Program-made: the position numbers and the translations under genes | Notes under the pieces: generated by a model | Database searches by the model: none | Told to the model about the DNA's origin: nothing | Seen by the model: only the letters and a program-made list of their open reading frames with translations | Shown: piece after piece, positions 1 to 64,000 of the stretch | Layout: every line of letters starts with the position of its first letter | Position numbering within the stretch: the stretch's first letter is position 1 | Assembly (NCBI GenBank): GCA_028292745.1 | Contig: JAQGLT010000056.1 | Span: 15,860 to 79,859, forward strand | DNA from: Polaromonas sp. | GTDB taxonomy: Bacteria > Pseudomonadota > Gammaproteobacteria > Burkholderiales > Burkholderiaceae_C | Direction of reading: 5' to 3' | DNA length: 64,000 nucleotides

Positions 1-52
1 AAGCCAGCGCAGCGGCTGCCACTGCCAGGTGGATGAAGTTTTTGCGTTTCAT
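1..52 (-). CDS. TRAP transporter substrate-binding protein (DctP family), N-terminus only; runs off the window
   Basis: ATG at 52 with an AAGGAG RBS. Reads MKRKNFIHLAVAAAALA, a signal peptide. Directly follows the TRAP permease genes. Confidence 0.7.
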   Translation of the reverse strand, partial: MKRKNFIHLAVAAAALA

Positions 53-88
53 GAGAAGAGTCTCCTTGGGGTGAAAATTTTTTGCACT

Positions 89-1387
89 TCAGTAGCCCAG
101 CTTGCCGGGCAACCATAAAGCCAGTTGCGGAAAGGCGATCACCGCGACCAGCACCATGAACATCGCGGCCAGCATCCACACCACCCAGCGCACGGTTTCC
201 TCCATGCGCACATGGGCAATCCGGCAGGACACCATGAGATTGACCGCCAGCGGCGGCGTGAACTGGCCCAGCGCTACCTTGAGCGTCAAGATGACGCCGA
301 ACCAGACCAGATCCCAGTGGTAATACTGGGCAATCGGCAGGAGCAGCGGGACGAAAATCAAGAAAATGGAAATTCCGTCCAGAAACATTCCGACGGTGAT
401 CAGCATCAGGATCAGCAACGACAAAATGCCGTACTCGCCCAGCCCGGAATTGACAATCGCACGGGTCAGGGGATCGACAATGCCAAGCGTATTGAGTGAG
501 TAGGCAAAAATGCCGGCCAGCGACACCACCAGCAAGATCACCGCCGACAGTTCGCCGGCTTCGCGCAGGATGGGAAACAGGTCGCGAACAGTGATGGTGC
601 GGTAGATCACCATGCCGATGAAAAGTCCGTAGAACACCGCCACCACGGCTGCTTCGGTCGGCGTGAACCAGCCGGCGCGCATGCCACCCAATATCAGGAC
701 CGGGGCCGCCAGACCCCAGCTGGCATCGCGCAGGCTGGCCCAAAAGGGCGGCCGGGGCATGCTGGCTTCCAGCGCGCCCATCTTGTGTTTGCGCGCCAGC
801 CAGACGGCAGGCACGATCAGCGCCAATCCGGCCAGCACCCCTGGAATCATGCCTGCGGCAAACAGCGCAGGCACCGAAGCGCCGGGCACCAGCACCGAAT
901 AAATGATGAAGGCCACCGAGGGCGGAATCAAGATGTCGGTCGCCGCCGCCGCACCGACCACGCTGGCTGAAAATGCGGCTGGATAGCCGGCCCGGTTCAT
1001 CGCCGCGATCATGACGCCGCCCACTGCCGCCGCACATGCCGGCCCGGAGCCTGAAACGCCGCCCAGGAACATCGCCACGGCAATCGCGACCAGCGGCAGC
1101 ATGCCCGGGCCGCGCCCGACCACGGCCACCGCAAAATTGACTAGCCGCAACGCCACGCCCGAGCGGTCGAAAATCGAGCCGACCAGCACGAACATCGGGA
1201 TCGCCAGCAACGGGTATTTGCCCAGGCCCGCGTAAAAGTTTTGCGGCACGGCCAGCAGGCCAAACCATTGCCCATCCAGGTTGGCCAGCGCAATCGCTGC
1301 CGCGCCCGCCAAGCCCAGCGCCGCGCCTATCGGAACGCCCGCCAGCATCATGGCAATAAACGCCGCGAACAACAGGGTAGGAATCAT
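89..1387 (-). CDS. TRAP transporter large permease (DctM family)
   Basis: Polytopic membrane protein with LLAIPMF, ILIPPS and FTPTEAA motifs. Start MIPTLLF overlaps the small permease stop. Confidence 0.93.
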   Translation of the reverse strand: MIPTLLFAAFIAMMLAGVPIGAALGLAGAAAIALANLDGQWFGLLAVPQNFYAGLGKYPLLAIPMFVLVGSIFDRSGVALRLVNFAVAVVGRGPGMLPLVAIAVAMFLGGVSGSGPACAAAVGGVMIAAMNRAGYPAAFSASVVGAAAATDILIPPSVAFIIYSVLVPGASVPALFAAGMIPGVLAGLALIVPAVWLARKHKMGALEASMPRPPFWASLRDASWGLAAPVLILGGMRAGWFTPTEAAVVAVFYGLFIGMVIYRTITVRDLFPILREAGELSAVILLVVSLAGIFAYSLNTLGIVDPLTRAIVNSGLGEYGILSLLILMLITVGMFLDGISIFLIFVPLLLPIAQYYHWDLVWFGVILTLKVALGQFTPPLAVNLMVSCRIAHVRMEETVRWVVWMLAAMFMVLVAVIAFPQLALWLPGKLGY

Positions 1388-1911
1388 GCGCTTCTTCCGC
1401 GGCGCAAAAACAGGCCGACGGCGCGCAACGCGATGCCAATGGACAGGACAGGCAGCCAGATGGAATACCACCACTGCGGCACCCCGATGCCCGGCGAGGT
1501 TTCGCCAAAGCGGTAGTCGTCCCACACCAAACGAATGCTGAGCACGCCGACCAGCATGAAGAGCAAAGCCACCAGTGCGGCGCCCAAACGTGAAAGCGCC
1601 CTGCGCCTGGCCATCGAGCCGTTGTCGGAAAAATATTCAATGCGAATGTGCCGGTCCCGTGCAACGGCGGCCGAGCTGCCTACCAGCGCCAACACGATCA
1701 TCAAGAATACGGAAAACTCTTCGGTCCAGGCAAAGGACTGGCTTGTAAAGTAACGTGCCACAACATTGGCGAACGTGATCAATGCCAGCGCGCCCATGAC
1801 AAGCACTGTCAGCCAGTCCTCAAGCTTGAGGGGCACCCGGACAGGTGCATCAGTTTCATCAGGGGGCAGGGGGGAGGGGGGAGGGAGATCAGTGAGGGGC
1901 GAGGAAGACAT
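1384..1911 (-). CDS. TRAP transporter small permease (DctQ family)
   Basis: Four TM helices with NVVARY..WTEE and HIRIE motifs. Confidence 0.9.
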   Translation of the reverse strand: MSSSPLTDLPPPSPLPPDETDAPVRVPLKLEDWLTVLVMGALALITFANVVARYFTSQSFAWTEEFSVFLMIVLALVGSSAAVARDRHIRIEYFSDNGSMARRRALSRLGAALVALLFMLVGVLSIRLVWDDYRFGETSPGIGVPQWWYSIWLPVLSIGIALRAVGLFLRRGRSA

Positions 1912-2041
1912 GAAGTGAAAATAAAGCCTGAATAGTCGGTTTTGAGAGGTAGGCACTGATCCTGCCGCTGGATCGTATCGTAATGGGCGGCGGTTTTGCG
2001 CGCATCAGGTATTTCCTTAAGCCAGTGCGACAATCTGGCGC

Positions 2042-3121
2042 ATGAACCCAGCCGCGCCTGCACCCACCTCCGCCGTTCAACTCACCCTCACCCGCCCCGA
2101 CGACTGGCATCTGCATGTGCGCGACGGCGATGCCCTGCGTACCGTGGTGCCGCACACCGCCGCGCAATTCGGCCGGGCCATCATCATGCCCAATCTGCGT
2201 CCGCCGGTGACAACCGCCGCCCAGGCGCTTGCCTACCGCGAGCGCATCCAGGACGCCGTGCCCGAAGGCGTAGCGTTCGAGCCGCTGATGACGCTTTATT
2301 TGACCGACAACCTGCCGCCCGACGAGATCAAGCGCGCCAGGGACGCCGGCATGGTCGCCGCCAAGCTGTATCCGGCCGGCGCCACCACCAACAGCGATGC
2401 CGGCGTGACCGATCTGCGCAAGACTTACAAAACCCTGGAAGCGATGCAGCGCGAAGGCTTGCTGCTGCTGGTGCATGGCGAGGTCACCTCGCCCGACATC
2501 GACCTGTTCGACCGGGAGGCTGCCTTCATCGACACCCAGCTGATCCCGCTGCGCCGCGACTTTCCTGAACTCAAAATCGTGTTCGAGCACATCACGACGC
2601 GCGAAGCCGCGCAGTACGTGGCCGAGGCGGGCCGGTTCACCGGCGCCACCGTCACCGCGCACCACCTGCTGTACAACCGCAACGCGATTTTCACCGGCGG
2701 CATCCGGCCGCATTACTACTGCCTGCCGGTGCTCAAGCGCGAAACCCACCGGCTGGCGCTGGTCGAGGCGGCCACGTCGGGCAACGCCCGGTTCTTTCTG
2801 GGCACGGACAGCGCGCCCCATCCGGCGCACCTCAAGGAGCACGCCACCGGCTGCGCCGGTTGCTACACCGCGCATGCCGCCATCGAGCTGTATGCCGAGG
2901 CGTTCGACGCGGCGGGGGCGCTGGATAAATTGGAGGCCTTCGCCAGCTTCAACGGCGCTGATTTCTACGGCCTGCCGCGCAACCAGGGCAGCATCACCCT
3001 GAAGAAGGAAAGCTGGACGCCGCCGGCGAGCTTCGCCTTTGGCGAGGCTGAGCTGAAGCCGCTGCGCTCGGGGGAGGCGCTGCCTTGGAAGCTGATCAAT
3101 CCAACAGCGCAAAGCCGCTAA
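2042..3121 (+). CDS. pyrC: Dihydroorotase
   Basis: [21 protein letters not shown] and GTDSAPH motifs. Confidence 0.97.
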
Positions 3122-3948
3122 TGGAGCGAAAACCCCGCGTTGCCTTGTTGATTGACGCTGACAATTCACCGGCCTCGAAAATCGATCTGATCCTTAATGA
3201 ACTCTCCACTTTTGGCGAAACCAATATCCGTCGCGCCTATGGGAACTGGAAAAAGAGTGAATTAAAGGGTTGGGAGGAGGTGCTGCACGAGCATGCCATC
3301 CGCCCGATGCAGCAGTTTGATTACACCAAGGGCAAAAATGCCAGTGACATGGCGATGGTGATCGATGCGTTGGAGCTCCTCTACACCGATCGACCCGACG
3401 CTTTTGGTATTGTCTCGTCCGATGCAGATTTCACGCCCCTAGTGATGCATCTGCGCGCCAAGGGTGCCGCCGTGTACGGCTTTGGGGCACAGAAAACGCC
3501 GGAGCCTTTTGTAAATGCTTGCTCGCGCTTTTTGTACATGGAGCGCCTTGGCGCCGGCGATGGGTCCGAGATGGTTCAGGCCGAGCCTGCACTTGCCAGT
3601 ACGCCAACACCCGGCATCCTCGGCACCGCAACAACGAGCGTCGTGCCTTCCCCAGTAAAAACAGCCCAAGCTCTGCGAGTTCCTGCCGAGGAGTTGAAGA
3701 AAGATCTGAAACTGGTCAGTTTGCTTCGAGGTGCCGTTATAGCCTGCGAAGATGAAGGCGGGTGGTCGAAGGTGGGTGCAGTCAGGGCGCATATTGGCAA
3801 CAAGGCGTCGTTTGATTCGCGTAATTATGGGTATGCGACATTGAGCAAATTGCTGACTGCCACAGGAGCTTTTGAGTTGCGTGACGAAGGTACGCCTAAA
3901 GTCAACGTGCGTGACAAACGGCATCATTTGTCCTTTATATCAAAGTGA
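3121..3948 (+). CDS. NYN (LabA/DUF88, PIN-like) domain protein with C-terminal OST-HTH/LOTUS domain
   Basis: LLIDADN, RRAYGNW, KGKNASD and SSDADF motifs. C-terminal FDSRNYGYATLSKLL. TAATG overlap with pyrC. Confidence 0.88.
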   Translation: MERKPRVALLIDADNSPASKIDLILNELSTFGETNIRRAYGNWKKSELKGWEEVLHEHAIRPMQQFDYTKGKNASDMAMVIDALELLYTDRPDAFGIVSSDADFTPLVMHLRAKGAAVYGFGAQKTPEPFVNACSRFLYMERLGAGDGSEMVQAEPALASTPTPGILGTATTSVVPSPVKTAQALRVPAEELKKDLKLVSLLRGAVIACEDEGGWSKVGAVRAHIGNKASFDSRNYGYATLSKLLTATGAFELRDEGTPKVNVRDKRHHLSFISK

Positions 3949-4769
3949 AGCGCCTCCCTGGAAGGATTTCGGATGTGCAGGCCATTGATTGGTCTGCGGC
4001 CTGGCTGGGCGGTTGGCGCGAATTTGGGGAACCGGCTAGCTCATCTGTGGCTGAAGGTGTGCCTGTACATGAAGCGTTGAATTGCCAGAAGACGGTGGGG
4101 ACAAGATTCGTCTGCCAAATTGCACTGCCATTTGATGAGCCTTACGAACGCTATATCTTCACGACCTCTACCGTTCCCACCCGCGACAACCTGCACGACT
4201 TCTTCAACGGCCTGTGCTGGCTGCGCTTTCCCCAGACCAAGCGGCGGCTGAACCAGTTGCAGGCGGCGGAGATTGAAAAAGCCGGCATCCAGCCCCTGCG
4301 CGGCGCGGTGCGCGACGCGCTGACGGTCTTCGACGAAAACGCCGCCTTCCTGCTGGCGCCGCAGCCGCTCTGGGATGCCTTGCTCGCCCGCGACTGGCAG
4401 CGCCTGTTTATTAGCCTGCGGCCGCTCTGGCAAGAGGCGCAGTTAGTCCTTTTCGGTCATGCGCTGCTCGAAAAGCTGGTTTATCCACGAAAACACATCA
4501 CAGCGCATGTGTATCAAGCGCAACCAGCTATTAATTCAATAGCAGAGCTGGATGGCTGGATTGCCGGCGACCTGCATGCCCCCAAGCTGGCCCGCAAGCC
4601 GTTTACTCCCCTGCCGGTGCTGGGCGTGCCGGGCTGGTGGCCGGGAAATGAAGACCTTTCTTTTTATGACGACATCAGTGTTTTTCGTCCGCGCAGGGAA
4701 GGCGAAAACAGGCAGAAAAACCATGTCCGGCCGCTTCAAAATCCTTACAAAAAACTTGATTTGGACTGA
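3945..4769 (+). CDS. DUF3025 family protein
   Basis: VPTRDNLHDFFNGL, RDALTVFDEN, FGHALLEKL and PLPVLGVPGW motifs. GTG start overlaps the upstream stop. Confidence 0.82.
   Translation: MKRLPGRISDVQAIDWSAAWLGGWREFGEPASSSVAEGVPVHEALNCQKTVGTRFVCQIALPFDEPYERYIFTTSTVPTRDNLHDFFNGLCWLRFPQTKRRLNQLQAAEIEKAGIQPLRGAVRDALTVFDENAAFLLAPQPLWDALLARDWQRLFISLRPLWQEAQLVLFGHALLEKLVYPRKHITAHVYQAQPAINSIAELDGWIAGDLHAPKLARKPFTPLPVLGVPGWWPGNEDLSFYDDISVFRPRREGENRQKNHVRPLQNPYKKLDLD
4480..4544 (-). repeat. Double-palindrome motif copy 1 (inside DUF3025 gene)
   Basis: Minus strand reads GCTAT-TGAATTA-ATAGC-TGGTT-GCGC-TTGATACACAT-GCGC. Confidence 0.8.
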
Positions 4770-4866
4770 AAAATCACTATTTTCCCCTTGTAACCGCACA
4801 ATCGGGCTCAATGTCCCATTGCGTCCTTCCCGCTGTTAACAACTAAACGACTTTTTCGGAGAATCC

Positions 4867-5742
4867 ATGAAACGCATCCTTTTGTTTGTACTGACCAACA
4901 TTGCCGTGGTGGCCGTGCTGGGCATCGTGGCGAGCTTGCTGGGCGTGAACCGTTTCCTTACGCCCAACGGTCTGAACCTGCAGATGCTCCTCGGCTTTGC
5001 CCTGGTGATCGGCTTTGGCGGCGCGATTATTTCTCTGCTGATCAGCAAGCCGATGGCCAAATGGTCGTCGGGCGTGCGTGTCATCAACGAACCCCAGAAC
5101 GCCGACGAGGCCTGGATTGTCGAGACGGTGCGCAGGTTGGCCGACAAGGCGAAGATCGGCATGCCGGAAGTCGGTATTTTCGAGGGCGCCCCCAATGCCT
5201 TCGCGACCGGTGCGTTCAAGAATTCGTCGCTGGTGGCCGTGTCCACCGGTTTGCTTCAGGGCATGACCAAGGAAGAAATCGAGGCGGTGATCGGCCACGA
5301 AATTGCCCACGTGGCCAATGGCGACATGGTCACCATGACGCTGATCCAGGGCGTGATGAACACCTTCGTGGTGTTTTTATCGCGCGTGATCGGCTATGCC
5401 GTGGACAGTTTTTTGCGCCGTGGCGACAACAACAGCTCCGGCCCGGGTATTGGTTATTACGTGAGCACCATCGTGCTCGATATCGTGCTGGGGTTTGCCG
5501 CGGCCATGGTTGTCGCCTGGTTTTCGCGCCACCGGGAGTTCCGGGCGGATGCCGGTTCGGCCCAATTGCTGGGCCGCAAGCAGCCGATGATGAATGCGCT
5601 GGCGCGACTTGGGGGCATGCAGCCCGGCGAACTGCCGAAGGCAGTTCAAACCCTGGGCATTACCGGCGATATTGGCAAGCTGTTTGCCACGCATCCACCC
5701 ATCGAGGAGCGCATTGCCGCGCTTCAAAACGCACAGGGCTGA
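4867..5742 (+). CDS. htpX: Membrane zinc metalloprotease HtpX
   Basis: PNAFATG, HEIAH (HExxH), REFRAD and THPPIEERI motifs. Confidence 0.96.
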
Positions 5743-5762
5743 GGGGGTTTTTTTGTTTTTCG

Positions 5763-5791
5763 AAGGCCGGCACCATGCCGGCCTTTTTTAT
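5763..5791. terminator. Intrinsic terminator between convergent htpX and the ProQ-family gene
   Basis: AAGGCCGGCA-CCA-TGCCGGCCTT hairpin followed by a T-tract. Confidence 0.75.
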
Positions 5792-6570
5792 TGCGCTGCG
5801 GCTTCGTCGGCCGGCGTGGTGTCTTGCGGCGTTTCCTGGACCTTGGCGGCAATGGTGGCCTGCGCTTTCTGGGCGATGCGTGCCCGTTCAAGCGTGCCGG
5901 CCACCTCGGCCGGGTCCATGCCGTACATGTCGGCAAATTCGGCGATGGTTTTGCCGCTGGCCTCAAATGTCTTGCGCAAGGCCTCGCGCTTGGCCGCCTG
6001 CTCGCCAAGCTCGGCAAAGGCCTCGTCGAGCAGGGCGGCAGACGTCTCATCCTGCTGGCGCACGCACAGCAGGTAGTCTTCGCGGCTCAGCCCGGAGGAT
6101 TCAATGGCCTCGATCAGCTGGGCCCGCGCATAGGGTCGCAAATCCTGGTTCGAACGTGCCTGGCGACGGCGAAACACTTCCATGATGGCGTGGTGGACAT
6201 GTTCCGGGGCCACTGGCTCCACCGGTTCGCCGTTCAGGTCATGGCGCTGCAGGCCGGCAGCCACGCTTTCCAGGTAGCGGGTCGAGCGGGCATGCAGGCC
6301 CAGCGCTACTTTGAGCTCATCGCGCTTGAACAGTTCAGGGTGCAGCGCCAGCAGTTCCTGAAAAACGCCCAGCTTGAGCGGAAGGAATTGCGCGCCAAAC
6401 ATCTTGGGATACAGCTCAAAAAGCTGTTGCAGCACGGGATGGACAGGACGGGGCGTGCGCGCCGGATTTTGCTGCTTTGCTGCCGGCGGGCGGCCGCGCG
6501 CGCCCTGGCGTGCCGGGCGTTGAGGAGCGGCTGCCGGTGCAGCGGAGGGAGGTAAGGTGTCAGTCATCAA
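5788..6570 (-). CDS. ProQ/FinO family RNA-binding protein
   Basis: PLKLGVFQEL and ARSTRYL..RHDLNGEP signatures of the FinO domain. Confidence 0.85.
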   Translation of the reverse strand: MMTDTLPPSAAPAAAPQRPARQGARGRPPAAKQQNPARTPRPVHPVLQQLFELYPKMFGAQFLPLKLGVFQELLALHPELFKRDELKVALGLHARSTRYLESVAAGLQRHDLNGEPVEPVAPEHVHHAIMEVFRRRQARSNQDLRPYARAQLIEAIESSGLSREDYLLCVRQQDETSAALLDEAFAELGEQAAKREALRKTFEASGKTIAEFADMYGMDPAEVAGTLERARIAQKAQATIAAKVQETPQDTTPADEAAAQ

Positions 6571-6700
6571 TCGGTTCAGTCAGGTTGAGATGCGGACGGC
6601 GCATTGGCGCCGGTTCAAAAAGGGAGCAGCCGGGTCAGGCATGGCGGTGGAGTGTGAAACCGTGTGGGCGAAGTATCCCCTATCCCTTGCGCGGCCACTG

Positions 6701-8362
6701 TCAGGCAGCGGCCAGTCGCGGGCTTTGTGCCTGCCCCAGCAACGTGCGGGCGACAGCTTCGGCCACCCGGATGCCGTCCACGCCTGCGGACAGGATGCCG
6801 CCTGCGTAGCTTGCGCCTTCGCCTGCCGGGTACAGGCCGCGCACGTTCAGGCTCTGCAGATCCTCGCCCCGGCTCATCTTGATGGGGGAGGAGGTGCGGG
6901 TTTCCACGCCCGTCAGCACCGCGTCGTGCATGTCAAAGCCCTGGAGTCTGCGGCCGAAAGCCGGGAAGGCCTCGCGCATGGCGTCAATTGCATAGGCGGG
7001 CAGGGCGGATGACAGATCGCCAATCGCCACGCCCGGCTTGTAGGAAGGATTGACGCCGCCCAGCCCGGTTGAAGGCCGGCCTGCCATGAAATCGCCCACC
7101 AGCTGGCCCGGCGCTTCGTAGTTGCCGCCGCCCAGCACAAACGCATGGGATTCGAGCCGGCGCTGCAATTCGATGCCCGCCAGGGGGTGGCCGGGATAGT
7201 CGCGCGGGTCGATGCCCACCACAATGCCCGCATTGGCATTGCGCTCGTTGCGCGAATACTGGCTCATGCCATTGGTCACCACCCGGCCGGGCTCGGACGT
7301 GGCCGCCACCACGGTGCCGCCCGGGCACATGCAAAAGCTGTACACCGACCGCCCGTTGCTGGCGTGGTGCACCAGTTTGTATTCGGCCGCGCCCAGAGAC
7401 GGGTGCCCGGCATGGCGGCCCCAGCGGGCCCGGTCGATCAGGCCTTGCGGATGCTCGACCCGAAAGCCGATGGAAAAGGGCTTCGCCTCGACATGCACGC
7501 CGCGCGCATGCAGCATGGCAAACGTGTCGCGGGCGCTGTGGCCCAGCGCCAGCACCACCTGGTCGGCGCGCAGCTCCTGTGTCTGGCCAGTGGCCTGGTC
7601 CAGCACGGTCACGCCGCGAATGTGCCGATTTGCGGCTTCGCCCTCGATCAGCACATCGGTCACGCGCTGCTCGAAGCGGATGTCTCCACCCAGCGCCATG
7701 ATCTGCTCGCGCATGTTTTCCACCACCTTGACCAGCTTGAAGGTGCCGATGTGCGGATGCGCTTCGTAAAGGATGTCGGCCGGCGCGCCGGCCTTGACGA
7801 ACTCGTTCATCACCTTGCGGCCCAGGTAGCGCGGGTCCTTGATCTGGCTGTAGAGCTTGCCGTCGGAAAAAGTGCCGGCGCCGCCTTCGCCGAACTGCAC
7901 ATTGGATTCGGGGTTCAGCACATTCTTGCGCCACAGGCCCCAGGTGTCCTTGGTGCGCTGGCGCACGGGCTTGCCACGTTCGAGCACGATGGGCCGGAAC
8001 CCCATCTGCGCCAGCACCAGGGCCGCAAACATGCCGCAGGGGCCAAAGCCGACCACCACCGGGCGCAATGACTGGCTGTCGGGGGCTGCTCCGACAGGAC
8101 GGTAGGCCATGTCGGGCGTGGGCAGGATATGCGGGTTGCCGGCATGCCTTTGCAGCAGCGCCGCTTCCAGGCCGGGATCGGCCAGTTCCACATCCAGGAT
8201 ATAGACCTGCATGATGACGGACTTGCGGGCATCGAAGCTGCGCTTGAACACGGTGAAACGCGCCAGCGCGGCGGGCGTGATCTGCAGAGTCTGGAGGAGG
8301 ACGGCCTGCAGCGCGTCTTCGGCGTGGGCGAGCGGGAGTTTGATTTCAGTCAGTCGCAGCAT
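6701..8362 (-). CDS. NAD(P)/FAD-dependent oxidoreductase
   Basis: VVGFGPCG Rossmann motif, GEGGAGTFSDGKL, YSFCMCPGG and GEGASYAGGI. Start taken at MLRLTEIKL. Confidence 0.9.
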   Translation of the reverse strand: MLRLTEIKLPLAHAEDALQAVLLQTLQITPAALARFTVFKRSFDARKSVIMQVYILDVELADPGLEAALLQRHAGNPHILPTPDMAYRPVGAAPDSQSLRPVVVGFGPCGMFAALVLAQMGFRPIVLERGKPVRQRTKDTWGLWRKNVLNPESNVQFGEGGAGTFSDGKLYSQIKDPRYLGRKVMNEFVKAGAPADILYEAHPHIGTFKLVKVVENMREQIMALGGDIRFEQRVTDVLIEGEAANRHIRGVTVLDQATGQTQELRADQVVLALGHSARDTFAMLHARGVHVEAKPFSIGFRVEHPQGLIDRARWGRHAGHPSLGAAEYKLVHHASNGRSVYSFCMCPGGTVVAATSEPGRVVTNGMSQYSRNERNANAGIVVGIDPRDYPGHPLAGIELQRRLESHAFVLGGGNYEAPGQLVGDFMAGRPSTGLGGVNPSYKPGVAIGDLSSALPAYAIDAMREAFPAFGRRLQGFDMHDAVLTGVETRTSSPIKMSRGEDLQSLNVRGLYPAGEGASYAGGILSAGVDGIRVAEAVARTLLGQAQSPRLAAA

Positions 8363-8522
8363 GGATTGTCCGGTTCGTGGCTTGTGGTTATCAAGCAGAA
8401 GGCCGTAATGATAAAGGCGATAGGGCTCCATGCCTGCCTTGCCGCTGCCTGGCTGTTCACCGCAGCGGGTCAGGCCGGTCAAGCAGGTGGCGGACCAGGC
8501 CCGTGCGCTTCAAATGGATGGG

Positions 8523-9440
8523 TCAGGTTGGAAAAAACCCTTCGACCGACAGGTAGCGCTCACCGGTGTCGTAGTTGAAACCCAGTACGCGGGTGCCGGC
8601 GGGCAGCTCCTGCAATTTCTGAGAAATGGCGGCCAGCGTAGCGCCCGATGAAATGCCGACCAGCATGCCTTCCTCGCTGGCCGAGCGGCGCGCCATTTCG
8701 CGGGCCGGCTCCGCATCGACCAGGATCACGCCGTCGAGCACGCCGGTGTCCAGGTTCGCGGGAATGAACCCGGCGCCTATGCCCTGGATCGGATGCGGAG
8801 CGGGCGAACCGCCTGAGATGACAGGCGATGCGGCAGGTTCAACGGCAAACACCTCCAGCCGAGGCCAGGCGGCTTTGAGCACCCTGGCGCAACCGGTGAG
8901 ATGGCCACCCGTGCCGACCCCGGTAATGAGCACATCCAGTCCCTCGGGAAAGTCAGCCAGGATTTCCTGCGCCGTGGTGCGGGCATGGACATCGATATTC
9001 GCGGGATTTTCAAATTGATGGGGCATCCATGCGCCTGGCGTTGCCGCGACCAGTTCTTGCGCCCGGGCAATCGAGCCTTTCATGCCTTTTTCGCGCGGCG
9101 TCAGGTCAAAACTGGCGCCGTAAGCCAGCATCAGGCGGCGGCGCTCCACCGACATGCTGTCGGGCATGACCAGCACCAGCTTGTAGCCCTTCACGGCCGC
9201 CACCATGGCCAGGCCGATGCCAGTGTTGCCCGAAGTGGGCTCGACGATGGTTCCGCCCGGCTGCAGCGCGCCCGACTTTTCAGCGGCCTCGACCATTGCC
9301 AGCGCAATGCGGTCCTTGATGGAGCCGCCCGGGTTGGCGCGCTCGGACTTGACCCATACCTGGGCATTCGGGCCAAACAGGCGATTGATGCGGACATGGG
9401 GCGTGTTGCCAATGGTGGCGAGAATGCTGTCGGCTTTCAT
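8523..9440 (-). CDS. cysK: Cysteine synthase A
   Basis: NPGGSIKDR (PLP lysine), [14 protein letters not shown] and IQGIGAG motifs. Confidence 0.94.
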
Positions 9441-9500
9441 GGAGTCCCTTTTCATGGTCAGTGGGAAAATCACATTGTGGCGCACTGCCATAATAGAGCG

Positions 9501-9838
9501 GTGAAGCCTGCCAGACCGCCGCTGGTGCAATCTGGGAAACCAGGCACTGGAGGAACGTCCGGACTGCACAGGACAGCGTCGGAGGTAACACCTCTCCACC
9601 GTGAGGTGAGGATCAGAGCAACAGAGACGAGCCGGTTAAGTCCGGGTGAAACGGGCAATCTCTACGCGCAGCAACACCAAATAGGCCAGCAGTGATGTGG
9701 TTCCGCAGAGCTGGCGGGTAGGTGGCACCGAGCCGGGCAGGCGACTCCCGGCCCAGATTAATGGCGGTCACACCCGGCCGGCTTGCCTTCGGGCAAGGCG
9801 GCCGGGCGCACAAAATCCGGCTTATCGGCGGGCTTCAC
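9501..9838 (+). ncRNA. rnpB: RNase P RNA (type A, compact)
   Basis: P1 pairs GTGAAGCCTGCC with GGCGGGCTTCAC. CR-I is GAGGAACGTCCGG, followed by GCAACAGAGA and GGTGAAAC. CR-V is ACAAAATCCGGCTTAT. A TGcCATAAT -10 lies at 9486-9494. Confidence 0.93.
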
Positions 9839-9866
9839 ACTTAATTCATACGCCCAAGCTATGGTC

Positions 9867-10406
9867 TCAGTGGCTGCCCAGCAGCGAGCGTCCCAGGGCA
9901 AACACCGAATTCGGTACCGTGGTCTGCACCGGTTTGGGCCGGGGCGTGGCGAACACGCCGCGCTTGGCGGGCCGGGGTTCGATTTTGACGCCCCGGGCGC
10001 GCTGCTCGCTTGCCAGGTGGCGCAAGCTGATGGATTGCATATGCTCGACCATTTTGCTGTTCAGCGCAGCCCACAGCTCTTGTGTCATCCATTCCCCTCC
10101 GCCTTCCTGGGCCGCAGGGGTTTTCTTGGCCAGGCCCAGCTTCTGGGATGAAAACTCGATGGCGCCGATGATGTCGGCGACCGAGATGGTTTCGCTGGCG
10201 CGGCTCAGCGAATAACCGCCACCGGGTCCCCGGGTGCTTTCCACCAGTTTGGACCGGCGTAACTTGCTGAACAGCTGCTCAAGATAGGACACGGAAATGT
10301 TGTGCCGTTGGCCGATATCGGCCAGCGAGACGGGACCGGCATTTCCCTGCAGGGCAATATCGATCATGGCAGTCACAGCAAAACGGCCTCTGGTGCTCAG
10401 TCGCAT
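9867..10406 (-). CDS. Rrf2-family regulator; IscR-like paralog lacking the Fe-S ligands
   Basis: MRLSTRGRFAVTAMID, SYLEQLFSKLRR and STRGPGGGY match the IscR N-terminus. The protein contains no Cys. Confidence 0.88.
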   Translation of the reverse strand: MRLSTRGRFAVTAMIDIALQGNAGPVSLADIGQRHNISVSYLEQLFSKLRRSKLVESTRGPGGGYSLSRASETISVADIIGAIEFSSQKLGLAKKTPAAQEGGGEWMTQELWAALNSKMVEHMQSISLRHLASEQRARGVKIEPRPAKRGVFATPRPKPVQTTVPNSVFALGRSLLGSH

Positions 10407-10500
10407 GGTTGTTCTCCTTTACACATCAACAAATGACGTCATACGGCGCACTATAAAAACTTTTTTAGTTCGTGTAAATTCGTATTTAAAGCCAAATCAT

Positions 10501-10515
10501 TTCGAATAATACGAA
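10501..10515. promoter_or_regulatory. Putative LysR (T-N11-A) operator between the Rrf2 and nhaR-like genes
   Basis: TTCG-AATAATA-CGAA inverted repeat in an AT-rich divergent intergenic region. Confidence 0.55.
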
Positions 10516-10566
10516 CTGTCGGGTTGCTCGGCAGCTAACGTGGCAACAGACCGAGGAAATCAAGCC

Positions 10567-11481
10567 GTGAACTTCAAGCATCTGCATTATTTTTGGGTCA
10601 CCGCCAAGGCGGGCGGCATCGTGCGTGCAGGCGAGCAACTGCACACCACGCCGCAAACGCTTTCCGGTCAGATCAAGCTGCTGGAAGCCCGTCTGGGGCG
10701 GCAGCTGTTTCGCAAAAGCGGGCGCCAGCTGGAGCTCACCGACGAAGGCCGGCTGGCATTGGGTTATGCCGACCAGATATTCACCCTGGGGACGGAAATG
10801 GAGATGGCCCTGAGGCAAACCCGGGGCGGCCAGAAAACGCTGGATTTTCGGGTCGGCGTAGCAGACTCGGTGGCCAAATCGGTGGTTTACCGCTTGCTGG
10901 AGCCTGCCCTGTCGATCAGCGAGCCCGTGCGGCTGATCTGCAGCGAGGGCAAATTTCCCGACCTGCTCGCCCAGCTGGCGCTGCACCGGCTGGACCTGGT
11001 CATGGCCGATGAGCCGATGTCGGGCCGCGTCAGCATCAAGGCCTTCAACCATCCGCTGGGCAGCACGCCGATGAGTTTTTTCTGCACGGCTGACCTCAAG
11101 GGCCGGCTCAAAGGGCCGTTTCCGCAGTGCCTGAACGATGCGCCAATGCTGATCCAGGGCGCCTCTTCATCGGTGCGCAAGCAGCTCGACAGCTGGTTCA
11201 CCAAGCATCAGATCCACCCGCGCATCATTGGCGAGTTCGACGATGGCGCGCTGATGAAAGCCTTTGGACGCGAGGGACGCGGCATCTTCATGTCGGCCAG
11301 CGTGCTCGAAGCCGAGACGCTCGCGCAGTACGGCGTAGAGATGATCGGCCGCACCGACGAGATGGTGGAGGATTTTTTTGCGGTATCGGTCGAGCAGCGC
11401 ATCACCCATCCGTGCGTGGCGGCGATTACCCAGGCCGCGCGCGGCCAGCTGCTGCACGGAATGAATCGCAAAAGCGCCTGA
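10567..11481 (+). CDS. nhaR: LysR-family activator, NhaR-like
   Basis: NFKHLHYFW..HTTPQTLSGQIK, GEFDDGALMKAFG and ITHPCV are typical of NhaR. GTG start. Confidence 0.8.
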   Translation: MNFKHLHYFWVTAKAGGIVRAGEQLHTTPQTLSGQIKLLEARLGRQLFRKSGRQLELTDEGRLALGYADQIFTLGTEMEMALRQTRGGQKTLDFRVGVADSVAKSVVYRLLEPALSISEPVRLICSEGKFPDLLAQLALHRLDLVMADEPMSGRVSIKAFNHPLGSTPMSFFCTADLKGRLKGPFPQCLNDAPMLIQGASSSVRKQLDSWFTKHQIHPRIIGEFDDGALMKAFGREGRGIFMSASVLEAETLAQYGVEMIGRTDEMVEDFFAVSVEQRITHPCVAAITQAARGQLLHGMNRKSA

Positions 11482-11791
11482 AAACGGCCCCCCGTCAGGA
11501 GCGTCATAGCCGGGCGGATGGCGATGGCCATGGCTTTGGGCAGCGCATCGGTTCAACGCCAGCTTGCATTATTCAGACGCTGCGGCAGCCGGCAGGAAGA
11601 GGTGCTGGCGTTTTGTCCGCCACAGGCGCCAAGCCAAAATACCGGGCAAAAAGAAGGTGTCGCGTCGTGATCGTTGGCATAGGGCTCCCGTGCCTCATTG
11701 GGTGGAAGTGGGCGCGGCCCGTGCGGCAGGCTGCGCAAGGCGTGGCCATAGTACAGGCCTCGCTCGCCGCCTGCTGGGTGCGCTGATCACC

Positions 11792-13426
11792 TCAGGTGAC
11801 AGGACCCAAGGCCTCAATGCGGTCCACATGCGCCTGCAGCGAACGCAGGGCGATGGGCCAGAGGCGCGGGTCGGTGTCGTCATAGGCCAAGGCCACCCAG
11901 TCCTGCGGCGTGCCGTCGGGCCGGGCGCGCATGGCGGCCGCCACCTTGGCCTCGCGCCTGAGGCGGTGCGCCCGGAGCTGGGCAATGGCTTGCCGGGCCG
12001 AACCCAGCACATGGCCGTGCGCCGGCAGGATGAAGTCGATGCCATGCGCCTCGCAGGCGCTGCCAAGCAGGTTTAGTGAGTCGAGGTAAGCGGTCATTTC
12101 GCCGTCGGGCGGGCTGACGATGGTGGTGCTGCCGTTGAGGATGTGGTCGCCCGAGAACAGCAGGCCGTCTTCCACCAGCACCAGGCAGACATGGTTGGCC
12201 GCATGGCCAGGGGTGAAAATAACCTTCAAAGTGTGCTTTTGCGCTTGATCAGCAAGCACAAGCAGCTCATCATTTGATAGCGGCCGGTCGGGCGTGAAAA
12301 GGGAATCGGCGCGTGCCGTGGCCGCAGACGGCAAACCCAGGATCGGCGGGCGCTGCACGCACAGCGCCTGCAGCGGGCGGGCAGCCGGTGAGTGGTCGGG
12401 ATGCGAATGGGTGCAGACAATCGCCTCGATGCGCCCGCCCGTGGCCGCGTACAGGCGCTCGATGTGCGCCGCGTCGTTCGGTCCCGGGTCAATGACGATG
12501 TAACCGCTGCCTGCCGTGCCGACGATGTAGCTGTTGGTGCCGGGGCCGGTCATGGTGCCGGGGTTGGACGCGGTCAGGCGCATGACGTTTTTCAAAAGCG
12601 GCACGGCGCTTTCGGACTGCCAGTCGAGCGAATGCACCAGCTGGCCGTCGGGGCTGGTCAGCGCCAGTTCGCCGTAGGGCGGCTCATGCTCCATGAAGCG
12701 CGCCTCCCGCCCGCCCAGCAGACCGGCGCGCGGGCACGAGGTCCAGAGCGGCTGGTCATGCCCGCAAGCCATGAGCACCGCCTCCACGCTGGCGTAATGC
12801 TGCAGCCGCTCCAGCGTGCGAAGGGTCGGGAAAATCATGAAAAAACGGCCGTCCGCATGCCGGGCCAGCGCGTCGGCGGGGCGGACCCAGCTGGGCTCGA
12901 ACTGCTCGGCTTCGTCAGCCGCCGGTGTCTGGCCCTCGGGCATGCGGGCGACCAGAAAAGGAACGTCGAAACGGCGCGGCATGTCCCGGTCGGTCACCCA
13001 GTGGGCCAGCACAAAGATGTCGGCGCCTGCCAAGGTGAGCCCTTGCGCCTGGCACTGCGGGGCAAAAGGCGCCTGCCGGTCCAGTGCGGCAATGTCCTGC
13101 GCGGTGGCAGGGCGGCCATCGGCATGGCGCGCCAGCAGCACGCCGAGTTCTTCAAAGCTCTCGCGGATGGCGGCGATGGCCTGCGTGAGGTGCAGGTCAG
13201 ACTGGCCAGGCCGGCGCGTCGATTGCCCATGGGCCGCGGCATCGGCCGCATCAATGCCGCCGCCGGGAAAAACGTAGGCGCCGGGCGCAAAGCTGGCGCT
13301 TGGGGAGCGCCGTGTCATCAGCACTTCGATGCCCTCGGCCGTGTCGCGCAGCAGCAGCACGGTGGCGGCGGGCCGGGTGGGCGCGGGTTCGCGCTGGGGA
13401 TAAAGGAGCTGGTTGGGTCTTGCCAT
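11792..13426 (-). CDS. Nudix hydrolase / metallo-beta-lactamase-fold fusion protein
   Basis: N-terminal YVFPGG..AIRESFEELG Nudix box. C-terminal GPGTNSY, THSHPDH, TPGH, GDH and PAHG. Confidence 0.88.
   Translation of the reverse strand: MARPNQLLYPQREPAPTRPAATVLLLRDTAEGIEVLMTRRSPSASFAPGAYVFPGGGIDAADAAAHGQSTRRPGQSDLHLTQAIAAIRESFEELGVLLARHADGRPATAQDIAALDRQAPFAPQCQAQGLTLAGADIFVLAHWVTDRDMPRRFDVPFLVARMPEGQTPAADEAEQFEPSWVRPADALARHADGRFFMIFPTLRTLERLQHYASVEAVLMACGHDQPLWTSCPRAGLLGGREARFMEHEPPYGELALTSPDGQLVHSLDWQSESAVPLLKNVMRLTASNPGTMTGPGTNSYIVGTAGSGYIVIDPGPNDAAHIERLYAATGGRIEAIVCTHSHPDHSPAARPLQALCVQRPPILGLPSAATARADSLFTPDRPLSNDELLVLADQAQKHTLKVIFTPGHAANHVCLVLVEDGLLFSGDHILNGSTTIVSPPDGEMTAYLDSLNLLGSACEAHGIDFILPAHGHVLGSARQAIAQLRAHRLRREAKVAAAMRARPDGTPQDWVALAYDDTDPRLWPIALRSLQAHVDRIEALGPVT
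12217..12282 (-). repeat. Double-palindrome motif copy 2 (inside Nudix-MBL gene)
   Basis: GCTAT-CAAATGA-TGAGC-TGCTT-GTGC-TTGCTGATCAA-GCGC. Confidence 0.72.
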
Positions 13427-13451
13427 GGCCTGATTTTGCAGCGAAATCGAC

Positions 13452-13513
13452 CCGCCAGCCGCCAGCCGCCAGCCGCAATGCCGCAATGCCGCAATGCCGC
13501 AATGCCGGCAATG
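13452..13513 (+). repeat. Compound short tandem repeat (CCGCCAG)3(CCGCAATG)4 plus one variant unit
   Basis: Read directly from the sequence; begins 26 bp from the Nudix-MBL start codon. Confidence 0.9.
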
Positions 13514-13726
13514 GTGATGAAACTTCGGGCGGCGTGATGCCTGAGGCCGGGAAACGCCAGTCCCACCTTGCCTGCGCCAGCGCGGGCACCGGCCTTGGCG
13601 GATGGCACTCTGTCCTGAGACGGCCCTAGCATCCCGCCTCGGGTGCTGTCAAGGCCGTTGTCGCATTGCCGCGAACGGCATGCGTCCGAAGCGCTGTAGG
13701 ACGCAGGCACCACTGATAATGCGGCC

Positions 13727-14605
13727 ATGCGAATCCGATTCACCAAAATGCACGGCGCTGGCAACGATTTCGTGGTGCTCGATGAAACCCGGGGCGCCCT
13801 GGGCCTGAGCACCGCGCAGTACCGTTTCCTGGCCGACCGCCACTTCGGCGTCGGCGCCGACCAGATTCTCACCGTGCGCCCTTCGCCGGCCGAAGGCATC
13901 GACTTTGAATATGTGATCCACAACGCGGACGGCGGCGAAGTCGAGCAGTGCGGCAATGGCGCGCGCTGCTTTATGCGCTTTGTGCGCGCGCAGGGCCTCA
14001 CCACCAAAGACGCGGTCAGGGTCCAGACCCTGGGCGGCGTGATCGAGCCGCGCCTGCAGGCCGACGGCCGCGTGACGGTGAACATGGGCGCGCCGGTGTT
14101 TGACCTGGACCGCATTCCGTTCAACGCCGACGGCTTGCTGCCGGAATCCTGCGGTTCATGGCAAAAATGGCCACTGGCGCTTGACCTGTCTGCGCAGGAT
14201 GCTCCTGTTCTGATAGCGGTCTTGTCGATGGGCAACCCGCACGCGGTGCAGCTGGTGGCCGATGTGGACACCGCGCCCGTCCTGCAGGCGGGCCCGCTGA
14301 TCGAGCGGCATGCGCGCTTTGCCCGGCGGGTGAACGCCGGCTTCATGCAGGTGGTGTCGCGCGGCCGGGTCCGGCTGCGGGTGTATGAGCGCGGCGCGGG
14401 CGAAACGCTGGCCTGCGGCACCGGCGCCTGTGCGGCGGCGGTAGCGGGCATTCGGCTCGGGCTGCTGGACAACCGGGTGGACGTGCTGACGCGCGGCGGC
14501 CAGCTGACCATCGCGTGGGCCGGCGCGCTGGATGCGCCGGTCATGATGACCGGCCCGGCCACCACCGTGTTTGAGTCCGAGATTGACATTCCCGACCTGC
14601 CGTGA
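13727..14605 (+). CDS. dapF: Diaminopimelate epimerase
   Basis: [26 protein letters not shown] and [11 protein letters not shown] motifs. Confidence 0.97.
14155..14218 (-). repeat. Double-palindrome motif copy 3 (inside dapF)
   Basis: GCTAT-CAGAACA-GGAGC-ATCCT-GCGC-AGACAGGTCAA-GCGC-CAGTGGCCATTTTTG. Confidence 0.78.
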
Positions 14606-14663
14606 CCCGGTCTGGTCGCTGCGCAACAGGTGATGACCTGCAAAAAATGGAGACTATTGCGAC

Positions 14664-15380
14664 ATGAACCCTGCCCACTATTCGATTACCGAAGACGACA
14701 TTGCCGACTTCCTGGCCAGCACGCCCGACTTCTTCGAGCGCCATGCCGAATTGCTGGCGTCGGTGCAGCTCTCCAGCGGCCATGGCACCCGCGCCATCAG
14801 CCTGCAGGAGCGCCAGGCCAGCATGCTGCGCGACAAGATCAAGGCGCTGGAGAGCCAGGTGGTCGAGATGATCCGCCACGGCCAGGACAATGCGGTGCTG
14901 GCGTGCAAGATGCAGTCCTGGACGTGCAGGCTGCTGCAGACGGCCCAGGCCCGCGACCTGCCCGATGCCATCGTGCGCGAGATCGCCAGCGAGTTCCAGA
15001 TTCCACAGGTGGCCATCAAGGTCTGGGCGGTCGATGCGGTGCATGCCGGCGAGGCGTTCGCCACCGGCGCCAGCAGCGACGTGCAGGCATTCGCCGCGTC
15101 CCTGGGCAGCCCGTACTGCGGCGTCAATGCCGGCTTCGAGGCCGCCGGCTGGCTGCCCGGTCCGGCGCAGGCGCAGTCGCTGGCGATGATTCCCCTGCGC
15201 GCCGATGCGCAGGCGCCGGTTTGCGGCCTGCTGGTGCTGGCATCGCCCGACGCGCAGCGTTTTCACAGCGGCATGGGCACTGAATTCCTGGAGCGGCTGG
15301 GTGAACTGGCCGGCGCGGCTGTCTCACGGCTTCATGCGCCGGCGGACATTGCCGCCGCCGGGGCTGAACAGGTGGCATGA
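14664..15380 (+). CDS. DUF484 family protein (YigA-like)
   Basis: PDFFERH, AISLQERQ..LR and RFHSGMGTEFL motifs. Conserved dapF-DUF484-xerC order. Confidence 0.88.
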   Translation: MNPAHYSITEDDIADFLASTPDFFERHAELLASVQLSSGHGTRAISLQERQASMLRDKIKALESQVVEMIRHGQDNAVLACKMQSWTCRLLQTAQARDLPDAIVREIASEFQIPQVAIKVWAVDAVHAGEAFATGASSDVQAFAASLGSPYCGVNAGFEAAGWLPGPAQAQSLAMIPLRADAQAPVCGLLVLASPDAQRFHSGMGTEFLERLGELAGAAVSRLHAPADIAAAGAEQVA

Positions 15381-16429
15381 CACCCGCCACGCCCGCTGAC
15401 GCGCGGTTGCCACCGGCCGGCGCCGCAACCGAGGAGGTGGACCCGCTGGTCAGGCGCTACCTGGACTACGTGCGGGTCGAAAAGCGGCTGGCCGGGCGCA
15501 CCGTCGAGCTGTACACGGCCGACCTGCGCAAGCTGCAGGCGCATGCGCGCCAGGCCGGCGTGGTGCTGACCCAAGTCCAGCACATCCACCTGCGGCGCTG
15601 GGTGGCGCAGATGCACTCCAGCGGGCGCAGCGGCCGGGGCATCGCGCTGATCCTGTCGGGCTGGCGCGGGTTTTACGCCTGGCTGGGCCGCGAAGGCCTG
15701 GTGCCGGGCAATCCGGTGCAGGATGTGCGCTCGCCCAAGGTGGCCAAGCCGCTGCCCAAGGCCCTGAGCGTCGACGAAGCCGTGCAACTGGCCGCTTTCC
15801 AGGCCGATGCGGGGTGCGGCGCCGATCCCTTTCTGGAAGCGCGCGACCAGTGCATCACCGAGCTGCTCTACGGCTGCGGCCTGCGCATTGGCGAGCTGGT
15901 CGGCCTGGATGTGCAGGCCAGCGGCCAGGCGCGCGGCTGGATCGACCTGGCCGGGGGTGAGGCCCATGTGCTTGGCAAGGGCGAAAAGCGGCGCAGCGTG
16001 CCCGTCGGCAGCGCGGCCCTGCAGTCGCTGCGCAAGTGGCTGGCGGTGCGCGGCAGCTGGGCGCGGCCCGGCGTCGAACTGGGCGAGGCGCTGTTCGTCA
16101 ACCAGCGCGGCAGCCGGCTCACGCCGCAGCACATCCGCGTGCGGCTCAAGCAGCGTTCGCAGCAGGCCGGGCTGGCAACCCCGGTGCATCCGCACATGCT
16201 GCGCCATTCCTTCGCCAGCCATGTGCTGCAGTCCAGCGGCGACCTGCGGGCGGTGCAGGAACTGCTGGGCCATGCCAACATCACGACCACCCAGGTGTAC
16301 ACCCGGCTCGATTTCCAGCACCTGGCCAAGATCTACGACGCCGCCCATCCCCGGGCGATTTCGGACGGGGCGGGCTCGAAAGCCAAACCGGCGCCGGCCA
16401 GGCTGCCGCCGAAAACGCCTGCCAAGTAG
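15377..16429 (+). CDS. xerC: Tyrosine recombinase XerC
   Basis: YGCGLRIGEL, GKGEKRR, HPHMLRHSFASH and LGHANITTTQVYT; housekeeping synteny. Confidence 0.92.
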   Translation: MTPATPADARLPPAGAATEEVDPLVRRYLDYVRVEKRLAGRTVELYTADLRKLQAHARQAGVVLTQVQHIHLRRWVAQMHSSGRSGRGIALILSGWRGFYAWLGREGLVPGNPVQDVRSPKVAKPLPKALSVDEAVQLAAFQADAGCGADPFLEARDQCITELLYGCGLRIGELVGLDVQASGQARGWIDLAGGEAHVLGKGEKRRSVPVGSAALQSLRKWLAVRGSWARPGVELGEALFVNQRGSRLTPQHIRVRLKQRSQQAGLATPVHPHMLRHSFASHVLQSSGDLRAVQELLGHANITTTQVYTRLDFQHLAKIYDAAHPRAISDGAGSKAKPAPARLPPKTPAK

Positions 16430-16501
16430 GCCGCTTGGCTGGGCTGGGACGGTTGCCGCGCGCCATGCCCTCTGCAACCCACAGCCGCGACAATAGCGGC
16501 C

Positions 16502-17734
16502 ATGAAAATCATTCGACTCAAAGACGGCAGGGAACGCTCCTTGCTGCGCCGCCACCCGTGGGTTTTTGATGGCGCCGTCGCCAGTGGCGGCGGTGACGCC
16601 GGCGAAACCGTGCGTATCGAAAGCCACGCCGGCCAGTTCCTGGGCTGGGCCGCCTTCAGCCCCAGTTCCAAAATCCGCGCACGGGTCTGGAGCTTTGCCG
16701 AGGCCCAGCCCATAGACGCTTCTTTTTTCATAGCGCGTATCGCAGACGCCATAAGCGCTAGAGGCCGATTTGATATAAAAAGCGATGGTTTGCGCCTGAT
16801 CCACGGCGAATCCGACGGCTTGCCCGGCCTGGTGGTGGACCGTTACGGCGACACGCTGGTCGCGCAGTTCTCCAGTTGCGGAAGCGAAAAATGGAAGCAG
16901 GTGATCGTTCAGGCACTGCTGGCGCAAACCGGCCTGACGCGCCTGTACGAGCGCTCGGACGCCAGCGTCAGGGCGCTTGAAGGCCTGCCCGAAGCCACCG
17001 GCTGGCTGGCCCATCCAGGCCTTGAATCTGGCCTGCAAGCACCGGGCGCGCCGTTTCCGGACGACACCGGCATCACTATCACCGAGCACGACTGGAAGCT
17101 GAGCCTGGACATTGCCGAGGGCCACAAAACCGGCTTCTACCTCGACCAGCGCGACAGCCGCCTGAAGTTTGCCGCCTATGCGCGCCGGCTGCAGTTCCAG
17201 GACGTGCTCAACTGCTACTGCTACACCGGCGGCTTCACCGTGGCCGCGCTGGCGGGCGGCGCGGCGCATGTCACCTCCATCGATTCATCCGGCCCGGCGA
17301 TCGAGCGGGCAAAGGCCAACGTGGCCCTGAACGGCTTTGACGCCGGCCGCACCACCATGCGCGACGCCGATGTCAACGCCTCGCTGCGCGAGTACCTCAA
17401 GGAAGGCCGGATGTTTGACGCCATCGTGCTCGATCCGCCGAAATTCGCGCCCACGGTAACCCATGCCGAGCAGGCCGCCCGTGCCTACAAGGACATCAAC
17501 CGGCTGGCGCTGTCGATTCTGGCGCCCGGCGGCGTGCTGTTCACTTACTCCTGCTCGGGCGGCATCAGCGCCGACCTGTTCCACAAGATCGTGGCGTCGG
17601 CCGGCACTGATGCCGGCGTGGACGCCTTTATTTCCGAGCGCATGGGCGGCGCGGCCGATCACCCGATGACGGTGGCGTTTCCCGAAGGCGAGTATCTCAA
17701 GGGGCTGGTGCTGGTCAAGCGCCCGGCGAACTGA
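16502..17734 (+). CDS. rlmI: Class I SAM-dependent rRNA methyltransferase (RlmI-like)
   Basis: PUA-like RHPWVF, ESDGLPG, GHKTGFYLDQRD, LDPPKF and EGEYLKG motifs. Confidence 0.85.
   Translation: MKIIRLKDGRERSLLRRHPWVFDGAVASGGGDAGETVRIESHAGQFLGWAAFSPSSKIRARVWSFAEAQPIDASFFIARIADAISARGRFDIKSDGLRLIHGESDGLPGLVVDRYGDTLVAQFSSCGSEKWKQVIVQALLAQTGLTRLYERSDASVRALEGLPEATGWLAHPGLESGLQAPGAPFPDDTGITITEHDWKLSLDIAEGHKTGFYLDQRDSRLKFAAYARRLQFQDVLNCYCYTGGFTVAALAGGAAHVTSIDSSGPAIERAKANVALNGFDAGRTTMRDADVNASLREYLKEGRMFDAIVLDPPKFAPTVTHAEQAARAYKDINRLALSILAPGGVLFTYSCSGGISADLFHKIVASAGTDAGVDAFISERMGGAADHPMTVAFPEGEYLKGLVLVKRPAN
16717..16781 (+). repeat. Double-palindrome motif copy 4 (inside rlmI)
   Basis: GCTTC-TTTTTTC-ATAGC-GCGTA-TCGC-AGACGCCATAA-GCGC-TAGAGGCCGATTTGATATAAAA. 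Confidence 0.78.
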
Positions 17735-17800
17735 AAATAGTGGTCAAATCGGCCTCTGGCGCATGTGGTGTATGTGTTAATTGCTATTAAAATCATAGCA
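17735..17800 (-). repeat. Double-palindrome motif copy 5 (immediately after the rlmI stop)
   Basis: GCTAT-GATTTTA-ATAGC-AATTA-ACAC-ATACACCACAT-GCGC-CAGAGGCCGATTTGA. Confidence 0.8.
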
Positions 17801-17856
17801 AATTTCCTGCGCTGCGGTCACGGCCTTGGCGGGCATGGGCCGGTCTGCCTCGGGGT

Positions 17857-17884
17857 CTTGAAGGCGCCGATAAACTTCCCAGTT
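17857..17884 (+). promoter_or_regulatory. Possible sigma32-type promoter for the cobW-like gene
   Basis: CTTGAA-N14-TCCCAGTT resembles the RpoH consensus. Confidence 0.35.
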
Positions 17885-17949
17885 CGGATCCTTGACCTTG
17901 CGCACCGTGCATTTTGTATTTTGTCGTTTCCGTTTTTTAGGTAAACACC

Positions 17950-19014
17950 ATGAGCTTGATTCCTGTCACCATCCTCACCGGCTTTCTGGGCTCGGGCAAG
18001 ACCACGCTGCTCAAGCGCATTCTGACCGAGGCCCACGGCCAGAAGATCGCCGTCATCGAAAACGAATTCGGCGAGGAAAACATCGACAACGAGATCCTCG
18101 TCAACGACACCCAGGAAAACATCATCCAGATGAACAACGGCTGCATCTGCTGCTCGATTCGCGAAGACCTGCGCGAAACCTTGCAACTGCTGGCTGCCAA
18201 GAAGCGCACGGGCGTGCTGGACTTCGAGCGCGTGGTGATCGAAACCACCGGCCTGGCCGACCCCGGCCCGGTGGCGCAGACCTTTTTCATGGACGAGGAA
18301 ATCGCCGAGCAGTACCTGCTTGACTCCATCCTGACGCTGGTCGATGCCAAGCATGCGCCGCAGCAGCTCAACGACCGCCAGGAGGCGCGCCGGCAAGTGG
18401 GCTTCGCCGACCAGATCTTCATCAGCAAGTCCGACCTGGTGGCCGAAAACGAAGTGCAGGCGCTGATGCACCGCCTGGCGCACATGAATCCGCGCGCACC
18501 GCAAAAAGCCGTGCATTTCGGCGAGGTGGCGATTGCCGATGTGTTCGACCTGCGCGGCTTCAACCTCAATGCCAAGCTCGACATCGACCCGGATTTCCTC
18601 AAGGAGGACGGCCATGAGGCGCATGAGCACCATGACCATGCGCACGGCGAGCATTGCGACCATCCGTCCCATGCGGCCCAAGGCGACGCGCAGGGCGGCC
18701 ACCATCATCACCATGACGACGATGTCAAAAGCTTTGTGTTCCGCTCCGACAAGCCGTTCAGCCCGGCCAAGCTCGAAGACTTCCTGGGTGCCGTGGTCAA
18801 CATCTATGGCCCGCGCCTGTTGCGCTACAAGGGCGTGCTGAACATGGAAGGCACTGATCGCAAGGTGATTTTCCAGGGGGTGCATCAACTCATGGGCAGC
18901 GACCTCGGGCCCGTGTGGGCGCAGGGCGAGACGAAAACCAGCAAGATGGTCTTTATCGGCATTGATCTGCCCAAAGATATCTTCATGCAAGGCCTGGAGC
19001 AGTGCCTGGTGTGA
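17950..19014 (+). CDS. COG0523 / CobW-YjiA family metal-chaperone GTPase
   Basis: GFLGSGKTT, NEFGE, GCICC, ETTGLADP, a His-rich linker and a CobW_C domain. Confidence 0.93.
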   Translation: MSLIPVTILTGFLGSGKTTLLKRILTEAHGQKIAVIENEFGEENIDNEILVNDTQENIIQMNNGCICCSIREDLRETLQLLAAKKRTGVLDFERVVIETTGLADPGPVAQTFFMDEEIAEQYLLDSILTLVDAKHAPQQLNDRQEARRQVGFADQIFISKSDLVAENEVQALMHRLAHMNPRAPQKAVHFGEVAIADVFDLRGFNLNAKLDIDPDFLKEDGHEAHEHHDHAHGEHCDHPSHAAQGDAQGGHHHHHDDDVKSFVFRSDKPFSPAKLEDFLGAVVNIYGPRLLRYKGVLNMEGTDRKVIFQGVHQLMGSDLGPVWAQGETKTSKMVFIGIDLPKDIFMQGLEQCLV

Positions 19015-19352
19015 TCGGGCCGAGGCGTGCGGTTGGTCACGCGGAGCCAATGCAAAAATGGACAGGGCGCTAGCGTTTTCCCTGCAATTGAGGTCGAGGT
19101 CAGCCTACTGCGCCAGCAAGCCATTACAATCGCGCGCCGACCAAAATACCCGGAGATCTGAATCGGGACACCCGCCAGAGAAAAACAGCCGCTTGATGTA
19201 GGCGGCTGAAACCGCGTTAAAGTGGACTCAGCGGTTGGATCGGCGCAGACACACCAGAATATCTGGCACCAGATAGGGCCTGATTGCTGAAAGGCATAGG
19301 CAAAAAGCGGTTCGGGGCATGTGCCCGGGCCGGTTTTCAGAGGAGAGACTCA

Positions 19353-20141
19353 GTGAACACCCCAGAGAAGAAAATCAAAACGTCTACAGAGGCTGCGGTT
19401 AAGCCGGCAGCCAAAAAAGCTGCCGATGCGGTCAAGGCAATTGGCACCCCCGATGCCAAGCCGCCCGTAAAAGACAGCAAGCCTGTCAAGGCTACCGCAC
19501 CGCCGGTTTCATCCGTTCGGATGGATTCGGCGCCATTGAAGCCTGGGCGCAGAAGCTCGGCACGCACCGCGATCCAGACACCGACACCCACGCCGATGGT
19601 GCCCACCCATGCACCTGACGCAGCCAAAGCCAGTTATTCCACCATGATCGAACGCGTCATCGCGCCGCCCGTTCAGGCGGCAGCGCCAAAAGACCCGCAG
19701 CTGGCGAACAACTGGAAAACAAAGCCGGCCGACCAGTTGACCGACCAGGAAATCAAGGCCATGCCGGATTCCGAGTACATGAACGAAGTGCAGTTGGCTT
19801 TCTTTCGGCATCGGCTGTCAGTGCTCAAGCAGGACATCCATAACAGCGCAGGCCAGACCACCGAACACCTGCGCGAGGACGCCGCCGTGGTGCCCGATCC
19901 GGCAGACCGCGCCACAATTGAAGAAGAGCATGCGCTTGAGCTTCGCACCCGTGACCGGGAACGCAAGCTGCTCAAAAAGATCGAGCAGTCGATTGCCCGC
20001 ATTGATTCGGGCGACTATGGTTACTGCGACGAAACCGGAGAGGCCATTGGCGTGGGCCGCCTGATCGCCCGCCCGACAGCCAATCTCTCGCTTGAAGCAC
20101 AGCAGCGCCGCGAACTCAAGCAAAAGATGTTCGGCGACTGA
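19353..20141 (+). CDS. dksA: RNA polymerase-binding protein DksA with long Ala/Lys/Pro-rich N-terminal extension
   Basis: YMNEVQL, DPADRA..EEE, RDRERKLLKKI and GYCDETGE..RLIARPTA motifs. GTG start follows a GAGGAG RBS. Confidence 0.9.
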   Translation: MNTPEKKIKTSTEAAVKPAAKKAADAVKAIGTPDAKPPVKDSKPVKATAPPVSSVRMDSAPLKPGRRSSARTAIQTPTPTPMVPTHAPDAAKASYSTMIERVIAPPVQAAAPKDPQLANNWKTKPADQLTDQEIKAMPDSEYMNEVQLAFFRHRLSVLKQDIHNSAGQTTEHLREDAAVVPDPADRATIEEEHALELRTRDRERKLLKKIEQSIARIDSGDYGYCDETGEAIGVGRLIARPTANLSLEAQQRRELKQKMFGD

Positions 20142-20180
20142 TCCTTCTGTCATCCCTGTGTAATTGATTGATTGACCACC

Positions 20181-21971
20181 ATGTCCAAAGACGATACCGC
20201 TCCAGGCTTGTTGTCCAAGCTGGTCAAGTTTGTTCGTAACCCCGCTACCAACTGGACGGAACTCGATTCTGTTGACGCGGACAAGGATGAAGCGGTCAAC
20301 AAGCAATTGCTCAACGAGATGATCGAGCGCAAGCGCCGTAACGACTTTGTGCGCAAACGCGAATTCGACATGCTTCGCAATCTGCGCAAGCGCGAAGCGT
20401 TGTCGGATGGCACCTCCAACCAGGGCGATCCGCCTTCGTTCTTTCAAAGCAGCATGATTTCCCCGAGTGATGACCGGGCCACAACGCTCAAGAAGATCGA
20501 TGAGATCGAAGCGCAGATGTCGATGCAGTGGTGGAAGGCCAAAAACCAGACCGGCCAAGCAGCTTCCGGCGCGCAGCCCAAGCTGTCGGTGACTGATGGC
20601 GAACGCGAAAAGGCACGGCAACCCGAGTCGAACAGCTTGATGCCCTTGGCCTACGAGCCCACCCGGCCCGCAGGAATGGATACCGTTGATCCCGCAGATT
20701 TGCCGGATGCGCTGGCGCAAAAGCCATTGTTGAACGACCTGCTGGAAGGGCTGCCTCAACAGCAGCCTGCAAGCGAGACATCGCTTGGTGGCGGCAGCGC
20801 TTCAGAAAAAAGCCTGTTGTCGTCAACGCCTTCCCTGGTTTCGGGCACCCCGCCCACGCCAGAGCAAGAAGTCGCTGTTCACGATGCCGAGCTTGAAGAG
20901 GCGGCTATTTTGTTTGCCAATGGAGACGACGCCGCCGCTGAAGCTGGCTTGCTCGAAATTTTGGCGCCGGGTGGCTCCCGTGCCGATCATGTCTATACCT
21001 GGTTGACATTGTTTGATCTTTACCGCGCCATCGGTGAGCAAGACAAGTTTGAAACAGCGGCGATTGAATTTGCCGAACGCTTCAACCGTTCGGCGCCGCA
21101 GTGGTTTTCGCTACCCGATATGGTCAAGGCCCTTGCCAAGCCCGCGGAAAAGGTCAGTCAGGGCACGGCCAGCGACTGGATTTGCCCTTCCGTGGTAGGG
21201 GTGCAGTCAGTCGGTGCCCTTGGTGCCGCCATTGCCCGGGCAGCGATGCCATGGCGTCTGGACTGGAGCAATCTCAAAACCATTGAGCCCGGCGCTCTTG
21301 AGCCGCTTTACAAGGTTTTCAAGGATTGGGCGACTCAGCCGGTACAGCTGCGGTTTGTAGGCAATGCGCAATTACAAAAAGTGCTGCTCAATGCCACGCC
21401 TTCAGACGAACGCGCAATCGATCCAAAGTGGTGGCTGCTGCGTATGGAAATGTTGCGCGTGATTCACCGCCCCGATGATTTTGAGCTTGTAGCGCTGGAT
21501 TACTGTGTGACCTACGAGGTCTCACCGCCAGCTTGGGAGAGCGCGCGATGTGATTACAAGTCGCTTGATGAGCATGGCGATGCCATGGGCCGCGCCACTA
21601 TTATTGGTGCGCCTACCAGCGAAAGTATTTTCCCTAGCTTGATGGATGCGGATTCCATGCTGGACTACCCGACAACCAATCAGCCCATCCGTTTTTTGTC
21701 GGTAGATCTCTCCGGCCAGATACAAGGCCATGCGGTTGCCGTGCTGGACCGGTTGGATGCCAGTGTAATGGGGGCCGACAGGATGCAGATTTCATGCGCC
21801 AAACTGATCCGCGTGGATTTTTCTGCTGCGGGCATGCTCCTCAATTGGGTATCGGCCCGGCAGGCTGAAAACCGCTATGTCGAGTTTTGCGAGGTTAATC
21901 GGCTGGTTGCCGCTTTTTTCAATGTAATTGGGATCATTGAATACGCTAGAGTCTCGGTGCGAAGTGATTAA
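20181..21971 (+). CDS. STAS-domain-containing conserved protein
   Basis: C-terminal LIRVDFSAAGMLLNW..VNRLVAAFFNVIGI is STAS-like; the centre has a helical-repeat segment. Confidence 0.7.
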   Translation: MSKDDTAPGLLSKLVKFVRNPATNWTELDSVDADKDEAVNKQLLNEMIERKRRNDFVRKREFDMLRNLRKREALSDGTSNQGDPPSFFQSSMISPSDDRATTLKKIDEIEAQMSMQWWKAKNQTGQAASGAQPKLSVTDGEREKARQPESNSLMPLAYEPTRPAGMDTVDPADLPDALAQKPLLNDLLEGLPQQQPASETSLGGGSASEKSLLSSTPSLVSGTPPTPEQEVAVHDAELEEAAILFANGDDAAAEAGLLEILAPGGSRADHVYTWLTLFDLYRAIGEQDKFETAAIEFAERFNRSAPQWFSLPDMVKALAKPAEKVSQGTASDWICPSVVGVQSVGALGAAIARAAMPWRLDWSNLKTIEPGALEPLYKVFKDWATQPVQLRFVGNAQLQKVLLNATPSDERAIDPKWWLLRMEMLRVIHRPDDFELVALDYCVTYEVSPPAWESARCDYKSLDEHGDAMGRATIIGAPTSESIFPSLMDADSMLDYPTTNQPIRFLSVDLSGQIQGHAVAVLDRLDASVMGADRMQISCAKLIRVDFSAAGMLLNWVSARQAENRYVEFCEVNRLVAAFFNVIGIIEYARVSVRSD

Positions 21972-22047
21972 TTCGCGTGTCCCCCTTCTTGTTATGAGAT
22001 TGAGGGAATGGCATAAGCGGCACACTCAAGCATTTTTCATGCTGATT

Positions 22048-22422
22048 CAGCATGTGTTTACGATCTCCTGAGCAATAGCAGCATAAATGTCAGGTGAACA
22101 AACCCCGTGCGGATGTTGAGCAATCAATTGCTCGCAGTTCTTCCTTGGCCTCCAGCTCTTTCTAGCCATGCAAAGCCGCGCTTGACCACCCAGTGCTTGG
22201 GCATAATCTTGAAAGTATGCATTTCGCTGCGCTTGCGCTCTGCACCGTGACCGCATTACCCGAGATGCTACATATCCCTGGGTCAATGGATTGCCCTATA
22301 GCCACTGTCACCCAGGATGCTCTGCGTTCTCGGCCAGCCCCGGCTCGCAGCAGGTGTACCGGTTGATACCTGAAACCTTCTTGCCACGAGAAGCACGAAA
22401 GATCACGAAACAGGTTTTTAAG
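22048..22422 (-). mobile_element. Decayed, internally deleted IS5-family element
   Basis: Frameshifted fragments read GKKVSGINR, QSILGDSGY, KRSEMHTFKIMPKHWVVKRGFAWLE, KNCE and FVHLTFMLLLLRRS*. Imperfect terminal IRs are TGTTTACGATCT (22055) and AGATCACGAAACA (22400). Confidence 0.8.
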
Positions 22423-22931
22423 ACATCAGAAATAAATATGCGCTATAAAAGTTACTTTTTTGTTTCATTAAAAACATATCGAATCTATTTTTCTTGAGAA
22501 AAAATCTATTTTTTATTTAAGGCAGTCATGTTCTTACCGTTTGGGTTGGCATCGATGCGCGTAAATCAATGGCTCCCAATCCTGTTGAAAATAGCAGTAG
22601 CCCTGAAAAAGGGCTATATTTTTGCTAGCAAATAAGGTTGATGGCCTATGGGCCCAAATAGTATTTGGGGGAAAGTTGTTACGGGCTTTTTTCTTTCAAC
22701 CTCGAATTGCCTGAAAACCATCAAATTTTGTGAATATTTCCGGCCCGTCGCGTGCTGTAAAACTCTTCACATGCGATTTTTTTTTAAAGTTCATTCTTCA
22801 CTGTGTACGCCAAGTACTTAATATAGAACGACTTTGGAAAATGCAGCGGCATTCATATATCCCTCTAAGTTATTGATTTCATTGAAAGAATTTGTTTCAA
22901 ATTCCGGGCATACAAGTGGTTCCCTGATACA

Positions 22932-22966
22932 GTGGGAAAATGTGCAAATTGGTGGTGAAAAGTGTT
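22932..22966 (+). promoter_or_regulatory. MraZ-binding direct repeats (dcw operator)
   Basis: GTGGG, GTGCA, GTGGT and GTGTT at an exact 10-bp period just upstream of mraZ. Confidence 0.7.
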
Positions 22967-22984
22967 TTGTGAAGGGTTTGAAAA

Positions 22985-23413
22985 GTGTTTCAAGGTGCGT
23001 CATTTTTAGCTCTCGATGCAAAAGGTCGGCTTTCGGTGCCGGCCCGTCATCGGGATGCGTTGGGCGCAAATGATTCTGGCCTGTTCACTATCACAAAACA
23101 TCCCCACGGGTGCCTCATGATTTTCCCCCAAAGCGAATGGGAAAAGTTTCGTGAGCGAATTGCTGCGCTGCCGATGCAGGCGCAGTGGTGGAAGCGGATT
23201 TTTCTGGGCAATGCGATGGATGTCGGCATGGACGCAACTGGCCGCGTTCTGGTATCGCCTGAGTTGCGACAGACGGCCGGCATCAGCAAGGACACGGTTT
23301 TGCTGGGCATGGGTAGTTATTTTGAACTTTGGGATGCTGCCGTCTATGCTGCCCAAGAGGCTGAGCAGATGAAGGGCGAAATGCCCGATGTATTTAAAGA
23401 CTTTTCTTTTTGA
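22985..23413 (+). CDS. mraZ: dcw cluster repressor MraZ
   Basis: LDAKGRL and MDATGRVL duplicated motifs; GTG start. Confidence 0.96.
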
Positions 23414-23419
23414 AAGTAG

Positions 23420-24340
23420 ATGGTGAAGGGCACATGGACACACACAACCGTCCTGTTGAACGAAGCCATCTCGGCGCTTCAGCTCAACCCGGATGGCCAT
23501 TACATCGATGCGACTTTTGGACGCGGCGGGCATTCACGCCTGCTGCTGTCCCAGCTCTCGGCAAAAGGGCGTCTGACGGCTTTCGATAAAGATCCTGAGG
23601 CCATCTTGGAAGCGCAGTCGATTAATGACGTGCGGTTTTCAATCCGCCATCAGGGGTTCATGCATCTGAATCAGTTACCCGAAGCCAGTGTTGCAGGTGT
23701 GCTGATGGATTTGGGGGTGAGCTCGCCCCAGATTGACAACCCAGGACGTGGATTTTCCTTTCGCAACGAAGGTCCTTTGGACATGCGCATGGACACCACG
23801 CGCGGACAAAGCGTGGCTGACTGGCTGCATGATGCTTCTGTCGAAGCCATGACCGAAGTGATTCGCGACTATGGTGAAGAGCGCTTTGCAGGGTTGGTTG
23901 CCAAAGCGATCGACCGCCACCGACTGGCGCATGGTTCGCTTCAAACTACTGCCGAACTGGCCGATGTTGTTGCCAGCGCGGTAAAAACCCGTGAGCCGGG
24001 AAAAGACCCTGCAACCCGCACCTTTCAAGCATTGCGAATCTTCATCAACGCAGAGCTTGATGAATTGCAGCAGGCTCTTGACGCTTCACTGAAAGTGCTT
24101 CAGCCTGGTGGTCGCTTGGTGGTCATCAGTTTTCACTCACTTGAAGATCGCATCGTCAAGCAATTTATCGCCACGCATTCACGTGAGATATACGACCGGC
24201 GTGCGCCGTTCGCCGCACCCAAGCTCATGCAGCTCAAGGCACTGGGGCGTACCAAACCTACTGAAGCAGAAGTGGCGGGTAATCCGCGTTCGCGCAGCGC
24301 TGTGATGCGGGTGGCCGAACGGGTAGGGAAAACCGCATGA
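23420..24340 (+). CDS. rsmH: 16S rRNA m4C1402 methyltransferase
   Basis: [26 protein letters not shown] and SFHSLEDR motifs. Confidence 0.97.
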
Positions 24341-24404
24341 ACAACGTGAAACGTTCGTTTTCTGGTCGAAACCGTTTCTTTGCAATATTGGGCGGAGGCA
24401 TTGC

Positions 24405-24716
24405 ATGCTTCGTTTGAATTTTTTACTTTTATTCGCTATTTTGGTCAGCGCACTCTATCTGGTGCATACCCAGTATGAGTCGCGTCGCCTATATGTCGAG
24501 CTTGAAAAGGCCACGGCGCAAAGCCGAAAAATAGAAACTGAAAGCGAACGGCTGCAAGTTGAGAAGCGGGCAGAGGCGACGCCTTTAAAGCTCGAACGGC
24601 TGGCTAGGGACCGCCTGCAGATGCGCACGACCACGCCTGCCATTACCCAGTATGTGAAATACAAGTCCGCAGCTGATGTGGCGTTGGCTGCCGGGCAAAA
24701 GGCGCAACATGAGTAA
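24405..24716 (+). CDS. ftsL: Cell division protein FtsL
   Basis: Single TM plus coiled coil; dcw position; GGAGG RBS. Confidence 0.92.
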   Translation: MLRLNFLLLFAILVSALYLVHTQYESRRLYVELEKATAQSRKIETESERLQVEKRAEATPLKLERLARDRLQMRTTTPAITQYVKYKSAADVALAAGQKAQHE

Positions 24717-26442
24717 GAGCGTCCTTTACACGTCAAGTCCGCTACTGGCCAGTAAAACACCCGTTTGGCGCAGTAAATTCATTGTTGCCTGTATTGCGCT
24801 GGCATTTGCTGGATTGGGTGTGAGGGCTGCTTATATCCAGGTATATGCCAACGCATTTTTCCAGCGCCAAGGTGAGGTGCGTTTTGCAAGAACCCTGGAA
24901 TTGCCGGCCAACCGCGGCCGGATTCTGGATCGCAATGGGCTGATTCTGGCGTCCAGCGTGCCGGCTTTCAGCCTGTGGGCCATCCCTGAAGATGTCAAAG
25001 CCAGTCCTATGCAGTTGGCAGAACTGGCCAAATTACTGGAAATGCCGCTGGCTGAATTGAACAAGAAGTTCAGTGATGAAGACAAGACTTTTGTTTGGAT
25101 CAAGCGCCAGCTTGAAGCCCCGGTGGCTAGGAAAATCGAGGCGCTGGCGATCCCTGGCATTTATCAGCGTAAGGAATACAAACGCAAATATCCGGAAGGC
25201 GAAACCATTGCGCATATTGTTGGTTTTACCAATGTGGAAGATAAAGGTCAGGAAGGCATTGAACTGACATTCAATAAGGCGCTTTCAGGCAAGGCCGGTT
25301 CGCGCCGCGTCATCAAGGACCGTTTAGGTCGTGTGGTTGAAGGCGTTGGCGAACAAGTCCCACCGGTAGAGGGCAAAGACATCCAACTGAGCGTTGACAG
25401 CAAGGTGCAGTTTTTTGCCTACCAAAAACTGCGTGATGCGGTCATTGCCCGCAAGGCAAAGGCTGGCAGCGTGGTAGTGCTCGACAGCATAACGGGCGAA
25501 GTTCTGGCGTTGGCGAATTACCCAAGTTATATCCCTGACAAGCGCGAGAATCTGACCGGAGAGCAACTGCGTAACCGGGCCGTGACGGACACGTTCGAAC
25601 CGGGCTCGACGATGAAGCCGATTACAGTGGCCATGGCTCTAGAAGCGGGCCGCATCAAGCCACAAACGCTGGTTGAAACCGGTCCGGGGCGCTTCAGCAT
25701 TGGCGGTTTTACCATCAGTGATACCCATAACTATGGCACCTTGACTGTCGAGGGCGTGATCCAAAAGTCAAGCAATGTTGGGGCGCTGAAAATTGCACAA
25801 AAGATGACGCCCCATGAGATGTGGGATACGTATGTTGCGCTAGGCTACGGCCAGAAGCCAAAAATCGAGTTTCCTGGCGCCGTGACAGGCAGGGTTCGTC
25901 CATGGAAAACTTGGCGTCCGGTCGAGCAGGCGACCATGGCTTATGGGTATGGACTCTCCGCTTCACTTTTTCAGATGGCGCACTCCTACACCGCATTTGC
26001 CCATGATGGCGAAATTATTCCGGTCACCATGCTCAAAACCAACAAGCCGGCCATTGGTGTTCAGGTGTTTTCTCCTGAAAACGCTAGAGCTATACGGCAC
26101 ATGCTGCAAATGGCTGCAGGGCCTGGCGGTACTGCGCCATTGGCGCAAACAGTGGGCTATTCCGTCGGTGGCAAGTCGGGCACTGCGCACAAGCAGGTAG
26201 GCAAGGGATATGCCACCAATAAGTACCGCGCCTGGTTTACTGGTATGGCGCCGATTGAGTCACCGCGCATTGTTGTCGGGGTGATGATCGACGAGCCCAG
26301 CGACGGCAAGTACTTTGGCGGTCTTGCGGCAGCTCCGGTGTTCAGCGAAGTCGTGCAGCAGACTTTGCGCATGATGGGTGTTCAGCCCGACATGAGTGTC
26401 AAGCCGCAGATCATTACCCAGGCTGTGGAGGAGTCGTTTTGA
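24709..26442 (+). CDS. ftsI: Peptidoglycan transpeptidase FtsI (PBP3)
   Basis: RGRILDRNG, EPGSTMK (SxxK), SSN and KSG motifs. Confidence 0.96.
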   Translation: MSKSVLYTSSPLLASKTPVWRSKFIVACIALAFAGLGVRAAYIQVYANAFFQRQGEVRFARTLELPANRGRILDRNGLILASSVPAFSLWAIPEDVKASPMQLAELAKLLEMPLAELNKKFSDEDKTFVWIKRQLEAPVARKIEALAIPGIYQRKEYKRKYPEGETIAHIVGFTNVEDKGQEGIELTFNKALSGKAGSRRVIKDRLGRVVEGVGEQVPPVEGKDIQLSVDSKVQFFAYQKLRDAVIARKAKAGSVVVLDSITGEVLALANYPSYIPDKRENLTGEQLRNRAVTDTFEPGSTMKPITVAMALEAGRIKPQTLVETGPGRFSIGGFTISDTHNYGTLTVEGVIQKSSNVGALKIAQKMTPHEMWDTYVALGYGQKPKIEFPGAVTGRVRPWKTWRPVEQATMAYGYGLSASLFQMAHSYTAFAHDGEIIPVTMLKTNKPAIGVQVFSPENARAIRHMLQMAAGPGGTAPLAQTVGYSVGGKSGTAHKQVGKGYATNKYRAWFTGMAPIESPRIVVGVMIDEPSDGKYFGGLAAAPVFSEVVQQTLRMMGVQPDMSVKPQIITQAVEESF

Positions 26443-27938
26443 CCCTTGCTGCACTCCATACTCCCGGACAGGCGGCAGCATGGCTGCATGAGAGGGTAAG
26501 CGGAACGCTCTGCGCCGACAGCCGTGTGACCGTGCATGGTGACGGGTTTATTGCCTGGCCGGGAGCGGCAAGCGATGGCCGGCAGTATGTCAATGCAGTC
26601 CTGGCTGGCGGAGCGGGCGCCTGCCTGATTGAGCAGGCAGGGGCGGAGATTTATGGATTTGATGACCAACGGGTAGCGACTTACCAAGGGCTCAAGGCTG
26701 CGACTGGCCCGATTGCTTCTGCCTACTTTGATCATCCAAGCGAGTATTTAGAGGTCATCGGGATCACGGGCACCAACGGCAAGACCTCTACCGCCTGGTG
26801 GCTGGCTCAGGCGCTGACGCATCTGGGCCGTAGATGCGGCATTGTCGGAACGCTGGGGATTGGCGAGCCCGGCGCAATGGCGCCCAATGGGCTTACCACG
26901 CCTGATCCTGTGCTGCTACAGCAGCAGTTTCGGAATTTTGTCGACAAAGGCTTTATGGCCTGCGCGCTGGAGGCTTCCTCAATCGGGTTAGAGGAGGGGC
27001 GCCTTGATGCCACCTGCATACGGATTGCTGTGCTCACGAACTTCACCCAGGACCATCTTGATTACCACGGTTCCATGGCCCGTTACTGGGAGACCAAAAA
27101 AAGGCTGTTCGACTGGCCAGGCCTGCAGGCGGCCGTGATCAATCTGGACGACAGCAAAGGCATGGAGCTGAATGAGGGATTGGTCAACAGCGGTCTGGAT
27201 GTCTGGACCTTTTCATCTGCTGGGCCCGCGCGTTTGCAGGCCCAGACGATTCATCAGGGGACGCATGGCTTGAGCTTTGATGTGGTTGAAGGCGCGGAGC
27301 GCCATGGCGTTTCAGTGCCTTTCGTTGGGCTTTACAACGTGTCTAATTTGCTGGGTGTTATTGCTTCTCTGCGCGCCATGAATGTCCGGTTGGAGGATGC
27401 GGCAAAAGCCTGTACGGGCTTGTTGCCAGTGCCCGGCCGAACAGAAACCTTGGCCGTACCAGGGGCCCCTTTGGTGGTTATTGACTACGCGCACACCCCT
27501 GATGCGCTTGAAAAAGTTCTGGCCGCACTGAAGCCGGTGGCAAAGAGCAGGAGCGGCCGGCTGTGGTGTGTTTTTGGCTGTGGTGGGGATCGTGATGCTG
27601 GCAAGCGCCCATTGATGGCGGCGGTGGCAGAAAATAATGCGGACGAGCTTGTGGTGACCAGCGATAACCCGCGCAACGAGCCGCCCATGGCCATCATAGA
27701 GCAGATGCTGCAGGGCTTGAGCCAGCGAGAAAAAGTGCATGTGGAAGAAAACCGGCGTGCTGCGATTTTCCTTGCCCTGCATTTGGCCCATTCCCAGGAC
27801 GTGGTGCTGCTGGCGGGCAAAGGACACGAAAACTATCAGGAAATCAAGGGCGTGAGGCATTTATTTTCGGATCAGGATGAGGTTCGCCATGCCTTGGATG
27901 CCTTGATAACAGCGCGAACCCTGGCGGTGCCATCATGA
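26439..27938 (+). CDS. murE: MurE ligase
   Basis: GTNGKTS, TNFTQDHLDYH, DYAHTPD and DNPR motifs. Confidence 0.96.
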   Translation: MTLAALHTPGQAAAWLHERVSGTLCADSRVTVHGDGFIAWPGAASDGRQYVNAVLAGGAGACLIEQAGAEIYGFDDQRVATYQGLKAATGPIASAYFDHPSEYLEVIGITGTNGKTSTAWWLAQALTHLGRRCGIVGTLGIGEPGAMAPNGLTTPDPVLLQQQFRNFVDKGFMACALEASSIGLEEGRLDATCIRIAVLTNFTQDHLDYHGSMARYWETKKRLFDWPGLQAAVINLDDSKGMELNEGLVNSGLDVWTFSSAGPARLQAQTIHQGTHGLSFDVVEGAERHGVSVPFVGLYNVSNLLGVIASLRAMNVRLEDAAKACTGLLPVPGRTETLAVPGAPLVVIDYAHTPDALEKVLAALKPVAKSRSGRLWCVFGCGGDRDAGKRPLMAAVAENNADELVVTSDNPRNEPPMAIIEQMLQGLSQREKVHVEENRRAAIFLALHLAHSQDVVLLAGKGHENYQEIKGVRHLFSDQDEVRHALDALITARTLAVPS

Positions 27939-29332
27939 TCCGGCTGCAGCAAGCCATTGGTTGGGTGCCGTCGGCGCGGCTGGTTGGCGATGGTCAGGTG
28001 ATGCCTATGCGCGTCCATACTGATACGCGTACCTTGCAGCCCGGCGATTTGTTTGTTGCACTCAAGGGCGAACAGTTCGACGCTCACGCCTTTTTGGCGC
28101 AAGCCAAAGTGCAGGGCGCCGTAGCGGCAATTGCACAGCATGGCCTCGCGGAGGCAGGGTTGCCCGGCCTGGAAGTCGCTGATGCGAAATTAGCGCTGGG
28201 TCAACTGGCCGCAGGCTGGCGCTCACAGTTCAGCTTGCCGCTGATTGCTGTGACAGGAAGCAATGGAAAGACCACGGTGACGCAGATGAGCGCGGCGATC
28301 CTGCGCGCCTGGAAGCCGGATGCGGCTTTTGCGACTGAAGGCAACCTCAATAATGATATTGGCGTGCCTCTGACGTTATTGCGACTAAGAGATTTGCATC
28401 AAATGGGCGTGATCGAGCTGGGCATGAACCATCCTGGCGAAATTGCTTATCTGGCCGCTATGGTCAAGCCTAAGGTTGCGCTGGTCAACAATGCCCAGCG
28501 GGAACACCTTGAATTTATGGCAACGGTAAAAGCAGTTGCTCTGGAGAATGGAGCTGTTTTGGCGTCGCTTGATGCCAATGGCATCGCAGTGTTTCCGGCG
28601 GACGATGAGTATGCGGCTGTCTGGCATGCCCAAGCCGGCCAGCGTCAAGTCGTAACCTTCGCATTGACAGGGCCGGCCGACGTCACTGCCAACGCGAGCT
28701 GGCATGACGGCCGCTGGCAAGTAAATGCCTGCACGCCCTCGGGCCCGCTTGAGTTTGCCTTGCATATCGCAGGCCGGCACAACGTCAAGAACGCTTTGGC
28801 TGCAATTGCCTGCACGCTGTCAGCTGGTGTTCCTCTTGACGCCATTGCCGCCGGCCTGACAGCGTTTGTCCCGGTCAAGGGCCGGTCACGCGCCATTGCC
28901 GTTCGGCTGCAGCATCGGGTGCTGGCGTTGATTGATGACACGTACAACGCCAATCCGGATTCCATGCAGGCGGCCATTGAGTTACTGGCCGAGTTACCCA
29001 CGCCGCGTTTGCTGGTGATGGGCGACATGGGCGAAGTAGGAAACCAAGGCCCCGAGTTTCATGCGGAAGCAGGCCGCACCGCTCATGCCTTGGGAATTGA
29101 AAAAATTTTTACGCTTGGCCAGCAGTCGCAAGGCGCCAGCGCCGCTCACGGAAAAGGCAGTCACTTCAACAGCATGGCTGAATTGGCGGCGGCGGTGGTA
29201 GCGGAGTTGCCCCATGCTGCCAGCGTGCTGGTGAAAGGTTCGCGGTTCATGAGAATGGAACAGATTGTGCAGGCCGTAATGGCTGCTGGCGATCAAATGC
29301 AACACGACAAGAAAGAGCCTCATGCTGCTTAG
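27935..29332 (+). CDS. murF: MurF ligase
   Basis: [24 protein letters not shown] and KGSR motifs. Confidence 0.96.
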
Positions 29333-30500
29333 CCTAGCCCAGTGGCTCCAGACCCTTTCGCCGGAACTGGGGTTCCTGCGAGTATTTCAGTACCTGACCC
29401 TTCGCGCCGTCATGGCCGCCCTGACGGCGCTGCTCATCGGTTTACTGGCTGGGCCGTTCGTCATTCGGCGCCTGATCTCCCTCAAGATCGGCCAGCCGAT
29501 CCGGGAATACGCCATGCAGACACACCTCAGCAAAAGCGGAACCCCCACCATGGGTGGGGTGCTCATCCTGATGGCAATCGGACTTTCGACAATCTTGTGG
29601 TTCGATCTGTCGAACCGCTTTGTCTGGATTGTGCTTATCGTCACTTTGGGTTTTGGCGCCATTGGCTGGGTAGACGATTGGCGCAAGGTCGTACTGAAGG
29701 ATCCCGAGGGCATGCGTTCACGGGAAAAATACTTTTGGCAGTCTCTTATTGGGCTGGTTGCCGCCCTTTATCTTGTGTTTAGTATTTCTGAAAGTTCCAA
29801 CATGCGGGTGCTGGAACTGTTTGTCAGCTGGGTGCGGTCAGGGTTTGATGTTGACCTGCCGCCCAAGGCCGGCTTGCTGCTTCCTTTTGTCAAGGAAGTC
29901 AGCTATCCGCTGGGCGTGTTTGGCTTTGTCATCCTGACTTATCTGGTGATCGTGGGTTCGAGTAATGCCGTCAACCTGACCGATGGGCTCGACGGGCTGG
30001 CAATCATGCCGGTAGTCATGGTGGGCTCGTCGCTGGGTGTTTTTGCCTATGTAACGGGCAGCTCCGTCTATTCGAAATATCTCTTTTTCCCGCACATCCC
30101 GGGCTCAGGGGAACTGCTGATCTTTTGCTCGGCCATGGCCGGCGCCGGGCTGGCATTCTTGTGGTTCAACACCCATCCGGCCCAGGTTTTCATGGGTGAT
30201 GTAGGGGCACTGGCACTGGGCGCAGCCCTGGGCACCATTGCCGTCATTGTTCGTCAGGAAATCGTTTTAGCCATCATGGGTGGTATTTTTGTGGTCGAGG
30301 CGTTGTCGGTCATGCTGCAGGTCGCCTGGTTCAAATACACCAAGCGGCGTTACGGGCAGGGCCGGCGGCTGCTTCAAATGGCGCCCCTGCACCACCATTT
30401 CGAAAAGTGCGGCTGGCAGGAAACCCAGGTAGTGGTTCGTTTCTGGATCATCACCATGCTGCTGTGCTTGATGGGGCTGTCAACGCTCAAGCTGAGATGA
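29322..30500 (+). CDS. mraY: Phospho-MurNAc-pentapeptide transferase
   Basis: [24 protein letters not shown] and MAPLHHHFE motifs. Confidence 0.97.
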
Positions 30501-32008
30501 AACACCTAGCGCACAAAAACATTCTGGTCCTGGGGCTGGGCGCGTCCGGCCTGGCCCTGGCGCGCTGGTGCGACCGTTGCGGTGCGAATGTGACAGTGGC
30601 TGACACGCGGCCTGTACCGCCGCAACTTGCGCAACTGCAAGCCAGTGTGCCGGCAGCGAGGTTCATCACTGCCCGGCTGGACGCGGCGCTGCTGGACGGC
30701 GCAGAATTTCATCTGCTGCTGAAAAGCCCCGGTCTGTCGCCTGCGTCGGTCAATGACGTGGTGGCTGCGGCGCAGGCGCGCGGAATCCCCTGTGGCAACG
30801 AGCTCAGCCTGTTTGCACAGGCGCTGGCAGACCTGAAGGAAGCACAGGCCTATGTGCCCAAGGTCATTGGTGTTACCGGCACGAATGGCAAAACCACGGT
30901 AACGTCGCTGACGGGCCAGATCATTGGACGTGCCGGTAAATCGGTAGCCATTGCGGGCAATATTGGCCCGACTTTGCTCGACACCCTGGCCGAAAATCTC
31001 GACAGGTCCAAGGGTGACGAAAGCACTGCGCTGCCCGATGTCTGGGTGCTGGAACTCTCCAGCTTTCAGCTGGACGGCGTGGCAAACTTCGAGCCCACCG
31101 CGGCAACGGTCCTCAACATCACCCAGGACCACCTGGACTGGCATGAAACATTTCCGGCTTACACCGCTGCCAAGGCCCGTGTCTATGGCAGCGGCGGCGT
31201 CATGCTGCTGAACCGGGATGATCCCTTGGTGATGGCCGCATTGCCTGCAGAGGTCAAAGGCAGGCAAATGCGAAGCTACTGGACCTTTGGAAGTGATGTG
31301 CCTACGCGCCCCGGCGATTATGGGATCGAAACCGTCAGTGGCATGGCCTGGCTGGTGCGTGCCGCAGAGGCTGACAAAACCATCAAGCTCCGCAAAGCCG
31401 AAGCGCCGCAATTGCATGTTCAACGCCTCATGCCGCTGGAGGCGCTTCGGATTCGCGGCCGCCATAACGCCCTCAATGCGCTGGCCGCGCTTGGATTGGC
31501 GGTTGCCGTCGGATGCCCGCTCGGGCCCATGTTGCATGGCTTGCGCGAATACCGGGGTGAGCCGCATCGGGTGGAGTCCATTGCGGTGCTGGACGGGGTC
31601 GAATATTTTGATGACAGCAAGGGAACCAACGTGGGCGCCACCATGGCGGCATTGGCCGGCCTGGGCATGGAGCGCAGGTTGGTGGTGATTTTGGGCGGCG
31701 AAGGCAAGGGCCAGGACTTCGGGCCATTGGCCGAGCTGGTAGCGCGTCATGCCCGGGCAGTGGTCCTTATAGGCCGTGACGCTCCGCTCATCCGAAGCGC
31801 CTTGAAAGGAGTCCCGATTGCACTGCTGGATGCCGTCTCCATGCAGGAGGCCGTGATCTTGGCAACCCAGCAGGCCCAGGCTGGTGATGCGGTCCTGATG
31901 TCACCTGCTTGTGCCAGCTTTGATATGTTTGACGATTATGTGCATCGTGCCCAGGCATTTTGTAATGCAGTGCATGAGCTGGCCATGGAACAGGGAGGCG
32001 TGTTATGA
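30497..32008 (+). CDS. murD: MurD ligase
   Basis: [27 protein letters not shown] and SPACASFD motifs. Confidence 0.96.
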
Positions 32009-33258
32009 CTGCCAGAATGCGCATGCCTGGGTGGTTGTCAGGCTCTGGCAAAGTTGTGGCCGATGCGCTTCCGGTTCGTCTTGGGGGTCGCAGCCTGCCC
32101 GGCAAGATGTCAACGCCGGTGCGTATGGCCGGCCTTGACTGGACGTTGTTCTGGGTGACAGTGGCATTGTTGATCGCCGGAATGATCATGGTGTATTCCG
32201 CTACGGTGGCAATGCCTGACAATCCAAAGTTTGCACGGTATGCCCACACCTATTTCCTGACGAGGCATGTCTTCTCATTGGGAATCGCATCCTTTGTTGC
32301 GTTCCTGGCATTTCAAATACCCATGGCGACCTGGGAAAAATACGCACCCTGGCTGTTCGTCGGCTCGCTGGTGTTGCTGATCCTGGTGCTGGTTCCCTTC
32401 ATCGGCAAGGGCGTCAACGGCGCGCGGCGCTGGATTCCCTTGGGTTTCATGAATTTTCAGCCTTCGGAACTGGCGAAATTCGCGGTGCTTCTGTATGCGT
32501 CCGATTACATGGTGCGCAAGATGGAAGTCAAGGAGCGCTTCTTTCGCGCGGTGCTGCCCATGGCATTCGCCGTCGGGATTGTGGGCGTACTGCTGCTGGC
32601 AGAGCCGGACATGGGGGCCTTCATGGTGATTTCAGTCATCGCCATGGGCATTCTCTTTTTGGGTGGCGTCAATGCCCGCATGTTCTTTCTGATTGCCGCC
32701 GTGGTGGTGGTGGCTTTCGGCATGATGGTGATGTTCAGCGAATGGCGGCGGGAGCGGATTTTTGCCTATATGGACCCCTGGAACGAAAAATATTCGATGG
32801 GCAAGGGCTATCAGCTGTCGCATTCCCTGATTGCTTTTGGCCGAGGGGAGATTTTCGGTGTTGGCCTGGGCGGCAGCATCGAAAAGCTTCACTGGCTTCC
32901 AGAAGCGCACACTGACTTTTTGATGGCCGTGATTGGCGAAGAATTTGGCCTGGTCGGCGTGCTGGTGATCATTGGCCTGTTCCTGTGGATGATCCGCCGC
33001 ATCATGCACATTGGCCGCCAGTCGATTGCGCTGGACCGGCTGTTTGCCGGGCTGGTTGCCCAGGGCGTCGGTATCTGGATGGGTTTTCAGACCTTCATCA
33101 ACATTGGCGTGAACCTGGGAGCACTGCCCACCAAAGGCCTGACGCTTCCTTTGATGAGCTATGGCGGCTCGGCGATTGTGATGAACCTGATTGCCCTGGC
33201 CGTCGTGATCCGCATTGATTATGAAAACCGGGTACTCATGCGCGGAGGCCGCGCATGA
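32005..33258 (+). CDS. ftsW: SEDS glycosyltransferase FtsW
   Basis: [21 protein letters not shown] and [13 protein letters not shown]; dcw position. Confidence 0.96.
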
Positions 33259-33349
33259 GTACCCGTGTTTCGCCAAAACCGGGCAGCGCGGCGCGCTGCG
33301 GCGCACCAGCGCTGCTCATGCGCGGAGGCCGCGCATGAGTCGGCAGCGC
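33229..33349. repeat. Duplicated hairpin at the ftsW-murG junction, containing a 27-codon mini-ORF (33255-33338)
   Basis: CTCATGCGCGGAGGCCGCGCATGAGT occurs twice, 80 bp apart. The first copy lies in a perfect 17-bp stem. Confidence 0.85.
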
Positions 33350-34417
33350 TGCGCACTGGTCATGGCAGGCGGGACCGGGGGGCATATTTTCCCCGGACTG
33401 GCGGTGGCCGAAGCCCTGCGCGAGCGCGGCTGGCGCGTTCACTGGCTGGGCGGGCGCGGCGCTGCAGGCCATCCCAGCATGGAAAGCCAGTTGGTGCCGC
33501 CCCGCGGTTTTGCGTTTGAGAGCATTGACTTCTCAGGGGTGCGCGGCAAGGGCCCAATCACCCTGGCGATGCTGCCGCTGCGACTGCTCAAGGCATTCTG
33601 GCAAAGCATCCAGGTGCTGCGGCGCGTGCAGCCCGACGTGGTGCTGGGCCTAGGGGGCTACATCAGTTTTCCTGCCGGAATGATGAGCGTGCTGCTGGGG
33701 AAACCACTGATTTTGCATGAGCAGAATTCGGTGGCGGGCATGGTCAACAAGCTGCTGGCCAGCGTGGCAGACCGTGTTTTTACCGCCTTCCCCAATGTGC
33801 TTAAAAAAGCCGAGTGGGTGGGCAATCCGCTTCGGCCAGCTTTTACCCGGCAGTTGGAGCCGGCGGCTCGCTTTGCCACCCGGCGCGGGCCGCTTAACGT
33901 GCTCGTGGTTGGCGGCAGCCTGGGTGCTGCGGCCTTGAATGAGCTGGTGCCCAAAGCCTTGGCCTTGATTCCGGCAGCCGTGCGTCCACGCGTTACTCAC
34001 CAAAGCGGAACCCGCCAGATTGACGAGTTGCGTGCCAACTACCAAGCCGCTGGCGTGCAGGCAGAACTCACGCCATTTATCGAAGACACCGCCCAGGCTT
34101 TCGCCGAAGCTGACCTCATCATTTGCCGCGCAGGCGCCAGCACGGTGACAGAAATCGCCGCCGTTGGTGCGGCAGCCGTGTTTGTTCCCTTTCCTGCGGC
34201 CGTAGATGACCACCAGACCGCCAATGCGAAATTTCTTGTTACGCATGGAGGGGGCTGGTTGATGCCACAGAGTGACCTAACACCCGAAAAACTTGCCATA
34301 ATGCTACAAAAAACAGAGCGTCTTGCGCTTGTCCAGTCTGCGCTACAAGCTAAAACCATGCAAAAAATTGATGCCACTGCCCGTCTCGTTGCCGCCTGCG
34401 AGGAACTTACGCGATGA
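33335..34417 (+). CDS. murG: MurG glycosyltransferase
   Basis: [23 protein letters not shown] and DDHQTANA motifs. Confidence 0.96.
34302..34366 (+). repeat. Double-palindrome motif copy 6 (inside murG)
   Basis: GCTAC-AAAAAAC-AGAGC-GTCTT-GCGC-TTGTCCAGTCT-GCGC-TACAAGC. Confidence 0.75.
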
Positions 34418-35850
34418 AGCATGCGATCAAGCACATCCACTTTATCGGACTGGGGGGGGCTGGCATGTCCGGAATTGCCGAGGTTTTGCATAACCTGGGC
34501 TACATCATTTCCGGCTCGGACCTGTCGGACAGCGCTACGCTGCAGCGTCTTGCGGGCCTGGGCATCAGGACATTTATCGGCCATGCTGCGGGCAATCTGG
34601 TCGATGTCGATGCCGTGGTGACATCCACGGCGGTGCAGGCGGATAACCCGGAAGTCCTGGCGGCGCGAGAAAAACACATTCCCGTGGTGCCGCGCGCCTT
34701 GATGCTGGCCGAGCTGATGCGTCTCAAGCAAGGCATCGCAATTGCCGGTACGCACGGCAAAACCACAACCACCAGCTTGGTGGCGTGCGTGCTGGCCGAG
34801 GGCGGTCTGGATCCGACATTCGTGATCGGCGGCCGGCTCAACAGCGCTGGCGCCAATGCCAAACTGGGGTTGGGCGACTACATCGTTGTTGAAGCCGATG
34901 AATCGGATGCGTCTTTCCTGAACCTTTTGCCTGTCATGGCGGTGGTCACGAATATCGATGCGGACCATATGGAAACCTATGGCCACGATTTTGGCAAGCT
35001 TAAAAAAGCGTTTCTTGATTTCCTGCATCGCATGCCTTTTTATGGCACAGCGGTTTTGTGCACCGATGACCCGGTGATTCGTGAACTGGTTCCTCAGATG
35101 GCCTGTCCCATCACCAGCTACGGTTTTGGCGAAGAGGCCGAAGTGCGCGCCATCAAGGTGCGTGCCGTCGGGCCGCAAATGTATTTCACCGTGCAGCGCC
35201 GCAATGGCGTCAAGCTGCCCGATCTGGACATCGTGCTCAACCTGGCGGGCCAGCACAACGTGCTCAATGCGCTGGCGGCCATTGCCATCGCGGTCGAACT
35301 CAATGTCCCCGATGCAGCGGTGCAAAAAGCGCTTGCCGATTTCACCGGGGTCGGACGCCGTTTCCAGAGTTACGGCAACCTGCCGGCCCGGGACGGTGGC
35401 CAGTTCACGCTGATTGAAGATTACGGCCACCATCCGGTGGAAGTGGCGGCCACGCTGGCGGCTGCGCGGGGCGCCTTTCCGGGGCGACGGCTGGTGCTGG
35501 CCTTTCAGCCCCATCGCTACACCCGCACCCGCGACTGTTTCGAGGATTTCGTCCGGGTCATTGGCTCGCATGCCGATGCGGTGCTTTTGTCCGAGGTTTA
35601 TTCCGCGGGCGAGGCCCCCATCGTGGCAGCGGATGGCCGTTCGCTGGCGCGTGCGCTGCGGGTGGGAGGCAAACTCGAACCGGTCTTTGTGGACTGTATT
35701 GACGACATGCCCGAGGCCATCATGAATGCGGCGCAAGGCGGCGACATTGTCATGTGCATGGGTGCCGGCTCGATCGGGCAGGTGCCTGCCAAGGTTGCCG
35801 CCATGCTGCCAGTCAAGCCGTGTGCGGTGCTGGAAAGGGTCTGCGCATGA
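34414..35850 (+). CDS. murC: MurC ligase
   Basis: [23 protein letters not shown] and DYGHHP motifs. Confidence 0.97.
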
Positions 35851-36824
35851 GCCCGCATCCTTTGGGTTTTGGCAAGGTTGCCGTCCTCATGGGCGGGCGG
35901 TCCGCCGAGCGCGACATCTCGCTGTTGTCGGGCCAGGGCGTCCTGCAGGCGCTGCGCTCGCAAGGTGTCGATGCACACGCCTTCGACCCTGCCGAGCGTG
36001 AGCTGGTCGAGTTGAAAAAAGAAGGTTTTGCGTGCTGCTTCATTGCGCTGCATGGCCGTTTTGGCGAAGATGGCACGGTGCAGGGCGCGCTTGAATTGCT
36101 GGGAATTCCCTATACCGGTTCGGGCGTCATGGCCTCCAGCATGGCCATCGACAAAGTCATGACCAAGCGGGTGCTGCTGTCTGAAAACCTACCCACGCCG
36201 CGCCATGTGCTGCTGCGCCGGGGGGCGTTTAGCGCGGCGGAGCTCGCTAGCGTCCCCGATCGGCTGGGGTTGCCGCTGATTGTCAAACCCGCTCGAGAAG
36301 GCTCTTCCCTGGGTCTGACGAAAGTCACTGAGCGCGCATCGATGGCCGCAGCGGTTGCGCTGGCTGAGAAGATGGACGCCGACGTCCTGTGCGAGCAGTT
36401 CATCAGCGGCGACGAGGTCACCTGCCCGGTGCTGGGCACCGGCGACCAGGCGCGGGCGTTGCCGGTCATTCGCATCGTGGCGCCCGAGGGCAACTACGAC
36501 TACCAGAACAAGTATTTCACCGACACCACCCAATACCTGGTGCCCTGCGGACTTCCCGCAGGAGAAGAGGCGGCGATCCAGAAAATGGTGCTGCAGGCGT
36601 TTCGCACCCTCAACTGCCGTGGCTGGGCACGCGCCGATGTGATGATCGATCAGGCCACGCGCAAGCCCTACCTGCTCGAAATCAACACGTCACCGGGCAT
36701 GACAGGGCATTCGCTCGTGCCCATGTCAGCGCGGGCAACGGGCATGGCCTATGAAAAGCTCTGCATCGAGGTGCTCAAGACCGCCACGCTCGATCATCAG
36801 TCTCCAGGTGGAAACCAGCTGTGA
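35847..36824 (+). CDS. ddl: D-Ala-D-Ala ligase
   Basis: [22 protein letters not shown] and EINTSPGMT motifs. Confidence 0.96.
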
Positions 36825-37624
36825 GCCGCGCCATGCCCCATCCAATCACCTTGCCGCGCGACGTCAGGCTCATGAACACCCTGTCGGTGCTTCTGGGCTT
36901 GGTGTTTGTCGCCATGGTGCTGGCGATGGGCGTGGCCTGGCTGGTACGGCAACCGGCATTCAACCTGACGGCCATCCGGGTGGGCGGGGATTTGATGCAC
37001 AACAACGCCGTCACCTTGCGCGCCAATGTGGCGCCCAAGCTGGCGGGCAATTTCATGACGGTGGATTTGGAAGTCACCCGCGCCGCTTTTGAGGCTGTTC
37101 CCTGGGTTCGCCGCGCGGTGGTGCAGCGTGAATTTCCGAACCGCCTCAGGGTGCTGCTGCATGAGCACAAGGCGGTTGCCTACTGGGGGTCCGAGGGCGA
37201 CGCCCGGCTGGTGAGCAACGCCGGCGAGGTGTTCGATGCCAATCCGGGCGATGTGGAGGCCGAGGAATTGCCGCTGCTCGACGGCCCCAAGGGCCAGGCG
37301 CCGCTGGTACTGCAGACCTACCTCGGCCTGGCGCCGCTGTTTGAAGAAATGGATGCGGTGCTGGAGCAGCTGCAGTTGACCCAGCAAGGCAGCTGGCGTG
37401 TGCAACTCGACAGTGGGGCGGTGATCGAACTGGGCCATGGTTCGCTGGCTGAAGTGCAAAAGCGCACGCGGCGGTTTATCGACACGGTGACGCAGGTGGC
37501 GTCCCGGTTTGGACGGGATGTGGAGTCTGCCGACTTGCGCTATGCCAGCGGCTATGCGCTCAAGCTCAGGGGCGTCACGACGGGCGAGATCGGCGACAAA
37601 GTCGACCAAAAAAAGAAAAGGTAA
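36821..37624 (+). CDS. ftsQ: Cell division protein FtsQ
   Basis: TM plus POTRA domain (PWV..REFPN), DLRY; dcw position. Confidence 0.92.
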
Positions 37625-37629
37625 ATCAA

Positions 37630-38859
37630 GTGGCCAAAGAATACAAGGATCTCGTGGTTGGGCTGGATATTGGAACCAGCAAAATCATGGTCGTGGTCGC
37701 CGAGGTCATGCCCGGAGGCGAACTCAAGCTGGCAGGCCTGGGGATCGCGGCAAGCAACGGGCTCAAGCGCGGCGTGGTGGTCAATATCGATGCCACCGTG
37801 CACAGCATCCAGCAGGCGCTCAAGGAGGCCGAGCTGATGGCTGACTGCAAGATTGGCCGCGTCTTCACCGGCATCACCGGCAGCCATATCCGGGGCATCA
37901 ATTCGAGCGGCATGGTGGCGGTCAAGGACAAGGAAGTCAGCCAGGCCGATGTGACCCGGGTGATTGAAACCGCGAAGGCCATCAACATTTCCACCGACCA
38001 GCGCCTGCTGCTGGTCGAACCGCAGGAATTCGTGATCGATGGCCAGGATGTGCGCGAGCCGATTGGCATGAGCGGCCTGCGCCTGGAGGCCAAGGTGCAT
38101 ATCGTGACCGGCGCCCAAAGCGCTGCCGAAAACATCATCAAATGCGTGCGGCGCTGCGGCCTGGAGGTCGACCAGCTGATGCTCAATCCGCTGGCGTCCA
38201 GCCTGTCGGTGCTGACGCAGGATGAGCAGGAACTGGGCGTGGCGATGGTCGATATTGGCGCCGGCACCACCGACGTGGCGATCTTTACCGGCGGCGCCAT
38301 CCGGCACACCGCGGTGATCCCGATTGCCGGCGACCTGATCACCAGCGACATCGCCATGGCGCTTCGCACGCCGACCAAGGACGCGGAAGACATCAAGGTC
38401 GAAAACGGCTGTGCCAAGCAGCTGCTGGCCGACCCGGACACGCAGGTGGAAGTGCCAGGCCTGGGCGACCGTGGCCCGCGCATGCTCAGCAAGCAGGCCC
38501 TGGCCGGCGTGATCGAGCCGCGTGTCGAGGAAATTTACCTGCTGGTCCAGCAAGTGATTCGTGAGTCCGGGTATGAAGAGGTGCTGTCCTCGGGCATCGT
38601 CATCACGGGCGGCAGCGCCATGATGCCCGGCATGATCGAGCTGGGCGAAGACATATTCCTCAAGCCGGTACGGCGCGGCCTGCCGCGCTATTCCAGCGCG
38701 CTGTCCGACATGGTGGCCCAGACCCGGGCGGCCACGGTGATGGGCTTGCTCGAAGAATCCCGGCAGGCCCGTATCCGCGGCTTCAAGGTGGCGCAAAAGG
38801 CCGGCAGCGTGCACAGCGCTTTTGGCCGTGTCAAAGACTGGTTTGTAGGCAATTTCTGA
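37630..38859 (+). CDS. ftsA: Cell division protein FtsA
   Basis: GLDIGTSK, DIGAGTT and the C-terminal amphipathic VKDWFVGNF. Confidence 0.97.
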   Translation: MAKEYKDLVVGLDIGTSKIMVVVAEVMPGGELKLAGLGIAASNGLKRGVVVNIDATVHSIQQALKEAELMADCKIGRVFTGITGSHIRGINSSGMVAVKDKEVSQADVTRVIETAKAINISTDQRLLLVEPQEFVIDGQDVREPIGMSGLRLEAKVHIVTGAQSAAENIIKCVRRCGLEVDQLMLNPLASSLSVLTQDEQELGVAMVDIGAGTTDVAIFTGGAIRHTAVIPIAGDLITSDIAMALRTPTKDAEDIKVENGCAKQLLADPDTQVEVPGLGDRGPRMLSKQALAGVIEPRVEEIYLLVQQVIRESGYEEVLSSGIVITGGSAMMPGMIELGEDIFLKPVRRGLPRYSSALSDMVAQTRAATVMGLLEESRQARIRGFKVAQKAGSVHSAFGRVKDWFVGNF

Positions 38860-39007
38860 TGAACAGAATGTCCAGCTCCATCGGTCGCCACTGGGGCCGA
38901 GTCCATTCCGGAGGAGCCGATCCACCGGCCTGACGAGCCATGTCTCGTACAAATTTTGAAATTTTTACCGTTTTCCCCAACCCGATTTACTGAACAGGAG
39001 GCTCCCA

Positions 39008-40186
39008 ATGAGTATCGAAATGATTGAAATCCAAGAATTCAACCAAGGCACGCAGATCAAGGTGATCGGCGTCGGTGGCGGTGGCGGCAATGCCGTCGGC
39101 CACATGATCCACTGCGGTGTGCAGGGGGTTGAATTCATTTGCGCCAACACCGATGCGCAGGCCCTGAACCGTGGCACCGCGCACAAGAACATCCAGCTGG
39201 GCGCCAGCGGCCTGGGTGCCGGCAGCAAGCCTGAAAAAGGCCGCGAAGCGGCTGAACTGGCGATCGACGATATCCGCAGCGCCATCAGCGGCGCGCACAT
39301 GCTCTTCATCACGGCAGGCATGGGCGGCGGCACCGGAACCGGCGCCGCCCCGGTGATTGCGCGCGTGGCCAAGGAAATGGGCATCTTGACCGTCGGCGTC
39401 GTGACCAAGCCATTCGACTTCGAAGGCGGCCGCCGCATGACCAATGCGGACCAGGGCTTGTGCGAACTGGAGGCCAATGTCGATTCGCTGATCGTGGTGC
39501 TCAACGAAAAGCTGCTTGAGGTGCTGGGCGACGACGTGACCCAGGACGAGGCTTTCGCCCATGCCAACGACGTGCTGAAAAACGCCGTCGGCGGTATTGC
39601 CGAAATCATCAATGTGCCTGGCCATGTGAATGTCGACTTTGAAGACGTGCGCACCGTGATGGGCGAGCCCGGCAAGGCCATGATGGGCACGGCCCGGGCC
39701 AACGGGCCGGACCGTGCCCGCATTGCCGCCGAGCAGGCCGTGGCGTGCCCGTTGCTCGAAGGCATCGACCTGTCGGGCGCCAAGGGTGTGCTGGTGCTGA
39801 TTTCGGCTGCCAAGGGTTCGCTCAAGCTGAACGAGTCCAAGCTGGCGATGAACACCGTCCGCGCCTACGCATCGCCTGATGCGCATGTGATTTACGGCAC
39901 GGCCTACGACGACGAACTGGGCGATGACATCCGCGTCACCGTGGTGGCGACCGGCCTGAGCCGCCAGGAGTCGCGTCGCAACGTCGCGCCGCTGCAGGTG
40001 CTTCGCACGGGCCAGAACGCGGCTGCCGGCGCACAAGGCCTGAAGCAGCCCGATTATGGCAACATGGCCGTGCCCAGCGTGTGGCGCACCAACCGCACCC
40101 AGGCGGCAGCGAAGGTCGATGCGCTGGCATCGGGCGGTATGGATGACTTTGAAATCCCGGCCTTCCTTCGCCGCCAGGCCGACTGA
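39008..40186 (+). CDS. ftsZ: Cell division protein FtsZ
   Basis: GVGGGGGNA, GMGGGTGTG, NVDFED and the C-terminal EIPAFLRRQAD. Confidence 0.98.
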   Translation: MSIEMIEIQEFNQGTQIKVIGVGGGGGNAVGHMIHCGVQGVEFICANTDAQALNRGTAHKNIQLGASGLGAGSKPEKGREAAELAIDDIRSAISGAHMLFITAGMGGGTGTGAAPVIARVAKEMGILTVGVVTKPFDFEGGRRMTNADQGLCELEANVDSLIVVLNEKLLEVLGDDVTQDEAFAHANDVLKNAVGGIAEIINVPGHVNVDFEDVRTVMGEPGKAMMGTARANGPDRARIAAEQAVACPLLEGIDLSGAKGVLVLISAAKGSLKLNESKLAMNTVRAYASPDAHVIYGTAYDDELGDDIRVTVVATGLSRQESRRNVAPLQVLRTGQNAAAGAQGLKQPDYGNMAVPSVWRTNRTQAAAKVDALASGGMDDFEIPAFLRRQAD

Positions 40187-40203
40187 GGCCCTGCCGCCAG
40201 GTT

Positions 40204-40231
40204 GCCCCGGCCTGTGAATGCAGGCCGGGGC
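40204..40231 (+). terminator. GC-rich hairpin after ftsZ (stabiliser or possible terminator)
   Basis: GCCCCGGCCTG-TGAATG-CAGGCCGGGGC; there is no T-tract. Confidence 0.45.
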
Positions 40232-40335
40232 GCGGGTTCCAAATCAAAGCGCTGTTCTCGCTATGAGGCGAGCCTGTTCCATGGGCATTGGCTGCGGGTG
40301 GGTTGCCCTGAACGCTGCACAAATTAAAATACCCC

Positions 40336-41259
40336 ATGCTCGCTCAAAGAACACTCAAATCCCTCACCCGTGCGGTCGGCGTCGGGTTGCACAGCGGCCA
40401 GCGGGTCGAGCTGACCTTGCGGCCGGCGCCGCCCGGCACCGGCATCGTGTTTCGGCGGGTCGATTTGCCCCAGCCGGTCGACATCGTCATCTCGCCCGAG
40501 GCGGTCACCGATACCCGCCTGGCTTCCACCATTTCCAGCGGCAGTGCCAAGGTGCATACCGTCGAGCATTTGATGTCCGCCTGCGCCGGTCTGGGGATTG
40601 ACAACCTGATCATCGACATCACCGCCGAAGAGGTGCCGATTCTGGATGGCTCGGCTTCGTCCTTCGTTTTCTTGCTGCAGTCCGCCGGGATTGAACTGCA
40701 GGCGGCGCCCAAGCGCTTTGTCCGCATCCTCAAGCCGGTGGAGGTGCGAGAAGGCGAGGGCGCCAATGTGAAATGGGCACGCCTGAGTCCCTACGAAGGC
40801 TACAAGCTCAGTTTTGAAATCGACTTTGATCACCCCGCGGTCGACTCCACCGGCCAGCGCGTGGAGTTCGACATGGGCTCGGGAGCCTACAGCCGGGACA
40901 TTGCCCGCGCCCGCACCTTCGGCTTTACCAAGGATGTGGAAATGATGCGGGCCAACGGCCTGGCGCTCGGCGGCGGACTGGACAACGCCATTGTGATGGA
41001 CGACTACAAGGTGCTCAACAGCGAAGGCCTGCGCTACAACGATGAATTCGTCAAGCACAAGATCCTTGACGCCATGGGCGACCTGTACCTCTTGGGCAAG
41101 CCGCTGCTGGCAGCCTACAGCGCGTTTCGCTCCGGCCATGCGATGAACAACAAGCTGCTGCGCGAGTTGCTGGCGCATCCGCAGGCTTATGAGGTGGTGA
41201 CATTCGACGACGAGAAAAACGCACCGCAAGGCTTTGCCACGCTGGCGCGGGCCTGGTAG
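40336..41259 (+). CDS. lpxC: UDP-3-O-acyl-GlcNAc deacetylase
   Basis: GVGLHSG, TVEH, DGSA, ARTFGF and HKILD motifs. Confidence 0.97.
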
Positions 41260-41295
41260 CACGGTTCCCTGGCGTTACAAACAGGAGTTCACCCG

Positions 41296-41472
41296 ATGCT
41301 GCTTTTTCGCTGGATGCTGTTGCTCGCGCTGCTGGCTGCGCTGGTGTGTTTCATCTTTTATGCCGGCACCGGGCAGGTGCGCTTCCGGCACTATGGCTGG
41401 ATTGTCCTGAAGTGGGCGCTGATCGCTGCCTTCGGATTTTTCGGGGTGTTGATTCTGGAGCGGGTGGGGTAG
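41296..41472 (+). CDS. Small two-TM membrane protein (58 aa; not in the ORF track)
   Basis: ACAGGAG RBS. Reads MLLFRWMLLLALLAALVCFIFYAGTGQVRFRHYGWIVLKWALIAAFGFFGVLILERVG. Confidence 0.75.
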   Translation: MLLFRWMLLLALLAALVCFIFYAGTGQVRFRHYGWIVLKWALIAAFGFFGVLILERVG

Positions 41473-41497
41473 GCAGGCACCACCGGCCGGTCATTCC

Positions 41498-42046
41498 TCA
41501 GCGGCTTCGGCCTGCCCGGTAATTGCCGCCCACTTTTTTGTTTCCCTCGCTGGCCAGCGCCAGCCGCGCCATGGCGCTGCCCACATGCGCGTGGGTGATC
41601 GCCAGGCCCAGCGCGTCGGCGGCATCCTTGCCCGGCAGCGAAGGCAGCTTCAGCAGCCGCATCACCATCTGCTGCACCTCGGCCTTGCCTGCCTTGCCAT
41701 AGCCCGCCACGGCTTTTTTCATCTGCAGCGCGGTGTACTCGGCCACCGCCAGGTCGGTCGATACCAGCGCGGTGATGCAGGCGCCGCGTGCCTGGCCCAG
41801 CAGCAGGGTCGCCTGCGGATTGACATTGACGAAAACGATTTCCACCGACGCGACCTCGGGCTGGTAGCGCTGCACGACTTCGCGCACGCCGTCGAACAGC
41901 ACCTTCAGGCGCCCGGGCAGGTCGCGCAGGTCCAGATGCGTGGTCTTGATGGTGCCGCTGGCCACGTAGCGCAGGTGCGGCCCGTCCATGTCGACCACGC
42001 CGAAGCCCGTGGTCTGCAGGCCCGGATCAATTCCCAGTATATGCAT
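41498..42046 (-). CDS. ruvC: Holliday junction resolvase
   Basis: [13 protein letters not shown] and DAADALG motifs. Confidence 0.96.
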
Positions 42047-42047
42047 T

Positions 42048-42113
42048 TGCTATTAATTTAGTAGCTGACTGCGCATGTGCAGTCTGCGCCAGGGCACGAA
42101 ACGGCATATAAAA
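42048..42113 (+). repeat. Double-palindrome motif copy 7 (abuts the ruvC start codon)
   Basis: GCTAT-TAATTTA-GTAGC-TGACT-GCGC-ATGTGCAGTCT-GCGC-CAGGGC. Confidence 0.8.
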
Positions 42114-42190
42114 GCGGCATAGGCGCGCGCGTTGCCTGGCATGCCGTGCCGTGCCGAAACCGGCTTTCCTGCGTCTGTTGCGCACCGCGT

Positions 42191-42946
42191 TCACGGAAGC
42201 TCCACGCCGCTCATGCGGGCCGTGATGGTGCGGGCACGCGAGGCCAGGTAGCCGGAATGGATGCGAGTTTCAAAATACTTGGGCCGTGGCAGCATGACGG
42301 CCAGCCGGGCGGCCTCAACAGCGCTCAGCCGGGAAGCGGGCTTGTGGAAATAGTGCCGGGCGGCGGCCTCCGCGCCGAAAACCCCTTCGCCCCATTCGAC
42401 GCTGTTGAGGTAGATCTCAAGGATGCGCTGCTTGTCCAGCAAGGCTTCAAGCATAAGCGTCAGCAGCAGCTCCTGGCCTTTGCGCAGCAGCGTCCGCTCG
42501 CCCGACAAGAACAGGTTTTTGGCCAGCTGCTGGGTGATGGTGGAGCCGCCGATGATCCTGGGCGGCTTGGCGGCAAGGGGTGTTTTTGACTTGCTTTCAG
42601 CGGCCGGCCGGCTGGTGGCCTGGGCCGCGCGCTCCTCGGCTTTGGCATTTTTTTCCCAGGCTTTTTCCAGCGCTTCCATGTCCACGCCGTCATGGACGAT
42701 GAAACTGGCGTCTTCCGAGGCAATGATGGCGCGCTTGAGATGGTCGGACACCTGCGCGTAAGGCACCCACTGCTGGCGCCAGGCAAGCGTGCCGGTGTTT
42801 TTCAAGACCAGGTAGGCTTCGGAGCGCTGAAAGGCGGTGGATTCGGGGTTGACGACGCGCATCAAGGCAATGCGCGCCGCAAAATAAAGCTGCAATGCCA
42901 AAAGAGCCAGCAGCACCAGGCCCAGCAGGCGCCCCAGGGCTTTCAT
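42191..42946 (-). CDS. mtgA: Monofunctional peptidoglycan transglycosylase
   Basis: IASED..F..HDG, GGSTITQQLAKNL, RKGQE and YLNSVEWG motifs. Confidence 0.94.
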   Translation of the reverse strand: MKALGRLLGLVLLALLALQLYFAARIALMRVVNPESTAFQRSEAYLVLKNTGTLAWRQQWVPYAQVSDHLKRAIIASEDASFIVHDGVDMEALEKAWEKNAKAEERAAQATSRPAAESKSKTPLAAKPPRIIGGSTITQQLAKNLFLSGERTLLRKGQELLLTLMLEALLDKQRILEIYLNSVEWGEGVFGAEAAARHYFHKPASRLSAVEAARLAVMLPRPKYFETRIHSGYLASRARTITARMSGVELP

Positions 42947-43803
42947 GCTGGCTGCGCCCGCAGTTCCCGCAGCACCTGTGCGGCGGGGGGGCGCACGCCG
43001 CGCCACAGGGCAAACGCTTCGGCCGCCTGCTCGACCAGCATGCCCAGCCCGTCACGCGGGCTGGCGCCGTGCGCGCGCGCCCAGGCCATGAAACCCTCGG
43101 CCGCCGGTCCGTACATCATGTCGTAGGCCAGGGCGCCGGGCTTCAGGTGCCGGTGGTCCACCGGCGGCGGGCCGCCCGACAGGCTGCTTGCGCTGGCATT
43201 GACGATGACATCGAAATCACCTTCCAGCGCAGACAGGTCCTGCGCCAGCAGCTCTGTTTTTTGTAGCGCCTGGCGCAAGAAGGCGTGCGCGCGGTGCCGC
43301 GCGACCAGTGCCTCGGCCTTGGCCTGCGTGCGGTTCACCACCACCAGCCTGCGCGGCCCGGCTGCCACCAGTGGCGCCAGCGCACCGGCTGCGGCGCCGC
43401 CCGCGCCTATCAGCAGCACATCGCGCCCGGCCAGCGACACGCCGGCGTTGTTCTGGATGTCGTTGACCAGCCCCAGGCCGTCGGTGTTGTCGGCATAGAC
43501 CGCGCCCTTTTCAAACACCAGCGTGTTGGCCGCCTGCGCCAGCTGGGCGCGGGCGCTTTGCCGGGCGGCGGCCTCGAACGCCTGGAACTTGAACGGCACG
43601 GTCACGTTGCACCCGCAGGCGCCATCCCGGATCAGCTGCGCCAGCGTGGCGGCAAAGCCGTCAAGCGGTGTGAGCCGCCGCTGGTAATCGATGGCCTGTC
43701 CGGTGAGCTCGGCAAAACGCGCATGAATCTGGGGCGACTTGCTGTGGGCAATCGGGTTGCCGAGTACGAAATAGGGGTCGGGTGTCGTGCGTTCGCTGGC
43801 CAT
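42943..43803 (-). CDS. aroE: Shikimate dehydrogenase
   Basis: GNPIAHSKSP, NVTVPFK, DNTDG, GAGGAA and GLGMLVEQA. The start could instead be 43821. Confidence 0.93.
   Translation of the reverse strand: MASERTTPDPYFVLGNPIAHSKSPQIHARFAELTGQAIDYQRRLTPLDGFAATLAQLIRDGACGCNVTVPFKFQAFEAAARQSARAQLAQAANTLVFEKGAVYADNTDGLGLVNDIQNNAGVSLAGRDVLLIGAGGAAAGALAPLVAAGPRRLVVVNRTQAKAEALVARHRAHAFLRQALQKTELLAQDLSALEGDFDVIVNASASSLSGGPPPVDHRHLKPGALAYDMMYGPAAEGFMAWARAHGASPRDGLGMLVEQAAEAFALWRGVRPPAAQVLRELRAQPA
43204..43268 (-). repeat. Double-palindrome motif copy 8 (inside aroE)
   Basis: GCTAC-AAAAAAC-AGAGC-TGCTG-GCGC-AGGACCTGTCT-GCGC-TGGAAGGTGATTT. Confidence 0.75.
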
Positions 43804-43858
43804 TGAAGTCGTCTCATCCATAAAAGGGGAAGTTTTTAGCACACCCGCAGCGCCAAGC

Positions 43859-44722
43859 TCAGCGGCTGCCCAGCTTGGTCGCCAGACTGTCGTCCTGGCC
43901 GAAATTAAAGCTGGAGACGACCACGATCTGGTCGGCTTTCTGGCGCATCGCGTCGTTGAAGGGCGGAAACGGACCGGTGCCGCGCACGATGACCTGCGCC
44001 TGCCGGTCCAGCGTGGGATTGCCCGACGTCTGCACCACGTCGGTTGCCAGGATGCTGCCATCGAAATTGACCGTCATCGTCATGGTGAGTTCGCCGTACA
44101 GCTTTTTGCCGGCCAGCTGCGGAAAGTTCAGCGTGCCCTTGTCCTCGATCTTGCGGCGCAGCACGTCGTAATACACCGCATAGGCCTCTTCGCGCGTGGC
44201 CGGGCTGATGTAGCGCTTTTTCGGCTGCGCGCTGTCCTCGTTGATGCGTTTTTCGATCTCGGCCAGCAGCTTGACCAGTTGCTTGCGCCTTTCCTCATGC
44301 TCGCTCTGGGCCCGCAGGCTGGCCGGCACGCTCAGGTCGGGCGGGGGCAGGGCGGCCAGCTCCCTCTGGGCCTGCAGCAGCAGTTGGCGCTGCTGCTCCT
44401 TCAGCGACTCGATCTGGCGCTGCTCGACATCTTCCTCCTCTGCATCGCCGACCTTCACGAAGGCGGAGGGCGGCAGCGGCGAGGTGGCCCGGCCTTGCTC
44501 GGCCTCGCCGCCACCCGCCAGCGATGCCTGCGCAATGGCTTTTGCCTCGACGGGTTTCTCCGCCGATTTGCCATTGACCAGAATCACTTCCAGCGGCGTG
44601 TCCTGGAACACGCGGTTGAAGCGTTCCGGGTCCACAAAGCGCACGGCGAGCAGCCCGGCATGGACGGCGATCGAAACGCCCAGGGCGATTTGCAGGGCGG
44701 TGGGGGATTTCACGGCTGGCAA
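43859..44722 (-). CDS. TonB/TolA C-terminal domain protein
   Basis: N-terminal TM with SIAVH. C-terminal GTLNFP..SGNPTLDRQA..PFPPF. Confidence 0.8.
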   Translation of the reverse strand: MPAVKSPTALQIALGVSIAVHAGLLAVRFVDPERFNRVFQDTPLEVILVNGKSAEKPVEAKAIAQASLAGGGEAEQGRATSPLPPSAFVKVGDAEEEDVEQRQIESLKEQQRQLLLQAQRELAALPPPDLSVPASLRAQSEHEERRKQLVKLLAEIEKRINEDSAQPKKRYISPATREEAYAVYYDVLRRKIEDKGTLNFPQLAGKKLYGELTMTMTVNFDGSILATDVVQTSGNPTLDRQAQVIVRGTGPFPPFNDAMRQKADQIVVVSSFNFGQDDSLATKLGSR

Positions 44723-44794
44723 TCGGCGGGTGTTTCAACCGTTGCCGACCTGACGGCCTGGCCAGCATTCGGCGCAAGCGCAAAAGTCATGGGT

Positions 44795-46873
44795 TCAGCC
44801 CGCAGGAGCGGGCTCGGCAGCGGTTTCCGGCTCGCCGAGGTCCACCGCGATCGAGATCGGTCCGACTGCGATCTCTTCCTCGCCCTCGTCGCCCGGATCC
44901 GCTTCCTGGGCCTCTGGCGATGCGTCGGCGGCCGTGTCCAGCCGCTCGATGACGGTGCCCGAGATGTCCAGGGTGATCTCGTCGATCGCCCCCAGCCTGA
45001 CGCGCACCCGGGCGCCGCGCGGCAGGCCCTGTGCGCCCAGGGCCGGCAGCACCAGCGGCAGGTCGTCGGCCCGGACCAGGTTGTCCTTGAAGCTGGTCGC
45101 CGTCAGCTCGGTGATGCCGTTTTGCTGCAGGTATTTCAGCGTCCAGTAGCGCTCGATGCCCGACTGAAAGCCGTTGTAGGCGCTGTAGGCCGCGTCAAAA
45201 CAGGAAATCACCGAGAACAGGTCCGCATCCTTGGGTTTGAAGGGCGCGGCCAGCGCCGCCGTGCGGCCGTGCTGGGTGCAGGCAATGAGCTGCCACTGGT
45301 TCACCAGGTCGGTGTAGCGCCGCAGCGGCGAGGTGCACCAGGCATAGCTTTTCACCCCGATGCCCGCATGCGGCAGCGCCTTGGTGCCCATGCGCACCTT
45401 CACGCCCGGCGCCAGGCTGGCCTGGCTGCGGTAGATGCCCGGAACGCCGTGCTCGGCCAGCCACTGGCCCCAAATGCTGTTGGCCAGGATCATCGCCTCA
45501 GCCACGATCAAGTCCAGCGGCGCGCCGCGCTGGCGCGTGCTGATGCTCACCCGCTCGTCGCCTTGCGGCTCCTGTGCAGAAGGGTTGTCGAGCTTGAAGT
45601 TGTAGTCGGGCCGGTTGAAGTTCTCGGGCTTGCCGCGGACCACTTCGCGCTGTGCCTTCAGATGCCGGGCCAGGCGGTGCAGGAACGTCATTTCCACGCC
45701 CCACTGCACATCGGAAGGGGCCTGGAGCTGCGCGGCTTCAAAAAATGCCTCGGTGAAGGTGTTGTCCAGCGTGTCGTGACGCAGGTTGCTGACGATGGGC
45801 ACCCGTTCGAGCCGGGTAACGCTGCCGGTGATCTCCAGCGTGGCTTCATCCAGCGTCAGGTAGAGCGACAACGCCGGGCAGTCGCGGCCTTCTTGCAGGG
45901 TGTAGCTTTGCACCACCTCGTCGGGCAGCATGGTCAGCTTGTGGCCCGGCATGTACACGGTGGACATGCGCGCGCGGCCGACCGCATCGATCGGGCTGCC
46001 GGGCAGCACGGCCAGGCCGGGCGCGGCAATGTGGATGCCCAGCGTGACGGTGCCATTTCCGCCCTGGCTCGCCAGGCCATGCACCGAGAGCGCATCGTCG
46101 ATCTCGGTGGTGCTGGAGTCGTCGATGGAAAACGCTTGAACCTCTGCCCGCGGCAGCACCTCCTTGACCGGCGGCGCCTGCAGGGCTGGAAACCCCGTGC
46201 CTTTGGGAAAGTTCTCGAACAGGAAGCGCTTCCAGTGGAACTGGTAGGGCGAGGCGATGGCGCCGGCTCGTTGCAGCAGGTCCAGCGGCGCGGTGTTCGT
46301 GGCGCGCGACGCATCGACGACGGCCTTGTACTCGGCGCTGTTCTTGTCGGGCTTGAACAGGATTTTGTAAAGCTGCTCGCGAATCGGCGCCGGGCAGTCG
46401 CCCCGGCCCAGTTCCTCGGCCCAGCTGGCGATCTGGGCCGCGACCTGCTTTTTCTTTTCAATGGCGGCCAGGGCCTGCTGCAGGATTTCGGGCGGCGCCT
46501 TCCTGAAGCGGCCTTTGCCGGCGCGGCGGAAATAATGCGGCGCGTCGTACAGCCGAAAGAGCGCCGCTGCCTGCTGCTCCAGCGACGCGGGCTTGGAGGC
46601 GTCGGCGCTGAAGTACTCGCGCGCCAGGTCGGCGAAACTGAATTCGTCGTCGCTGGCGAATTCCCAGGCCAGGTCCAGGTCGATCTCGTCCGACAGCTTC
46701 TGGCCGGCGGCGATGAAGTCGGCCGGGCCCGGCTTTTCAAACTTCAGCAGCGCATTCGCGGCCTTGACCTTGACCCGCTTGCCCGAGTCGAGTTCGACCT
46801 GCAGCGAGCTGTCGGCCTCCGACAAAATCCGGCCGGCCAGAAATTTGCCGGTTTCTTCAAACAATACAAACAC
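44795..46873 (-). CDS. RNB-domain (RNase II/R family) exoribonuclease
   Basis: FSIDDSSTTEIDDALS, EAMILAN and TSPLRRYTDL motifs. Confidence 0.9.
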   Translation of the reverse strand: MFVLFEETGKFLAGRILSEADSSLQVELDSGKRVKVKAANALLKFEKPGPADFIAAGQKLSDEIDLDLAWEFASDDEFSFADLAREYFSADASKPASLEQQAAALFRLYDAPHYFRRAGKGRFRKAPPEILQQALAAIEKKKQVAAQIASWAEELGRGDCPAPIREQLYKILFKPDKNSAEYKAVVDASRATNTAPLDLLQRAGAIASPYQFHWKRFLFENFPKGTGFPALQAPPVKEVLPRAEVQAFSIDDSSTTEIDDALSVHGLASQGGNGTVTLGIHIAAPGLAVLPGSPIDAVGRARMSTVYMPGHKLTMLPDEVVQSYTLQEGRDCPALSLYLTLDEATLEITGSVTRLERVPIVSNLRHDTLDNTFTEAFFEAAQLQAPSDVQWGVEMTFLHRLARHLKAQREVVRGKPENFNRPDYNFKLDNPSAQEPQGDERVSISTRQRGAPLDLIVAEAMILANSIWGQWLAEHGVPGIYRSQASLAPGVKVRMGTKALPHAGIGVKSYAWCTSPLRRYTDLVNQWQLIACTQHGRTAALAAPFKPKDADLFSVISCFDAAYSAYNGFQSGIERYWTLKYLQQNGITELTATSFKDNLVRADDLPLVLPALGAQGLPRGARVRVRLGAIDEITLDISGTVIERLDTAADASPEAQEADPGDEGEEEIAVGPISIAVDLGEPETAAEPAPAG

Positions 46874-46950
46874 ACCGAAATCCTTTAGCCTGGGTGATCT
46901 GCCCTTGGGGGTGCGGCTAGTGTAATCAGGGCGCCATCGCCAGCGCCCGT

Positions 46951-47535
46951 TCAGGCCAGGTCGAGAAAATCCAGAATGCGCGGCAGGTGCGCGTCGAAGT
47001 CGCTCAGCGCATGGTCCCCGCCTTCCAGCAGGCAGACGGCCGCCCCGGCATAGCGCGCCGCCATTTCACGCCAGTCGAGCACTTCGTCGCCCTTGGCGAT
47101 GATGGCGAAGTAATTTTGCGGCCTCTTCAGCGCGCCGGTTTGCAATGCGCGCAGCTCGTCGACAAAGCGGGCTTCGAAGAAAAAACGCGCCTCCGGCTGA
47201 TGCCAGGCGGTCTGCTCGCCGATATGGCGCGCCAGGTCGCGCGCCGGATCGACGGCGGGGTTGAGCAGCACCGCCTTGCAGCCCAGGCGCTGCGCGAGTG
47301 TGGTGGCATAAAACCCGCCCAGCGACGAGCCGATGACCGCCATGGTGTCGGCCGGCCAGCCGGCCAGCCCTGTTTCCAGCAGCGCCATCGCCGCCTGCGG
47401 AGAGGGCGGCAGCTGCGGGCACCACCAGGTCACGGCCGGATGGCCGGCCGCGACTAGGGAAGCCATTTTTTTCGCCTTGGCGGATTGGGGCGAGGAGCGA
47501 AAGCCGTGCAGGTAGAGCAGGTGGGTGCTGGGCAT
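46951..47535 (-). CDS. YqiA/YcfP family esterase
   Basis: YLHGFRSSP, GSSLGG, LNPAV, GDEVLD and GGDH motifs. Confidence 0.9.
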   Translation of the reverse strand: MPSTHLLYLHGFRSSPQSAKAKKMASLVAAGHPAVTWWCPQLPPSPQAAMALLETGLAGWPADTMAVIGSSLGGFYATTLAQRLGCKAVLLNPAVDPARDLARHIGEQTAWHQPEARFFFEARFVDELRALQTGALKRPQNYFAIIAKGDEVLDWREMAARYAGAAVCLLEGGDHALSDFDAHLPRILDFLDLA

Positions 47536-47598
47536 GCCCGAATAGTAAGCGCGCTGCTGGCAAGCCCCGCATGGCCGAGACTGCTGCCAGAGGCCAGA

Positions 47599-47662
47599 TT
47601 GATGATCAAATAGCCTCCTGGCGCACGCGGGGTAAGCGTTATAAGCTATGTTTTCAATAGCA
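47599..47662 (-). repeat. Double-palindrome motif copy 9 (esterase/rodA divergent region)
   Basis: GCTAT-TGAAAAC-ATAGC-TTATA-ACGC-TTACCCCGCGT-GCGC-CAGGAGGCTATTTGA. Confidence 0.8.
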
Positions 47663-47727
47663 ATTTTGACGCTGAGCGGTTCCTTCGGCGAACAGGGTTT
47701 CATGCGGGCTGGCTGATAATCCCGGCC

Positions 47728-48882
47728 ATGTCCGCCGCTTTCGACCAACCCTCTCTTTACCAGCGCACCCTGCCTCTGCTGCAGGGCTTTGACGGGCTGC
47801 TCGCCTTTGCCGTGTTCCTGCTGGCGGGTGCCGGCTTGCTCATCATGTACTCGTCGGGCTACGACCACGGCACCCGCTTTGCCGACCATGGCCGCAACAT
47901 GCTGATTGCCGGCGCCATCATGTTCGTGGTGGCGCAGGTGCCGCCGCAAAAGCTGATGATTTTCGCCGTACCGCTGTACATCACTGGCGTGGCGCTGCTG
48001 GTGGCGGTGCTGGTGTTCGGCATCACCAAGAAGGGCGCGCGGCGCTGGATCAACCTCGGGGTGGTGATCCAGCCCAGCGAAATTTTGAAGATCGCCGTGC
48101 CGCTGATGCTGGCTTGGTGGTTCCAGAAGCGCGAAGGGCAGTTGCGGCCTTTCGATTTCGCCGTCGGCCTGCTGCTGCTGGCGCTGCCCGTGGGGCTGAT
48201 CATGAAGCAGCCCGACCTGGGCACCTCGCTGCTGGTGCTGGCCGCCGGGCTGGCGGTGATTTTCTTTGCCGGCCTGAGCTGGAAGCTGATACTTCCGCCG
48301 GTGCTGCTGGGCGTTATCGGCATTTCGCTGGTCGTCTGGTTCGAGCCGCAGCTGTGCGCCGACGGCATGCGCTGGCCGGTGCTGCACGACTACCAGCAGC
48401 AGCGCATCTGCACCCTGCTTGACCCGTCGCGCGACCCGCTCGGCAAGGGCTTTCACATCATCCAGGGCCTGATCGCCATCGGCTCGGGCGGCGTGTTCGG
48501 CAAGGGCTTCATGGCCGGCACGCAGACGCACCTGGAGTTCATTCCCGAACGCACGACCGACTTCATCTTCGCGGCCTACTCCGAGGAATTCGGCCTGGTC
48601 GGCAACCTGCTGCTGATCGCCGGATTCCTGTTCCTGATCTTTCGCGGGCTGGCCATCGCGATCGAGGCGCCCACTTTGTTCTCGCGGCTGCTGGCCGGTG
48701 CGCTCACGATGATCTTTTTCACCTACGCTTTTGTGAACATGGGCATGGTCAGCGGCATCTTGCCGGTGGTCGGGGTGCCGTTGCCCTTCATCAGCTATGG
48801 CGGAACAGCCATGGTGACGCTGGGGCTGGCGGTGGGCATGCTGATGTCGATTGCCAAGGCCAGGCGCCTGGTGCAGACCTGA
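47728..48882 (+). CDS. rodA: Rod shape-determining SEDS protein RodA
   Basis: GARRW, IQPSE, QPDLGT, IPERTTDFIF and GVPLPFISYGG motifs. Confidence 0.94.
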   Translation: MSAAFDQPSLYQRTLPLLQGFDGLLAFAVFLLAGAGLLIMYSSGYDHGTRFADHGRNMLIAGAIMFVVAQVPPQKLMIFAVPLYITGVALLVAVLVFGITKKGARRWINLGVVIQPSEILKIAVPLMLAWWFQKREGQLRPFDFAVGLLLLALPVGLIMKQPDLGTSLLVLAAGLAVIFFAGLSWKLILPPVLLGVIGISLVVWFEPQLCADGMRWPVLHDYQQQRICTLLDPSRDPLGKGFHIIQGLIAIGSGGVFGKGFMAGTQTHLEFIPERTTDFIFAAYSEEFGLVGNLLLIAGFLFLIFRGLAIAIEAPTLFSRLLAGALTMIFFTYAFVNMGMVSGILPVVGVPLPFISYGGTAMVTLGLAVGMLMSIAKARRLVQT

Positions 48883-48991
48883 GCCGAGGCGCGGACTGGA
48901 TAGGGCTTGCGCTGATGAAGTCAACGGGTTAGAAAGCAGTTTGCAAGCCGCAAACCGCTTCAGCAAACCGTAACCTCGAAGGAATCCCTTT

Positions 48992-49327
48992 ATGGCCAGC
49001 ACGTTTGAACTCAAGAAATCGAGCAACAACCAATACCATTTCAGCCTGCAGGCGGGCAATGGCCAAACCATCTTGTCCAGCGAAATGTATGCGGCCAAGG
49101 CCAGTGCCCTGGGCGGCATCGAGTCGGTGAAGAAAAACGCCGCCGACGACAGCCGCTACAACCGGCTGGTCGGAAAAAATGGCGCTCCGTACTTCACGCT
49201 GAGCGCTGCCAACCATCAGGTGATTGGCCAAAGCGAAATGTATTCCAGCGAAGGCGCACGCGATAAAGGCATCGAATCGTGCAAAGCCAACGGGCCGAAC
49301 GCAACGGTCAACGACATCGCGGCCTGA
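48992..49327 (+). CDS. YegP / DUF1508 tandem-domain protein
   Basis: Two repeats of F.L.A.N.Q.I..SEMY....A..GIES.K.N; AAGGA RBS. Confidence 0.88.
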   Translation: MASTFELKKSSNNQYHFSLQAGNGQTILSSEMYAAKASALGGIESVKKNAADDSRYNRLVGKNGAPYFTLSAANHQVIGQSEMYSSEGARDKGIESCKANGPNATVNDIAA

Positions 49328-49416
49328 GGATTCCCTGCCGGAAGCCGCCCTTGTGGGTTGGGGCAGAACCCCGCCAGTGCCGTCCGGGTTGGGCGCAGAC
49401 TGCCTACAATCCCGCC

Positions 49417-50943
49417 ATGACCTCACTCAACTCCGCCGCCGCCTCCGTTCGACAGACCAATGTTTCAGGCCGCCCGCAGGCGCGCCCCACCCGGGACGCG
49501 ACCGCCGAGCGCCTGCTTATTGCGCAAAAGCTCCTGCTGGCGCCCTTCGGGCTGAACGAAGCGGCCTTGAGCCGTGCGCTGGGTGAAATCACCTCTTACG
49601 GCGTGGACGATGCGGACCTGTATTTTCAGTACACCCGCAGCGAAGGCTGGAGCCTGGAGGAGGGCATTGTCAAGACCGGCTCCTTCAACATCGACCAGGG
49701 CGTCGGCGTGCGCGCCGTGAGCGGCGAGAAAACCGCCTTTGCCTATTCGGACGATATTTCCGAAGCTTCGCTGTTGGATGCCGCCCGCACCGTGCGCAGC
49801 ATCTCGGCCGCCAGCCAGTCCGTCCGGGTCAAGACGCCGGCGCGCAAGGTCGCCAGCAGCCGTTCGCTCTACCGCGACCTGGACCCGATCGCCACCCTGG
49901 GCAGCACCGCCAAGGTCAAGCTGCTTGAAAAAGTCGAAAAGCTGGCCAAGGCCAAGGACCCGCGCATCGTGCAGGTCATGGCGGGCCTGGCCAGCGAGTA
50001 CGACGTGGTGATGGTGGCCCGCGCTGACGGCACGCTGGCGGCCGACGTGCGCCCGCTGGTGCGCCTGAGCGTGACGGTGATCGCCGAGCAGAAAGGCCGG
50101 CGCGAAGTCGGCTCGGGCGGCGGCGGCGGCCGCTTCGGACTGGCCTATTTCGACGATGCGCAGATCGGCCAGTACGTCGATGCCGCCGTGAACGCGGCGC
50201 TGACCAACCTCGATGCGCGCCCCGCGCCGGCCGGCCAGATGACGGTGGTGCTCGGCTCGGGCTGGCCCGGCATCTTGCTGCACGAGGCGATCGGCCACGG
50301 GCTGGAGGGCGACTTCAACCGCAAGGGCTCCAGCGCGTTTTCGGGCCGCATCGGCGAGCGCGTGGCCGCCAAGGGCGTGACGGTGCTCGATGACGGCACA
50401 ATCGCCGACCGTCGCGGCTCGCTCAATGTGGACGACGAAGGCAACGCCAGCCAGCGCAATGTGCTGATCGAGGACGGCATCTTGAAGGGCTACATCCAGG
50501 ATTCGATGAATGCGCGGCTGATGAATGTCAAGCCCACCGGCAACGGCCGGCGCGAAAGCTACGCCCACGTGCCCATGCCGCGCATGACCAACACCTACAT
50601 GCTGGGCGGCGACCGCCAGCCGGATGAAATCATCGCCAGTATCAAAAAAGGCCTGTACGCCAGCAATTTCGCCGGCGGCCAGGTTGATATCACTTCGGGC
50701 AAGTTCGTGTTCTCGGCCAGCGAAGCCTTTTGGGTGGAAAACGGCAAGATTCTCTATCCCGTTAAGGGCGCGACCATCGTGGGCAACGGCCCCGATGCGC
50801 TCACCCGCGTCACCATGATCGGCAACGACATGCAGCTCGACAGTGGCGTCGGCACCTGCGGCAAGGAAGGCCAGAGCGTGCCGGTCGGCGTGGGCCAGCC
50901 CACCTTGCGGATCGACGGCCTGACCGTGGGCGGTACGGCCTAA
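49417..50943 (+). CDS. tldD: Metalloprotease TldD
   Basis: HEAIGHGLEGD, PRMTNT and CGKEGQSVPVGVGQP motifs. Confidence 0.95.
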   Translation: MTSLNSAAASVRQTNVSGRPQARPTRDATAERLLIAQKLLLAPFGLNEAALSRALGEITSYGVDDADLYFQYTRSEGWSLEEGIVKTGSFNIDQGVGVRAVSGEKTAFAYSDDISEASLLDAARTVRSISAASQSVRVKTPARKVASSRSLYRDLDPIATLGSTAKVKLLEKVEKLAKAKDPRIVQVMAGLASEYDVVMVARADGTLAADVRPLVRLSVTVIAEQKGRREVGSGGGGGRFGLAYFDDAQIGQYVDAAVNAALTNLDARPAPAGQMTVVLGSGWPGILLHEAIGHGLEGDFNRKGSSAFSGRIGERVAAKGVTVLDDGTIADRRGSLNVDDEGNASQRNVLIEDGILKGYIQDSMNARLMNVKPTGNGRRESYAHVPMPRMTNTYMLGGDRQPDEIIASIKKGLYASNFAGGQVDITSGKFVFSASEAFWVENGKILYPVKGATIVGNGPDALTRVTMIGNDMQLDSGVGTCGKEGQSVPVGVGQPTLRIDGLTVGGTA

Positions 50944-50986
50944 TGCGAAGGCAGGCTGCCTGCCGCAGCCTTGATTTTTTGAGCTG

Positions 50987-50995
50987 TGCTACATT
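50987..50995 (+). promoter_or_regulatory. Putative extended -10 promoter for the DAHP synthase leader
   Basis: TGcTACATT ends 7 nt before the leader ATG. Confidence 0.5.
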
Positions 50996-51002
50996 CCAGC
51001 AG

Positions 51003-51077
51003 ATGAATTCCGCGAAATTTTCTTTTGCTTACTTTTGGTTCTCAAGCGCCACCGGCGGTAGAGAGACTTTCGCGTAA
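51003..51077 (+). CDS. Putative attenuator leader peptide MNSAKFSFAYFWFSSATGGRETFA
   Basis: A 24-aa uORF with six aromatic codons among residues 6-13. It precedes a terminator and an aromatic-pathway gene. Confidence 0.8.
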   Translation: MNSAKFSFAYFWFSSATGGRETFA

Positions 51078-51102
51078 GCACCAGAAAACGCAGCGAATCT
51101 CC

Positions 51103-51135
51103 AAAAACCGCCGGGCCACCCGGCGGTTTTTTTTT
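51103..51135 (+). terminator. Attenuator terminator upstream of DAHP synthase
   Basis: ACCGCCGGG-CCA-CCCGGCGGT followed by a T run. The 5' arm can alternatively pair with CCGGCGGT at 51052-51059. Confidence 0.88.
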
Positions 51136-51197
51136 GCCTATCTCAATCCAGTGAAACAGCCTGAACCCGTTTTGAAATCCTAAAAAGGAAGCCCGTG

Positions 51198-52319
51198 ATG
51201 AATCCCAAAGCCACTTCTACCAGCGACAACTGGTATGCGAGCGTCGAAAAAACCAGCCAGACCGACGACGAACGCATCAAGGACATTACCGTGCTACCCC
51301 CTCCAGAACACCTCATCCGCTTCTTCCCGATCAAAGGCACGGCGGTCGAGTCGCTGATCACCCAGACCCGCCAGCGCATCCACAACATCATGGCCGGCAC
51401 AGACGACCGGCTGCTGGTGGTGATCGGCCCATGCTCCATCCACGACCCGATGGCCGCGCTCGACTACGCCCGCCGCCTAGCCGAGCAGCGCAAAAAATAC
51501 GCCGGCACGCTGGAGATCGTGATGCGGGTGTATTTCGAGAAGCCCCGCACCACCGTCGGCTGGAAAGGGCTGATCAACGATCCTTACCTGGACGAATCCT
51601 TTCGCATCGACGAAGGCCTGCGCATCGCCCGCCAGCTCTTGATCGACATCAACCGGATGGACCTGCCAGCCGGCAGCGAATTCCTCGACGTGATCTCGCC
51701 GCAGTACATCGGCGACCTGATCGCCTGGGGCGCGATTGGCGCGCGCACCACCGAAAGCCAGGTGCACCGCGAACTGGCCTCGGGCCTGTCGGCGCCGATT
51801 GGATTCAAGAACGGCACCGACGGCAACATTCGCATCGCCACCGATGCCATCCAGGCGGCAGCGCGCGGCCACCACTTTTTGTCAGTCCACAAGAATGGCC
51901 AGGTCGCGATCGTGCAGACCAACGGCAACCAGGACTGCCATGTCATCCTGCGCGGCGGCAGGTCACCCAACTACGACGCCGCCAGCGTCACCGCCGCCTG
52001 CAAGGAACTTGAAGCCGCTAAGCTGCCGGCCACGTTGATGGTGGACTGCAGCCATGCCAACAGCGCCAAGCAGCATGAAAAGCAGCTCGATGTGGCAAGC
52101 GACATCGCGGCCCAGGTTGCCGGCGGTTCGCGCAGCGTGTTTGGCCTCATGGTGGAAAGCCACCTGACAGCCGGAGCGCAAAAGTTCACTGCGGGCAAGG
52201 ACGACGCCAGCGCACTCGAATACGGCCGGAGCATCACCGATGCCTGCCTGGGATGGAATGATTCGCTGAACTTGCTCGACACCCTGTCAGCAGCGGTGCA
52301 GGCACGTCGGGCGAAATAA
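51198..52319 (+). CDS. DAHP synthase, class I-alpha (AroF/G/H type)
   Basis: GPCSIHD, KPRTTVGWKG, IGARTTESQ, DCSHAN and ITDAC motifs. Confidence 0.96.
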   Translation: MNPKATSTSDNWYASVEKTSQTDDERIKDITVLPPPEHLIRFFPIKGTAVESLITQTRQRIHNIMAGTDDRLLVVIGPCSIHDPMAALDYARRLAEQRKKYAGTLEIVMRVYFEKPRTTVGWKGLINDPYLDESFRIDEGLRIARQLLIDINRMDLPAGSEFLDVISPQYIGDLIAWGAIGARTTESQVHRELASGLSAPIGFKNGTDGNIRIATDAIQAAARGHHFLSVHKNGQVAIVQTNGNQDCHVILRGGRSPNYDAASVTAACKELEAAKLPATLMVDCSHANSAKQHEKQLDVASDIAAQVAGGSRSVFGLMVESHLTAGAQKFTAGKDDASALEYGRSITDACLGWNDSLNLLDTLSAAVQARRAK

Positions 52320-52567
52320 AGCGGCGGTGCTGCCGGTCCAGGGCTGCGAACAGGCCGTGCCTCAGGCCAGGGCGCAGCCACTGACCATGGACGGGCCGGC
52401 CATCCTCATTTAGTCTGGATTGAACTGAGAATGAACGCCTGAGTAGAGACATGCCTCAGCTACTTGCAACCGTCCTTCCCGCCTTCGCGGCAAGGACGCA
52501 GGGGATAAGCGTCTGAAGCACGTATTCAATCAGGTAAAAATATAGCCAACTGGCCGCTTGGACAGCG

Positions 52568-53995
52568 CTACGGTTGCAGGGCCGCCAGCAGCTTGGCGTG
52601 AATGCCGCCAAAGCCGCCATTGCTCATGCAGAGCAAATGATCCCCCGGTCGCACCGCAGCCTTGACCTGCGCCAGCAACTGCTCCAGGTTATCGGCCACC
52701 CGGGCGCGGTCGCCCAGTGGGGCCAGGGCCAGCTGGCTGTCCCAGTCGAGTCCGCCGGCATGGCAGAACGCCAGGTCGGCCTGCGCCAGGCTCCAGGGCA
52801 ACTGCGCTGTCATGGCGCCCAGCTTCATGGTGTTGCTGCGCGGCTCAAAGATCGCCAGGATACGCTCGGCCTTTTTGCCCGCGCCATCCAGCTGGCGGCG
52901 CAGCCCATCAACCGTGGTCTGAATCGCTGTTGGATGGTGGGCGAAGTCGTCATAGACCGTGATGCGGCCATCGCCGCGCTGCACGATGCCGCGCACCTCC
53001 ATGCGGCGCTTGACGTTCTGGAACAAAGCCAGCGCCTCTGCGGCCAGCGCCGGCGCAACGCCCACGTGTTCGGCCGCCGCCAGGGCGGCCAGGGCATTGC
53101 GTTGGTTGTGCCTGCCGCTGATGCCCCACCGGACCCGGGCGACAACGTCGCCGTCCTTCAATACCGTGAAATCATTGGGCTCTCCCTGCGCGGTAAAGCC
53201 TTCGCTGTGCGTAGATAGGCTGCCGAACGGCACCTGCTCGCTCCAGCAGCCTTGGGTCAATACACGCTGCAGACTGGCTTCGGTGGCATTGACGACCACC
53301 CGGCCTTCAGCGGGAACGGTACGGATCAGGTGGTGGAACTGCCTCTCGATGGCCGCCAGGTCATCGAAAATATCGGCATGGTCAAACTCCAGGTTGTTCA
53401 GGACCGCCGTGCGCGGGCGGTAGTGCACGAACTTGCTGCGCTTGTCAAAAAAGGCGGTGTCGTATTCGTCCGCCTCGATCACAAAGGCGTTGCCGCTGCC
53501 CAGGCACGCCGACACGCCAAAATTCAGCGGCACGCCGCCGATCAGAAAGCCGGGCTGCAGACCGGCATGCTCCAAAATCCACGCCAGCATAGCGGTCGTG
53601 GTGGTTTTTCCGTGCGTGCCGGCAACGGCGAGCACATGGCGCGGGCCGGTTGCATGGTGAGTGGGGTGGTGAAGGACGTGGCCCGAGAGCCATTGCGGTC
53701 CGCTGGTATAGGGCTGGCCGCTGTTCAAGATGGCTTCCATCATCGGGTATTTCGGCTGGCCGTTAGCCAAGCGGGCCCGCGACACCACATTACCAATGAC
53801 AAACACATCGGGTGCCAGGGCCATCTGGTCGGCGCCGTAGCCTTCAATCAGGTCAATGCCCAGCCCGCGCAACTGATCGCTCATCGGCGGATAGACGCCC
53901 GTGTCACAACCCGTCACTTTGTGACCCGACTCCCTGGCCAGGGCGGCCAGGCCGCCCATGAAAGTTCCGCAAATTCCCAGAATATGTATGTGCAT
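52568..53995 (-). CDS. mpl: Murein peptide ligase
   Basis: MHIHILGICGTFMG, EADEYDTAFFDKRSKF, DDFAHHP and MSNGGFGG motifs. Confidence 0.96.
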   Translation of the reverse strand: MHIHILGICGTFMGGLAALARESGHKVTGCDTGVYPPMSDQLRGLGIDLIEGYGADQMALAPDVFVIGNVVSRARLANGQPKYPMMEAILNSGQPYTSGPQWLSGHVLHHPTHHATGPRHVLAVAGTHGKTTTTAMLAWILEHAGLQPGFLIGGVPLNFGVSACLGSGNAFVIEADEYDTAFFDKRSKFVHYRPRTAVLNNLEFDHADIFDDLAAIERQFHHLIRTVPAEGRVVVNATEASLQRVLTQGCWSEQVPFGSLSTHSEGFTAQGEPNDFTVLKDGDVVARVRWGISGRHNQRNALAALAAAEHVGVAPALAAEALALFQNVKRRMEVRGIVQRGDGRITVYDDFAHHPTAIQTTVDGLRRQLDGAGKKAERILAIFEPRSNTMKLGAMTAQLPWSLAQADLAFCHAGGLDWDSQLALAPLGDRARVADNLEQLLAQVKAAVRPGDHLLCMSNGGFGGIHAKLLAALQP

Positions 53996-54030
53996 CCTCT
54001 GTATTCTAGGCAAGCGCTGCCGTACGCTTT

Positions 54031-54096
54031 TTTTCTGCCTCGAAAGCGCAGTAGCCGCCCTGAGCATGAGCGTCACTAGCTATAAATGTCATAGCA
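54031..54096 (-). repeat. Double-palindrome motif copy 10 (mpl divergent region)
   Basis: GCTAT-GACATTT-ATAGC-TAGTG-ACGC-TCATGCTCAGG-GCGG-CTAC. Confidence 0.68.
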
Positions 54097-54223
54097 ATTA
54101 CAAAACCCGTGCAACTTTGGTGGCGCCAGCGTGCCTAATGTCGGCACAATTGGCCTGCATCGCCTTGTCGCTGACCTGAACCCAACCTTTAACCGTGCGC
54201 CCCGGCGCCAGCCGACCTTGACC

Positions 54224-54832
54224 TTGCCTACCCTTAAATCAGAAATTGCCGCCACTGCCGCCGCGCTGGTGGTTGAAGAAGGGCTGGAATACGGCCCAGC
54301 CAAACGCCGCGCGCTGAAGCAACTGGCATTGCCCGCCCGCACCGCCCTGCCTGACAACGACCAGATGGAAGATGCGGTGCGTGAGTACCTCACCCTGTTT
54401 TGTGCCGACACCCAACCGGGCGAACTGCTGGCGCTGCGCGGTGTGGCGCTGGTCTGGATGGAACGCCTGGCGGCCTTTCGGCCCTATCTGACCGGCGCCG
54501 TCTGGCATGGCACCGCGACGCGGCTGTCCGATATTTATATCCAGCTGTTTTGCGACGACCCGAAATCGGCTGAGATTGCCCTGATTGAACACAACGTCGA
54601 TTACGAGCCGCGCACCGTGACCGGCTTCACGGGCGGCAGTGTCGAAGCACTCTCGTTGAGCAGCCTTTGCAGGCCGCTCAATGAAACCATCGGCATCCAC
54701 CTGATGGTCTATGACCACGATGACCTGCGCGGCGCCCTGCGCCCCGATGCCAAAGGCCGTGTGCCACGCGGCGACCTGGCTGCCGTGCAAAAATTGCTGT
54801 CTGTCCCATTGGAGTTGAAAAGTGAATCGTAG
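54224..54832 (+). CDS. Conserved hypothetical protein with a degenerate nucleotidyltransferase-like segment; start uncertain
   Basis: Coding-like codon usage. LTGAVWHGTATRLSDIYIQLF resembles a Pol-beta NTase hGS..DhD motif. Confidence 0.65.
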   Translation: MPTLKSEIAATAAALVVEEGLEYGPAKRRALKQLALPARTALPDNDQMEDAVREYLTLFCADTQPGELLALRGVALVWMERLAAFRPYLTGAVWHGTATRLSDIYIQLFCDDPKSAEIALIEHNVDYEPRTVTGFTGGSVEALSLSSLCRPLNETIGIHLMVYDHDDLRGALRPDAKGRVPRGDLAAVQKLLSVPLELKSES

Positions 54833-55376
54833 AAACATGCTGTATGGCGGCGCTGCCGTTGCGGCAACCCTGGCCGGCGCTGGTGCAGCCTGGTGGACAT
54901 CCCGGCCGCATGGCTCGCCGTCTGCTGGGGGGGCGGCGCAGGCGGCCAAGACGGCAGAAGCGGCAAAAGCCTTCTGGACGCTGAGTTTTGACACCCCTGA
55001 CGGGAAACCCCTGCCAATGAGCGCTTACCACGGCAAGCTGCTGCTTGTCAATTTCTGGGCAACCTGGTGTCCGCCCTGCGTGGAAGAGCTTCCGCTGCTG
55101 GATTTTTTCTATCAAGAAAACAAGGATAAAAACCTGCAGGTGGTGGGGCTGGCTGTCGATCAACCGAGTGCCGTCAAGACCTGGCTGCAGACCCGGCCGC
55201 TTAATTTCCCGGTTGGCATGGCGGGGCTGGAGGGCACGGAATTGAGCAAGGCATTGGGCAACAGTTCCGGCGGTTTGCCGTTTTCGGTGGTTTTTGGCAC
55301 CTCCGGGCAATTGCTTCATCGCAAGGTCGGAAAAATCCTGCCCGAAGAACTCGTTCAGTGGACGCAGTTGAGCTGA
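54822..55376 (+). CDS. TlpA-family thiol-disulfide oxidoreductase
   Basis: NFWATWCPPCVEELP and GLPFS motifs; N-terminal RR and hydrophobic anchor. Confidence 0.92.
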   Translation: MNRRNMLYGGAAVAATLAGAGAAWWTSRPHGSPSAGGAAQAAKTAEAAKAFWTLSFDTPDGKPLPMSAYHGKLLLVNFWATWCPPCVEELPLLDFFYQENKDKNLQVVGLAVDQPSAVKTWLQTRPLNFPVGMAGLEGTELSKALGNSSGGLPFSVVFGTSGQLLHRKVGKILPEELVQWTQLS

Positions 55377-55713
55377 ATTTGTTGTTTGCAGAAAGCTGCG
55401 AACTTAGCTGCGCTTTCGCTTCTTGGCGTAAGGTAGGCGCTTCTGGCGCTAAAGAACGCTTTCTTAATGACTTAAAGCGATCATGCCGTGCATATAAGAT
55501 CGCTTTTTATTGCCTTGCCTTCAGGTACACTTTGCCTTTTTCGGGATCGGGCAAGCTTGCGTTCCCGCGTAATCGTTAGGCGATAGGCACTGTAAGGTGT
55601 AATAGCACAAAGTAAATGCAAAAAGAGGTAAGTTGGTCAATTCGCCTTCTTCCCTTTTTGCTGGTCGTTATACCCGTCACACGCCAGCATTTCTCCCTTG
55701 TTGGAAAGAATCT

Positions 55714-56160
55714 ATGGATCTAAGAAAACTTAAAACCCTGATCGACCTTGTTTCCGAGTCCAACGTGTCTGAGCTTGAGATTACCGAGGCGGAAGGCAAA
55801 GTCCGCATAGTGAAATCCGGTGGTGTTCCGATGATGATGCACCAGCCGGCTATGGCCATGCCCGCGCCCGTTGCAGCCGCGCCCGCAGGTCCTGCCGTCC
55901 CTGATGCGGTTGCCGCCCAGCCAGTGGGCCATGCCGTCAAGTCGCCAATGGTCGGCACCTTTTATCGCTCGTCAAGTCCGGGTTCCACGCCGTTTGTCGA
56001 ACTCGGCAGCATGGTCAAGGAAGGCGACACCATCTGCATCATCGAGGCCATGAAGATCCTCAACGAGATCGAAGCCGACAAGTCCGGCACCGTCACCAAG
56101 ATTCTTTCCGAAAACGGCCAGGCCGTTGAATACGGGCAGCCGCTCTTCATCATCGAGTGA
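55714..56160 (+). CDS. accB: Biotin carboxyl carrier protein
   Basis: [18 protein letters not shown] and EAMK motifs. Confidence 0.97.
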
Positions 56161-56235
56161 GCGGGCCTGCAGCCCTATTGACAGAAAGTCCGGCCGGACG
56201 GCCGGCCCCATCGGCCAGACCAGGTACTTCGACGC

Positions 56236-57585
56236 ATGTTTAAAAAAATACTGATCGCCAATCGCGGAGAAATCGCCTTGCGCATCCAGCGGGCCTGCCG
56301 GGAACTCGGCGTCAAGGCCGTGATGGTCTATTCGGAAGCCGACCGTGAGGCCAAATACGTCAAGCTGGCCGACGAAGCCGTTTGCATCGGCCCCGCCCCC
56401 TCGGCGCAGAGTTACCTCAACATGCCCGCCATCATTTCGGCCGCTGAAGTTACCGATGCCGAAGCCATCCATCCCGGTTACGGCTTCTTGAGCGAAAATG
56501 CCGATTTTGCCGAGCGGGTCGAGAAAAGCGGCTTCAAGTTCATCGGCCCATCGCCTGAATCACTTCGCCTCATGGGCGACAAGGTGTCGGCCAAGCAAAC
56601 CATGCTCAAGGCAGGCGTGCCCTGCGTGCCAGGGTCGGAAGGAGCCTTGCCGGCTGATCCGGCCCTCATCAAGCGCATTGCCCGCCAGATCGGCTACCCG
56701 GTCATCATCAAGGCGGCCGGAGGCGGCGGCGGACGCGGCATGCGCGTCGTGCATACCGAGGCGGCCCTGCTTAACGCGGTGCAGACCACCAAGGCCGAGG
56801 CGGGTGCGGCCTTTGGCAATCCGGAGGTCTACATGGAAAAATTCCTGCAGAATCCCCGGCATATCGAAATCCAGATCCTGGCCGACCAGTACAAAAACGC
56901 AGTCTGGCTGGGCGAGCGCGACTGCTCCATGCAGCGCCGTCACCAGAAAGTGATCGAGGAGGGACCAGCTCCCGGGATTCCACGCAAGCTGATTGAGCGG
57001 ATCGGCATTCGGTGCGTGACCGCCGTCAAGAAATTTGGTTACCGTGGCGCGGGCACATTTGAATTCCTTTATGAAGATGGCGAGTTCTATTTCATCGAGA
57101 TGAATACCCGCGTCCAGGTTGAGCATCCGGTCACCGAGTGGATCACCGGCATTGATATCGTGAGAACCCAGATCATGGTGGCCGCCGGAGAACGCCTGCC
57201 TTTTGCCCAGCGAGATATCCAGATCAAAGGCCATTCGATCGAGTGCCGCATCAACGCTGAAGATCCTTACAAATTCACGCCTTCGCCAGGTCGCATCACC
57301 ACCTGGCACCCCCCGGGCGGCCCCGGCGTGCGGGTGGACTCGCACATCTACGCGAACTATTTTGTGCCGCCTAATTACGACTCGATGATTGGCAAGATCA
57401 TTGTTCATGCGGACACCCGCGAACAGGCGCTGGCCCGCATGAGCGCGGCCCTGGGGGAAACCGTGGTGGAAGGCATCAACACCAATATCGCCCTGCACCG
57501 CGAACTCATGGTGGACGCCAAGTTCATGAACGGCGGCACCAACATCCATTACCTGGAAGAGTGGCTGTCAAAGCGTGAGCGCTAA
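56236..57585 (+). CDS. accC: Biotin carboxylase
   Basis: [24 protein letters not shown] and [10 protein letters not shown] motifs. Confidence 0.97.
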
Positions 57586-57592
57586 AGGTATG

Positions 57593-57665
57593 GCCCACGG
57601 TCGCTCACTGCGTGTACTCCCTCCGCCGAGGTGGTGCGCCTGCAGCCTGGCAAGGCCAGGCTTTT
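57593..57665 (+). repeat. GC-rich REP-like element between accC and prmA
   Basis: Shares GCCCA.G, TCACTGCGT, CCTCCGC..GGTGG and GCGCCTGC with the insert inside prmA. Ends in the hairpin AGCCTGG-CAAGG-CCAGGCT-TTT. Confidence 0.5.
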
Positions 57666-57699
57666 GGCCGCGGCCTGAGCTGACTGCTGTGGATCAATG

Positions 57700-58683
57700 A
57701 TGTTTGAACTGATTCTTTTAGCCCCTGTCGCTCAGGTGGAAATGCTCAGCGACGCGCTGGATGCGCTGGATGCGCTCAGTGTGTCGGTCGAAGATGCCGA
57801 TGCGCACACCCCGGCCGAGCAGGCCCTCTTTGGCGAACCCGGCATGCCGCCACCCCAGCCCGGCTGGGAGCGCTCGCGGGTCGTTGCGCTGTTTGCCACC
57901 GAGGCGCTGGCCCGCGAAGCCGCCGCGGTACTCGGGCTGCAGGATTTCTTTGCCGGCTGCCAGCTGGTGGCCGTTCAGGCCGTGCCCGAACAGGACTGGG
58001 TCAGGCTGACGCAGTCGCAGTTCACGCCGGTCGAGATCACGCCAGAATTCTGGATTGTGCCGACCTGGCATGAGCCCCCGGCGCAGGCCAGGCAGGTGAT
58101 CCGCCTCGATCCAGGTCTGGCCTTTGGCACCGGCACCCATCCAACGACGCGCATGTGCCTGCGCTGGATTGCCGAGAATGGCACGCCCAGGCTTTTCACG
58201 TCGAGCCACGTGCTGTCGTCCTCCGCAGGGGTGGAACTTGCCCTGGGCGGCCCTTCACTGCGTTCGCAGGCGCCTGCGGCAGGAAAATCGCTGGGTCGCG
58301 TGCTCGACTATGGCTGTGGCTCCGGCATCCTGGCCATTGGCGCGGCCAAGTTTGGCGCCCTGGCGATTGATGCGGTGGATATTGACGAGGCCGCGGTCGC
58401 GTCAACGCGCGCCAATGCCCAGGCCAACCATGTGCAGTTGCAAGCCGGCTTGCCCGACAAGGCGGTGGGCAGTTACCAGACCGTGCTTGCCAACATCCTG
58501 GCCACGCCTTTGCGGGTGCTGGCGCCGCTGCTTTGCGGCCATGTTCAACAAGGCGGCAACCTGGTGCTTGCGGGTATTCTGGAACGCCAGGCCGATGAGC
58601 TGACAGCAGCCTATCAACCCTATTGCCAGCTTCAGGTTCATGATGCCCAAGAGGGCTGGATACTGATGACCGCGCGGTTTTGA
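57700..58683 (+). CDS. prmA: Ribosomal protein L11 methyltransferase, with an in-frame insert of about 30 aa
   Basis: DPGLAFGTGTHPTT, LDYGCGSGILAI and ANILA motifs. Confidence 0.95.
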   Translation: MFELILLAPVAQVEMLSDALDALDALSVSVEDADAHTPAEQALFGEPGMPPPQPGWERSRVVALFATEALAREAAAVLGLQDFFAGCQLVAVQAVPEQDWVRLTQSQFTPVEITPEFWIVPTWHEPPAQARQVIRLDPGLAFGTGTHPTTRMCLRWIAENGTPRLFTSSHVLSSSAGVELALGGPSLRSQAPAAGKSLGRVLDYGCGSGILAIGAAKFGALAIDAVDIDEAAVASTRANAQANHVQLQAGLPDKAVGSYQTVLANILATPLRVLAPLLCGHVQQGGNLVLAGILERQADELTAAYQPYCQLQVHDAQEGWILMTARF

Positions 58684-58744
58684 GAAACCCCTCACTTTTT
58701 TGATGACTGTTTTTGTCGTAATCAACGTCTGATCATTGCGCCAA

Positions 58745-59785
58745 ATGAGTCAGATCACACGCTGCCCCGGTTGCGCAACGATGTTCAAGGTCGTTGCTGA
58801 CCAGCTCAAGGTGGCGCAAGGCTGGGTGCGCTGTGGGCAGTGCGGCGAAGTGTTTGACGCTGCCCGCCAACAGGTGATAGCCGAAGCCACCTGGCCGGAC
58901 ACACTGGCGTCTGTTCCGCCAGGGCTGGGAACCCCCGGTCAGTCAGGCAGGCTGCAGGGGATGCCGCCAGAACAGCCCTTAACGGGTTTTTCTGACAACG
59001 TGACACCAGGAGCCGTGGGGACGGCCTCGGCAGATCCACCCGTTGGAATGGCGCCTGAGCCCCGCGACTTGGAACTGGATGAGGTCGGAGCAGAGGCGCT
59101 GGAGTCCACGCCGTCGGGTGCCGGCAGTCCGCTGGACGTTTCTTTGGTGACTGGCAAAGCGCCTGTAAATCCGCTGCCAGCGCAGCCGGAGTCACAGGAG
59201 CCACTTTTTCCCCTTGAAGGCGAGGCCGCAACCGACATTTCTTTTGTGCGCGATGCCGATAGCGGCGCATTCTGGGCATCGTCGCCGGTTCGTGCTGTAT
59301 TGGGCGCTGTTTGCATCATGCTGCTGGTTGCGCTGGCCCTGCAGTGGGTGCTGCGCCAAAAAGATATTTTGGCGGCGCAGGAGCCTAGGCTGGCACCTGT
59401 GCTCCAGGCGCTTTGCCGCCCGTTGGGGTGCGTGGTTGGTCCGCTGCGCCGCATCGAGTCGCTGCTGATTGAAAGCGCAAACTTCACCAAAACCGGCCCC
59501 AATGCCTATCGCCTCGCGTTCGTCTTGAAGAATGTGGACGCCGTTGCGCTTGAAATCCCGGCACTGGAAGTCACGCTGACAGACAGCCGGGACGAGGCTT
59601 TGGTGCGGCGAGTGGTCATGCCTGCGCAGTTCGGCGCCGCTGCTGCCACGCTGGCGGCCTATTCGGAGTTGACCGGCACCCTGATGCTAAAAATTTCCAG
59701 TGATCCCGGCCAGGGCACCGCCTCCCGGCAGCCTGCTGAACTTTTGCCGGTGGCGAGCTACCGCATCGTGGCTTTTTATCCTTGA
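58745..59785 (+). CDS. Zinc-ribbon and DUF3426 domain membrane protein
   Basis: CPGC..F.V..DQL...GWVRCGQC zinc ribbon, a TM segment and a periplasmic C-terminal domain; downstream of prmA. Confidence 0.85.
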   Translation: MSQITRCPGCATMFKVVADQLKVAQGWVRCGQCGEVFDAARQQVIAEATWPDTLASVPPGLGTPGQSGRLQGMPPEQPLTGFSDNVTPGAVGTASADPPVGMAPEPRDLELDEVGAEALESTPSGAGSPLDVSLVTGKAPVNPLPAQPESQEPLFPLEGEAATDISFVRDADSGAFWASSPVRAVLGAVCIMLLVALALQWVLRQKDILAAQEPRLAPVLQALCRPLGCVVGPLRRIESLLIESANFTKTGPNAYRLAFVLKNVDAVALEIPALEVTLTDSRDEALVRRVVMPAQFGAAAATLAAYSELTGTLMLKISSDPGQGTASRQPAELLPVASYRIVAFYP

Positions 59786-59802
59786 ATTGAAATGAGAACC
59801 GA

Positions 59803-60705
59803 ATGTCTTCTGTAATTTGCGGCTCGCTCGCTTTTGACACCATCATGCGTTTCGAGGGGCGTTTTGCCGAACAGATACTGCCTGAGCAGTTGCATATCCT
59901 GAATGTGTCTTTCCTGGTCCCCGCGCTGCGCAGGGAATTTGGCGGCTGCGCGGGCAATATTGCCTACAGCCTCAAGCAGCTGGGCGGATCACCCTTGCCG
60001 ATGGCAACGGTAGGCAGTGACGGCACCGACTACCTCGCGCGCATGCAGGCGCAGGGCATTAGCACCGAGTTCGTGCGCGAAGTGGAGAACGCCTATACCG
60101 CGCAAGCCATGATCATGACCGACCGCGATAACAACCAGATCACGGCATTTCATCCAGGGGCGATGATGCAGGCCCATATCAGCCGGATAGAGGCGCGCAG
60201 CGACATCTCCCTAGGCATTATTTCGCCCGACGGCCGCGATGCCATGGTGCAGCATGCCGAGCAGTTCAAGGCCGCAGGCATTCCATTTGTCTTTGATCCA
60301 GGGCAGGGGCTGCCGATGTTTGACGGCCCTGAACTGGCGCAGTTTGTCGAACTGGCCACATGGGTAACCGTCAATGACTATGAAGCCCGGATGCTGTGCG
60401 ACCGCACAGGCCTGTCGTGCGCCGAGCTGTCGCGCCGCGTGCGGGGCTTGATCGTCACGCTGGGGGCTGAGGGATGCGAAGTCTGGATTGAGGGCAATAA
60501 AACTCTGGTGCCTGCGGTCAGGGCCGAGGCAGTGGTTGATCCTACGGGCTGCGGCGATGCCTTTCGTGGCGCGCTGCTTTTTGGACTGGAGCAGGGATGG
60601 CCGCTGGCCCGTTGCGCCGCGCTGGGCAACCGCGTAGGCGCACACAAGATCGCCAGCCGCGGCGGGCAAAACTATACGCTGAATCAAGCACAAATCAGTG
60701 GTTAG
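59803..60705 (+). CDS. PfkB-family kinase (adenosine/nucleoside kinase-like)
   Basis: GSLAFD, FGGCAGN, FDPGQ and DPTGCGDAF motifs. Confidence 0.9.
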   Translation: MSSVICGSLAFDTIMRFEGRFAEQILPEQLHILNVSFLVPALRREFGGCAGNIAYSLKQLGGSPLPMATVGSDGTDYLARMQAQGISTEFVREVENAYTAQAMIMTDRDNNQITAFHPGAMMQAHISRIEARSDISLGIISPDGRDAMVQHAEQFKAAGIPFVFDPGQGLPMFDGPELAQFVELATWVTVNDYEARMLCDRTGLSCAELSRRVRGLIVTLGAEGCEVWIEGNKTLVPAVRAEAVVDPTGCGDAFRGALLFGLEQGWPLARCAALGNRVGAHKIASRGGQNYTLNQAQISG

Positions 60706-60746
60706 CGCAGGTGCTATATGCATAGTATGCTATTAATTTTGCAGCA
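60682..60746 (-). repeat. Double-palindrome motif copy 11 (overlaps the 3' end and stop of the PfkB gene)
   Basis: GCTGC-AAAATTA-ATAGC-ATACT-ATGC-ATATAGCACCT-GCGC-TAACCACTGATTTG. Confidence 0.7.
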
Positions 60747-60945
60747 AAGTCGTCAGGATGTCATCATGATGTCGTCCTGACAGGAGCTGGTCTATTTCAT
60801 CGGTTCAGCCTTATCACCGGCATGGATGCCAATCAACGCATTCCGGTTGGTTGCCAGCTGCCAGGCTTCGCTGGGAAGAGTCGCTGCCACACAAAAAAAG
60901 CTGGTAAGGCCGGACAACCGGGGGCCGAAGCGGTGTCGGCAATGA

Positions 60946-60975
60946 AAAGCCCGACCTCTTGCGACATCGGGCTTG
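60946..60975 (-). terminator. Likely terminator of the H1-like gene
   Basis: AAGCCCGA..TCGGGCTT stem with a short T run on the minus strand. Confidence 0.5.
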
Positions 60976-60998
60976 CGTTAATGCCTGTTCAACGCTGA

Positions 60999-61676
60999 TT
61001 AAGGCTTGCTGCCTTTTGGGAAGGGCCAGGAAGCCTGTGGGTTGATCGTGGTCTGGGCAGTAGGCGTTGAAGCAACTGCCGGCGCTTTGGCAGCAGTTTT
61101 CTTCTCGTTTTTCTCGACTTTTTCGACCTTGTCCACTTTTCCGCCTTTCTTGGCCGCAGGCTTTTTTACGGCGGCTTTGGCGGTCTCGGCTGCCTGAGTA
61201 TCTGCTTTTTTTGTGGCTGATTTTTTAGCGCTGGATTCCTTCTCTGCTGGCTTTGCAGCTGGCTGGGCAGTGATTGATTTTTCAGCAGGCGTTTTCTTGG
61301 CCGACGCCGTTACAGGCGCAGCTTTTTGGGCGGCTCCCTTTTTGGCAGGTGCTTGTCGGGCGGCCGGTTGTGGTGCCGCTGCCTTTTCAGCGACGGCTTT
61401 TTGAGCCGGTGCTTTCTTGGCTATTGCCTTGGAGGGCGCTTTTGCCGCTGCTTGCTTGGCTGCCGGCTGGGGTGCCGCAGTTTTTTCAGCTACCGCTTTT
61501 TTGGCGGGTGCTTTTTTAGCCGCCGTTTTCGCTGGCGCCGCTGCTTGCTTGGCAGCCGGCTTTGCGGACGGTGCCTTTTCAGCAGGTGCTGGTGCCGCCA
61601 CCGCCGACGTTGCTTTTTTAGCGGGTGCTTTTGCAGGAGCGGCTTTTTTTGCCGCTGGTTTTTTCGCAGTTGCCAT
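60999..61676 (-). CDS. Histone H1-like Lys/Ala/Pro-rich DNA-binding protein
   Basis: Begins MATAKKPAAKK, has repeated PAAK/AKKA units and ends INPQASWPFP. GAGGAG RBS. Confidence 0.82.
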   Translation of the reverse strand: MATAKKPAAKKAAPAKAPAKKATSAVAAPAPAEKAPSAKPAAKQAAAPAKTAAKKAPAKKAVAEKTAAPQPAAKQAAAKAPSKAIAKKAPAQKAVAEKAAAPQPAARQAPAKKGAAQKAAPVTASAKKTPAEKSITAQPAAKPAEKESSAKKSATKKADTQAAETAKAAVKKPAAKKGGKVDKVEKVEKNEKKTAAKAPAVASTPTAQTTINPQASWPFPKGSKP

Positions 61677-61882
61677 GGTTTTCTCCTCGATCAGGTTGCA
61701 AAAAGCACTTCGCTTGGATGTAGAAAGCGAAGCGATTCGCAGCATTGGGCCTTGAAAATCAGGCCCAGCGCCGCGAACACAGGAGCAACATTCCACACGC
61801 ACTGGAGCGTGCCGACATGGAATGTTGCGAATCTAAAAATCATTGTTATGTTGGCCTTGTGCTTTTTGTCAATCTTGCGCTG

Positions 61883-63043
61883 TCAATCCCAGGAAAGGGC
61901 GCCGCCAGACTGGTACTCGATCACACGGGTTTCGAAGAAATTGCGTTCTTTTTTCAAGTCGATCATTTCGCTCATCCATGGGAACGGGTTCTCTTCATTT
62001 GGAAAGAGGGTTTCTAGACCGATTTGTGTGGCGCGCCGGTTGGCGATATAGCGAAGGTAGCCCTTGAACATCGAGGCATTGAGCCCGAGCACGCCGCGTG
62101 GCATGGTGTCTTCAGCGTAACGGTATTCAAGTTCAACGGCCTTCATGAACAAAGCATTGATCTCCGCCTTGAATTCAGCCGTCCAGAGGTGCGGGTTCTC
62201 CAGCTTGAGCTGATTGATCAGGTCAATACCGAAATTACAGTGCATCGACTCATCCCGCAGGATGTACTGGTATTGCTCGGCCGCGCCAGTCATCTTGTTC
62301 TGGCGGCCCAGCGCCAGGATCTGGGTAAAGCCGACGTAGAAAAACAGACCTTCCATCAGGCAGGCAAATACGATCAGGGACTTCAGCAGGGTCTGGTCCG
62401 CCTCGGTGGTGCCTGTTTTGAAGCTGGGATCTGAAATGGCCTCGATGAAGGGAATCAGGAACTGGTCCTTGTCCTTAATGGACTGCACTTCGTTGTAAGC
62501 ATTGAAAATCTCGCCTTCGTCCAGCCCCAACGATTCAGTGATGTACTGGTAGGCGTGGGTATGGATGGCTTCCTCAAACGCCTGGCGCAGCAGGAACTGG
62601 CGGCATTCGGGTGCGGTGATGTGGCGGTAGGTGCCCAGCACGATGTTGTTGGCGGCGAGCGAGTCGGCCGTCACGAAAAAGCCCAGGTTGCGCATGACCA
62701 GGCGGCGCTCGTCGTCAGTCAGGCCGTTCGGGTCCTTCCACAGCGCGATGTCGCGCGTCATGTTGACTTCCTGCGGCATCCAGTGGTTGGCGCACGAGGC
62801 CAGGTATTTTTCCCAAGCCCATTTGTACTTGAACGGCACCAGTTGGTTGACATCGGTCTGGCCGTTGATGATGCGCTTGTCGGAAGCCTTCACCCGTTTG
62901 GCCTTGGCGGGCGCCGGGACATCCGGCAATGACTGAGGGGCACTAAAAGAGGGCGGCGGGAGGTCCGCTGAGCGGCTGGCTGGCAGGGCGCTGGAGGGAG
63001 GGGGCTGCAACGATGGTGTGACTTCTTCGTCCCAGGTCAACAT
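61883..63043 (-). CDS. nrdB: Ribonucleotide reductase class I beta subunit
   Basis: [30 protein letters not shown] and NFFETRV motifs. Confidence 0.95.
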
Positions 63044-63201
63044 AGAGAATTCCAATACTTCGGGATTATGAAAGGAGCGATGAAAAATGAAAAGTGCTCA
63101 TTCGCATCGCCACGGATTTTGTTGCTCGATTGCATCGAGTTTTTGCCTCAGGCAGTCAGCAAATCGCGCCAAGAATTTCGCATGGCACGATCGACTGATT
63201 T

Positions 63202-64000
63202 TTACTGGCAAGCCTCGCATCCCGGGTCGTCGATCGCACAGAATTTAATGTCGGTTGCAGGCGATGCATGCATCTGAGCCTGCGCCGCGGCGGCCGCCTT
63301 TTCCAGCGCGCTCAGCCCCACCACCGCCGTTTCCGGGCCTGATGACACCGAGTTCATCTTGCCTGCCTTCACGGTTGACTTCTCAGCGTGCGTGGCACTC
63401 ATGGTACGCAGGTAGTAAGTGGTTTTGAGGCCGCGCAGCCAGGCCAGTTTATAGGTCTCGTCGAGTTTTTTGCCTGAGGCGCCGGCCATGTAGATGTTGA
63501 GTGACTGTGCCTGGTCAATCCATTTCTGGCGGCGGGCGCCGGCTTCGACAAGCCAGGACGTCTCCACTTCAAAAGCGGTGGCGTACAAAGCCTTGATGTC
63601 ATTCGGAACCCGGTCGATCGGACGCAGTGAGCCATCGAAGTGCTTGAGGTCAACCACCATCACGTCATCCCACAGGCCCAGGCGTTTCAGGTCGCGGACC
63701 AGGTAGCCATTGATGACGGTGAATTCGCCGGACAGGTTGGATTTGACCGAAAGGTTGCCGAAACAAGGCTCGATGCAGGCATCGACACCAATGATGTTGG
63801 AAATCGTCGCGGTGGGCGCGATTGCAACGCAATTGGAGTTGCGCATGCCGTCCCTGGCGATCTTCTGGCGCAGCGCGTCCCAGTCGAGGGTGGCAGAACG
63901 GTCCACCTCCACATACCCACCCCGCTCCTCGGCCAGCATGTCCAGCGTGTCCAGCGGCAAGATGCCCTGATCCCAGAGCGAACCCTTGTAGCTTTCGTAC
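63202..64000 (-). CDS. nrdA: Ribonucleotide reductase class I alpha subunit, C-terminal part
   Basis: [29 protein letters not shown] and C-terminal CEACQ. Confidence 0.95.

Follow-up and report, generated by a model that had tools for sequence, protein, structure and literature searches.

A dispersed 67-nt two-palindrome DNA motif between and within genes of Polaromonas: a candidate recognised site in the Comamonadaceae

The 64-kb stretch of Polaromonas sp. DNA analysed here (the window) carries 11 copies of a motif of about 67 nt, six of which lie in frame inside genes (DUF3025, NUDIX/metallo-β-lactamase (MBL), dapF, rlmI-like, murG and aroE; all Pfam-confirmed). Copies were scored with an nhmmer model built from genome copies after the entire window had been masked, here termed the independent model, and this genome (G000) was the reference for comparisons with relatives (G003, G006, G008 and others). 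The copy in the DUF3025 gene (3945-4769, plus; Pfam DUF3025 at residues 54-251) lies in frame at 4481-4547 on the opposite, minus strand (E = 1.5e-8) and has orthologous copies in G215, G203, G006, G008 and G011; in G186 and G211 the site is of equal length and the motif is absent. At 12219-12285 (minus; E = 1.1e-5), the copy in the NUDIX/MBL-fold gene (11792-13486, minus) is covered by the Pfam Lactamase_B match (residues 315-473), with orthologues in motif-rich genomes and decayed sites in G186, G007 and G211. Within dapF (13727-14605, plus; Pfam DAP_epimerase), the copy at 14155-14221 (minus; E = 4.1e-6) encodes ..SWQKWPLAL...AQ.AP..IA.. between both epimerase domains, at a place where the genus has 16 extra residues relative to other families; the DNA blocks are kept across eight genus genomes.

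Length-neutral overlay was observed directly in the rlmI-like PUA-methyltransferase gene (16502-17734, plus), in which the copy at 16714-16780 (plus; E = 2.7e-9) overlies a native linker helix codon for codon. Alignment with Escherichia coli YccW (3c0k) shows 0 residues added at 72-93. The copy retains 17 of 22 native residues, and motif-poor genomes have a similar peptide of the same length written in GC-rich codons. At the 3′ end of murG (33215-34417, plus; Pfam Glyco_tran_28_C at residues 229-380), adjoining the start of murC, the copy at 34299-34365 (plus; E = 3.5e-7) has orthologues in G003, G006 and G008, the G003 copy being identical at 61 of 67 positions. The copy in aroE (42943-44061, minus; Pfam shikimate dehydrogenase domains), at 43205-43272 (minus; E = 2.5e-9), is accompanied by about 10 added residues and overlaps the native ALEG.FDVIVNA segment in alignment with 3pwz and 3pgj; G006 has an orthologous copy. 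The coding location of these six copies had gone unnoticed in the first-pass annotation of the window.

Three of the other copies are intergenic. One (17737-17803, minus; E = 4.1e-11) directly follows the stop codon of the rlmI-like gene, with same-place copies in G006, G008, G009 and G011; it is absent in G003, where the spacer is about 67 nt shorter. Another (42043-42112, plus; E = 9.7e-11) abuts the start codon of a ruvC-like gene (41498-42046, minus), and G006 has a 1.7-kb segment in its place. The best-scoring copy in the window (47598-47669, minus; E = 5.4e-11) has a G006 copy adjacent in synteny. At 54032-54101 (minus; core at 54055), in the 5′-terminal part of gene 52568-54076 (minus), lies a copy so decayed that the independent model does not score it; only a model containing it found it. 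At the orthologous site G006 carries a strong copy (E = 2e-13), and G000 has about 50 nt less at this place. The last copy (60682-60753, minus; E = 9.6e-5) lies at the 3′ end of gene 59803-60705 (plus) in a convergent spacer and has an orthologous G006 copy at E = 2e-10.

The first-pass annotation had described the motif as occurring in both orientations at about one copy per 6 kb, and both statements extend to the whole genome. The independent model recovered 10 of the 11 window copies (E = 4e-11 to 1e-4) and gave 561 matches at E ≤ 1e-4 in 3.78 Mb—a directly observed density of about one per 6.7 kb—with 275 copies on the plus and 285 on the minus strand; the reversed and codon-block-shuffled genomes both gave 0 matches at E ≤ 1e-3. 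The regular expression of the first pass matched 159 times in the genome compared with 0 and 0 in these controls. Copies are more evenly spaced than random (CV of 0.83 versus 0.965 ± 0.037), and 163 lie in convergent gene spacers and 45 in divergent ones, with orientation neutral to transcription (162 same, 178 opposite). Open frames with coding-like flanks hold 90 of 560 copies in a strict test and up to 242 in a loose one (16-43%), in both orientations and several reading frames, and at strong columns intragenic copies agree with the consensus almost as well as the rest (identity of 0.865 versus 0.896). Among genera, the distribution is patchy. A search of Rfam 15 returned only RNase P at the gathering threshold and, across 41500-48500, 0 matches overlapping a motif copy at E ≤ 1.

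The consensus, TTGCTAY-N7-ATAGCT-N4-GCGCA-N9-TGCGC-YAGAGGCC-N-TTTGAT, has the master form GCGCAGGC-N3-GCCTGCGC and comprises about 30 constrained positions and two palindromes. The 5-7-5-5-4-11-4 layout and the orientations described in the first pass are present in all 11 core spans; the 23-bp distance between palindrome centres recurs in the genome-wide consensus (columns 12 and 35), and the loose YAGAGGC..ATTT tail proves real in the form YAGAGGCC..TTT. Fixed spacing, likewise proposed from the window, was observed to be essentially invariant, with only 4 inserted residues over 561 aligned copies, whereas the claim that spacers differ freely does not stand, as a weak spacer consensus exists. 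The word RTAGC, conserved to at least 97%, precedes the GC-rich palindrome by 5 nt, and a T run follows this palindrome at about 10 nt. Base-pair covariation in the stems is absent among copies within the genome, and single-strand hairpins are weak (z of −2.4 to +0.7), folding no better than shuffled sequence; given this weakness, two-fold symmetry is the only structural clue. Terminal inverted repeats are absent from the 561-copy consensus (TTGCTA.. on the left and ..TTTGAT..AAA on the right are non-complementary), as are target-site duplications of k = 3-8 across 12 left and 23 right boundaries, for which the best candidate occurred in 5 of 560 copies. In both features the motif departs from a MITE.

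Most copies occupy sites shared with related species. All 21 relative copies that show orthology in two flanks together with a local gap—15 from contig C4 of G006 and 6 from contig C43 of G008—have a same-site copy in G000, and no recent between-species gain was seen at the orthologous sites compared. The conserved blocks persist although the surrounding DNA diverges, with coding DNA only 75-82% identical; the named genomes closest to G000 are Polaromonas, at 84-87% nucleotide identity. The suggestion that the motif was not recently transposed is thus upheld by orthologous sites across species and by blocks that outlast their diverging surroundings, as well as by the missing duplications and inverted repeats. 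Lineage versions were also observed directly: at column 42, G000 reads C where G006 reads G in 14 of 15 orthologous pairs (5 of 6 with G008), and columns 30-31 read CC in 8 of 15 G006 copies versus 0 of 15 G000 copies. Through these changes the second palindrome persists in a different register, GCGCA-N9-TGCGC versus GCCC-N9-GGGC, and the change is present at intragenic sites too.

Sister genomes show the motif in decay, and those without the family have peptides of unchanged length written in GC-rich codons. On a matrix that omits lineage-specific columns, four orthologous coding sites score 6 to 42 bits in motif-rich genomes and −16 to +2 in the motif-poor G186, G007 and G211. The alignments are ungapped or differ by a few bases, with short indels in the MBL and dapF rows, and the peptides are similar; regional G+C is equal in motif-rich and motif-poor genomes (0.63-0.67). 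Third-codon-position identity between G000 and G006 is 58% in four coding copies and 61% in their flanks, so that constraint is visible as motif retention only and not as raw conservation.

We tentatively interpret the motif as an ancient composite DNA signal that occurs throughout the Comamonadaceae and is recognised as a site, probably by a two-fold-symmetric protein or complex—a reading that is quite possible while falling short of probable. It consists of a 17-bp palindrome rich in A+T, a second, GC-rich one whose centre lies 23 bp off, and a T-tract tail. Orthologous sites, lineage palindrome versions and motif-free sisters with equal peptide length together argue for maintenance by a lineage-specific force acting at the DNA level; the difference between motif-rich and motif-poor genomes calls for such a force. 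A sequence-directed force on the DNA itself would hold the motif copy by copy in the G000 lineage, most plausibly through recognition by a putative trans-acting protein or complex of two-fold symmetry, with the sites under purifying selection and co-evolving with this putative reader. The copies are not fresh insertions; many would have arisen, or stayed, by base substitution in pre-existing sequence, some of it coding, and the motif would decay in lineages that lost the reader. BIME/REP sites, which serve gyrase and IHF, are a model for maintained reader sites. That a protein reads the motif, and what role it has, is what we infer; the analysis turned up no reader protein for the motif. Set against this reading, 67 bp and about 50 bits are far more than any single known binding site, and the length gained by dapF (+16 residues) and by aroE (about +10) is a pointer to an insertional past. 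Should a trans-acting reader maintain hundreds of 67-bp sites that can be imposed on essential genes by substitution, the result would be a genome-wide DNA signal of previously undescribed size and architecture. The Comamonadaceae are abundant and easily cultured, and offer a natural experiment in which motif-bearing and motif-free sister species should differ in the reader gene.

An insertional past would suit an old, selfish mobile palindromic repeat, similar to REPs or Rickettsia palindromic elements, that is homogenised by a hairpin-nicking enzyme and repair from other copies, that is, by biased gene conversion; the enzyme could be a single-copy RAYT-like HUH protein or another, as a candidate only. 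High copy number, patchiness among genera and the extra length at dapF and aroE agree with this idea, which we nevertheless consider somewhat unlikely, and concerted change among copies is the expected outcome of conversion. Like REP, BIME and REPIN sequences, the motif has hundreds of copies that favour 3′ ends and convergent spacers and have persisted vertically for long, and a palindrome beside a TAG-containing word (RTAGC 5 nt from the GC-rich palindrome resembles GTAG with a REP hairpin), although the 67-nt element has a second palindrome and the stem lacks the within-genome covariation. G000 has a RAYT-like Y1_Tnp gene (C69:3913-4608), one motif copy in G203 lies 8 nt from such a gene and a weak copy lies beside one in G187. 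REPs, however, are extragenic, typically flank their RAYT and co-occur with it, whereas 16-43% of motif copies lie in open reading frames and the RAYT-like gene has neither a flanking nor a phyletic link: no copy lies within 2.5 kb of it in G000, none flanks it in G006, G008 or G215, and of 61 genus genomes 60 have it intact, among them 16 with 0-9 motif matches. Also counting against conversion or mobility are the absent target-site duplications and terminal inverted repeats, the want of recent gains between species and spacers that stay local rather than consensus-like in the supposedly converted copies, the rlmI-like copy keeping its 17 of 22 native residues. The Rickettsia palindromic elements (RPEs), reportedly described by Ogata and colleagues in 2000, are comparable as palindromic repeats that are old, conserved in position and read in frame within conserved genes. 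They are insertions, each adding 30-50 residues. Compared by description, the motif differs in that at least one copy adds no residues and the DNA motif is actively maintained, and its hosts, unlike those of RPEs, are free-living with large populations. An RPE-type insertion adding its own length was rejected: the rlmI-like, aroE and dapF copies add 0, about 10 and 16 residues, compared with 22 element codons.

A further comparison is with DNA uptake signals, of which the USS belong to the Pasteurellaceae and the DUS to the Neisseriaceae. Similarly to these, the motif occurs genome-wide, in both orientations and in genes without length change, has its own version in each lineage at orthologous sites, and arises and persists in place rather than by transposition; it could be a self-recognition sequence for natural transformation in the Comamonadaceae, spread or kept by biased uptake and recombination (molecular drive). 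That the motif is an uptake sequence of this kind, long, with two palindromes and a version for each species, we think unlikely. Hundreds of rather evenly spaced copies, decay in some lineages and the ComEC and PilQ found in G000 fit, as do full copies in Acidovorax temperans DSM 7270, a species known as transformable. Type IV pili mediate natural transformation in two members of the Comamonadaceae, Verminephrobacter eiseniae and A. temperans, and competition data suggest selective DNA binding, with the uptake sequence not known (PMC4212676); an uptake function would account for this species-specific, competition-resistant transformation, although species specificity in Acidovorax could simply reflect a requirement for homology. 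ComEC and PilQ occur in motif-poor genomes just as in motif-rich ones and therefore show no phyletic link with the motif. Known signals have non-palindromic cores of 9-12 bp at about one per kb, compared with 67 bp and two palindromes at about one per 6.7 kb and a symmetry that is kept when the lineage version changes; uptake bias has been shown experimentally for USS and DUS. Either main outcome—a chromosome-structuring or topology site, or an uptake signal of a group known as competent—would be new biology. Convergent-gene enrichment and the T run about 10 nt past the GC-rich palindrome might instead suggest a transcript terminator, stabiliser or small RNA module. Orientation neutral to transcription, the many copies in reading frames, absent covariation, folding no better than shuffled sequence and the lack of a copy-overlapping match in Rfam, either at the gathering threshold or, in 41500-48500, at E ≤ 1, make an RNA-level element very improbable.

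The first-pass annotation had proposed a candidate undescribed system, but the motif is not entirely new to the literature, since word pairs from it were already listed. Tong et al. (2017, BMC Genomics 18:27; PMC5217627) reported ATAGCT(N)22CAAAAG in Polaromonas naphthalenivorans CJ2 and GCTTAT(N)5AAGCG in Acidovorax ebreus TPSY, both unexplained, with 125 copies, 81% intergenic and 14% in genes, many between convergent genes. Their ATAGCT corresponds to columns 16-21 here and is followed, 22 nt on, by the last C of the right arm and a purine-rich tail (columns 44-49); their GCTTAT-N5-AAGCG fits our GCGC-N11-GCGC, the arms of which stand 11 nt apart. That study gives word pairs only, as potential novel motifs, with neither the full element nor a mechanism, and without lineage versions, orthology or coding overlay (PMC5217627). 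The β-proteobacterial repeat element (BRE) of Polaromonas, Rhodoferax, Acidovorax and Delftia is about 90 bp long with 69% G+C, forms tandem arrays, has at most 29 copies and includes some coding copies (Hot et al. 2011; PMC3110155). The motif likewise occurs in Comamonadaceae genera and is in part coding, and is set apart by description through its AT-rich core, single dispersal and hundreds of copies. For annotation it is a hazard, as it confounds gene calling and can pass for a mobile element.

The layout GCTAY-N7-RKAGC-N5-GCGC-N11-GCGC, which the first-pass annotation had described at eleven loci, is present at all eleven in the orientations claimed, and a profile built from these loci matched about 600 sites in the source genome of the window (G000; 3.78 Mb in 154 contigs, with the window at C42:15860-79859). 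A non-circular profile, rebuilt from matches outside the masked window, regained 10 of the 11 window copies (E values of 4e-11 to 1e-4) and detected 561 copies in G000 at E ≤ 1e-4. The motif also withstood the shuffle control: at E ≤ 1e-3 the profile matched nothing in the genome read in reverse or in its codon-block shuffle, and the original regular expression, with 159 matches in the genome, gave 0 in each of the two, ruling out chance or composition as its source. The family alignment extends over 67 columns, TTGCTAY-N7-ATAGCT-N4-GCGCA-N9-TGCGC-YAGAGGCC-N-TTTGAT followed by an A run, with only four inserted residues across the 561 aligned copies and an information content of roughly 50 bits (a hand sum over the column table). 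The copies resemble departures from one master, GCGCAGGC-N3-GCCTGCGC. One copy in Polaromonas glacialis R3-9 (L129) scores in both orientations; its GC-rich palindrome has arms lengthened to about 12 bp each (AGCTGCTTGCGC / GCGCAAGCAGCT), a hint that the element's central 33 nt form a single long imperfect palindrome.

In its anatomy the family is unlike a transposon: terminal inverted repeats are lacking from the consensus, and a scan of all plausible boundaries found no target-site duplication. Action at the RNA level appears highly improbable: neither palindrome has base-pair covariation within the genome, mutual information lying mostly between neighbouring columns, and ten window copies fold as single strands no better than shuffled sequence. 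Rfam and tRNA searches returned no match at the copies, and a tRNA, an Rfam family or another known RNA is rejected as the identity of the motif. The sole Rfam match in the window is a full-length bacterial class A RNase P RNA at 9503-9840 (+), with 190 bits.

The copies are old and fixed in place. Comparison with two relatives, G006 and G008, was restricted to copies with orthology on both flanks and a local gap on syntenic contigs (n = 21; 15 on G006:C4 and 6 on G008:C43); at every one of these 21 sites G000 has a copy, with coding DNA only 75-82% identical, and G006 shares 10 of the 11 window copies. The intergenic copy that follows the stop codon of the rlmI-like gene is kept in G006, G008, G009 and G011, in a spacer whose remainder is unalignable; in G003 this copy is missing and the spacer is about 67 nt shorter.

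At these shared sites the second, GC-rich palindrome exists in lineage-specific versions. Its consensus is GCGCA-N9-TGCGC in G000 and GCGCCCG..GGGC in G006 and G008, where the arms are GCCC and GGGC and the centre has moved by one. At 14 of 15 orthologous pairs, alignment column 42 has C in G000 where G006 has G (5 of 6 pairs with G008), and columns 30-31 read CC in 8/15 G006 copies versus 0/15 G000 copies. The same split is found inside genes, where G215 and G203 resemble G000 and G006, G008, G009 and G011 carry GGGC; further versions are GGGGC in G011 and AAGGGC in G217. From these versions at orthologous copies it follows that hundreds of pre-existing sites have been altered in parallel with two-fold symmetry retained, and this parallel change rules out common descent of the copies as the cause of the lineage-specific versions.

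Six window copies, whose genic location the first-pass annotation overlooked, lie inside genes identified by Pfam with reading frames kept open: DUF3025, a NUDIX/metallo-beta-lactamase gene, dapF, an rlmI-like PUA-methyltransferase gene, murG and aroE. Genome-wide, the frame remains open across 30 or more codons to either side at 242 of 560 copies, compared with 86% of random intervals; under a stricter test, with coding-like flanks demanded as well, 90 copies pass, and these fall into four main frame and orientation classes. These intragenic counts rest on flank coding scores and Pfam rather than on the crude gene caller, which covers 73% of the genome. Intragenic copies match the consensus at 0.865 on strong columns, other copies at 0.896. 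The dapF copy spans 22 codons in a protein that is 16 residues longer in this genus than in other families; the aroE copy, with about 10 extra residues, overlaps the native ALEG.FDVIVNA segment; and the rlmI copy adds no residue relative to E. coli YccW. Some copies at least are therefore superimposed on native coding sequence. The peptide of the rlmI copy shares 17 of 22 residues with the form found in motif-poor relatives. Four G000-G006 pairs had no excess third-codon-position identity inside coding copies (58% versus 61% in flanks), in a comparison whose block-column and other-column labels are off by one column. The dapF copy of G004 (L009:1944-2003) has 8 extra codons, and no other genome has an AT-rich half so near the consensus in this copy, which looks refreshed or hit a second time.

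At the DUF3025, metallo-beta-lactamase, dapF and rlmI sites, motif-rich relatives keep the blocks and their AT-ending codons, whereas motif-poor G186, G007, G211 and partly G003 encode similar peptides with GC-ending codons. The motif-poor alignments are ungapped or have short indels only, the metallo-beta-lactamase and dapF rows differing by few bases; by hand count, rlmI codons ending in A or T number 14/21 in G000 and 4/21 in G186. A scoring matrix derived only from copies outside the window, with lineage-specific columns omitted, gave 6 to 42 bits at the four sites in motif-rich genomes and -16 to +2 in motif-poor ones, against a null that averages -42 and has its 99.9th percentile at -4. 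Since the two groups do not differ in regional G+C (0.63-0.67), G+C pressure is rejected as an explanation for the decay. In conserved-protein identity, motif-poor G186 and G007 stand as near to G000 as motif-rich G203 and G215, and nearer than motif-rich G006 and G008, so that loss of the motif along the motif-poor lines is the more parsimonious account.

The closest named genomes to G000 are Polaromonas (84-87% nucleotide identity), and a relaxed pattern gave 0 to 452 matches per genome within the genus, with at least 100 in 29 of 61 genomes and 0-9, near control level, in 16 of 61. Full copies were found by a collection scan in Polaromonas, Rhodoferax, Acidovorax (including A. temperans DSM 7270), Curvibacter, Hylemonella, Ottowia and Xenophilus; stray pattern matches in Opitutus, Thermoguttaceae and Asaia were rejected by the profile. 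A pattern fitted to the G000 version reached 10 or more matches in about 22 of the 150 genera sampled in the family, a lower bound. One unpublished genome, G189, enters only the genus tallies and the RAYT-like, ComEC and PilQ checks, and no conclusion depends on it.

Taken together, these observations require a lineage-specific force acting on DNA sequence at fixed sites and preserving two-fold symmetry. Our tentative preference is for a candidate site of a symmetric trans-acting protein or complex, which would be under selection and co-evolving with its reader. A gene-converting selfish element of the REP type is a more doubtful account. G000 does carry a single-copy RAYT-like Y1_Tnp gene (G000:C69:3913-4608), with one copy 8 nt from its counterpart in G203 and a weak copy beside that in G187; no copy lies near the gene in G000, G006, G008 or G215, and 60 of the 61 genomes of the genus, motif-poor ones included, have it intact. 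Neither flanked by copies nor co-distributed with the motif, RAYT is rejected as the driver. This RAYT-like HUH gene adjoins gltB and lies about 6.5 kb from pilQ (G000:C69:3913-12340), a neighbourhood that recurs in G203, G215 and G006.

A drive resembling that of DNA-uptake signals seems unlikely. V. eiseniae and Acidovorax are naturally transformed via type IV pili, and competition data suggest selective DNA binding, no uptake sequence being known (Davidson et al. 2014; PMC4212676). ComEC and PilQ occur in motif-poor as well as motif-rich genomes; these competence genes are therefore uninformative and rejected as a correlate. The RAYT-like gene, ComEC and PilQ yielded no driver. Turning to described motifs, the unexplained word pairs ATAGCT(N)22CAAAAG in P. 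naphthalenivorans and GCTTAT(N)5AAGCG in A. ebreus (Tong et al. 2017; PMC5217627) are both compatible with the present geometry. The BRE of Hot et al. 2011 (PMC3110155) is probably a different element, since it is described as GC-rich, about 90 bp long and tandem.

Within G000, convergent gene pairs enclose 163 copies and divergent pairs 45, and between tandem genes orientation is neutral to transcription (162 same, 178 opposite). Spacing is more even than random (CV 0.83 versus 0.965 ± 0.037), to which the mostly intergenic location could contribute; about 20 pairs within 150 nt, in mixed orientations, form a doublet class apart. Copy orientation tracks GC skew weakly (312 of 560 against local skew), too weakly for a replication-strand polarity of the Chi or KOPS kind, which is ruled out. 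No copy occurs at window 17.8-34.3 kb, where long ORFs at 20172-24676 have low codon-usage scores relative to the remaining window; a foreign origin is possible for the first part of this gap, after which comes the dcw cell-wall cluster. The start of a ruvC-like gene (41498-42046, -) adjoins the end of a copy (window 42043-42049), the last bases of which enter the ATG, and no Shine-Dalgarno sequence was seen in its AT-rich leader. G006 offers no clean empty site for this copy: a segment of about 1.7 kb there separates ruvC from the next gene (G006:C4:147106-148820), where G000 has 143 nt (window 42047-42190), mostly motif copy.

Follow-up and report, generated by a model that had tools for sequence, protein, structure and literature searches.

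Copies of a dispersed ~66-bp DNA motif in Polaromonas housekeeping genes are probably written over existing codons rather than inserted

Among the described repeats that come closest to the one analysed here are the Rickettsia palindromic elements and the REP/REPIN elements with their RAYT transposases. Elements called BRE have been described from Bordetella and Comamonadaceae and are usually intergenic, with some lying entirely in coding sequences (Hot et al. 2011, PMC3110155). Tong & Mrazek 2017 (PMC5217627) reported the spaced motifs ATAGCT(N)22CAAAAG from Polaromonas naphthalenivorans CJ2 and GCTTAT(N)5AAGCG from Acidovorax ebreus TPSY, in 125 and 114 copies, 18 and 5 of them in genes, mostly intergenic near gene ends and often between convergent genes. 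That survey listed them only as 'potential novel motifs', without a full-length element, a species comparison, dialects or a function, and did not raise the question of insertion versus overprinting. The 3.8-Mb genome of Polaromonas sp. studied here, a metagenome assembly that is 88% complete, carries ~600 copies of a motif of fixed geometry whose conserved positions, by consensus and per-column conservation, span ~66 bp. Read 5' to 3', it consists of a head, GCTAYT-N6-ATAGC, a TGCGCA block, a variable spacer of ~9 nt, a second block followed by YRGAGGCC, and a tail, TTTGA...AAAA. In the consensus, ATAGCT falls at positions 16-21 and CTAGAG at 44-49, giving ATAGCT-N22-CTAGAG. This geometry of ATAGCT, 22 nt and a 6-mer is identical to that of the published motif; the spaced motifs of that survey are, judged by sequence, partial views of the same element.

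How distinct is this family from its genomic background? At a threshold of E<1e-3, an nhmmer profile trained on copies from the same genome gave 608 matches; run on the reversed genome as a control, it gave 0, with a top score of 17.8 bits. The copies have a mean G+C of 0.456, are mostly single (only 16 neighbouring pairs lie <200 nt apart) and show no replication-strand bias (297:281 by strand overall, 80:98 relative to GC skew). About 65-85% are intergenic and mostly adjoin gene 3' ends, 34 of them lying between a convergent gene pair and 1 between a divergent one; at least 14% lie inside genes, and these score lower (median 37.6 vs 45.3 bits). Among the 82 strictly intragenic copies, 52 are antisense and 30 sense, and 66 fall in two of the six possible frames. 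Some 60-70 copies form part of a longer and fairly uniform repeat, a composite of ~200 nt that may be mobile. The motif is also present in records of Acidovorax, Simplicispira, Ottowia, Rhodoferax, Giesbergeria, Polaromonas, Comamonas and Hydrogenophaga.

The window, the whole 64,000-nucleotide stretch analysed, holds six in-gene copies that a sequence-only reading had placed in named genes; all are present there, at 24.9-38.5 bits, the six peptides quoted for them were correctly read, and Pfam confirmed the hosts as DUF3025, NUDIX + metallo-beta-lactamase, DAP epimerase, RlmI-type methyltransferase, MurG and shikimate dehydrogenase. With the head palindrome, the two GC blocks at fixed distance and the T-rich tail, they belong to the dispersed 66-bp motif of Comamonadaceae, and they align to the genome's profile with no internal gap, starting at model positions 4-8 and ending at 57-72, four in sense and two in antisense orientation to their genes. 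The antisense pair comprises the DUF3025 copy (4481-4544, minus strand; 34.6 bits, E 3.9e-8; gene 3945-4769, plus), where the protein reads YPRKHITAHVYQAQPAINSIA, and the dapF copy (14155-14218, minus; 26.6 bits; gene 13727-14605, plus), which covers a 20-aa stretch. The sense copies lie in the Nudix/metallo-beta-lactamase gene (12224-12282, minus; 24.9 bits; gene 11792-13486, minus; encoding PLSNDELLVLADQAQKHTL), in rlmI (16716-16781, plus; 38.5 bits; gene 16502-17734, plus; ASFFIARIADAISARGRFDIK), in the part of murG that encodes a C-terminal helix (34298-34353, plus; 29.6 bits; ORF 33215-34417, plus; an 18-aa stretch) and in aroE (43214-43268, minus; 33.4 bits; ORF 42943-44061, minus, conserved part from ~43800; ALQKTELLAQDLSALEG). 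The DUF3025 copy lies outside 12217-43268, the span that had been given for the set.

Four further copies in the window lie between genes or at their edges. An intergenic reference copy directly 3' of the rlmI stop codon (17735-17803, minus) scores 47.4 bits, another abuts the ruvC start (42045-42098, plus; 43.3 bits; RuvC at 41498-42046, minus), a third lies between the UPF0227 gene and rodA (47598-47665, minus; 44.2 bits), and a fourth overlaps the 3' end of a PfkB-family kinase gene (60691-60748, minus; 27.4 bits; PfkB at 59803-60705, plus). The ORF that runs through the third of these is over-extended, Pfam UPF0227 covering only aa 534-719.

Could AT-rich, Ala/Leu-coding patches simply look like the repeat? 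The lower scores of in-gene copies and the presence of Ala/Leu-rich, partly motif-like ancestral helices, for example in purK, would suit such a chance or compositional likeness, but all six copies exceed the reversed-genome maximum, and the identical DNA that the sequence-only reading had noticed in murG and aroE is real: the 17-mer GCTACAAAAAACAGAGC has just two occurrences, one in murG (plus) and one in aroE (minus), with 0 expected. Nor can chance give rise to copies that follow each genome's dialect or keep rare codons from genus to genus, as described below, and with the controls refuting it we leave this reading next to no probability.

Inserted, or written over what was already there? 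A unit insertion was seen in none of ten in-gene copies tested, namely the six window loci and four of the genome's top-scoring in-gene copies outside the window (ECH_2, purK, aminopeptidase and hemD). Relative to motif-free orthologs the gain is 0 aa in rlmI, murG, DUF3025, ECH_2 and purK; dapF, Nudix-MBL and aminopeptidase are 4 aa longer than other-family orthologs, and hemD, whose copy lies within a length-variable loop, is the sole case of the ten in which the copy is partly extra sequence. The overprinting proposed in the sequence-only reading thus fits better than insertions of ~21 aa, since alignment to orthologs inside and outside the group found a clean insertion in none of the six genes, and its expectation of little or no length gain in rlmI and murG was borne out, each aligning without gaps to 27 orthologs, five of those for rlmI being other-family. 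The related genomes compared here and below are non-independent samples, and the species tree was built from six proteins.

Individual loci tell the same story in different ways. The DUF3025 copy shows no gap against 23 same-genus orthologs, other-family orthologs being longer here; the Nudix-MBL and dapF copies, both in variable loops, add 0 aa relative to motif-free congeners. At the dapF site congeners reach motif scores of up to 36 bits, at the rlmI site motif-likeness is graded from 0 to 45 bits, and most congeners retain the string GCTACAAAAAACAGAGCG in murG. In aroE the motif stands at the same site in five other genera, and among 23 motif-free genera from the family, 17 have a segment of equal length. 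Unlike in-gene copies, intergenic copies add ~65 nt where present: the spacer 3' of rlmI, which carries the motif in most congeners, measures 52-111 nt with it and 10-21 nt, or a gene overlap, without it.

This intergenic length gain is an argument for a miniature mobile element, RPE-like or another in-frame MITE, that was inserted and later trimmed by deletions, and such an origin could also call on the extra residues in the Nudix-MBL and hemD loops of some species (a fuller copy in the Nudix-MBL loop of some congeners adds 11 to 13 aa) and on the copies within the composite repeat. Against it stand the five genes with no length change and the equal aroE segment, the ancestral residues, such as FF..RI, retained inside the rlmI copy, and the implausibility of deletions that restored the original length exactly at locus after locus; neither target-site duplications nor terminal repeats were seen, and the genome's single RAYT-like transposase has no flanking motif. 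We regard an in-frame mobile insertion as very unlikely, the ortholog alignments having largely refuted it. Instead, the in-gene motif would arise by synonymous and tolerated non-synonymous changes over existing codons, in stop-free frames and mostly at variable or already Ala/Leu-rich parts of proteins, and once written would be retained against codon bias.

Codon usage is consistent with such retention. As the sequence-only reading had described, the copies are AT-rich patches with rare codons: GC3 is 0.48-0.61 within the six copies and 0.71-0.79 in the remainder of each gene, and very rare codons are kept there (CTA 0.07%, ATA 0.09%, AGA 0.06% and ACA 0.19% of genome codons). The aroE rare-codon string CTA CAA AAA ACA GAG is retained across several genera, and the motif profile matches the orthologous in-gene sites in most genomes of one large clade within the genus. 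Synonymous conservation, which had been proposed as a check, gave a divided answer: in five of the six genes raw synonymous codon identity is no higher within the motif than elsewhere in the gene, and the excess appears only in a control restricted to A/T-ending codons, of which 55% are kept identical within the motif as against 39% beyond it. In the genome G007, which has only 25 head palindromes vs 368-468 in relatives, the in-gene copies have gone back to preferred codons that end in G or C.

The second block of the motif differs between species. The source genome has 124 GCGC-type pattern matches vs 3 of GGGC type, twelve congeners have 11-132 GGGC-type and 0-2 GCGC-type matches, and in congener G021 GGAC was found in 10 of 13 sampled copies, a dialect predicted from its in-gene copies before the genome-wide sampling. 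Copies inside genes use the local spelling: in the source genome GCGC stands at 6/6 window loci and 10/10 loci tested, and in 72 of the 82 strictly intragenic copies, GGGC appearing in 1; by alignment inspection G006 has GGGC at 8 of 10 loci and G021 has GGAC at 4 of 5. The proteins change with it. In aroE, Gly (GGG/GGA) in relatives becomes Ala (GCG) in the source genome, and in G021 the conserved DUF3025 motif ITAHVY reads ITVHVY and a dapF Ala is replaced by Val. In-gene copies follow each species' motif spelling, and therefore a force acting on DNA visibly reshapes protein sequence; together with the A/T-ending codons and the aroE string, this bears out the earlier suggestion of DNA-level selection or drive.

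Concerted evolution by gene conversion alone might do some of this, with intergenic copies as donors converting partly similar genic stretches, a selfish process with neither reader nor function. It would account for the homogeneous dialect within each genome and for the decay of in-gene copies in G007, which lost the motif family; a stretch of 20-23 nt in the rlmI copy is an exact match to several other copies at a place where sister genomes differ, and some dialect changes come in short clusters (for example CAAGGG to TCTGCG in aroE), as short-patch conversion would have it. Yet the tracts that copies share exactly are short, codons specific to each gene and a spacer inherited vertically persist between the motif's conserved positions, and the head palindrome stays conserved from genus to genus, with switches confined to certain positions, a pattern that speaks for position-wise constraint rather than whole-tract drift. 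Conversion also leaves unexplained how length-neutral copies first originated in unrelated genes, and we consider it doubtful as the sole explanation.

The two palindromic blocks invite a further reading, that of a structured RNA or single-stranded DNA hairpin (a terminator, an mRNA-stability element or a RAYT-recognised REP), some copies of which are tolerated in genes. The position of intergenic copies near gene 3' ends, with their 34-to-1 excess of convergent over divergent sites, and one RAYT-like gene in the genome would be in keeping with this. However, across 632 copies neither palindrome shows base-pair covariation, every pair being Watson-Crick as often as column composition predicts; the motif folds no more stably than shuffled sequence (z-scores -1.5 to +0.3), and an Rfam search gave no match even at E<=1. 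In-gene copies occur in both orientations, and the RAYT-like Y1 transposase gene (G000:C69:4270-4569) matches NF047646 at 73.7 bits, below the family cut-off of 80, with the nearest motif ~2.6 kb off. A hairpin or RNA function is, to our minds, highly improbable.

On balance, the six stretches are probably old, position-conserved copies of a genome-wide DNA motif, overwritten rather than inserted and kept by a DNA-level pressure. That pressure would target the sequence itself, uniformly at hundreds of unlinked sites, and it is because of this uniformity that the second block would shift in step genome-wide, in-gene copies included. The simplest cause would be a trans-acting reader of double-stranded DNA, whose existence we infer and whose specificity would drift between lineages; the motif might be kept up by selection for binding, or because it favours transmission in the way that DNA uptake sequences do in transformable bacteria. 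More tentatively, and with the odds against it, the motif could be a 66-bp 'self' recognition signal for a putative Comamonadaceae protein or machine, in the most specific version a third class of DNA uptake signal, far longer than the other two, with a specificity that shifts between close species and all copies rewritten. If true, copies inside essential genes would be rewritten too, against codon bias and at times at the expense of conserved residues. The genome encodes ComEC and DprA, which are uninformative on uptake because they are near-universal and also found in non-transformable bacteria; our literature search found no paper tying uptake sequences to Comamonadaceae.

How does the motif compare with known systems? 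Rickettsia palindromic elements, one of two analogies drawn in the sequence-only reading, are likewise dispersed repeats said to lie in frame in housekeeping genes, translated and tolerated at surface or variable parts of proteins, but that analogy fails in that they insert tens of residues, whereas here none of ten copies is a unit insertion and five add nothing. REP/REPIN elements share the hundreds of short, palindrome-bearing, mostly extragenic repeats near 3' ends, long-lived and vertical; they are reportedly extragenic hairpins tied to a flanking RAYT gene, in contrast to a motif without stem covariation and with its sizeable genic share. HIP1 of cyanobacteria (PMC5861425) is likewise a DNA motif of very high copy number, spread throughout coding regions and under selection, with no known reader or function, but it is a simple 8-bp palindrome, and the motif here is asymmetric and multi-block. 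BRE, at 75-91 bp, ~69% G+C, often tandem and with at most 29 copies per genome (PMC3110155), contrast with single copies of 46% G+C numbering ~600, and the two are probably different elements, set apart by description, the text of Hot et al. 2011 giving no BRE consensus.

The other analogy, with DNA uptake sequences, fits. Like the DUS of Neisseriaceae (Frye et al. 2013, PMC3630211) and the USS of Pasteurellaceae (Findlay & Redfield 2009, PMC2817400), the motif occurs as hundreds of copies in both orientations, is length-neutral within coding regions, where it favours certain frames and poorly conserved residues, has lineage-specific dialects uniform per genome (here GCGC, GGGC and GGAC) and alters the peptide content of the proteome. 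It differs in size, DUS and USS having a core of 10-12 bp and ~30 bp with flanks, whereas the motif here, with ~66 bp and five blocks, exceeds every known uptake signal several-fold in length, and it is far more biased than USS to intergenic sites, where it adds length. The best reading of these comparisons is that the motif behaves like a DNA uptake sequence, that is, like a double-stranded DNA recognition signal with a putative trans-acting reader.

The genome from which the window comes (G000; 3.78 Mb assembled from a metagenome, in 154 contigs, with 61.7% G+C and 88% completeness) carries a multi-block DNA repeat that recurs inside housekeeping genes. A profile built from its own copies gives a consensus of ~66 nt, with a head palindrome GCTAYT-N6-ATAGC, followed by TGCTTGCGCA, a variable spacer, TGCGCTAGAGGCC and a tail TTTGA...AAAA. 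Chance resemblance between short AT-rich stretches is an unlikely source of these copies: the profile has 608 matches at E<1e-3 in G000, and in the reversed genome none reaches that threshold, the top score being 17.8 bits. Ten copies fall within the window, and the six in genes, which score 24.9-38.5 bits, lie in DUF3025 (4481-4544), Nudix-MBL (12224-12282), dapF (14155-14218), rlmI (16716-16781), murG (34298-34353) and aroE (43214-43268), with the identity of all six host genes backed by Pfam. A repeat finder connects the murG, aroE, dapF and rlmI stretches with an intergenic stretch after rlmI. The peptides that the sequence-only reading had quoted for the in-gene copies are all correct, and the 17-mer it had seen in both murG and aroE does have exactly two occurrences in the window, where 0 are expected.

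Were these copies added to their genes, or written over them? The sequence-only reading had favoured overprinting, and we aligned each gene at the codon level with orthologs from 24 same-genus genomes (congeners) and 16 genomes from other families of the order. The rlmI alignment is gap-free, and the motif-coded DASFFIARIADAISARGRFDIK matches the IDxxFFxxRIxxA...R of distant orthologs residue for residue; the C-terminal helix of murG likewise continues across the motif without a gap, and DUF3025 is gap-free within the genus, the proteins of other families being longer at the motif site. Both dapF and Nudix-MBL show a length change of 0 aa relative to motif-free congeners and +4 aa relative to other families; in dapF the GGCC block of the motif overlies an ancestral W-P-L, and in a few congeners the Nudix-MBL loop holds a fuller motif copy with 11-13 additional residues. 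In aroE the motif sits in a loop that is variable among orthologs within the order. An extra sample for this gene took in 29 further genera of the family, each by one genome; 5 have the motif at the same position, and among the 23 clearly motif-free genera the aligned segment has the same length as in G000, 105 nt, in 17, is shorter in 1 and is longer in 5 via loop insertions of their own. The same length test on four of the top-scoring in-gene copies elsewhere in G000 (47.8-54.9 bits) gave 0 aa for an ECH_2 hydrolase and purK and +4 aa for a PF10023 aminopeptidase; hemD alone among the four is partly extra sequence, in a loop of species-variable length. In purK, an ancestral ...ALAAQAR...LAA... 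helix has become motif mostly through synonymous substitutions that run counter to codon bias (GCC to GCT, ACC to ACT, ATT to ATA). Scored for insertion versus substitution, clean unit insertions number 0 of 10 copies. The observation of in-frame copies is confirmed and overprinting is supported. That the copies entered as insertions and were later trimmed is unlikely, even with the additional residues of hemD and of the Nudix-MBL loop taken into account.

The longest ORFs of aroE (42943-44061, minus strand) and murG (33215-34417, plus strand) begin ~85-95 and ~35-45 codons, respectively, upstream of where all orthologs begin aligning, and the true starts are probably downstream of these positions. 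Compared with other genera, AroE of G000 also has 4 additional residues (FLRQ) directly ahead of the motif. At the ftsW/murG junction (33219-33338) lie two copies, 80 nt apart, of the GC-rich palindrome CTCATGCGCGGAGGCCGCGCATGAG, with a weaker third at 50548-50587; these copies make up a second REP-like repeat family, GC-rich and separate from the motif.

Several features point to constraint at the level of DNA. Motif copies contain codons that G000 hardly uses, with CTA, ATA, AGA and ACA making up 0.07%, 0.09%, 0.06% and 0.19% of its codons. Excess synonymous conservation within the motif, which would mark such constraint, was measured in two ways. Raw synonymous identity is raised only in aroE, and is uninformative because codon bias alone yields a background identity of ~0.5-0.57. 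Where G000 has an A/T-ending codon and a relative the same amino acid, the codon is identical 55% of the time inside the motif versus 39% outside, a direction that holds in 5 of the 6 genes, with p-values that exaggerate the effect, given the non-independence of related genomes. The aroE codons CTA CAA AAA ACA GAG are retained by most of the congeners that carry the motif and also by several other genera in which the protein is only 64-71% identical, and the codons flanking them vary freely.

By a six-frame codon-usage score, whose counts are approximate and which misses in-gene copies close to gene ends such as that in murG, at least 82 of 577 copies (14%) lie well inside genes and a further 130 touch a gene end. 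A coding call from GC3 only was dropped; it wrongly scored the intergenic copy at 47598-47665 as coding because this copy is located in an over-extended ORF. Two of the six frames, those without a stop codon in the consensus, hold 66 of the 82 intragenic copies. Where TAG would fall in frame it is avoided, ATAGC being altered to AGAGC or ATGAGC, which is why murG and aroE both encode LQKTE.

In-gene copies at orthologous sites follow the dialect of their home genome, that is, its typical spelling of the second GC block. This block is GCGC in G000 (124 pattern matches versus 3 for GGGC, and 97% in the profile columns), at 6 of 6 window loci, at 10 of 10 loci tested and in 72 of the 82 strictly intragenic copies, with GGGC in 1. 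Twelve congeners have GGGC, with 11-132 matches versus 0-2 for GCGC. By inspection of alignments, congener G006 reads GGGC at 8 of 10 loci and congener G021 reads GGAC at 4 of 5, namely in aroE, dapF, DUF3025 and ECH_2; the GGAC dialect predicted from these in-gene copies was then seen in 10 of 13 oriented copies of G021 (~140 kb sampled). For Nudix-MBL the second block was taken from the codon alignment, the block table for that locus being misaligned by loop indels. The switch is synonymous where possible, as in dapF and DUF3025 (Ala GCC versus GCG); in aroE the dialect site is Ala in G000 and Gly in congeners, and in G021 the conserved ITAHVY of DUF3025 becomes ITVHVY and an Ala of dapF becomes Val. 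A further dialect in congener G011 often has GCCCCCG as the first GC block and CGGGGGCTGGAG as the second, with the in-gene copies in murG and Nudix-MBL reading CGGGGGCT; since both blocks differ, both half-sites changed together.

Neutral drift as the cause of the dialects is ruled out, since one base change recurs at many orthologous sites that are unlinked. Either the specificity of a putative reader, a trans-acting recogniser of the DNA, changed and all sites followed, or conversion homogenises the copies. Gene conversion alone, which would account for the uniform spelling within each genome, is the main rival, and we regard it as rather improbable. The most likely reading, which we hold with moderate confidence, is that the motif is a DNA recognition signal read in trans by a putative reader and kept by drive or selection.

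In a search by exact pattern that took one genome for each species, the motif turned up in records of Acidovorax, Simplicispira, Ottowia, Rhodoferax, Giesbergeria, Polaromonas, Comamonas and Hydrogenophaga, and so belongs to Comamonadaceae as a whole. Its head is kept from genus to genus, and particular tail positions switch. Profile scores in relatives are lower bounds because the G000-derived profile misses copies in other dialects, as in G021, with 0 matches in 22 kb yet 368 head palindromes. The family is lost or nearly lost in one clade of congeners (G001, G002, G010, G013 and G020) and in the nested congener G007, lineages with 0 profile matches in ~94 kb of orthologous DNA. Head palindromes number 5 in G001 and 25 in G007, versus 220-468 in relatives, and 368-468 in those set against G007; all six window sites score 0 in G007, and its in-gene sites (for example CTG CAA AGC ACC GAG) give the same protein in preferred codons. 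Because other genera of the family carry the motif, its absence in these lineages looks like secondary loss. A tree with other-family outgroups was set aside, the outgroups having fallen on the branch of congener G005 as an artefact of partial data, and a midpoint-rooted in-genus tree was used in its place.

Could the palindromes act through RNA or as hairpins? Neither shows covariation across 632 copies, where Watson-Crick pair frequency equals the column-composition expectation; single-strand folding is no better than in shuffled sequence, and Rfam has no family for the motif at the gathering threshold or even at E<=1. RNA structure, which palindromic blocks might suggest, is thus an unlikely explanation. 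The sole Rfam family found in the window is the bacterial class A RNase P RNA (9503-9840, plus strand; RF00010, 190 bits). Copies are balanced in orientation, both overall and with respect to GC skew, and a KOPS- or Chi-type replication-strand bias is absent from G000 copies. These results fit a motif read as double-stranded DNA, not as RNA or a cruciform.

Intergenic copies lie mainly beside gene 3' ends; convergent gene pairs enclose 34 of them and divergent pairs 1. Among congeners the spacer after rlmI is 52-111 nt with the motif and 10-21 nt, or a gene overlap, without it; the motif there is therefore extra DNA between genes, and this copy is old, being present at that spacer in most of the genus. 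A copy at 60691-60748 lies over the stop of a PfkB kinase gene, just upstream of a histone H1-like HC2 nucleoprotein gene (60999-61802, minus strand; PF07382), in which degenerate 15-nt and ~100-nt internal repeats code a Lys/Ala-rich protein. Some 60-70 copies form the core of a ~200-nt composite repeat, often starting at a stop codon, with ...AGAGCGGCTTCACCCTGGCTGGCAACAGCGAAGCCGGGCAGCC... upstream and ...TTTTCCTGGCTTTCCCCGGTATTTCTCCTTCCCCCGCTGGGGGAAGG downstream; examples, outside the window on other G000 contigs, are C98:5590-5623, C98:7712-7745, C74:24231-24264, C88:3579-3612 and C91:50163-50196. As the unit is fairly uniform, the composite may be mobile or have a function of its own. A RAYT link was rejected: the single RAYT-like gene in G000, a single-copy, REP-associated-like Y1 (IS200/IS605-type) transposase (L331:1141-1848, corresponding to C69 ~3910-4617, minus strand; NF047646, 73.7 bits, cut-off 80), is not associated with the motif or flanked by it. 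Downstream of this gene (~L331:1036-1090) is an unrelated inverted repeat, GGGGTCAGATTCCAATTAAAT...ATTTAAATTGGGGAC.

Here a multi-block motif, much longer than uptake sequences or palindromes such as HIP1, overprints genes in a large, environmentally dominant family, and its species-level dialects alter amino acids in the MurG, AroE, DapF, RlmI and DUF3025 proteins, which bears on how far DNA-level drive or a binding need can prevail over codon bias and constraint on the protein. From the dialects one would expect co-varying residues in the putative reader, and from the motif-losing lineages (the G001-G013 clade and G007) its loss there; these lineages offer natural controls for finding it. 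Overprinted patches can mislead codon-usage, dN/dS selection and horizontal-transfer analyses in Comamonadaceae, and the dialects could double as lineage markers.

To our knowledge, the only genome-wide DNA signals known to overprint genes without changing their length are the short uptake sequences of two bacterial families and a few short unexplained palindromes such as HIP1. Rickettsia palindromic elements are defined by insertion, which the motif here lacks, and REP/RAYT systems by a maintained hairpin and a flanking transposase, both absent for the motif. The BRE (Hot et al. 2011, PMC3110155) was considered as its identity and is probably a different element, a GC-rich tandem repeat. A survey (Tong & Mrazek 2017, PMC5217627) includes parts of the motif among its 'potential novel motifs', for Polaromonas naphthalenivorans and Acidovorax ebreus, with no further analysis. 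Literature searches turned up nothing usable on whether Comamonadaceae are naturally competent or have uptake sequences; G000 encodes ComEC and DprA, a presence that is uninformative. With DNA uptake sequences the motif shares abundance, balanced orientation and dialects, as well as length-neutral coding copies, preferred frames and a placement over weakly conserved residues (PMC2817400, PMC3630211); it differs in its 66-bp length and its intergenic bias. We would therefore place the motif outside the class of uptake signals, as one that would act in a similar way.

Follow-up and report, generated by a model that had tools for sequence, protein, structure and literature searches.

The class-I DAHP synthase gene of a Polaromonas sp. 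is preceded by a leader that we regard, with considerable confidence, as a ribosome-mediated (leader-peptide) transcription attenuator. The leader lies in a 64,000-nucleotide stretch of contig JAQGLT010000056.1 (positions 15,860 to 79,859 of the forward strand), which was analyzed as a whole and is referred to here as the window; its parts and neighbors are listed in Table 1. Comparison with related loci shows the parts of an attenuator, their conservation, and the covariation of three helices, and the arrangement is not chance. The layout of the pheL and trpL attenuators, which a first-pass annotation had recognized upstream of DAHP synthase, is supported by comparative evidence. The mechanism is textbook; the leader itself is uncatalogued, conserved in the family Comamonadaceae, and widespread in the order Burkholderiales. 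None of Rfam, Pfam, and NCBIfam contains the element, which is consequently left without annotation wherever it occurs.

Table 1 Features of the DAHP synthase leader and its surroundings (positions in the window)
Feature	Start	End	Strand	Details
tldD, separate gene 5' of the leader (context only)	49414	50943	+	NCBIfam TldD equivalog, E 6e-197
Hairpin and T tract 3' of tldD, terminator-like	50953	50981	+	Terminator scan: 7 pairs, 5 G-C, tail TGATTTTTTG
Extended -10 element TGTG-C-TACATT	50985	50995	+	In sequence; TG-n-TACATT at 50987-50995
Leader ORF, 24 codons and TAA, no Shine-Dalgarno	51003	51077	+	ATG 51003, TAA 51075-51077, peptide MNSAKFSFAYFWFSSATGGRETFA
Regulatory codon cluster F6, F8, Y10, F11, W12, F13	51018	51041	+	Family motif F-Y-F-x-Y-F-W-F
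Region 1, 5' arm of the anti-antiterminator (UUCUC...CGCC)	51039	51050	+	1:2 pairing; hairpin 51036-51068, -12.0 kcal/mol
Region 2: CCGGCGGU, GAGAG, UUCGC; partner is region 1 or region 3	51052	51073	+	
Region 3: GCGAA, UCUC, ACCGCCGG(G); antiterminator 3' arm and terminator 5' arm	51093	51115	+	
Intrinsic terminator: 13-bp stem, loop CCA, 9 T (51127-51135)	51103	51135	+	-21.4 kcal/mol
Shine-Dalgarno AAGGAAG of the DAHP synthase gene	51185	51191	+	In sequence; 6 nt 5' of ATG 51198
Class-I (AroFGH type) DAHP synthase, regulated gene	51198	52319	+	TIGR00034 aroFGH, E 6.5e-160

An aromatic-rich leader ORF upstream of DAHP synthase

The upstream open reading frame (uORF) had been singled out in the first-pass annotation for its wealth of Phe, Tyr, and Trp codons, and its coordinates were correct. 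Aromatic codons fill six of the eight consecutive positions from F6 to F13 in the window's leader, where Phe accounts for five of the seven aromatic codons and Tyr and Trp for one each; in the family, Phe makes up about 20% of all leader codons. To sample the family, the DAHP synthase protein was searched against 60 genomes, one per genus, and the best 30 loci were taken, of which 29 were usable. All 29, from other genera, possess a uORF with the motif F-Y-F-x-Y-F-W-F, followed by GGCGGnnGAGAG and then by a CCGCCG...CGGCGG hairpin with a T run. The first-pass annotation had proposed just such an alignment upstream of DAHP synthase genes across the family as a check, and it returned both the conserved aromatic-rich uORF and compensatory changes.

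Of 151 genomes sampled across the order, 35 matched a covariance model (R1) built from the family loci, each exactly once. When applied to the class, with one genome per family, the model matched 3 of 151 genomes: the window's own genome, one relative in the same family, and one genome from another family. Each of the 30 matches that were fetched lies directly 5' of a DAHP synthase ortholog (57-82% identity). An aromatic-rich uORF, with the aromatic codons in frame with the start codon, is present in every related locus, and the cluster is kept in 59 of 59 order-wide leaders, which contain F in 59 cases, Y in 57, and W in 47. In the family, the kept run varies synonymously (TTT/TTC 78/52, TAT/TAC 14/32) and, to judge from these alignments, behaves as a run conserved as codons. 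No Pfam or NCBIfam family matched the leader peptide.

The gene immediately upstream, tldD, ends 60 nt before the uORF, and short ORFs are common, so that a chance ORF beside an ordinary 3' terminator of tldD had to be considered. Synteny and conservation refute this reading, and its probability is negligible. The DAHP synthase gene adjoins the leader in 60 of 60 related loci, whereas tldD is found within 1.5 kb in only 33 of them, which ties the element to the synthase gene; a terminator-like hairpin of its own follows tldD, and 29 genera of the family share the uORF. In the window, within 50941-51077, the tldD stop codon overlaps an ATG (TAATG at 50941-50945). The 44-codon frame opened by this ATG continues in frame into the leader peptide, and a ribosome that has finished tldD on a read-through transcript might in principle restart at the overlap. 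The overlap is missing from the other tldD-linked loci inspected (e.g., L010 and L021) and is therefore probably fortuitous.

The best-fitting HMM for the regulated enzyme is the AroG model, from whose score the allosteric type (Phe-, Tyr-, or Trp-sensitive) is not assignable. The gene is the sole PF00793 match in its own assembly (G000), which is 88% complete, and no PF01474 match was detected in that assembly. KDO-8-phosphate synthase (kdsA), expected in a Gram-negative bacterium, was not found there by PF00793 either, which implies that genes were missed and that a second DAHP synthase may exist in the Polaromonas genome. About half of the family's genomes encode a second DAHP synthase paralog, and the leader element is absent from 20 of 20 of these more distant paralogs.

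Alternative helices and the geometry of the proposed ribosome stalling

The strong terminator proposed at 51103-51135 was confirmed by the terminator scan (51103-51131, 13 pairs of which 8 are G-C, a 3-nt loop, and a T run to 51135); it is conserved and covarying, and its T run ends 62 nt 5' of the DAHP synthase gene. The complementarity on which the first-pass annotation had based an antiterminator, between CCGGCGGT at 51052-51059 and ACCGCCGG at 51107-51114 with additional TTCGC/GCGAA and GAGA/TCTC pairing, is also correct. Folding of the window gives this antiterminator (51052-51114) -25.0 kcal/mol, and its GGCGG/CCGCC core is conserved and covarying. A competing helix formed by CGCGAAA (51011-51017) and TTTCGCG (51068-51074) fared less well: both motifs are where they had been placed, but the helix was discarded, as 35.9% of cells are paired, the level found in shuffles. 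The conserved anti-antiterminator pairs region 1 with region 2 through UUCUC:GAGAG (51039-51043 with 51061-51065) and CGCC/GGCG, with moderate support for an outer extension, GCUUAC/GUAAGC.

RNAalifold applied to MAFFT alignments predicted only the terminator; the remaining helices were named and then counted. Because the covariation consists of a few changes shared among related lineages, the counts that follow are of cells and not of independent events: in 59 sequences, 90.1% of the terminator (3:4) cells are paired and 18 double changes replace G-C by A-U, and the antiterminator core (2:3, GGCGG/CCGCC) is 83.9% paired with 14 C-G to U-A double changes. The 2:3 count was made on an alignment not fitted to the 2:3 helix, and slid controls for this core are only 15-52% paired. 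The UUCUC:GAGAG part of the 1:2 helix is 93.5% paired, with compensatory changes in five of five pairs, in an alignment fitted to a model that includes the 1:2 helix. At one variable position, regions 2, 3, and 4 covary three ways, as C-G-C in 30 sequences and T-A-T in 14, and locus L020 compensates for a G-to-A change in region 2 with C-to-U changes in regions 1 and 3 alike. Members of the family differ very little in the cores of the terminator and the antiterminator. Taken at the level of sequence comparison, the compensatory changes support three mutually exclusive helices, 1:2, 2:3, and 3:4.

In the mechanism that we propose, RNA polymerase would start from the extended -10 promoter, on or beside the first base of the leader ATG; a ribosome would bind the AUG at the 5' end, translate the uORF, and trail the polymerase. 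If charged Phe-, Tyr-, or Trp-tRNA were scarce, the ribosome would stall within F-S-F-A-Y-F-W-F (51018-51041) and cover region 1; region 2 would then be free to pair with region 3, and this antiterminator would block the terminator and let the polymerase continue into the DAHP synthase gene. With an ample supply, the ribosome would continue through region 2 until it met the stop codon, leaving region 3 to pair with region 4, and transcription would end in the T run at 51127-51135. If the uORF were not translated at all, 1:2 and 3:4 would both form, and termination would again be expected.

The spacing of the codons fits this mechanism. In 54 of 58 leaders, 8-12 nt separate the last aromatic codon from the GGCG of region 2, approximately as far as a ribosome extends beyond its A site in footprints, and this distance is suited to a stalled ribosome that frees the antiterminator. 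In a stall scan of the window, which masks the RNA to 10 nt beyond the A-site codon, the antiterminator is intact with the A site at any codon up to F13 and is abolished from codon 15 onward. The aromatic cluster thus stops at the last codon whose stall can still switch the gene on, and in the family consensus Y-F-W-F occupies the last four codons that permit the antiterminator.

The isolated region 2-3 segment has the antiterminator as its minimum-energy fold in 57 of 58 sequences, and median energies over these sequences are -21.5 kcal/mol for the antiterminator and -18.3 kcal/mol for the terminator, with region 2 set from alignment columns. Even without a ribosome, the antiterminator is thermodynamically about as stable as the 1:2 structure, which means that the switch would depend on the order of folding.

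The GGCGGnnGAGAG segment is kept letter for letter in three reading frames (the other-frame cases are L008, L024, and L026) and also past the stop codon in short peptides ending ...PGG, which argues for a constraint on the RNA and not on the peptide. In these short-peptide leaders (L002, L004, L007, L013, and L023), the TGA stop lies inside the conserved GGCGGAUGAGAG, and a second GGCG, which follows within GAGAGGCGAG, could pair with region 3 in a different register. Such conservation at the RNA level would also be expected if a protein or small ligand acted on GGCGGnnGAGAG to control the terminator, in a TRAP-like or riboswitch-like manner, with the uORF incidental or encoding a micropeptide, or if the short transcript were itself a small RNA, since a terminated leader would make a stable small transcript. 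We consider this very improbable: the two covarying alternative pairings fully account for GGCGGnnGAGAG, no Rfam riboswitch or peptide family was matched, and the aromatic codons, conserved as codons, share the frame of the start codon and keep a constant distance of 8-12 nt to region 2, a spacing that would have no role in a ligand model.

The putative promoter and probable start of the leader transcript

The first-pass annotation had pointed to an extended -10 element next to the ATG and to the lack of a Shine-Dalgarno sequence, and both observations hold. The -10 hexamer ends 7 nt 5' of the leader ATG at 51003; no Shine-Dalgarno sequence precedes this ATG, and the 7-nt gap leaves no room for one. 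Across the family, TG-n-TAnnnT is found 6-9 nt (mode 7) 5' of the uORF start in 29 of 29 loci, and the DNA flanking the element is unconserved on both sides. Across the order, 40 of 59 loci have a TAnnnT hexamer at the leaderless distance (34 of them with TG), compared with 1% at random positions. With the -10 element of every family locus lying 6-9 nt from the ATG, a leaderless start is likely, and transcription would begin on the A of that codon or about 1 nt away from it at most. A simple consensus scan, a method unable to exclude a promoter, found no promoter-like site in 51136-51197.

Two loci from other families of the order, L041 and L044, have an SD-like GGAGAGGG before the uORF and no -10 element abutting the ATG. 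Putatively leaderless and SD-led forms of one attenuator coexist within Burkholderiales, and the leaderless layout would accordingly be particular to a lineage and dispensable for the device.

RNA sequencing runs matched the window with shares of at most 0.07 of the sampled words, all as contigs. Among four runs placed on the window, the contigs of two independent studies (X6 and X2, from relatives) that cover the leader extend upstream unbroken through the gap and into tldD, which could reflect tldD read-through or DNA carry-over. They bear on the possibility that the attenuator is real and not leaderless, the transcript starting further upstream or reading through from tldD and the uORF being initiated internally without a Shine-Dalgarno sequence. 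The SD-led loci L041 and L044, which lack a -10 at the leaderless distance, point the same way, as does the rarity of leaderless mRNAs in a studied Burkholderiales species, with about 90 non-tRNA cases (PMC4603805). This alternative is nonetheless unlikely, if far from negligible, in view of the strict placement of the -10 element in the family despite its unconserved flanks and the 1% hexamer control, the missing SD-like motif and the lack of space for one before the leader ATG, and the terminator-like hairpin that separates tldD from the leader at 50953-50981; the contigs, for their part, cannot show RNA ends. The same limit applies to the downstream ends of the X6 and X2 contigs, at 51135 and 51138 in the terminator T run, with a separate contig over the synthase gene: they are a weak hint of termination, or else an assembly break at the inverted repeat.

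The amino acid signal and comparison with known leaders

The attenuator resembles the pheL-pheA (Rfam Phe_leader, RF01859), pheM-pheST, and trpL leaders of E. coli in its short uORF with a run of cognate codons, in its three overlapping helices (1:2, 2:3, and 3:4), and in its intrinsic terminator. All of the Rfam Phe_leader model (positions 1-125) can be aligned to 51002-51136, with 28.8 bits (E 0.01), a score far below the gathering score of 55 that defines RF01859 membership. In contrast to the pheL-type leaders, that of Polaromonas governs the entry enzyme of the pathway and not a terminal branch, mixes F, Y, and W codons where the known ones use Phe only or Trp only, and has no Shine-Dalgarno sequence, its promoter abutting the ATG.

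A functional analogy exists with the aroR leader of Corynebacterium glutamicum, which Neshat and co-workers reportedly found in 2014 to be leaderless as well. This leader comes from the Actinobacteria, where leaderless mRNAs are common, and unlike the Polaromonas leader it has no Trp codon. Its F-Y-F leader peptide precedes aroF, encoding DAHP synthase, and responds to Phe limitation (PMC4046766, PMC11802643), whereas Tyr supply is without effect (PMC11802643). In Streptomyces lividans, a hairpin and a U stretch lie downstream of leuL, ilvL, and other leader peptides that are transcribed without a 5' UTR (PMC8079986); these leaderless attenuators belong to other pathways and another phylum, and none was reported there before DAHP synthase.

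It is plausible that the one Polaromonas leader senses all three aromatic amino acids. That the same attenuator instead senses essentially Phe only, with the lone Tyr and Trp codons adding little and no integration of three products, is a sizable possibility, though one that we do not favor. The codon counts lean toward it, given the dominance of Phe in the window's leader and in the family and the absence of a Trp codon from 12 of 59 leaders, and so does the C. glutamicum precedent, in which Phe limitation raised aroF transcription and Tyr availability did not (PMC11802643). Sensing of all three is favored by the retention of Y in 57 and W in 47 of the 59 leaders, although Trp is a rare residue, and by the family's Y-F-W-F, which fills the four final codons whose stall would still free region 2. 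In addition, the position of W varies among the leaders of other families, so W is not fixed by RNA pairing alone.

A stronger form of the proposal, in which the Comamonadaceae leader peptide is obligatorily leaderless and Y-F-W-F lets a shortage of any one aromatic amino acid open the pathway entry, is less likely than not. If it were true, a 70S ribosome would bind the AUG at the 5' end once that end was clear of the polymerase, and a single three-input sensor would stand in place of the three isozymes plus TyrR and TrpR of E. coli. Among Proteobacteria, no conserved leaderless attenuator would have been shown earlier, and aromatic synthesis would be coupled to conditions that favor leaderless translation. 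Even on the milder reading, a leaderless start, if confirmed, would make this an unusual attenuator for Proteobacteria, one needing no Shine-Dalgarno sequence.

The first-pass annotation took the leader to be undescribed in the family, which is true of part of it. Naville and Gautheret listed an aroG family of 21 candidates of unknown type, '? (21)', in 2010 (Table S1), and a terminator before Aave_0852 of Acidovorax, a genus of Comamonadaceae (Table S8; PMC2965389). These premature terminators very probably belong to the same terminator family as that of the Polaromonas leader. Their survey recorded the terminator only; the leader peptide, the alternative helices, the promoter, and the signal are absent there. 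Targeted and general full-text literature searches returned no description of a betaproteobacterial aroG leader, the start-site supplements for B. cenocepacia mention only a different paralog (PMC4603805), and no regulator of shikimate pathway entry was found described for Burkholderiales in the literature searched. The attenuator would thus give a mechanism to the aroG terminators marked '?' in 2010 and provide a testable account of shikimate entry control in an order of pathogens, plant associates, and production strains. It is also a compact natural part of about 150 nt, comprising a promoter, a putatively leaderless sensor, and a terminator, which metabolic engineers might reuse or would have to delete.

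When the whole assembly was crudely scanned for further leaders that combine a codon run with a terminator, only the DAHP synthase leader was convincing. One further aromatic-rich short frame, MFLYFYVFCVSR (L083, contig C60 of G000, near 23196), had no convincing terminator or downstream gene and is probably chance. Elsewhere in the window, a 722-codon minus-strand frame (46951-49119) overlaps a membrane-protein-like 384-codon plus-strand frame (47728-48882); the antisense frame seems to result from the high G+C content and not to be a gene.
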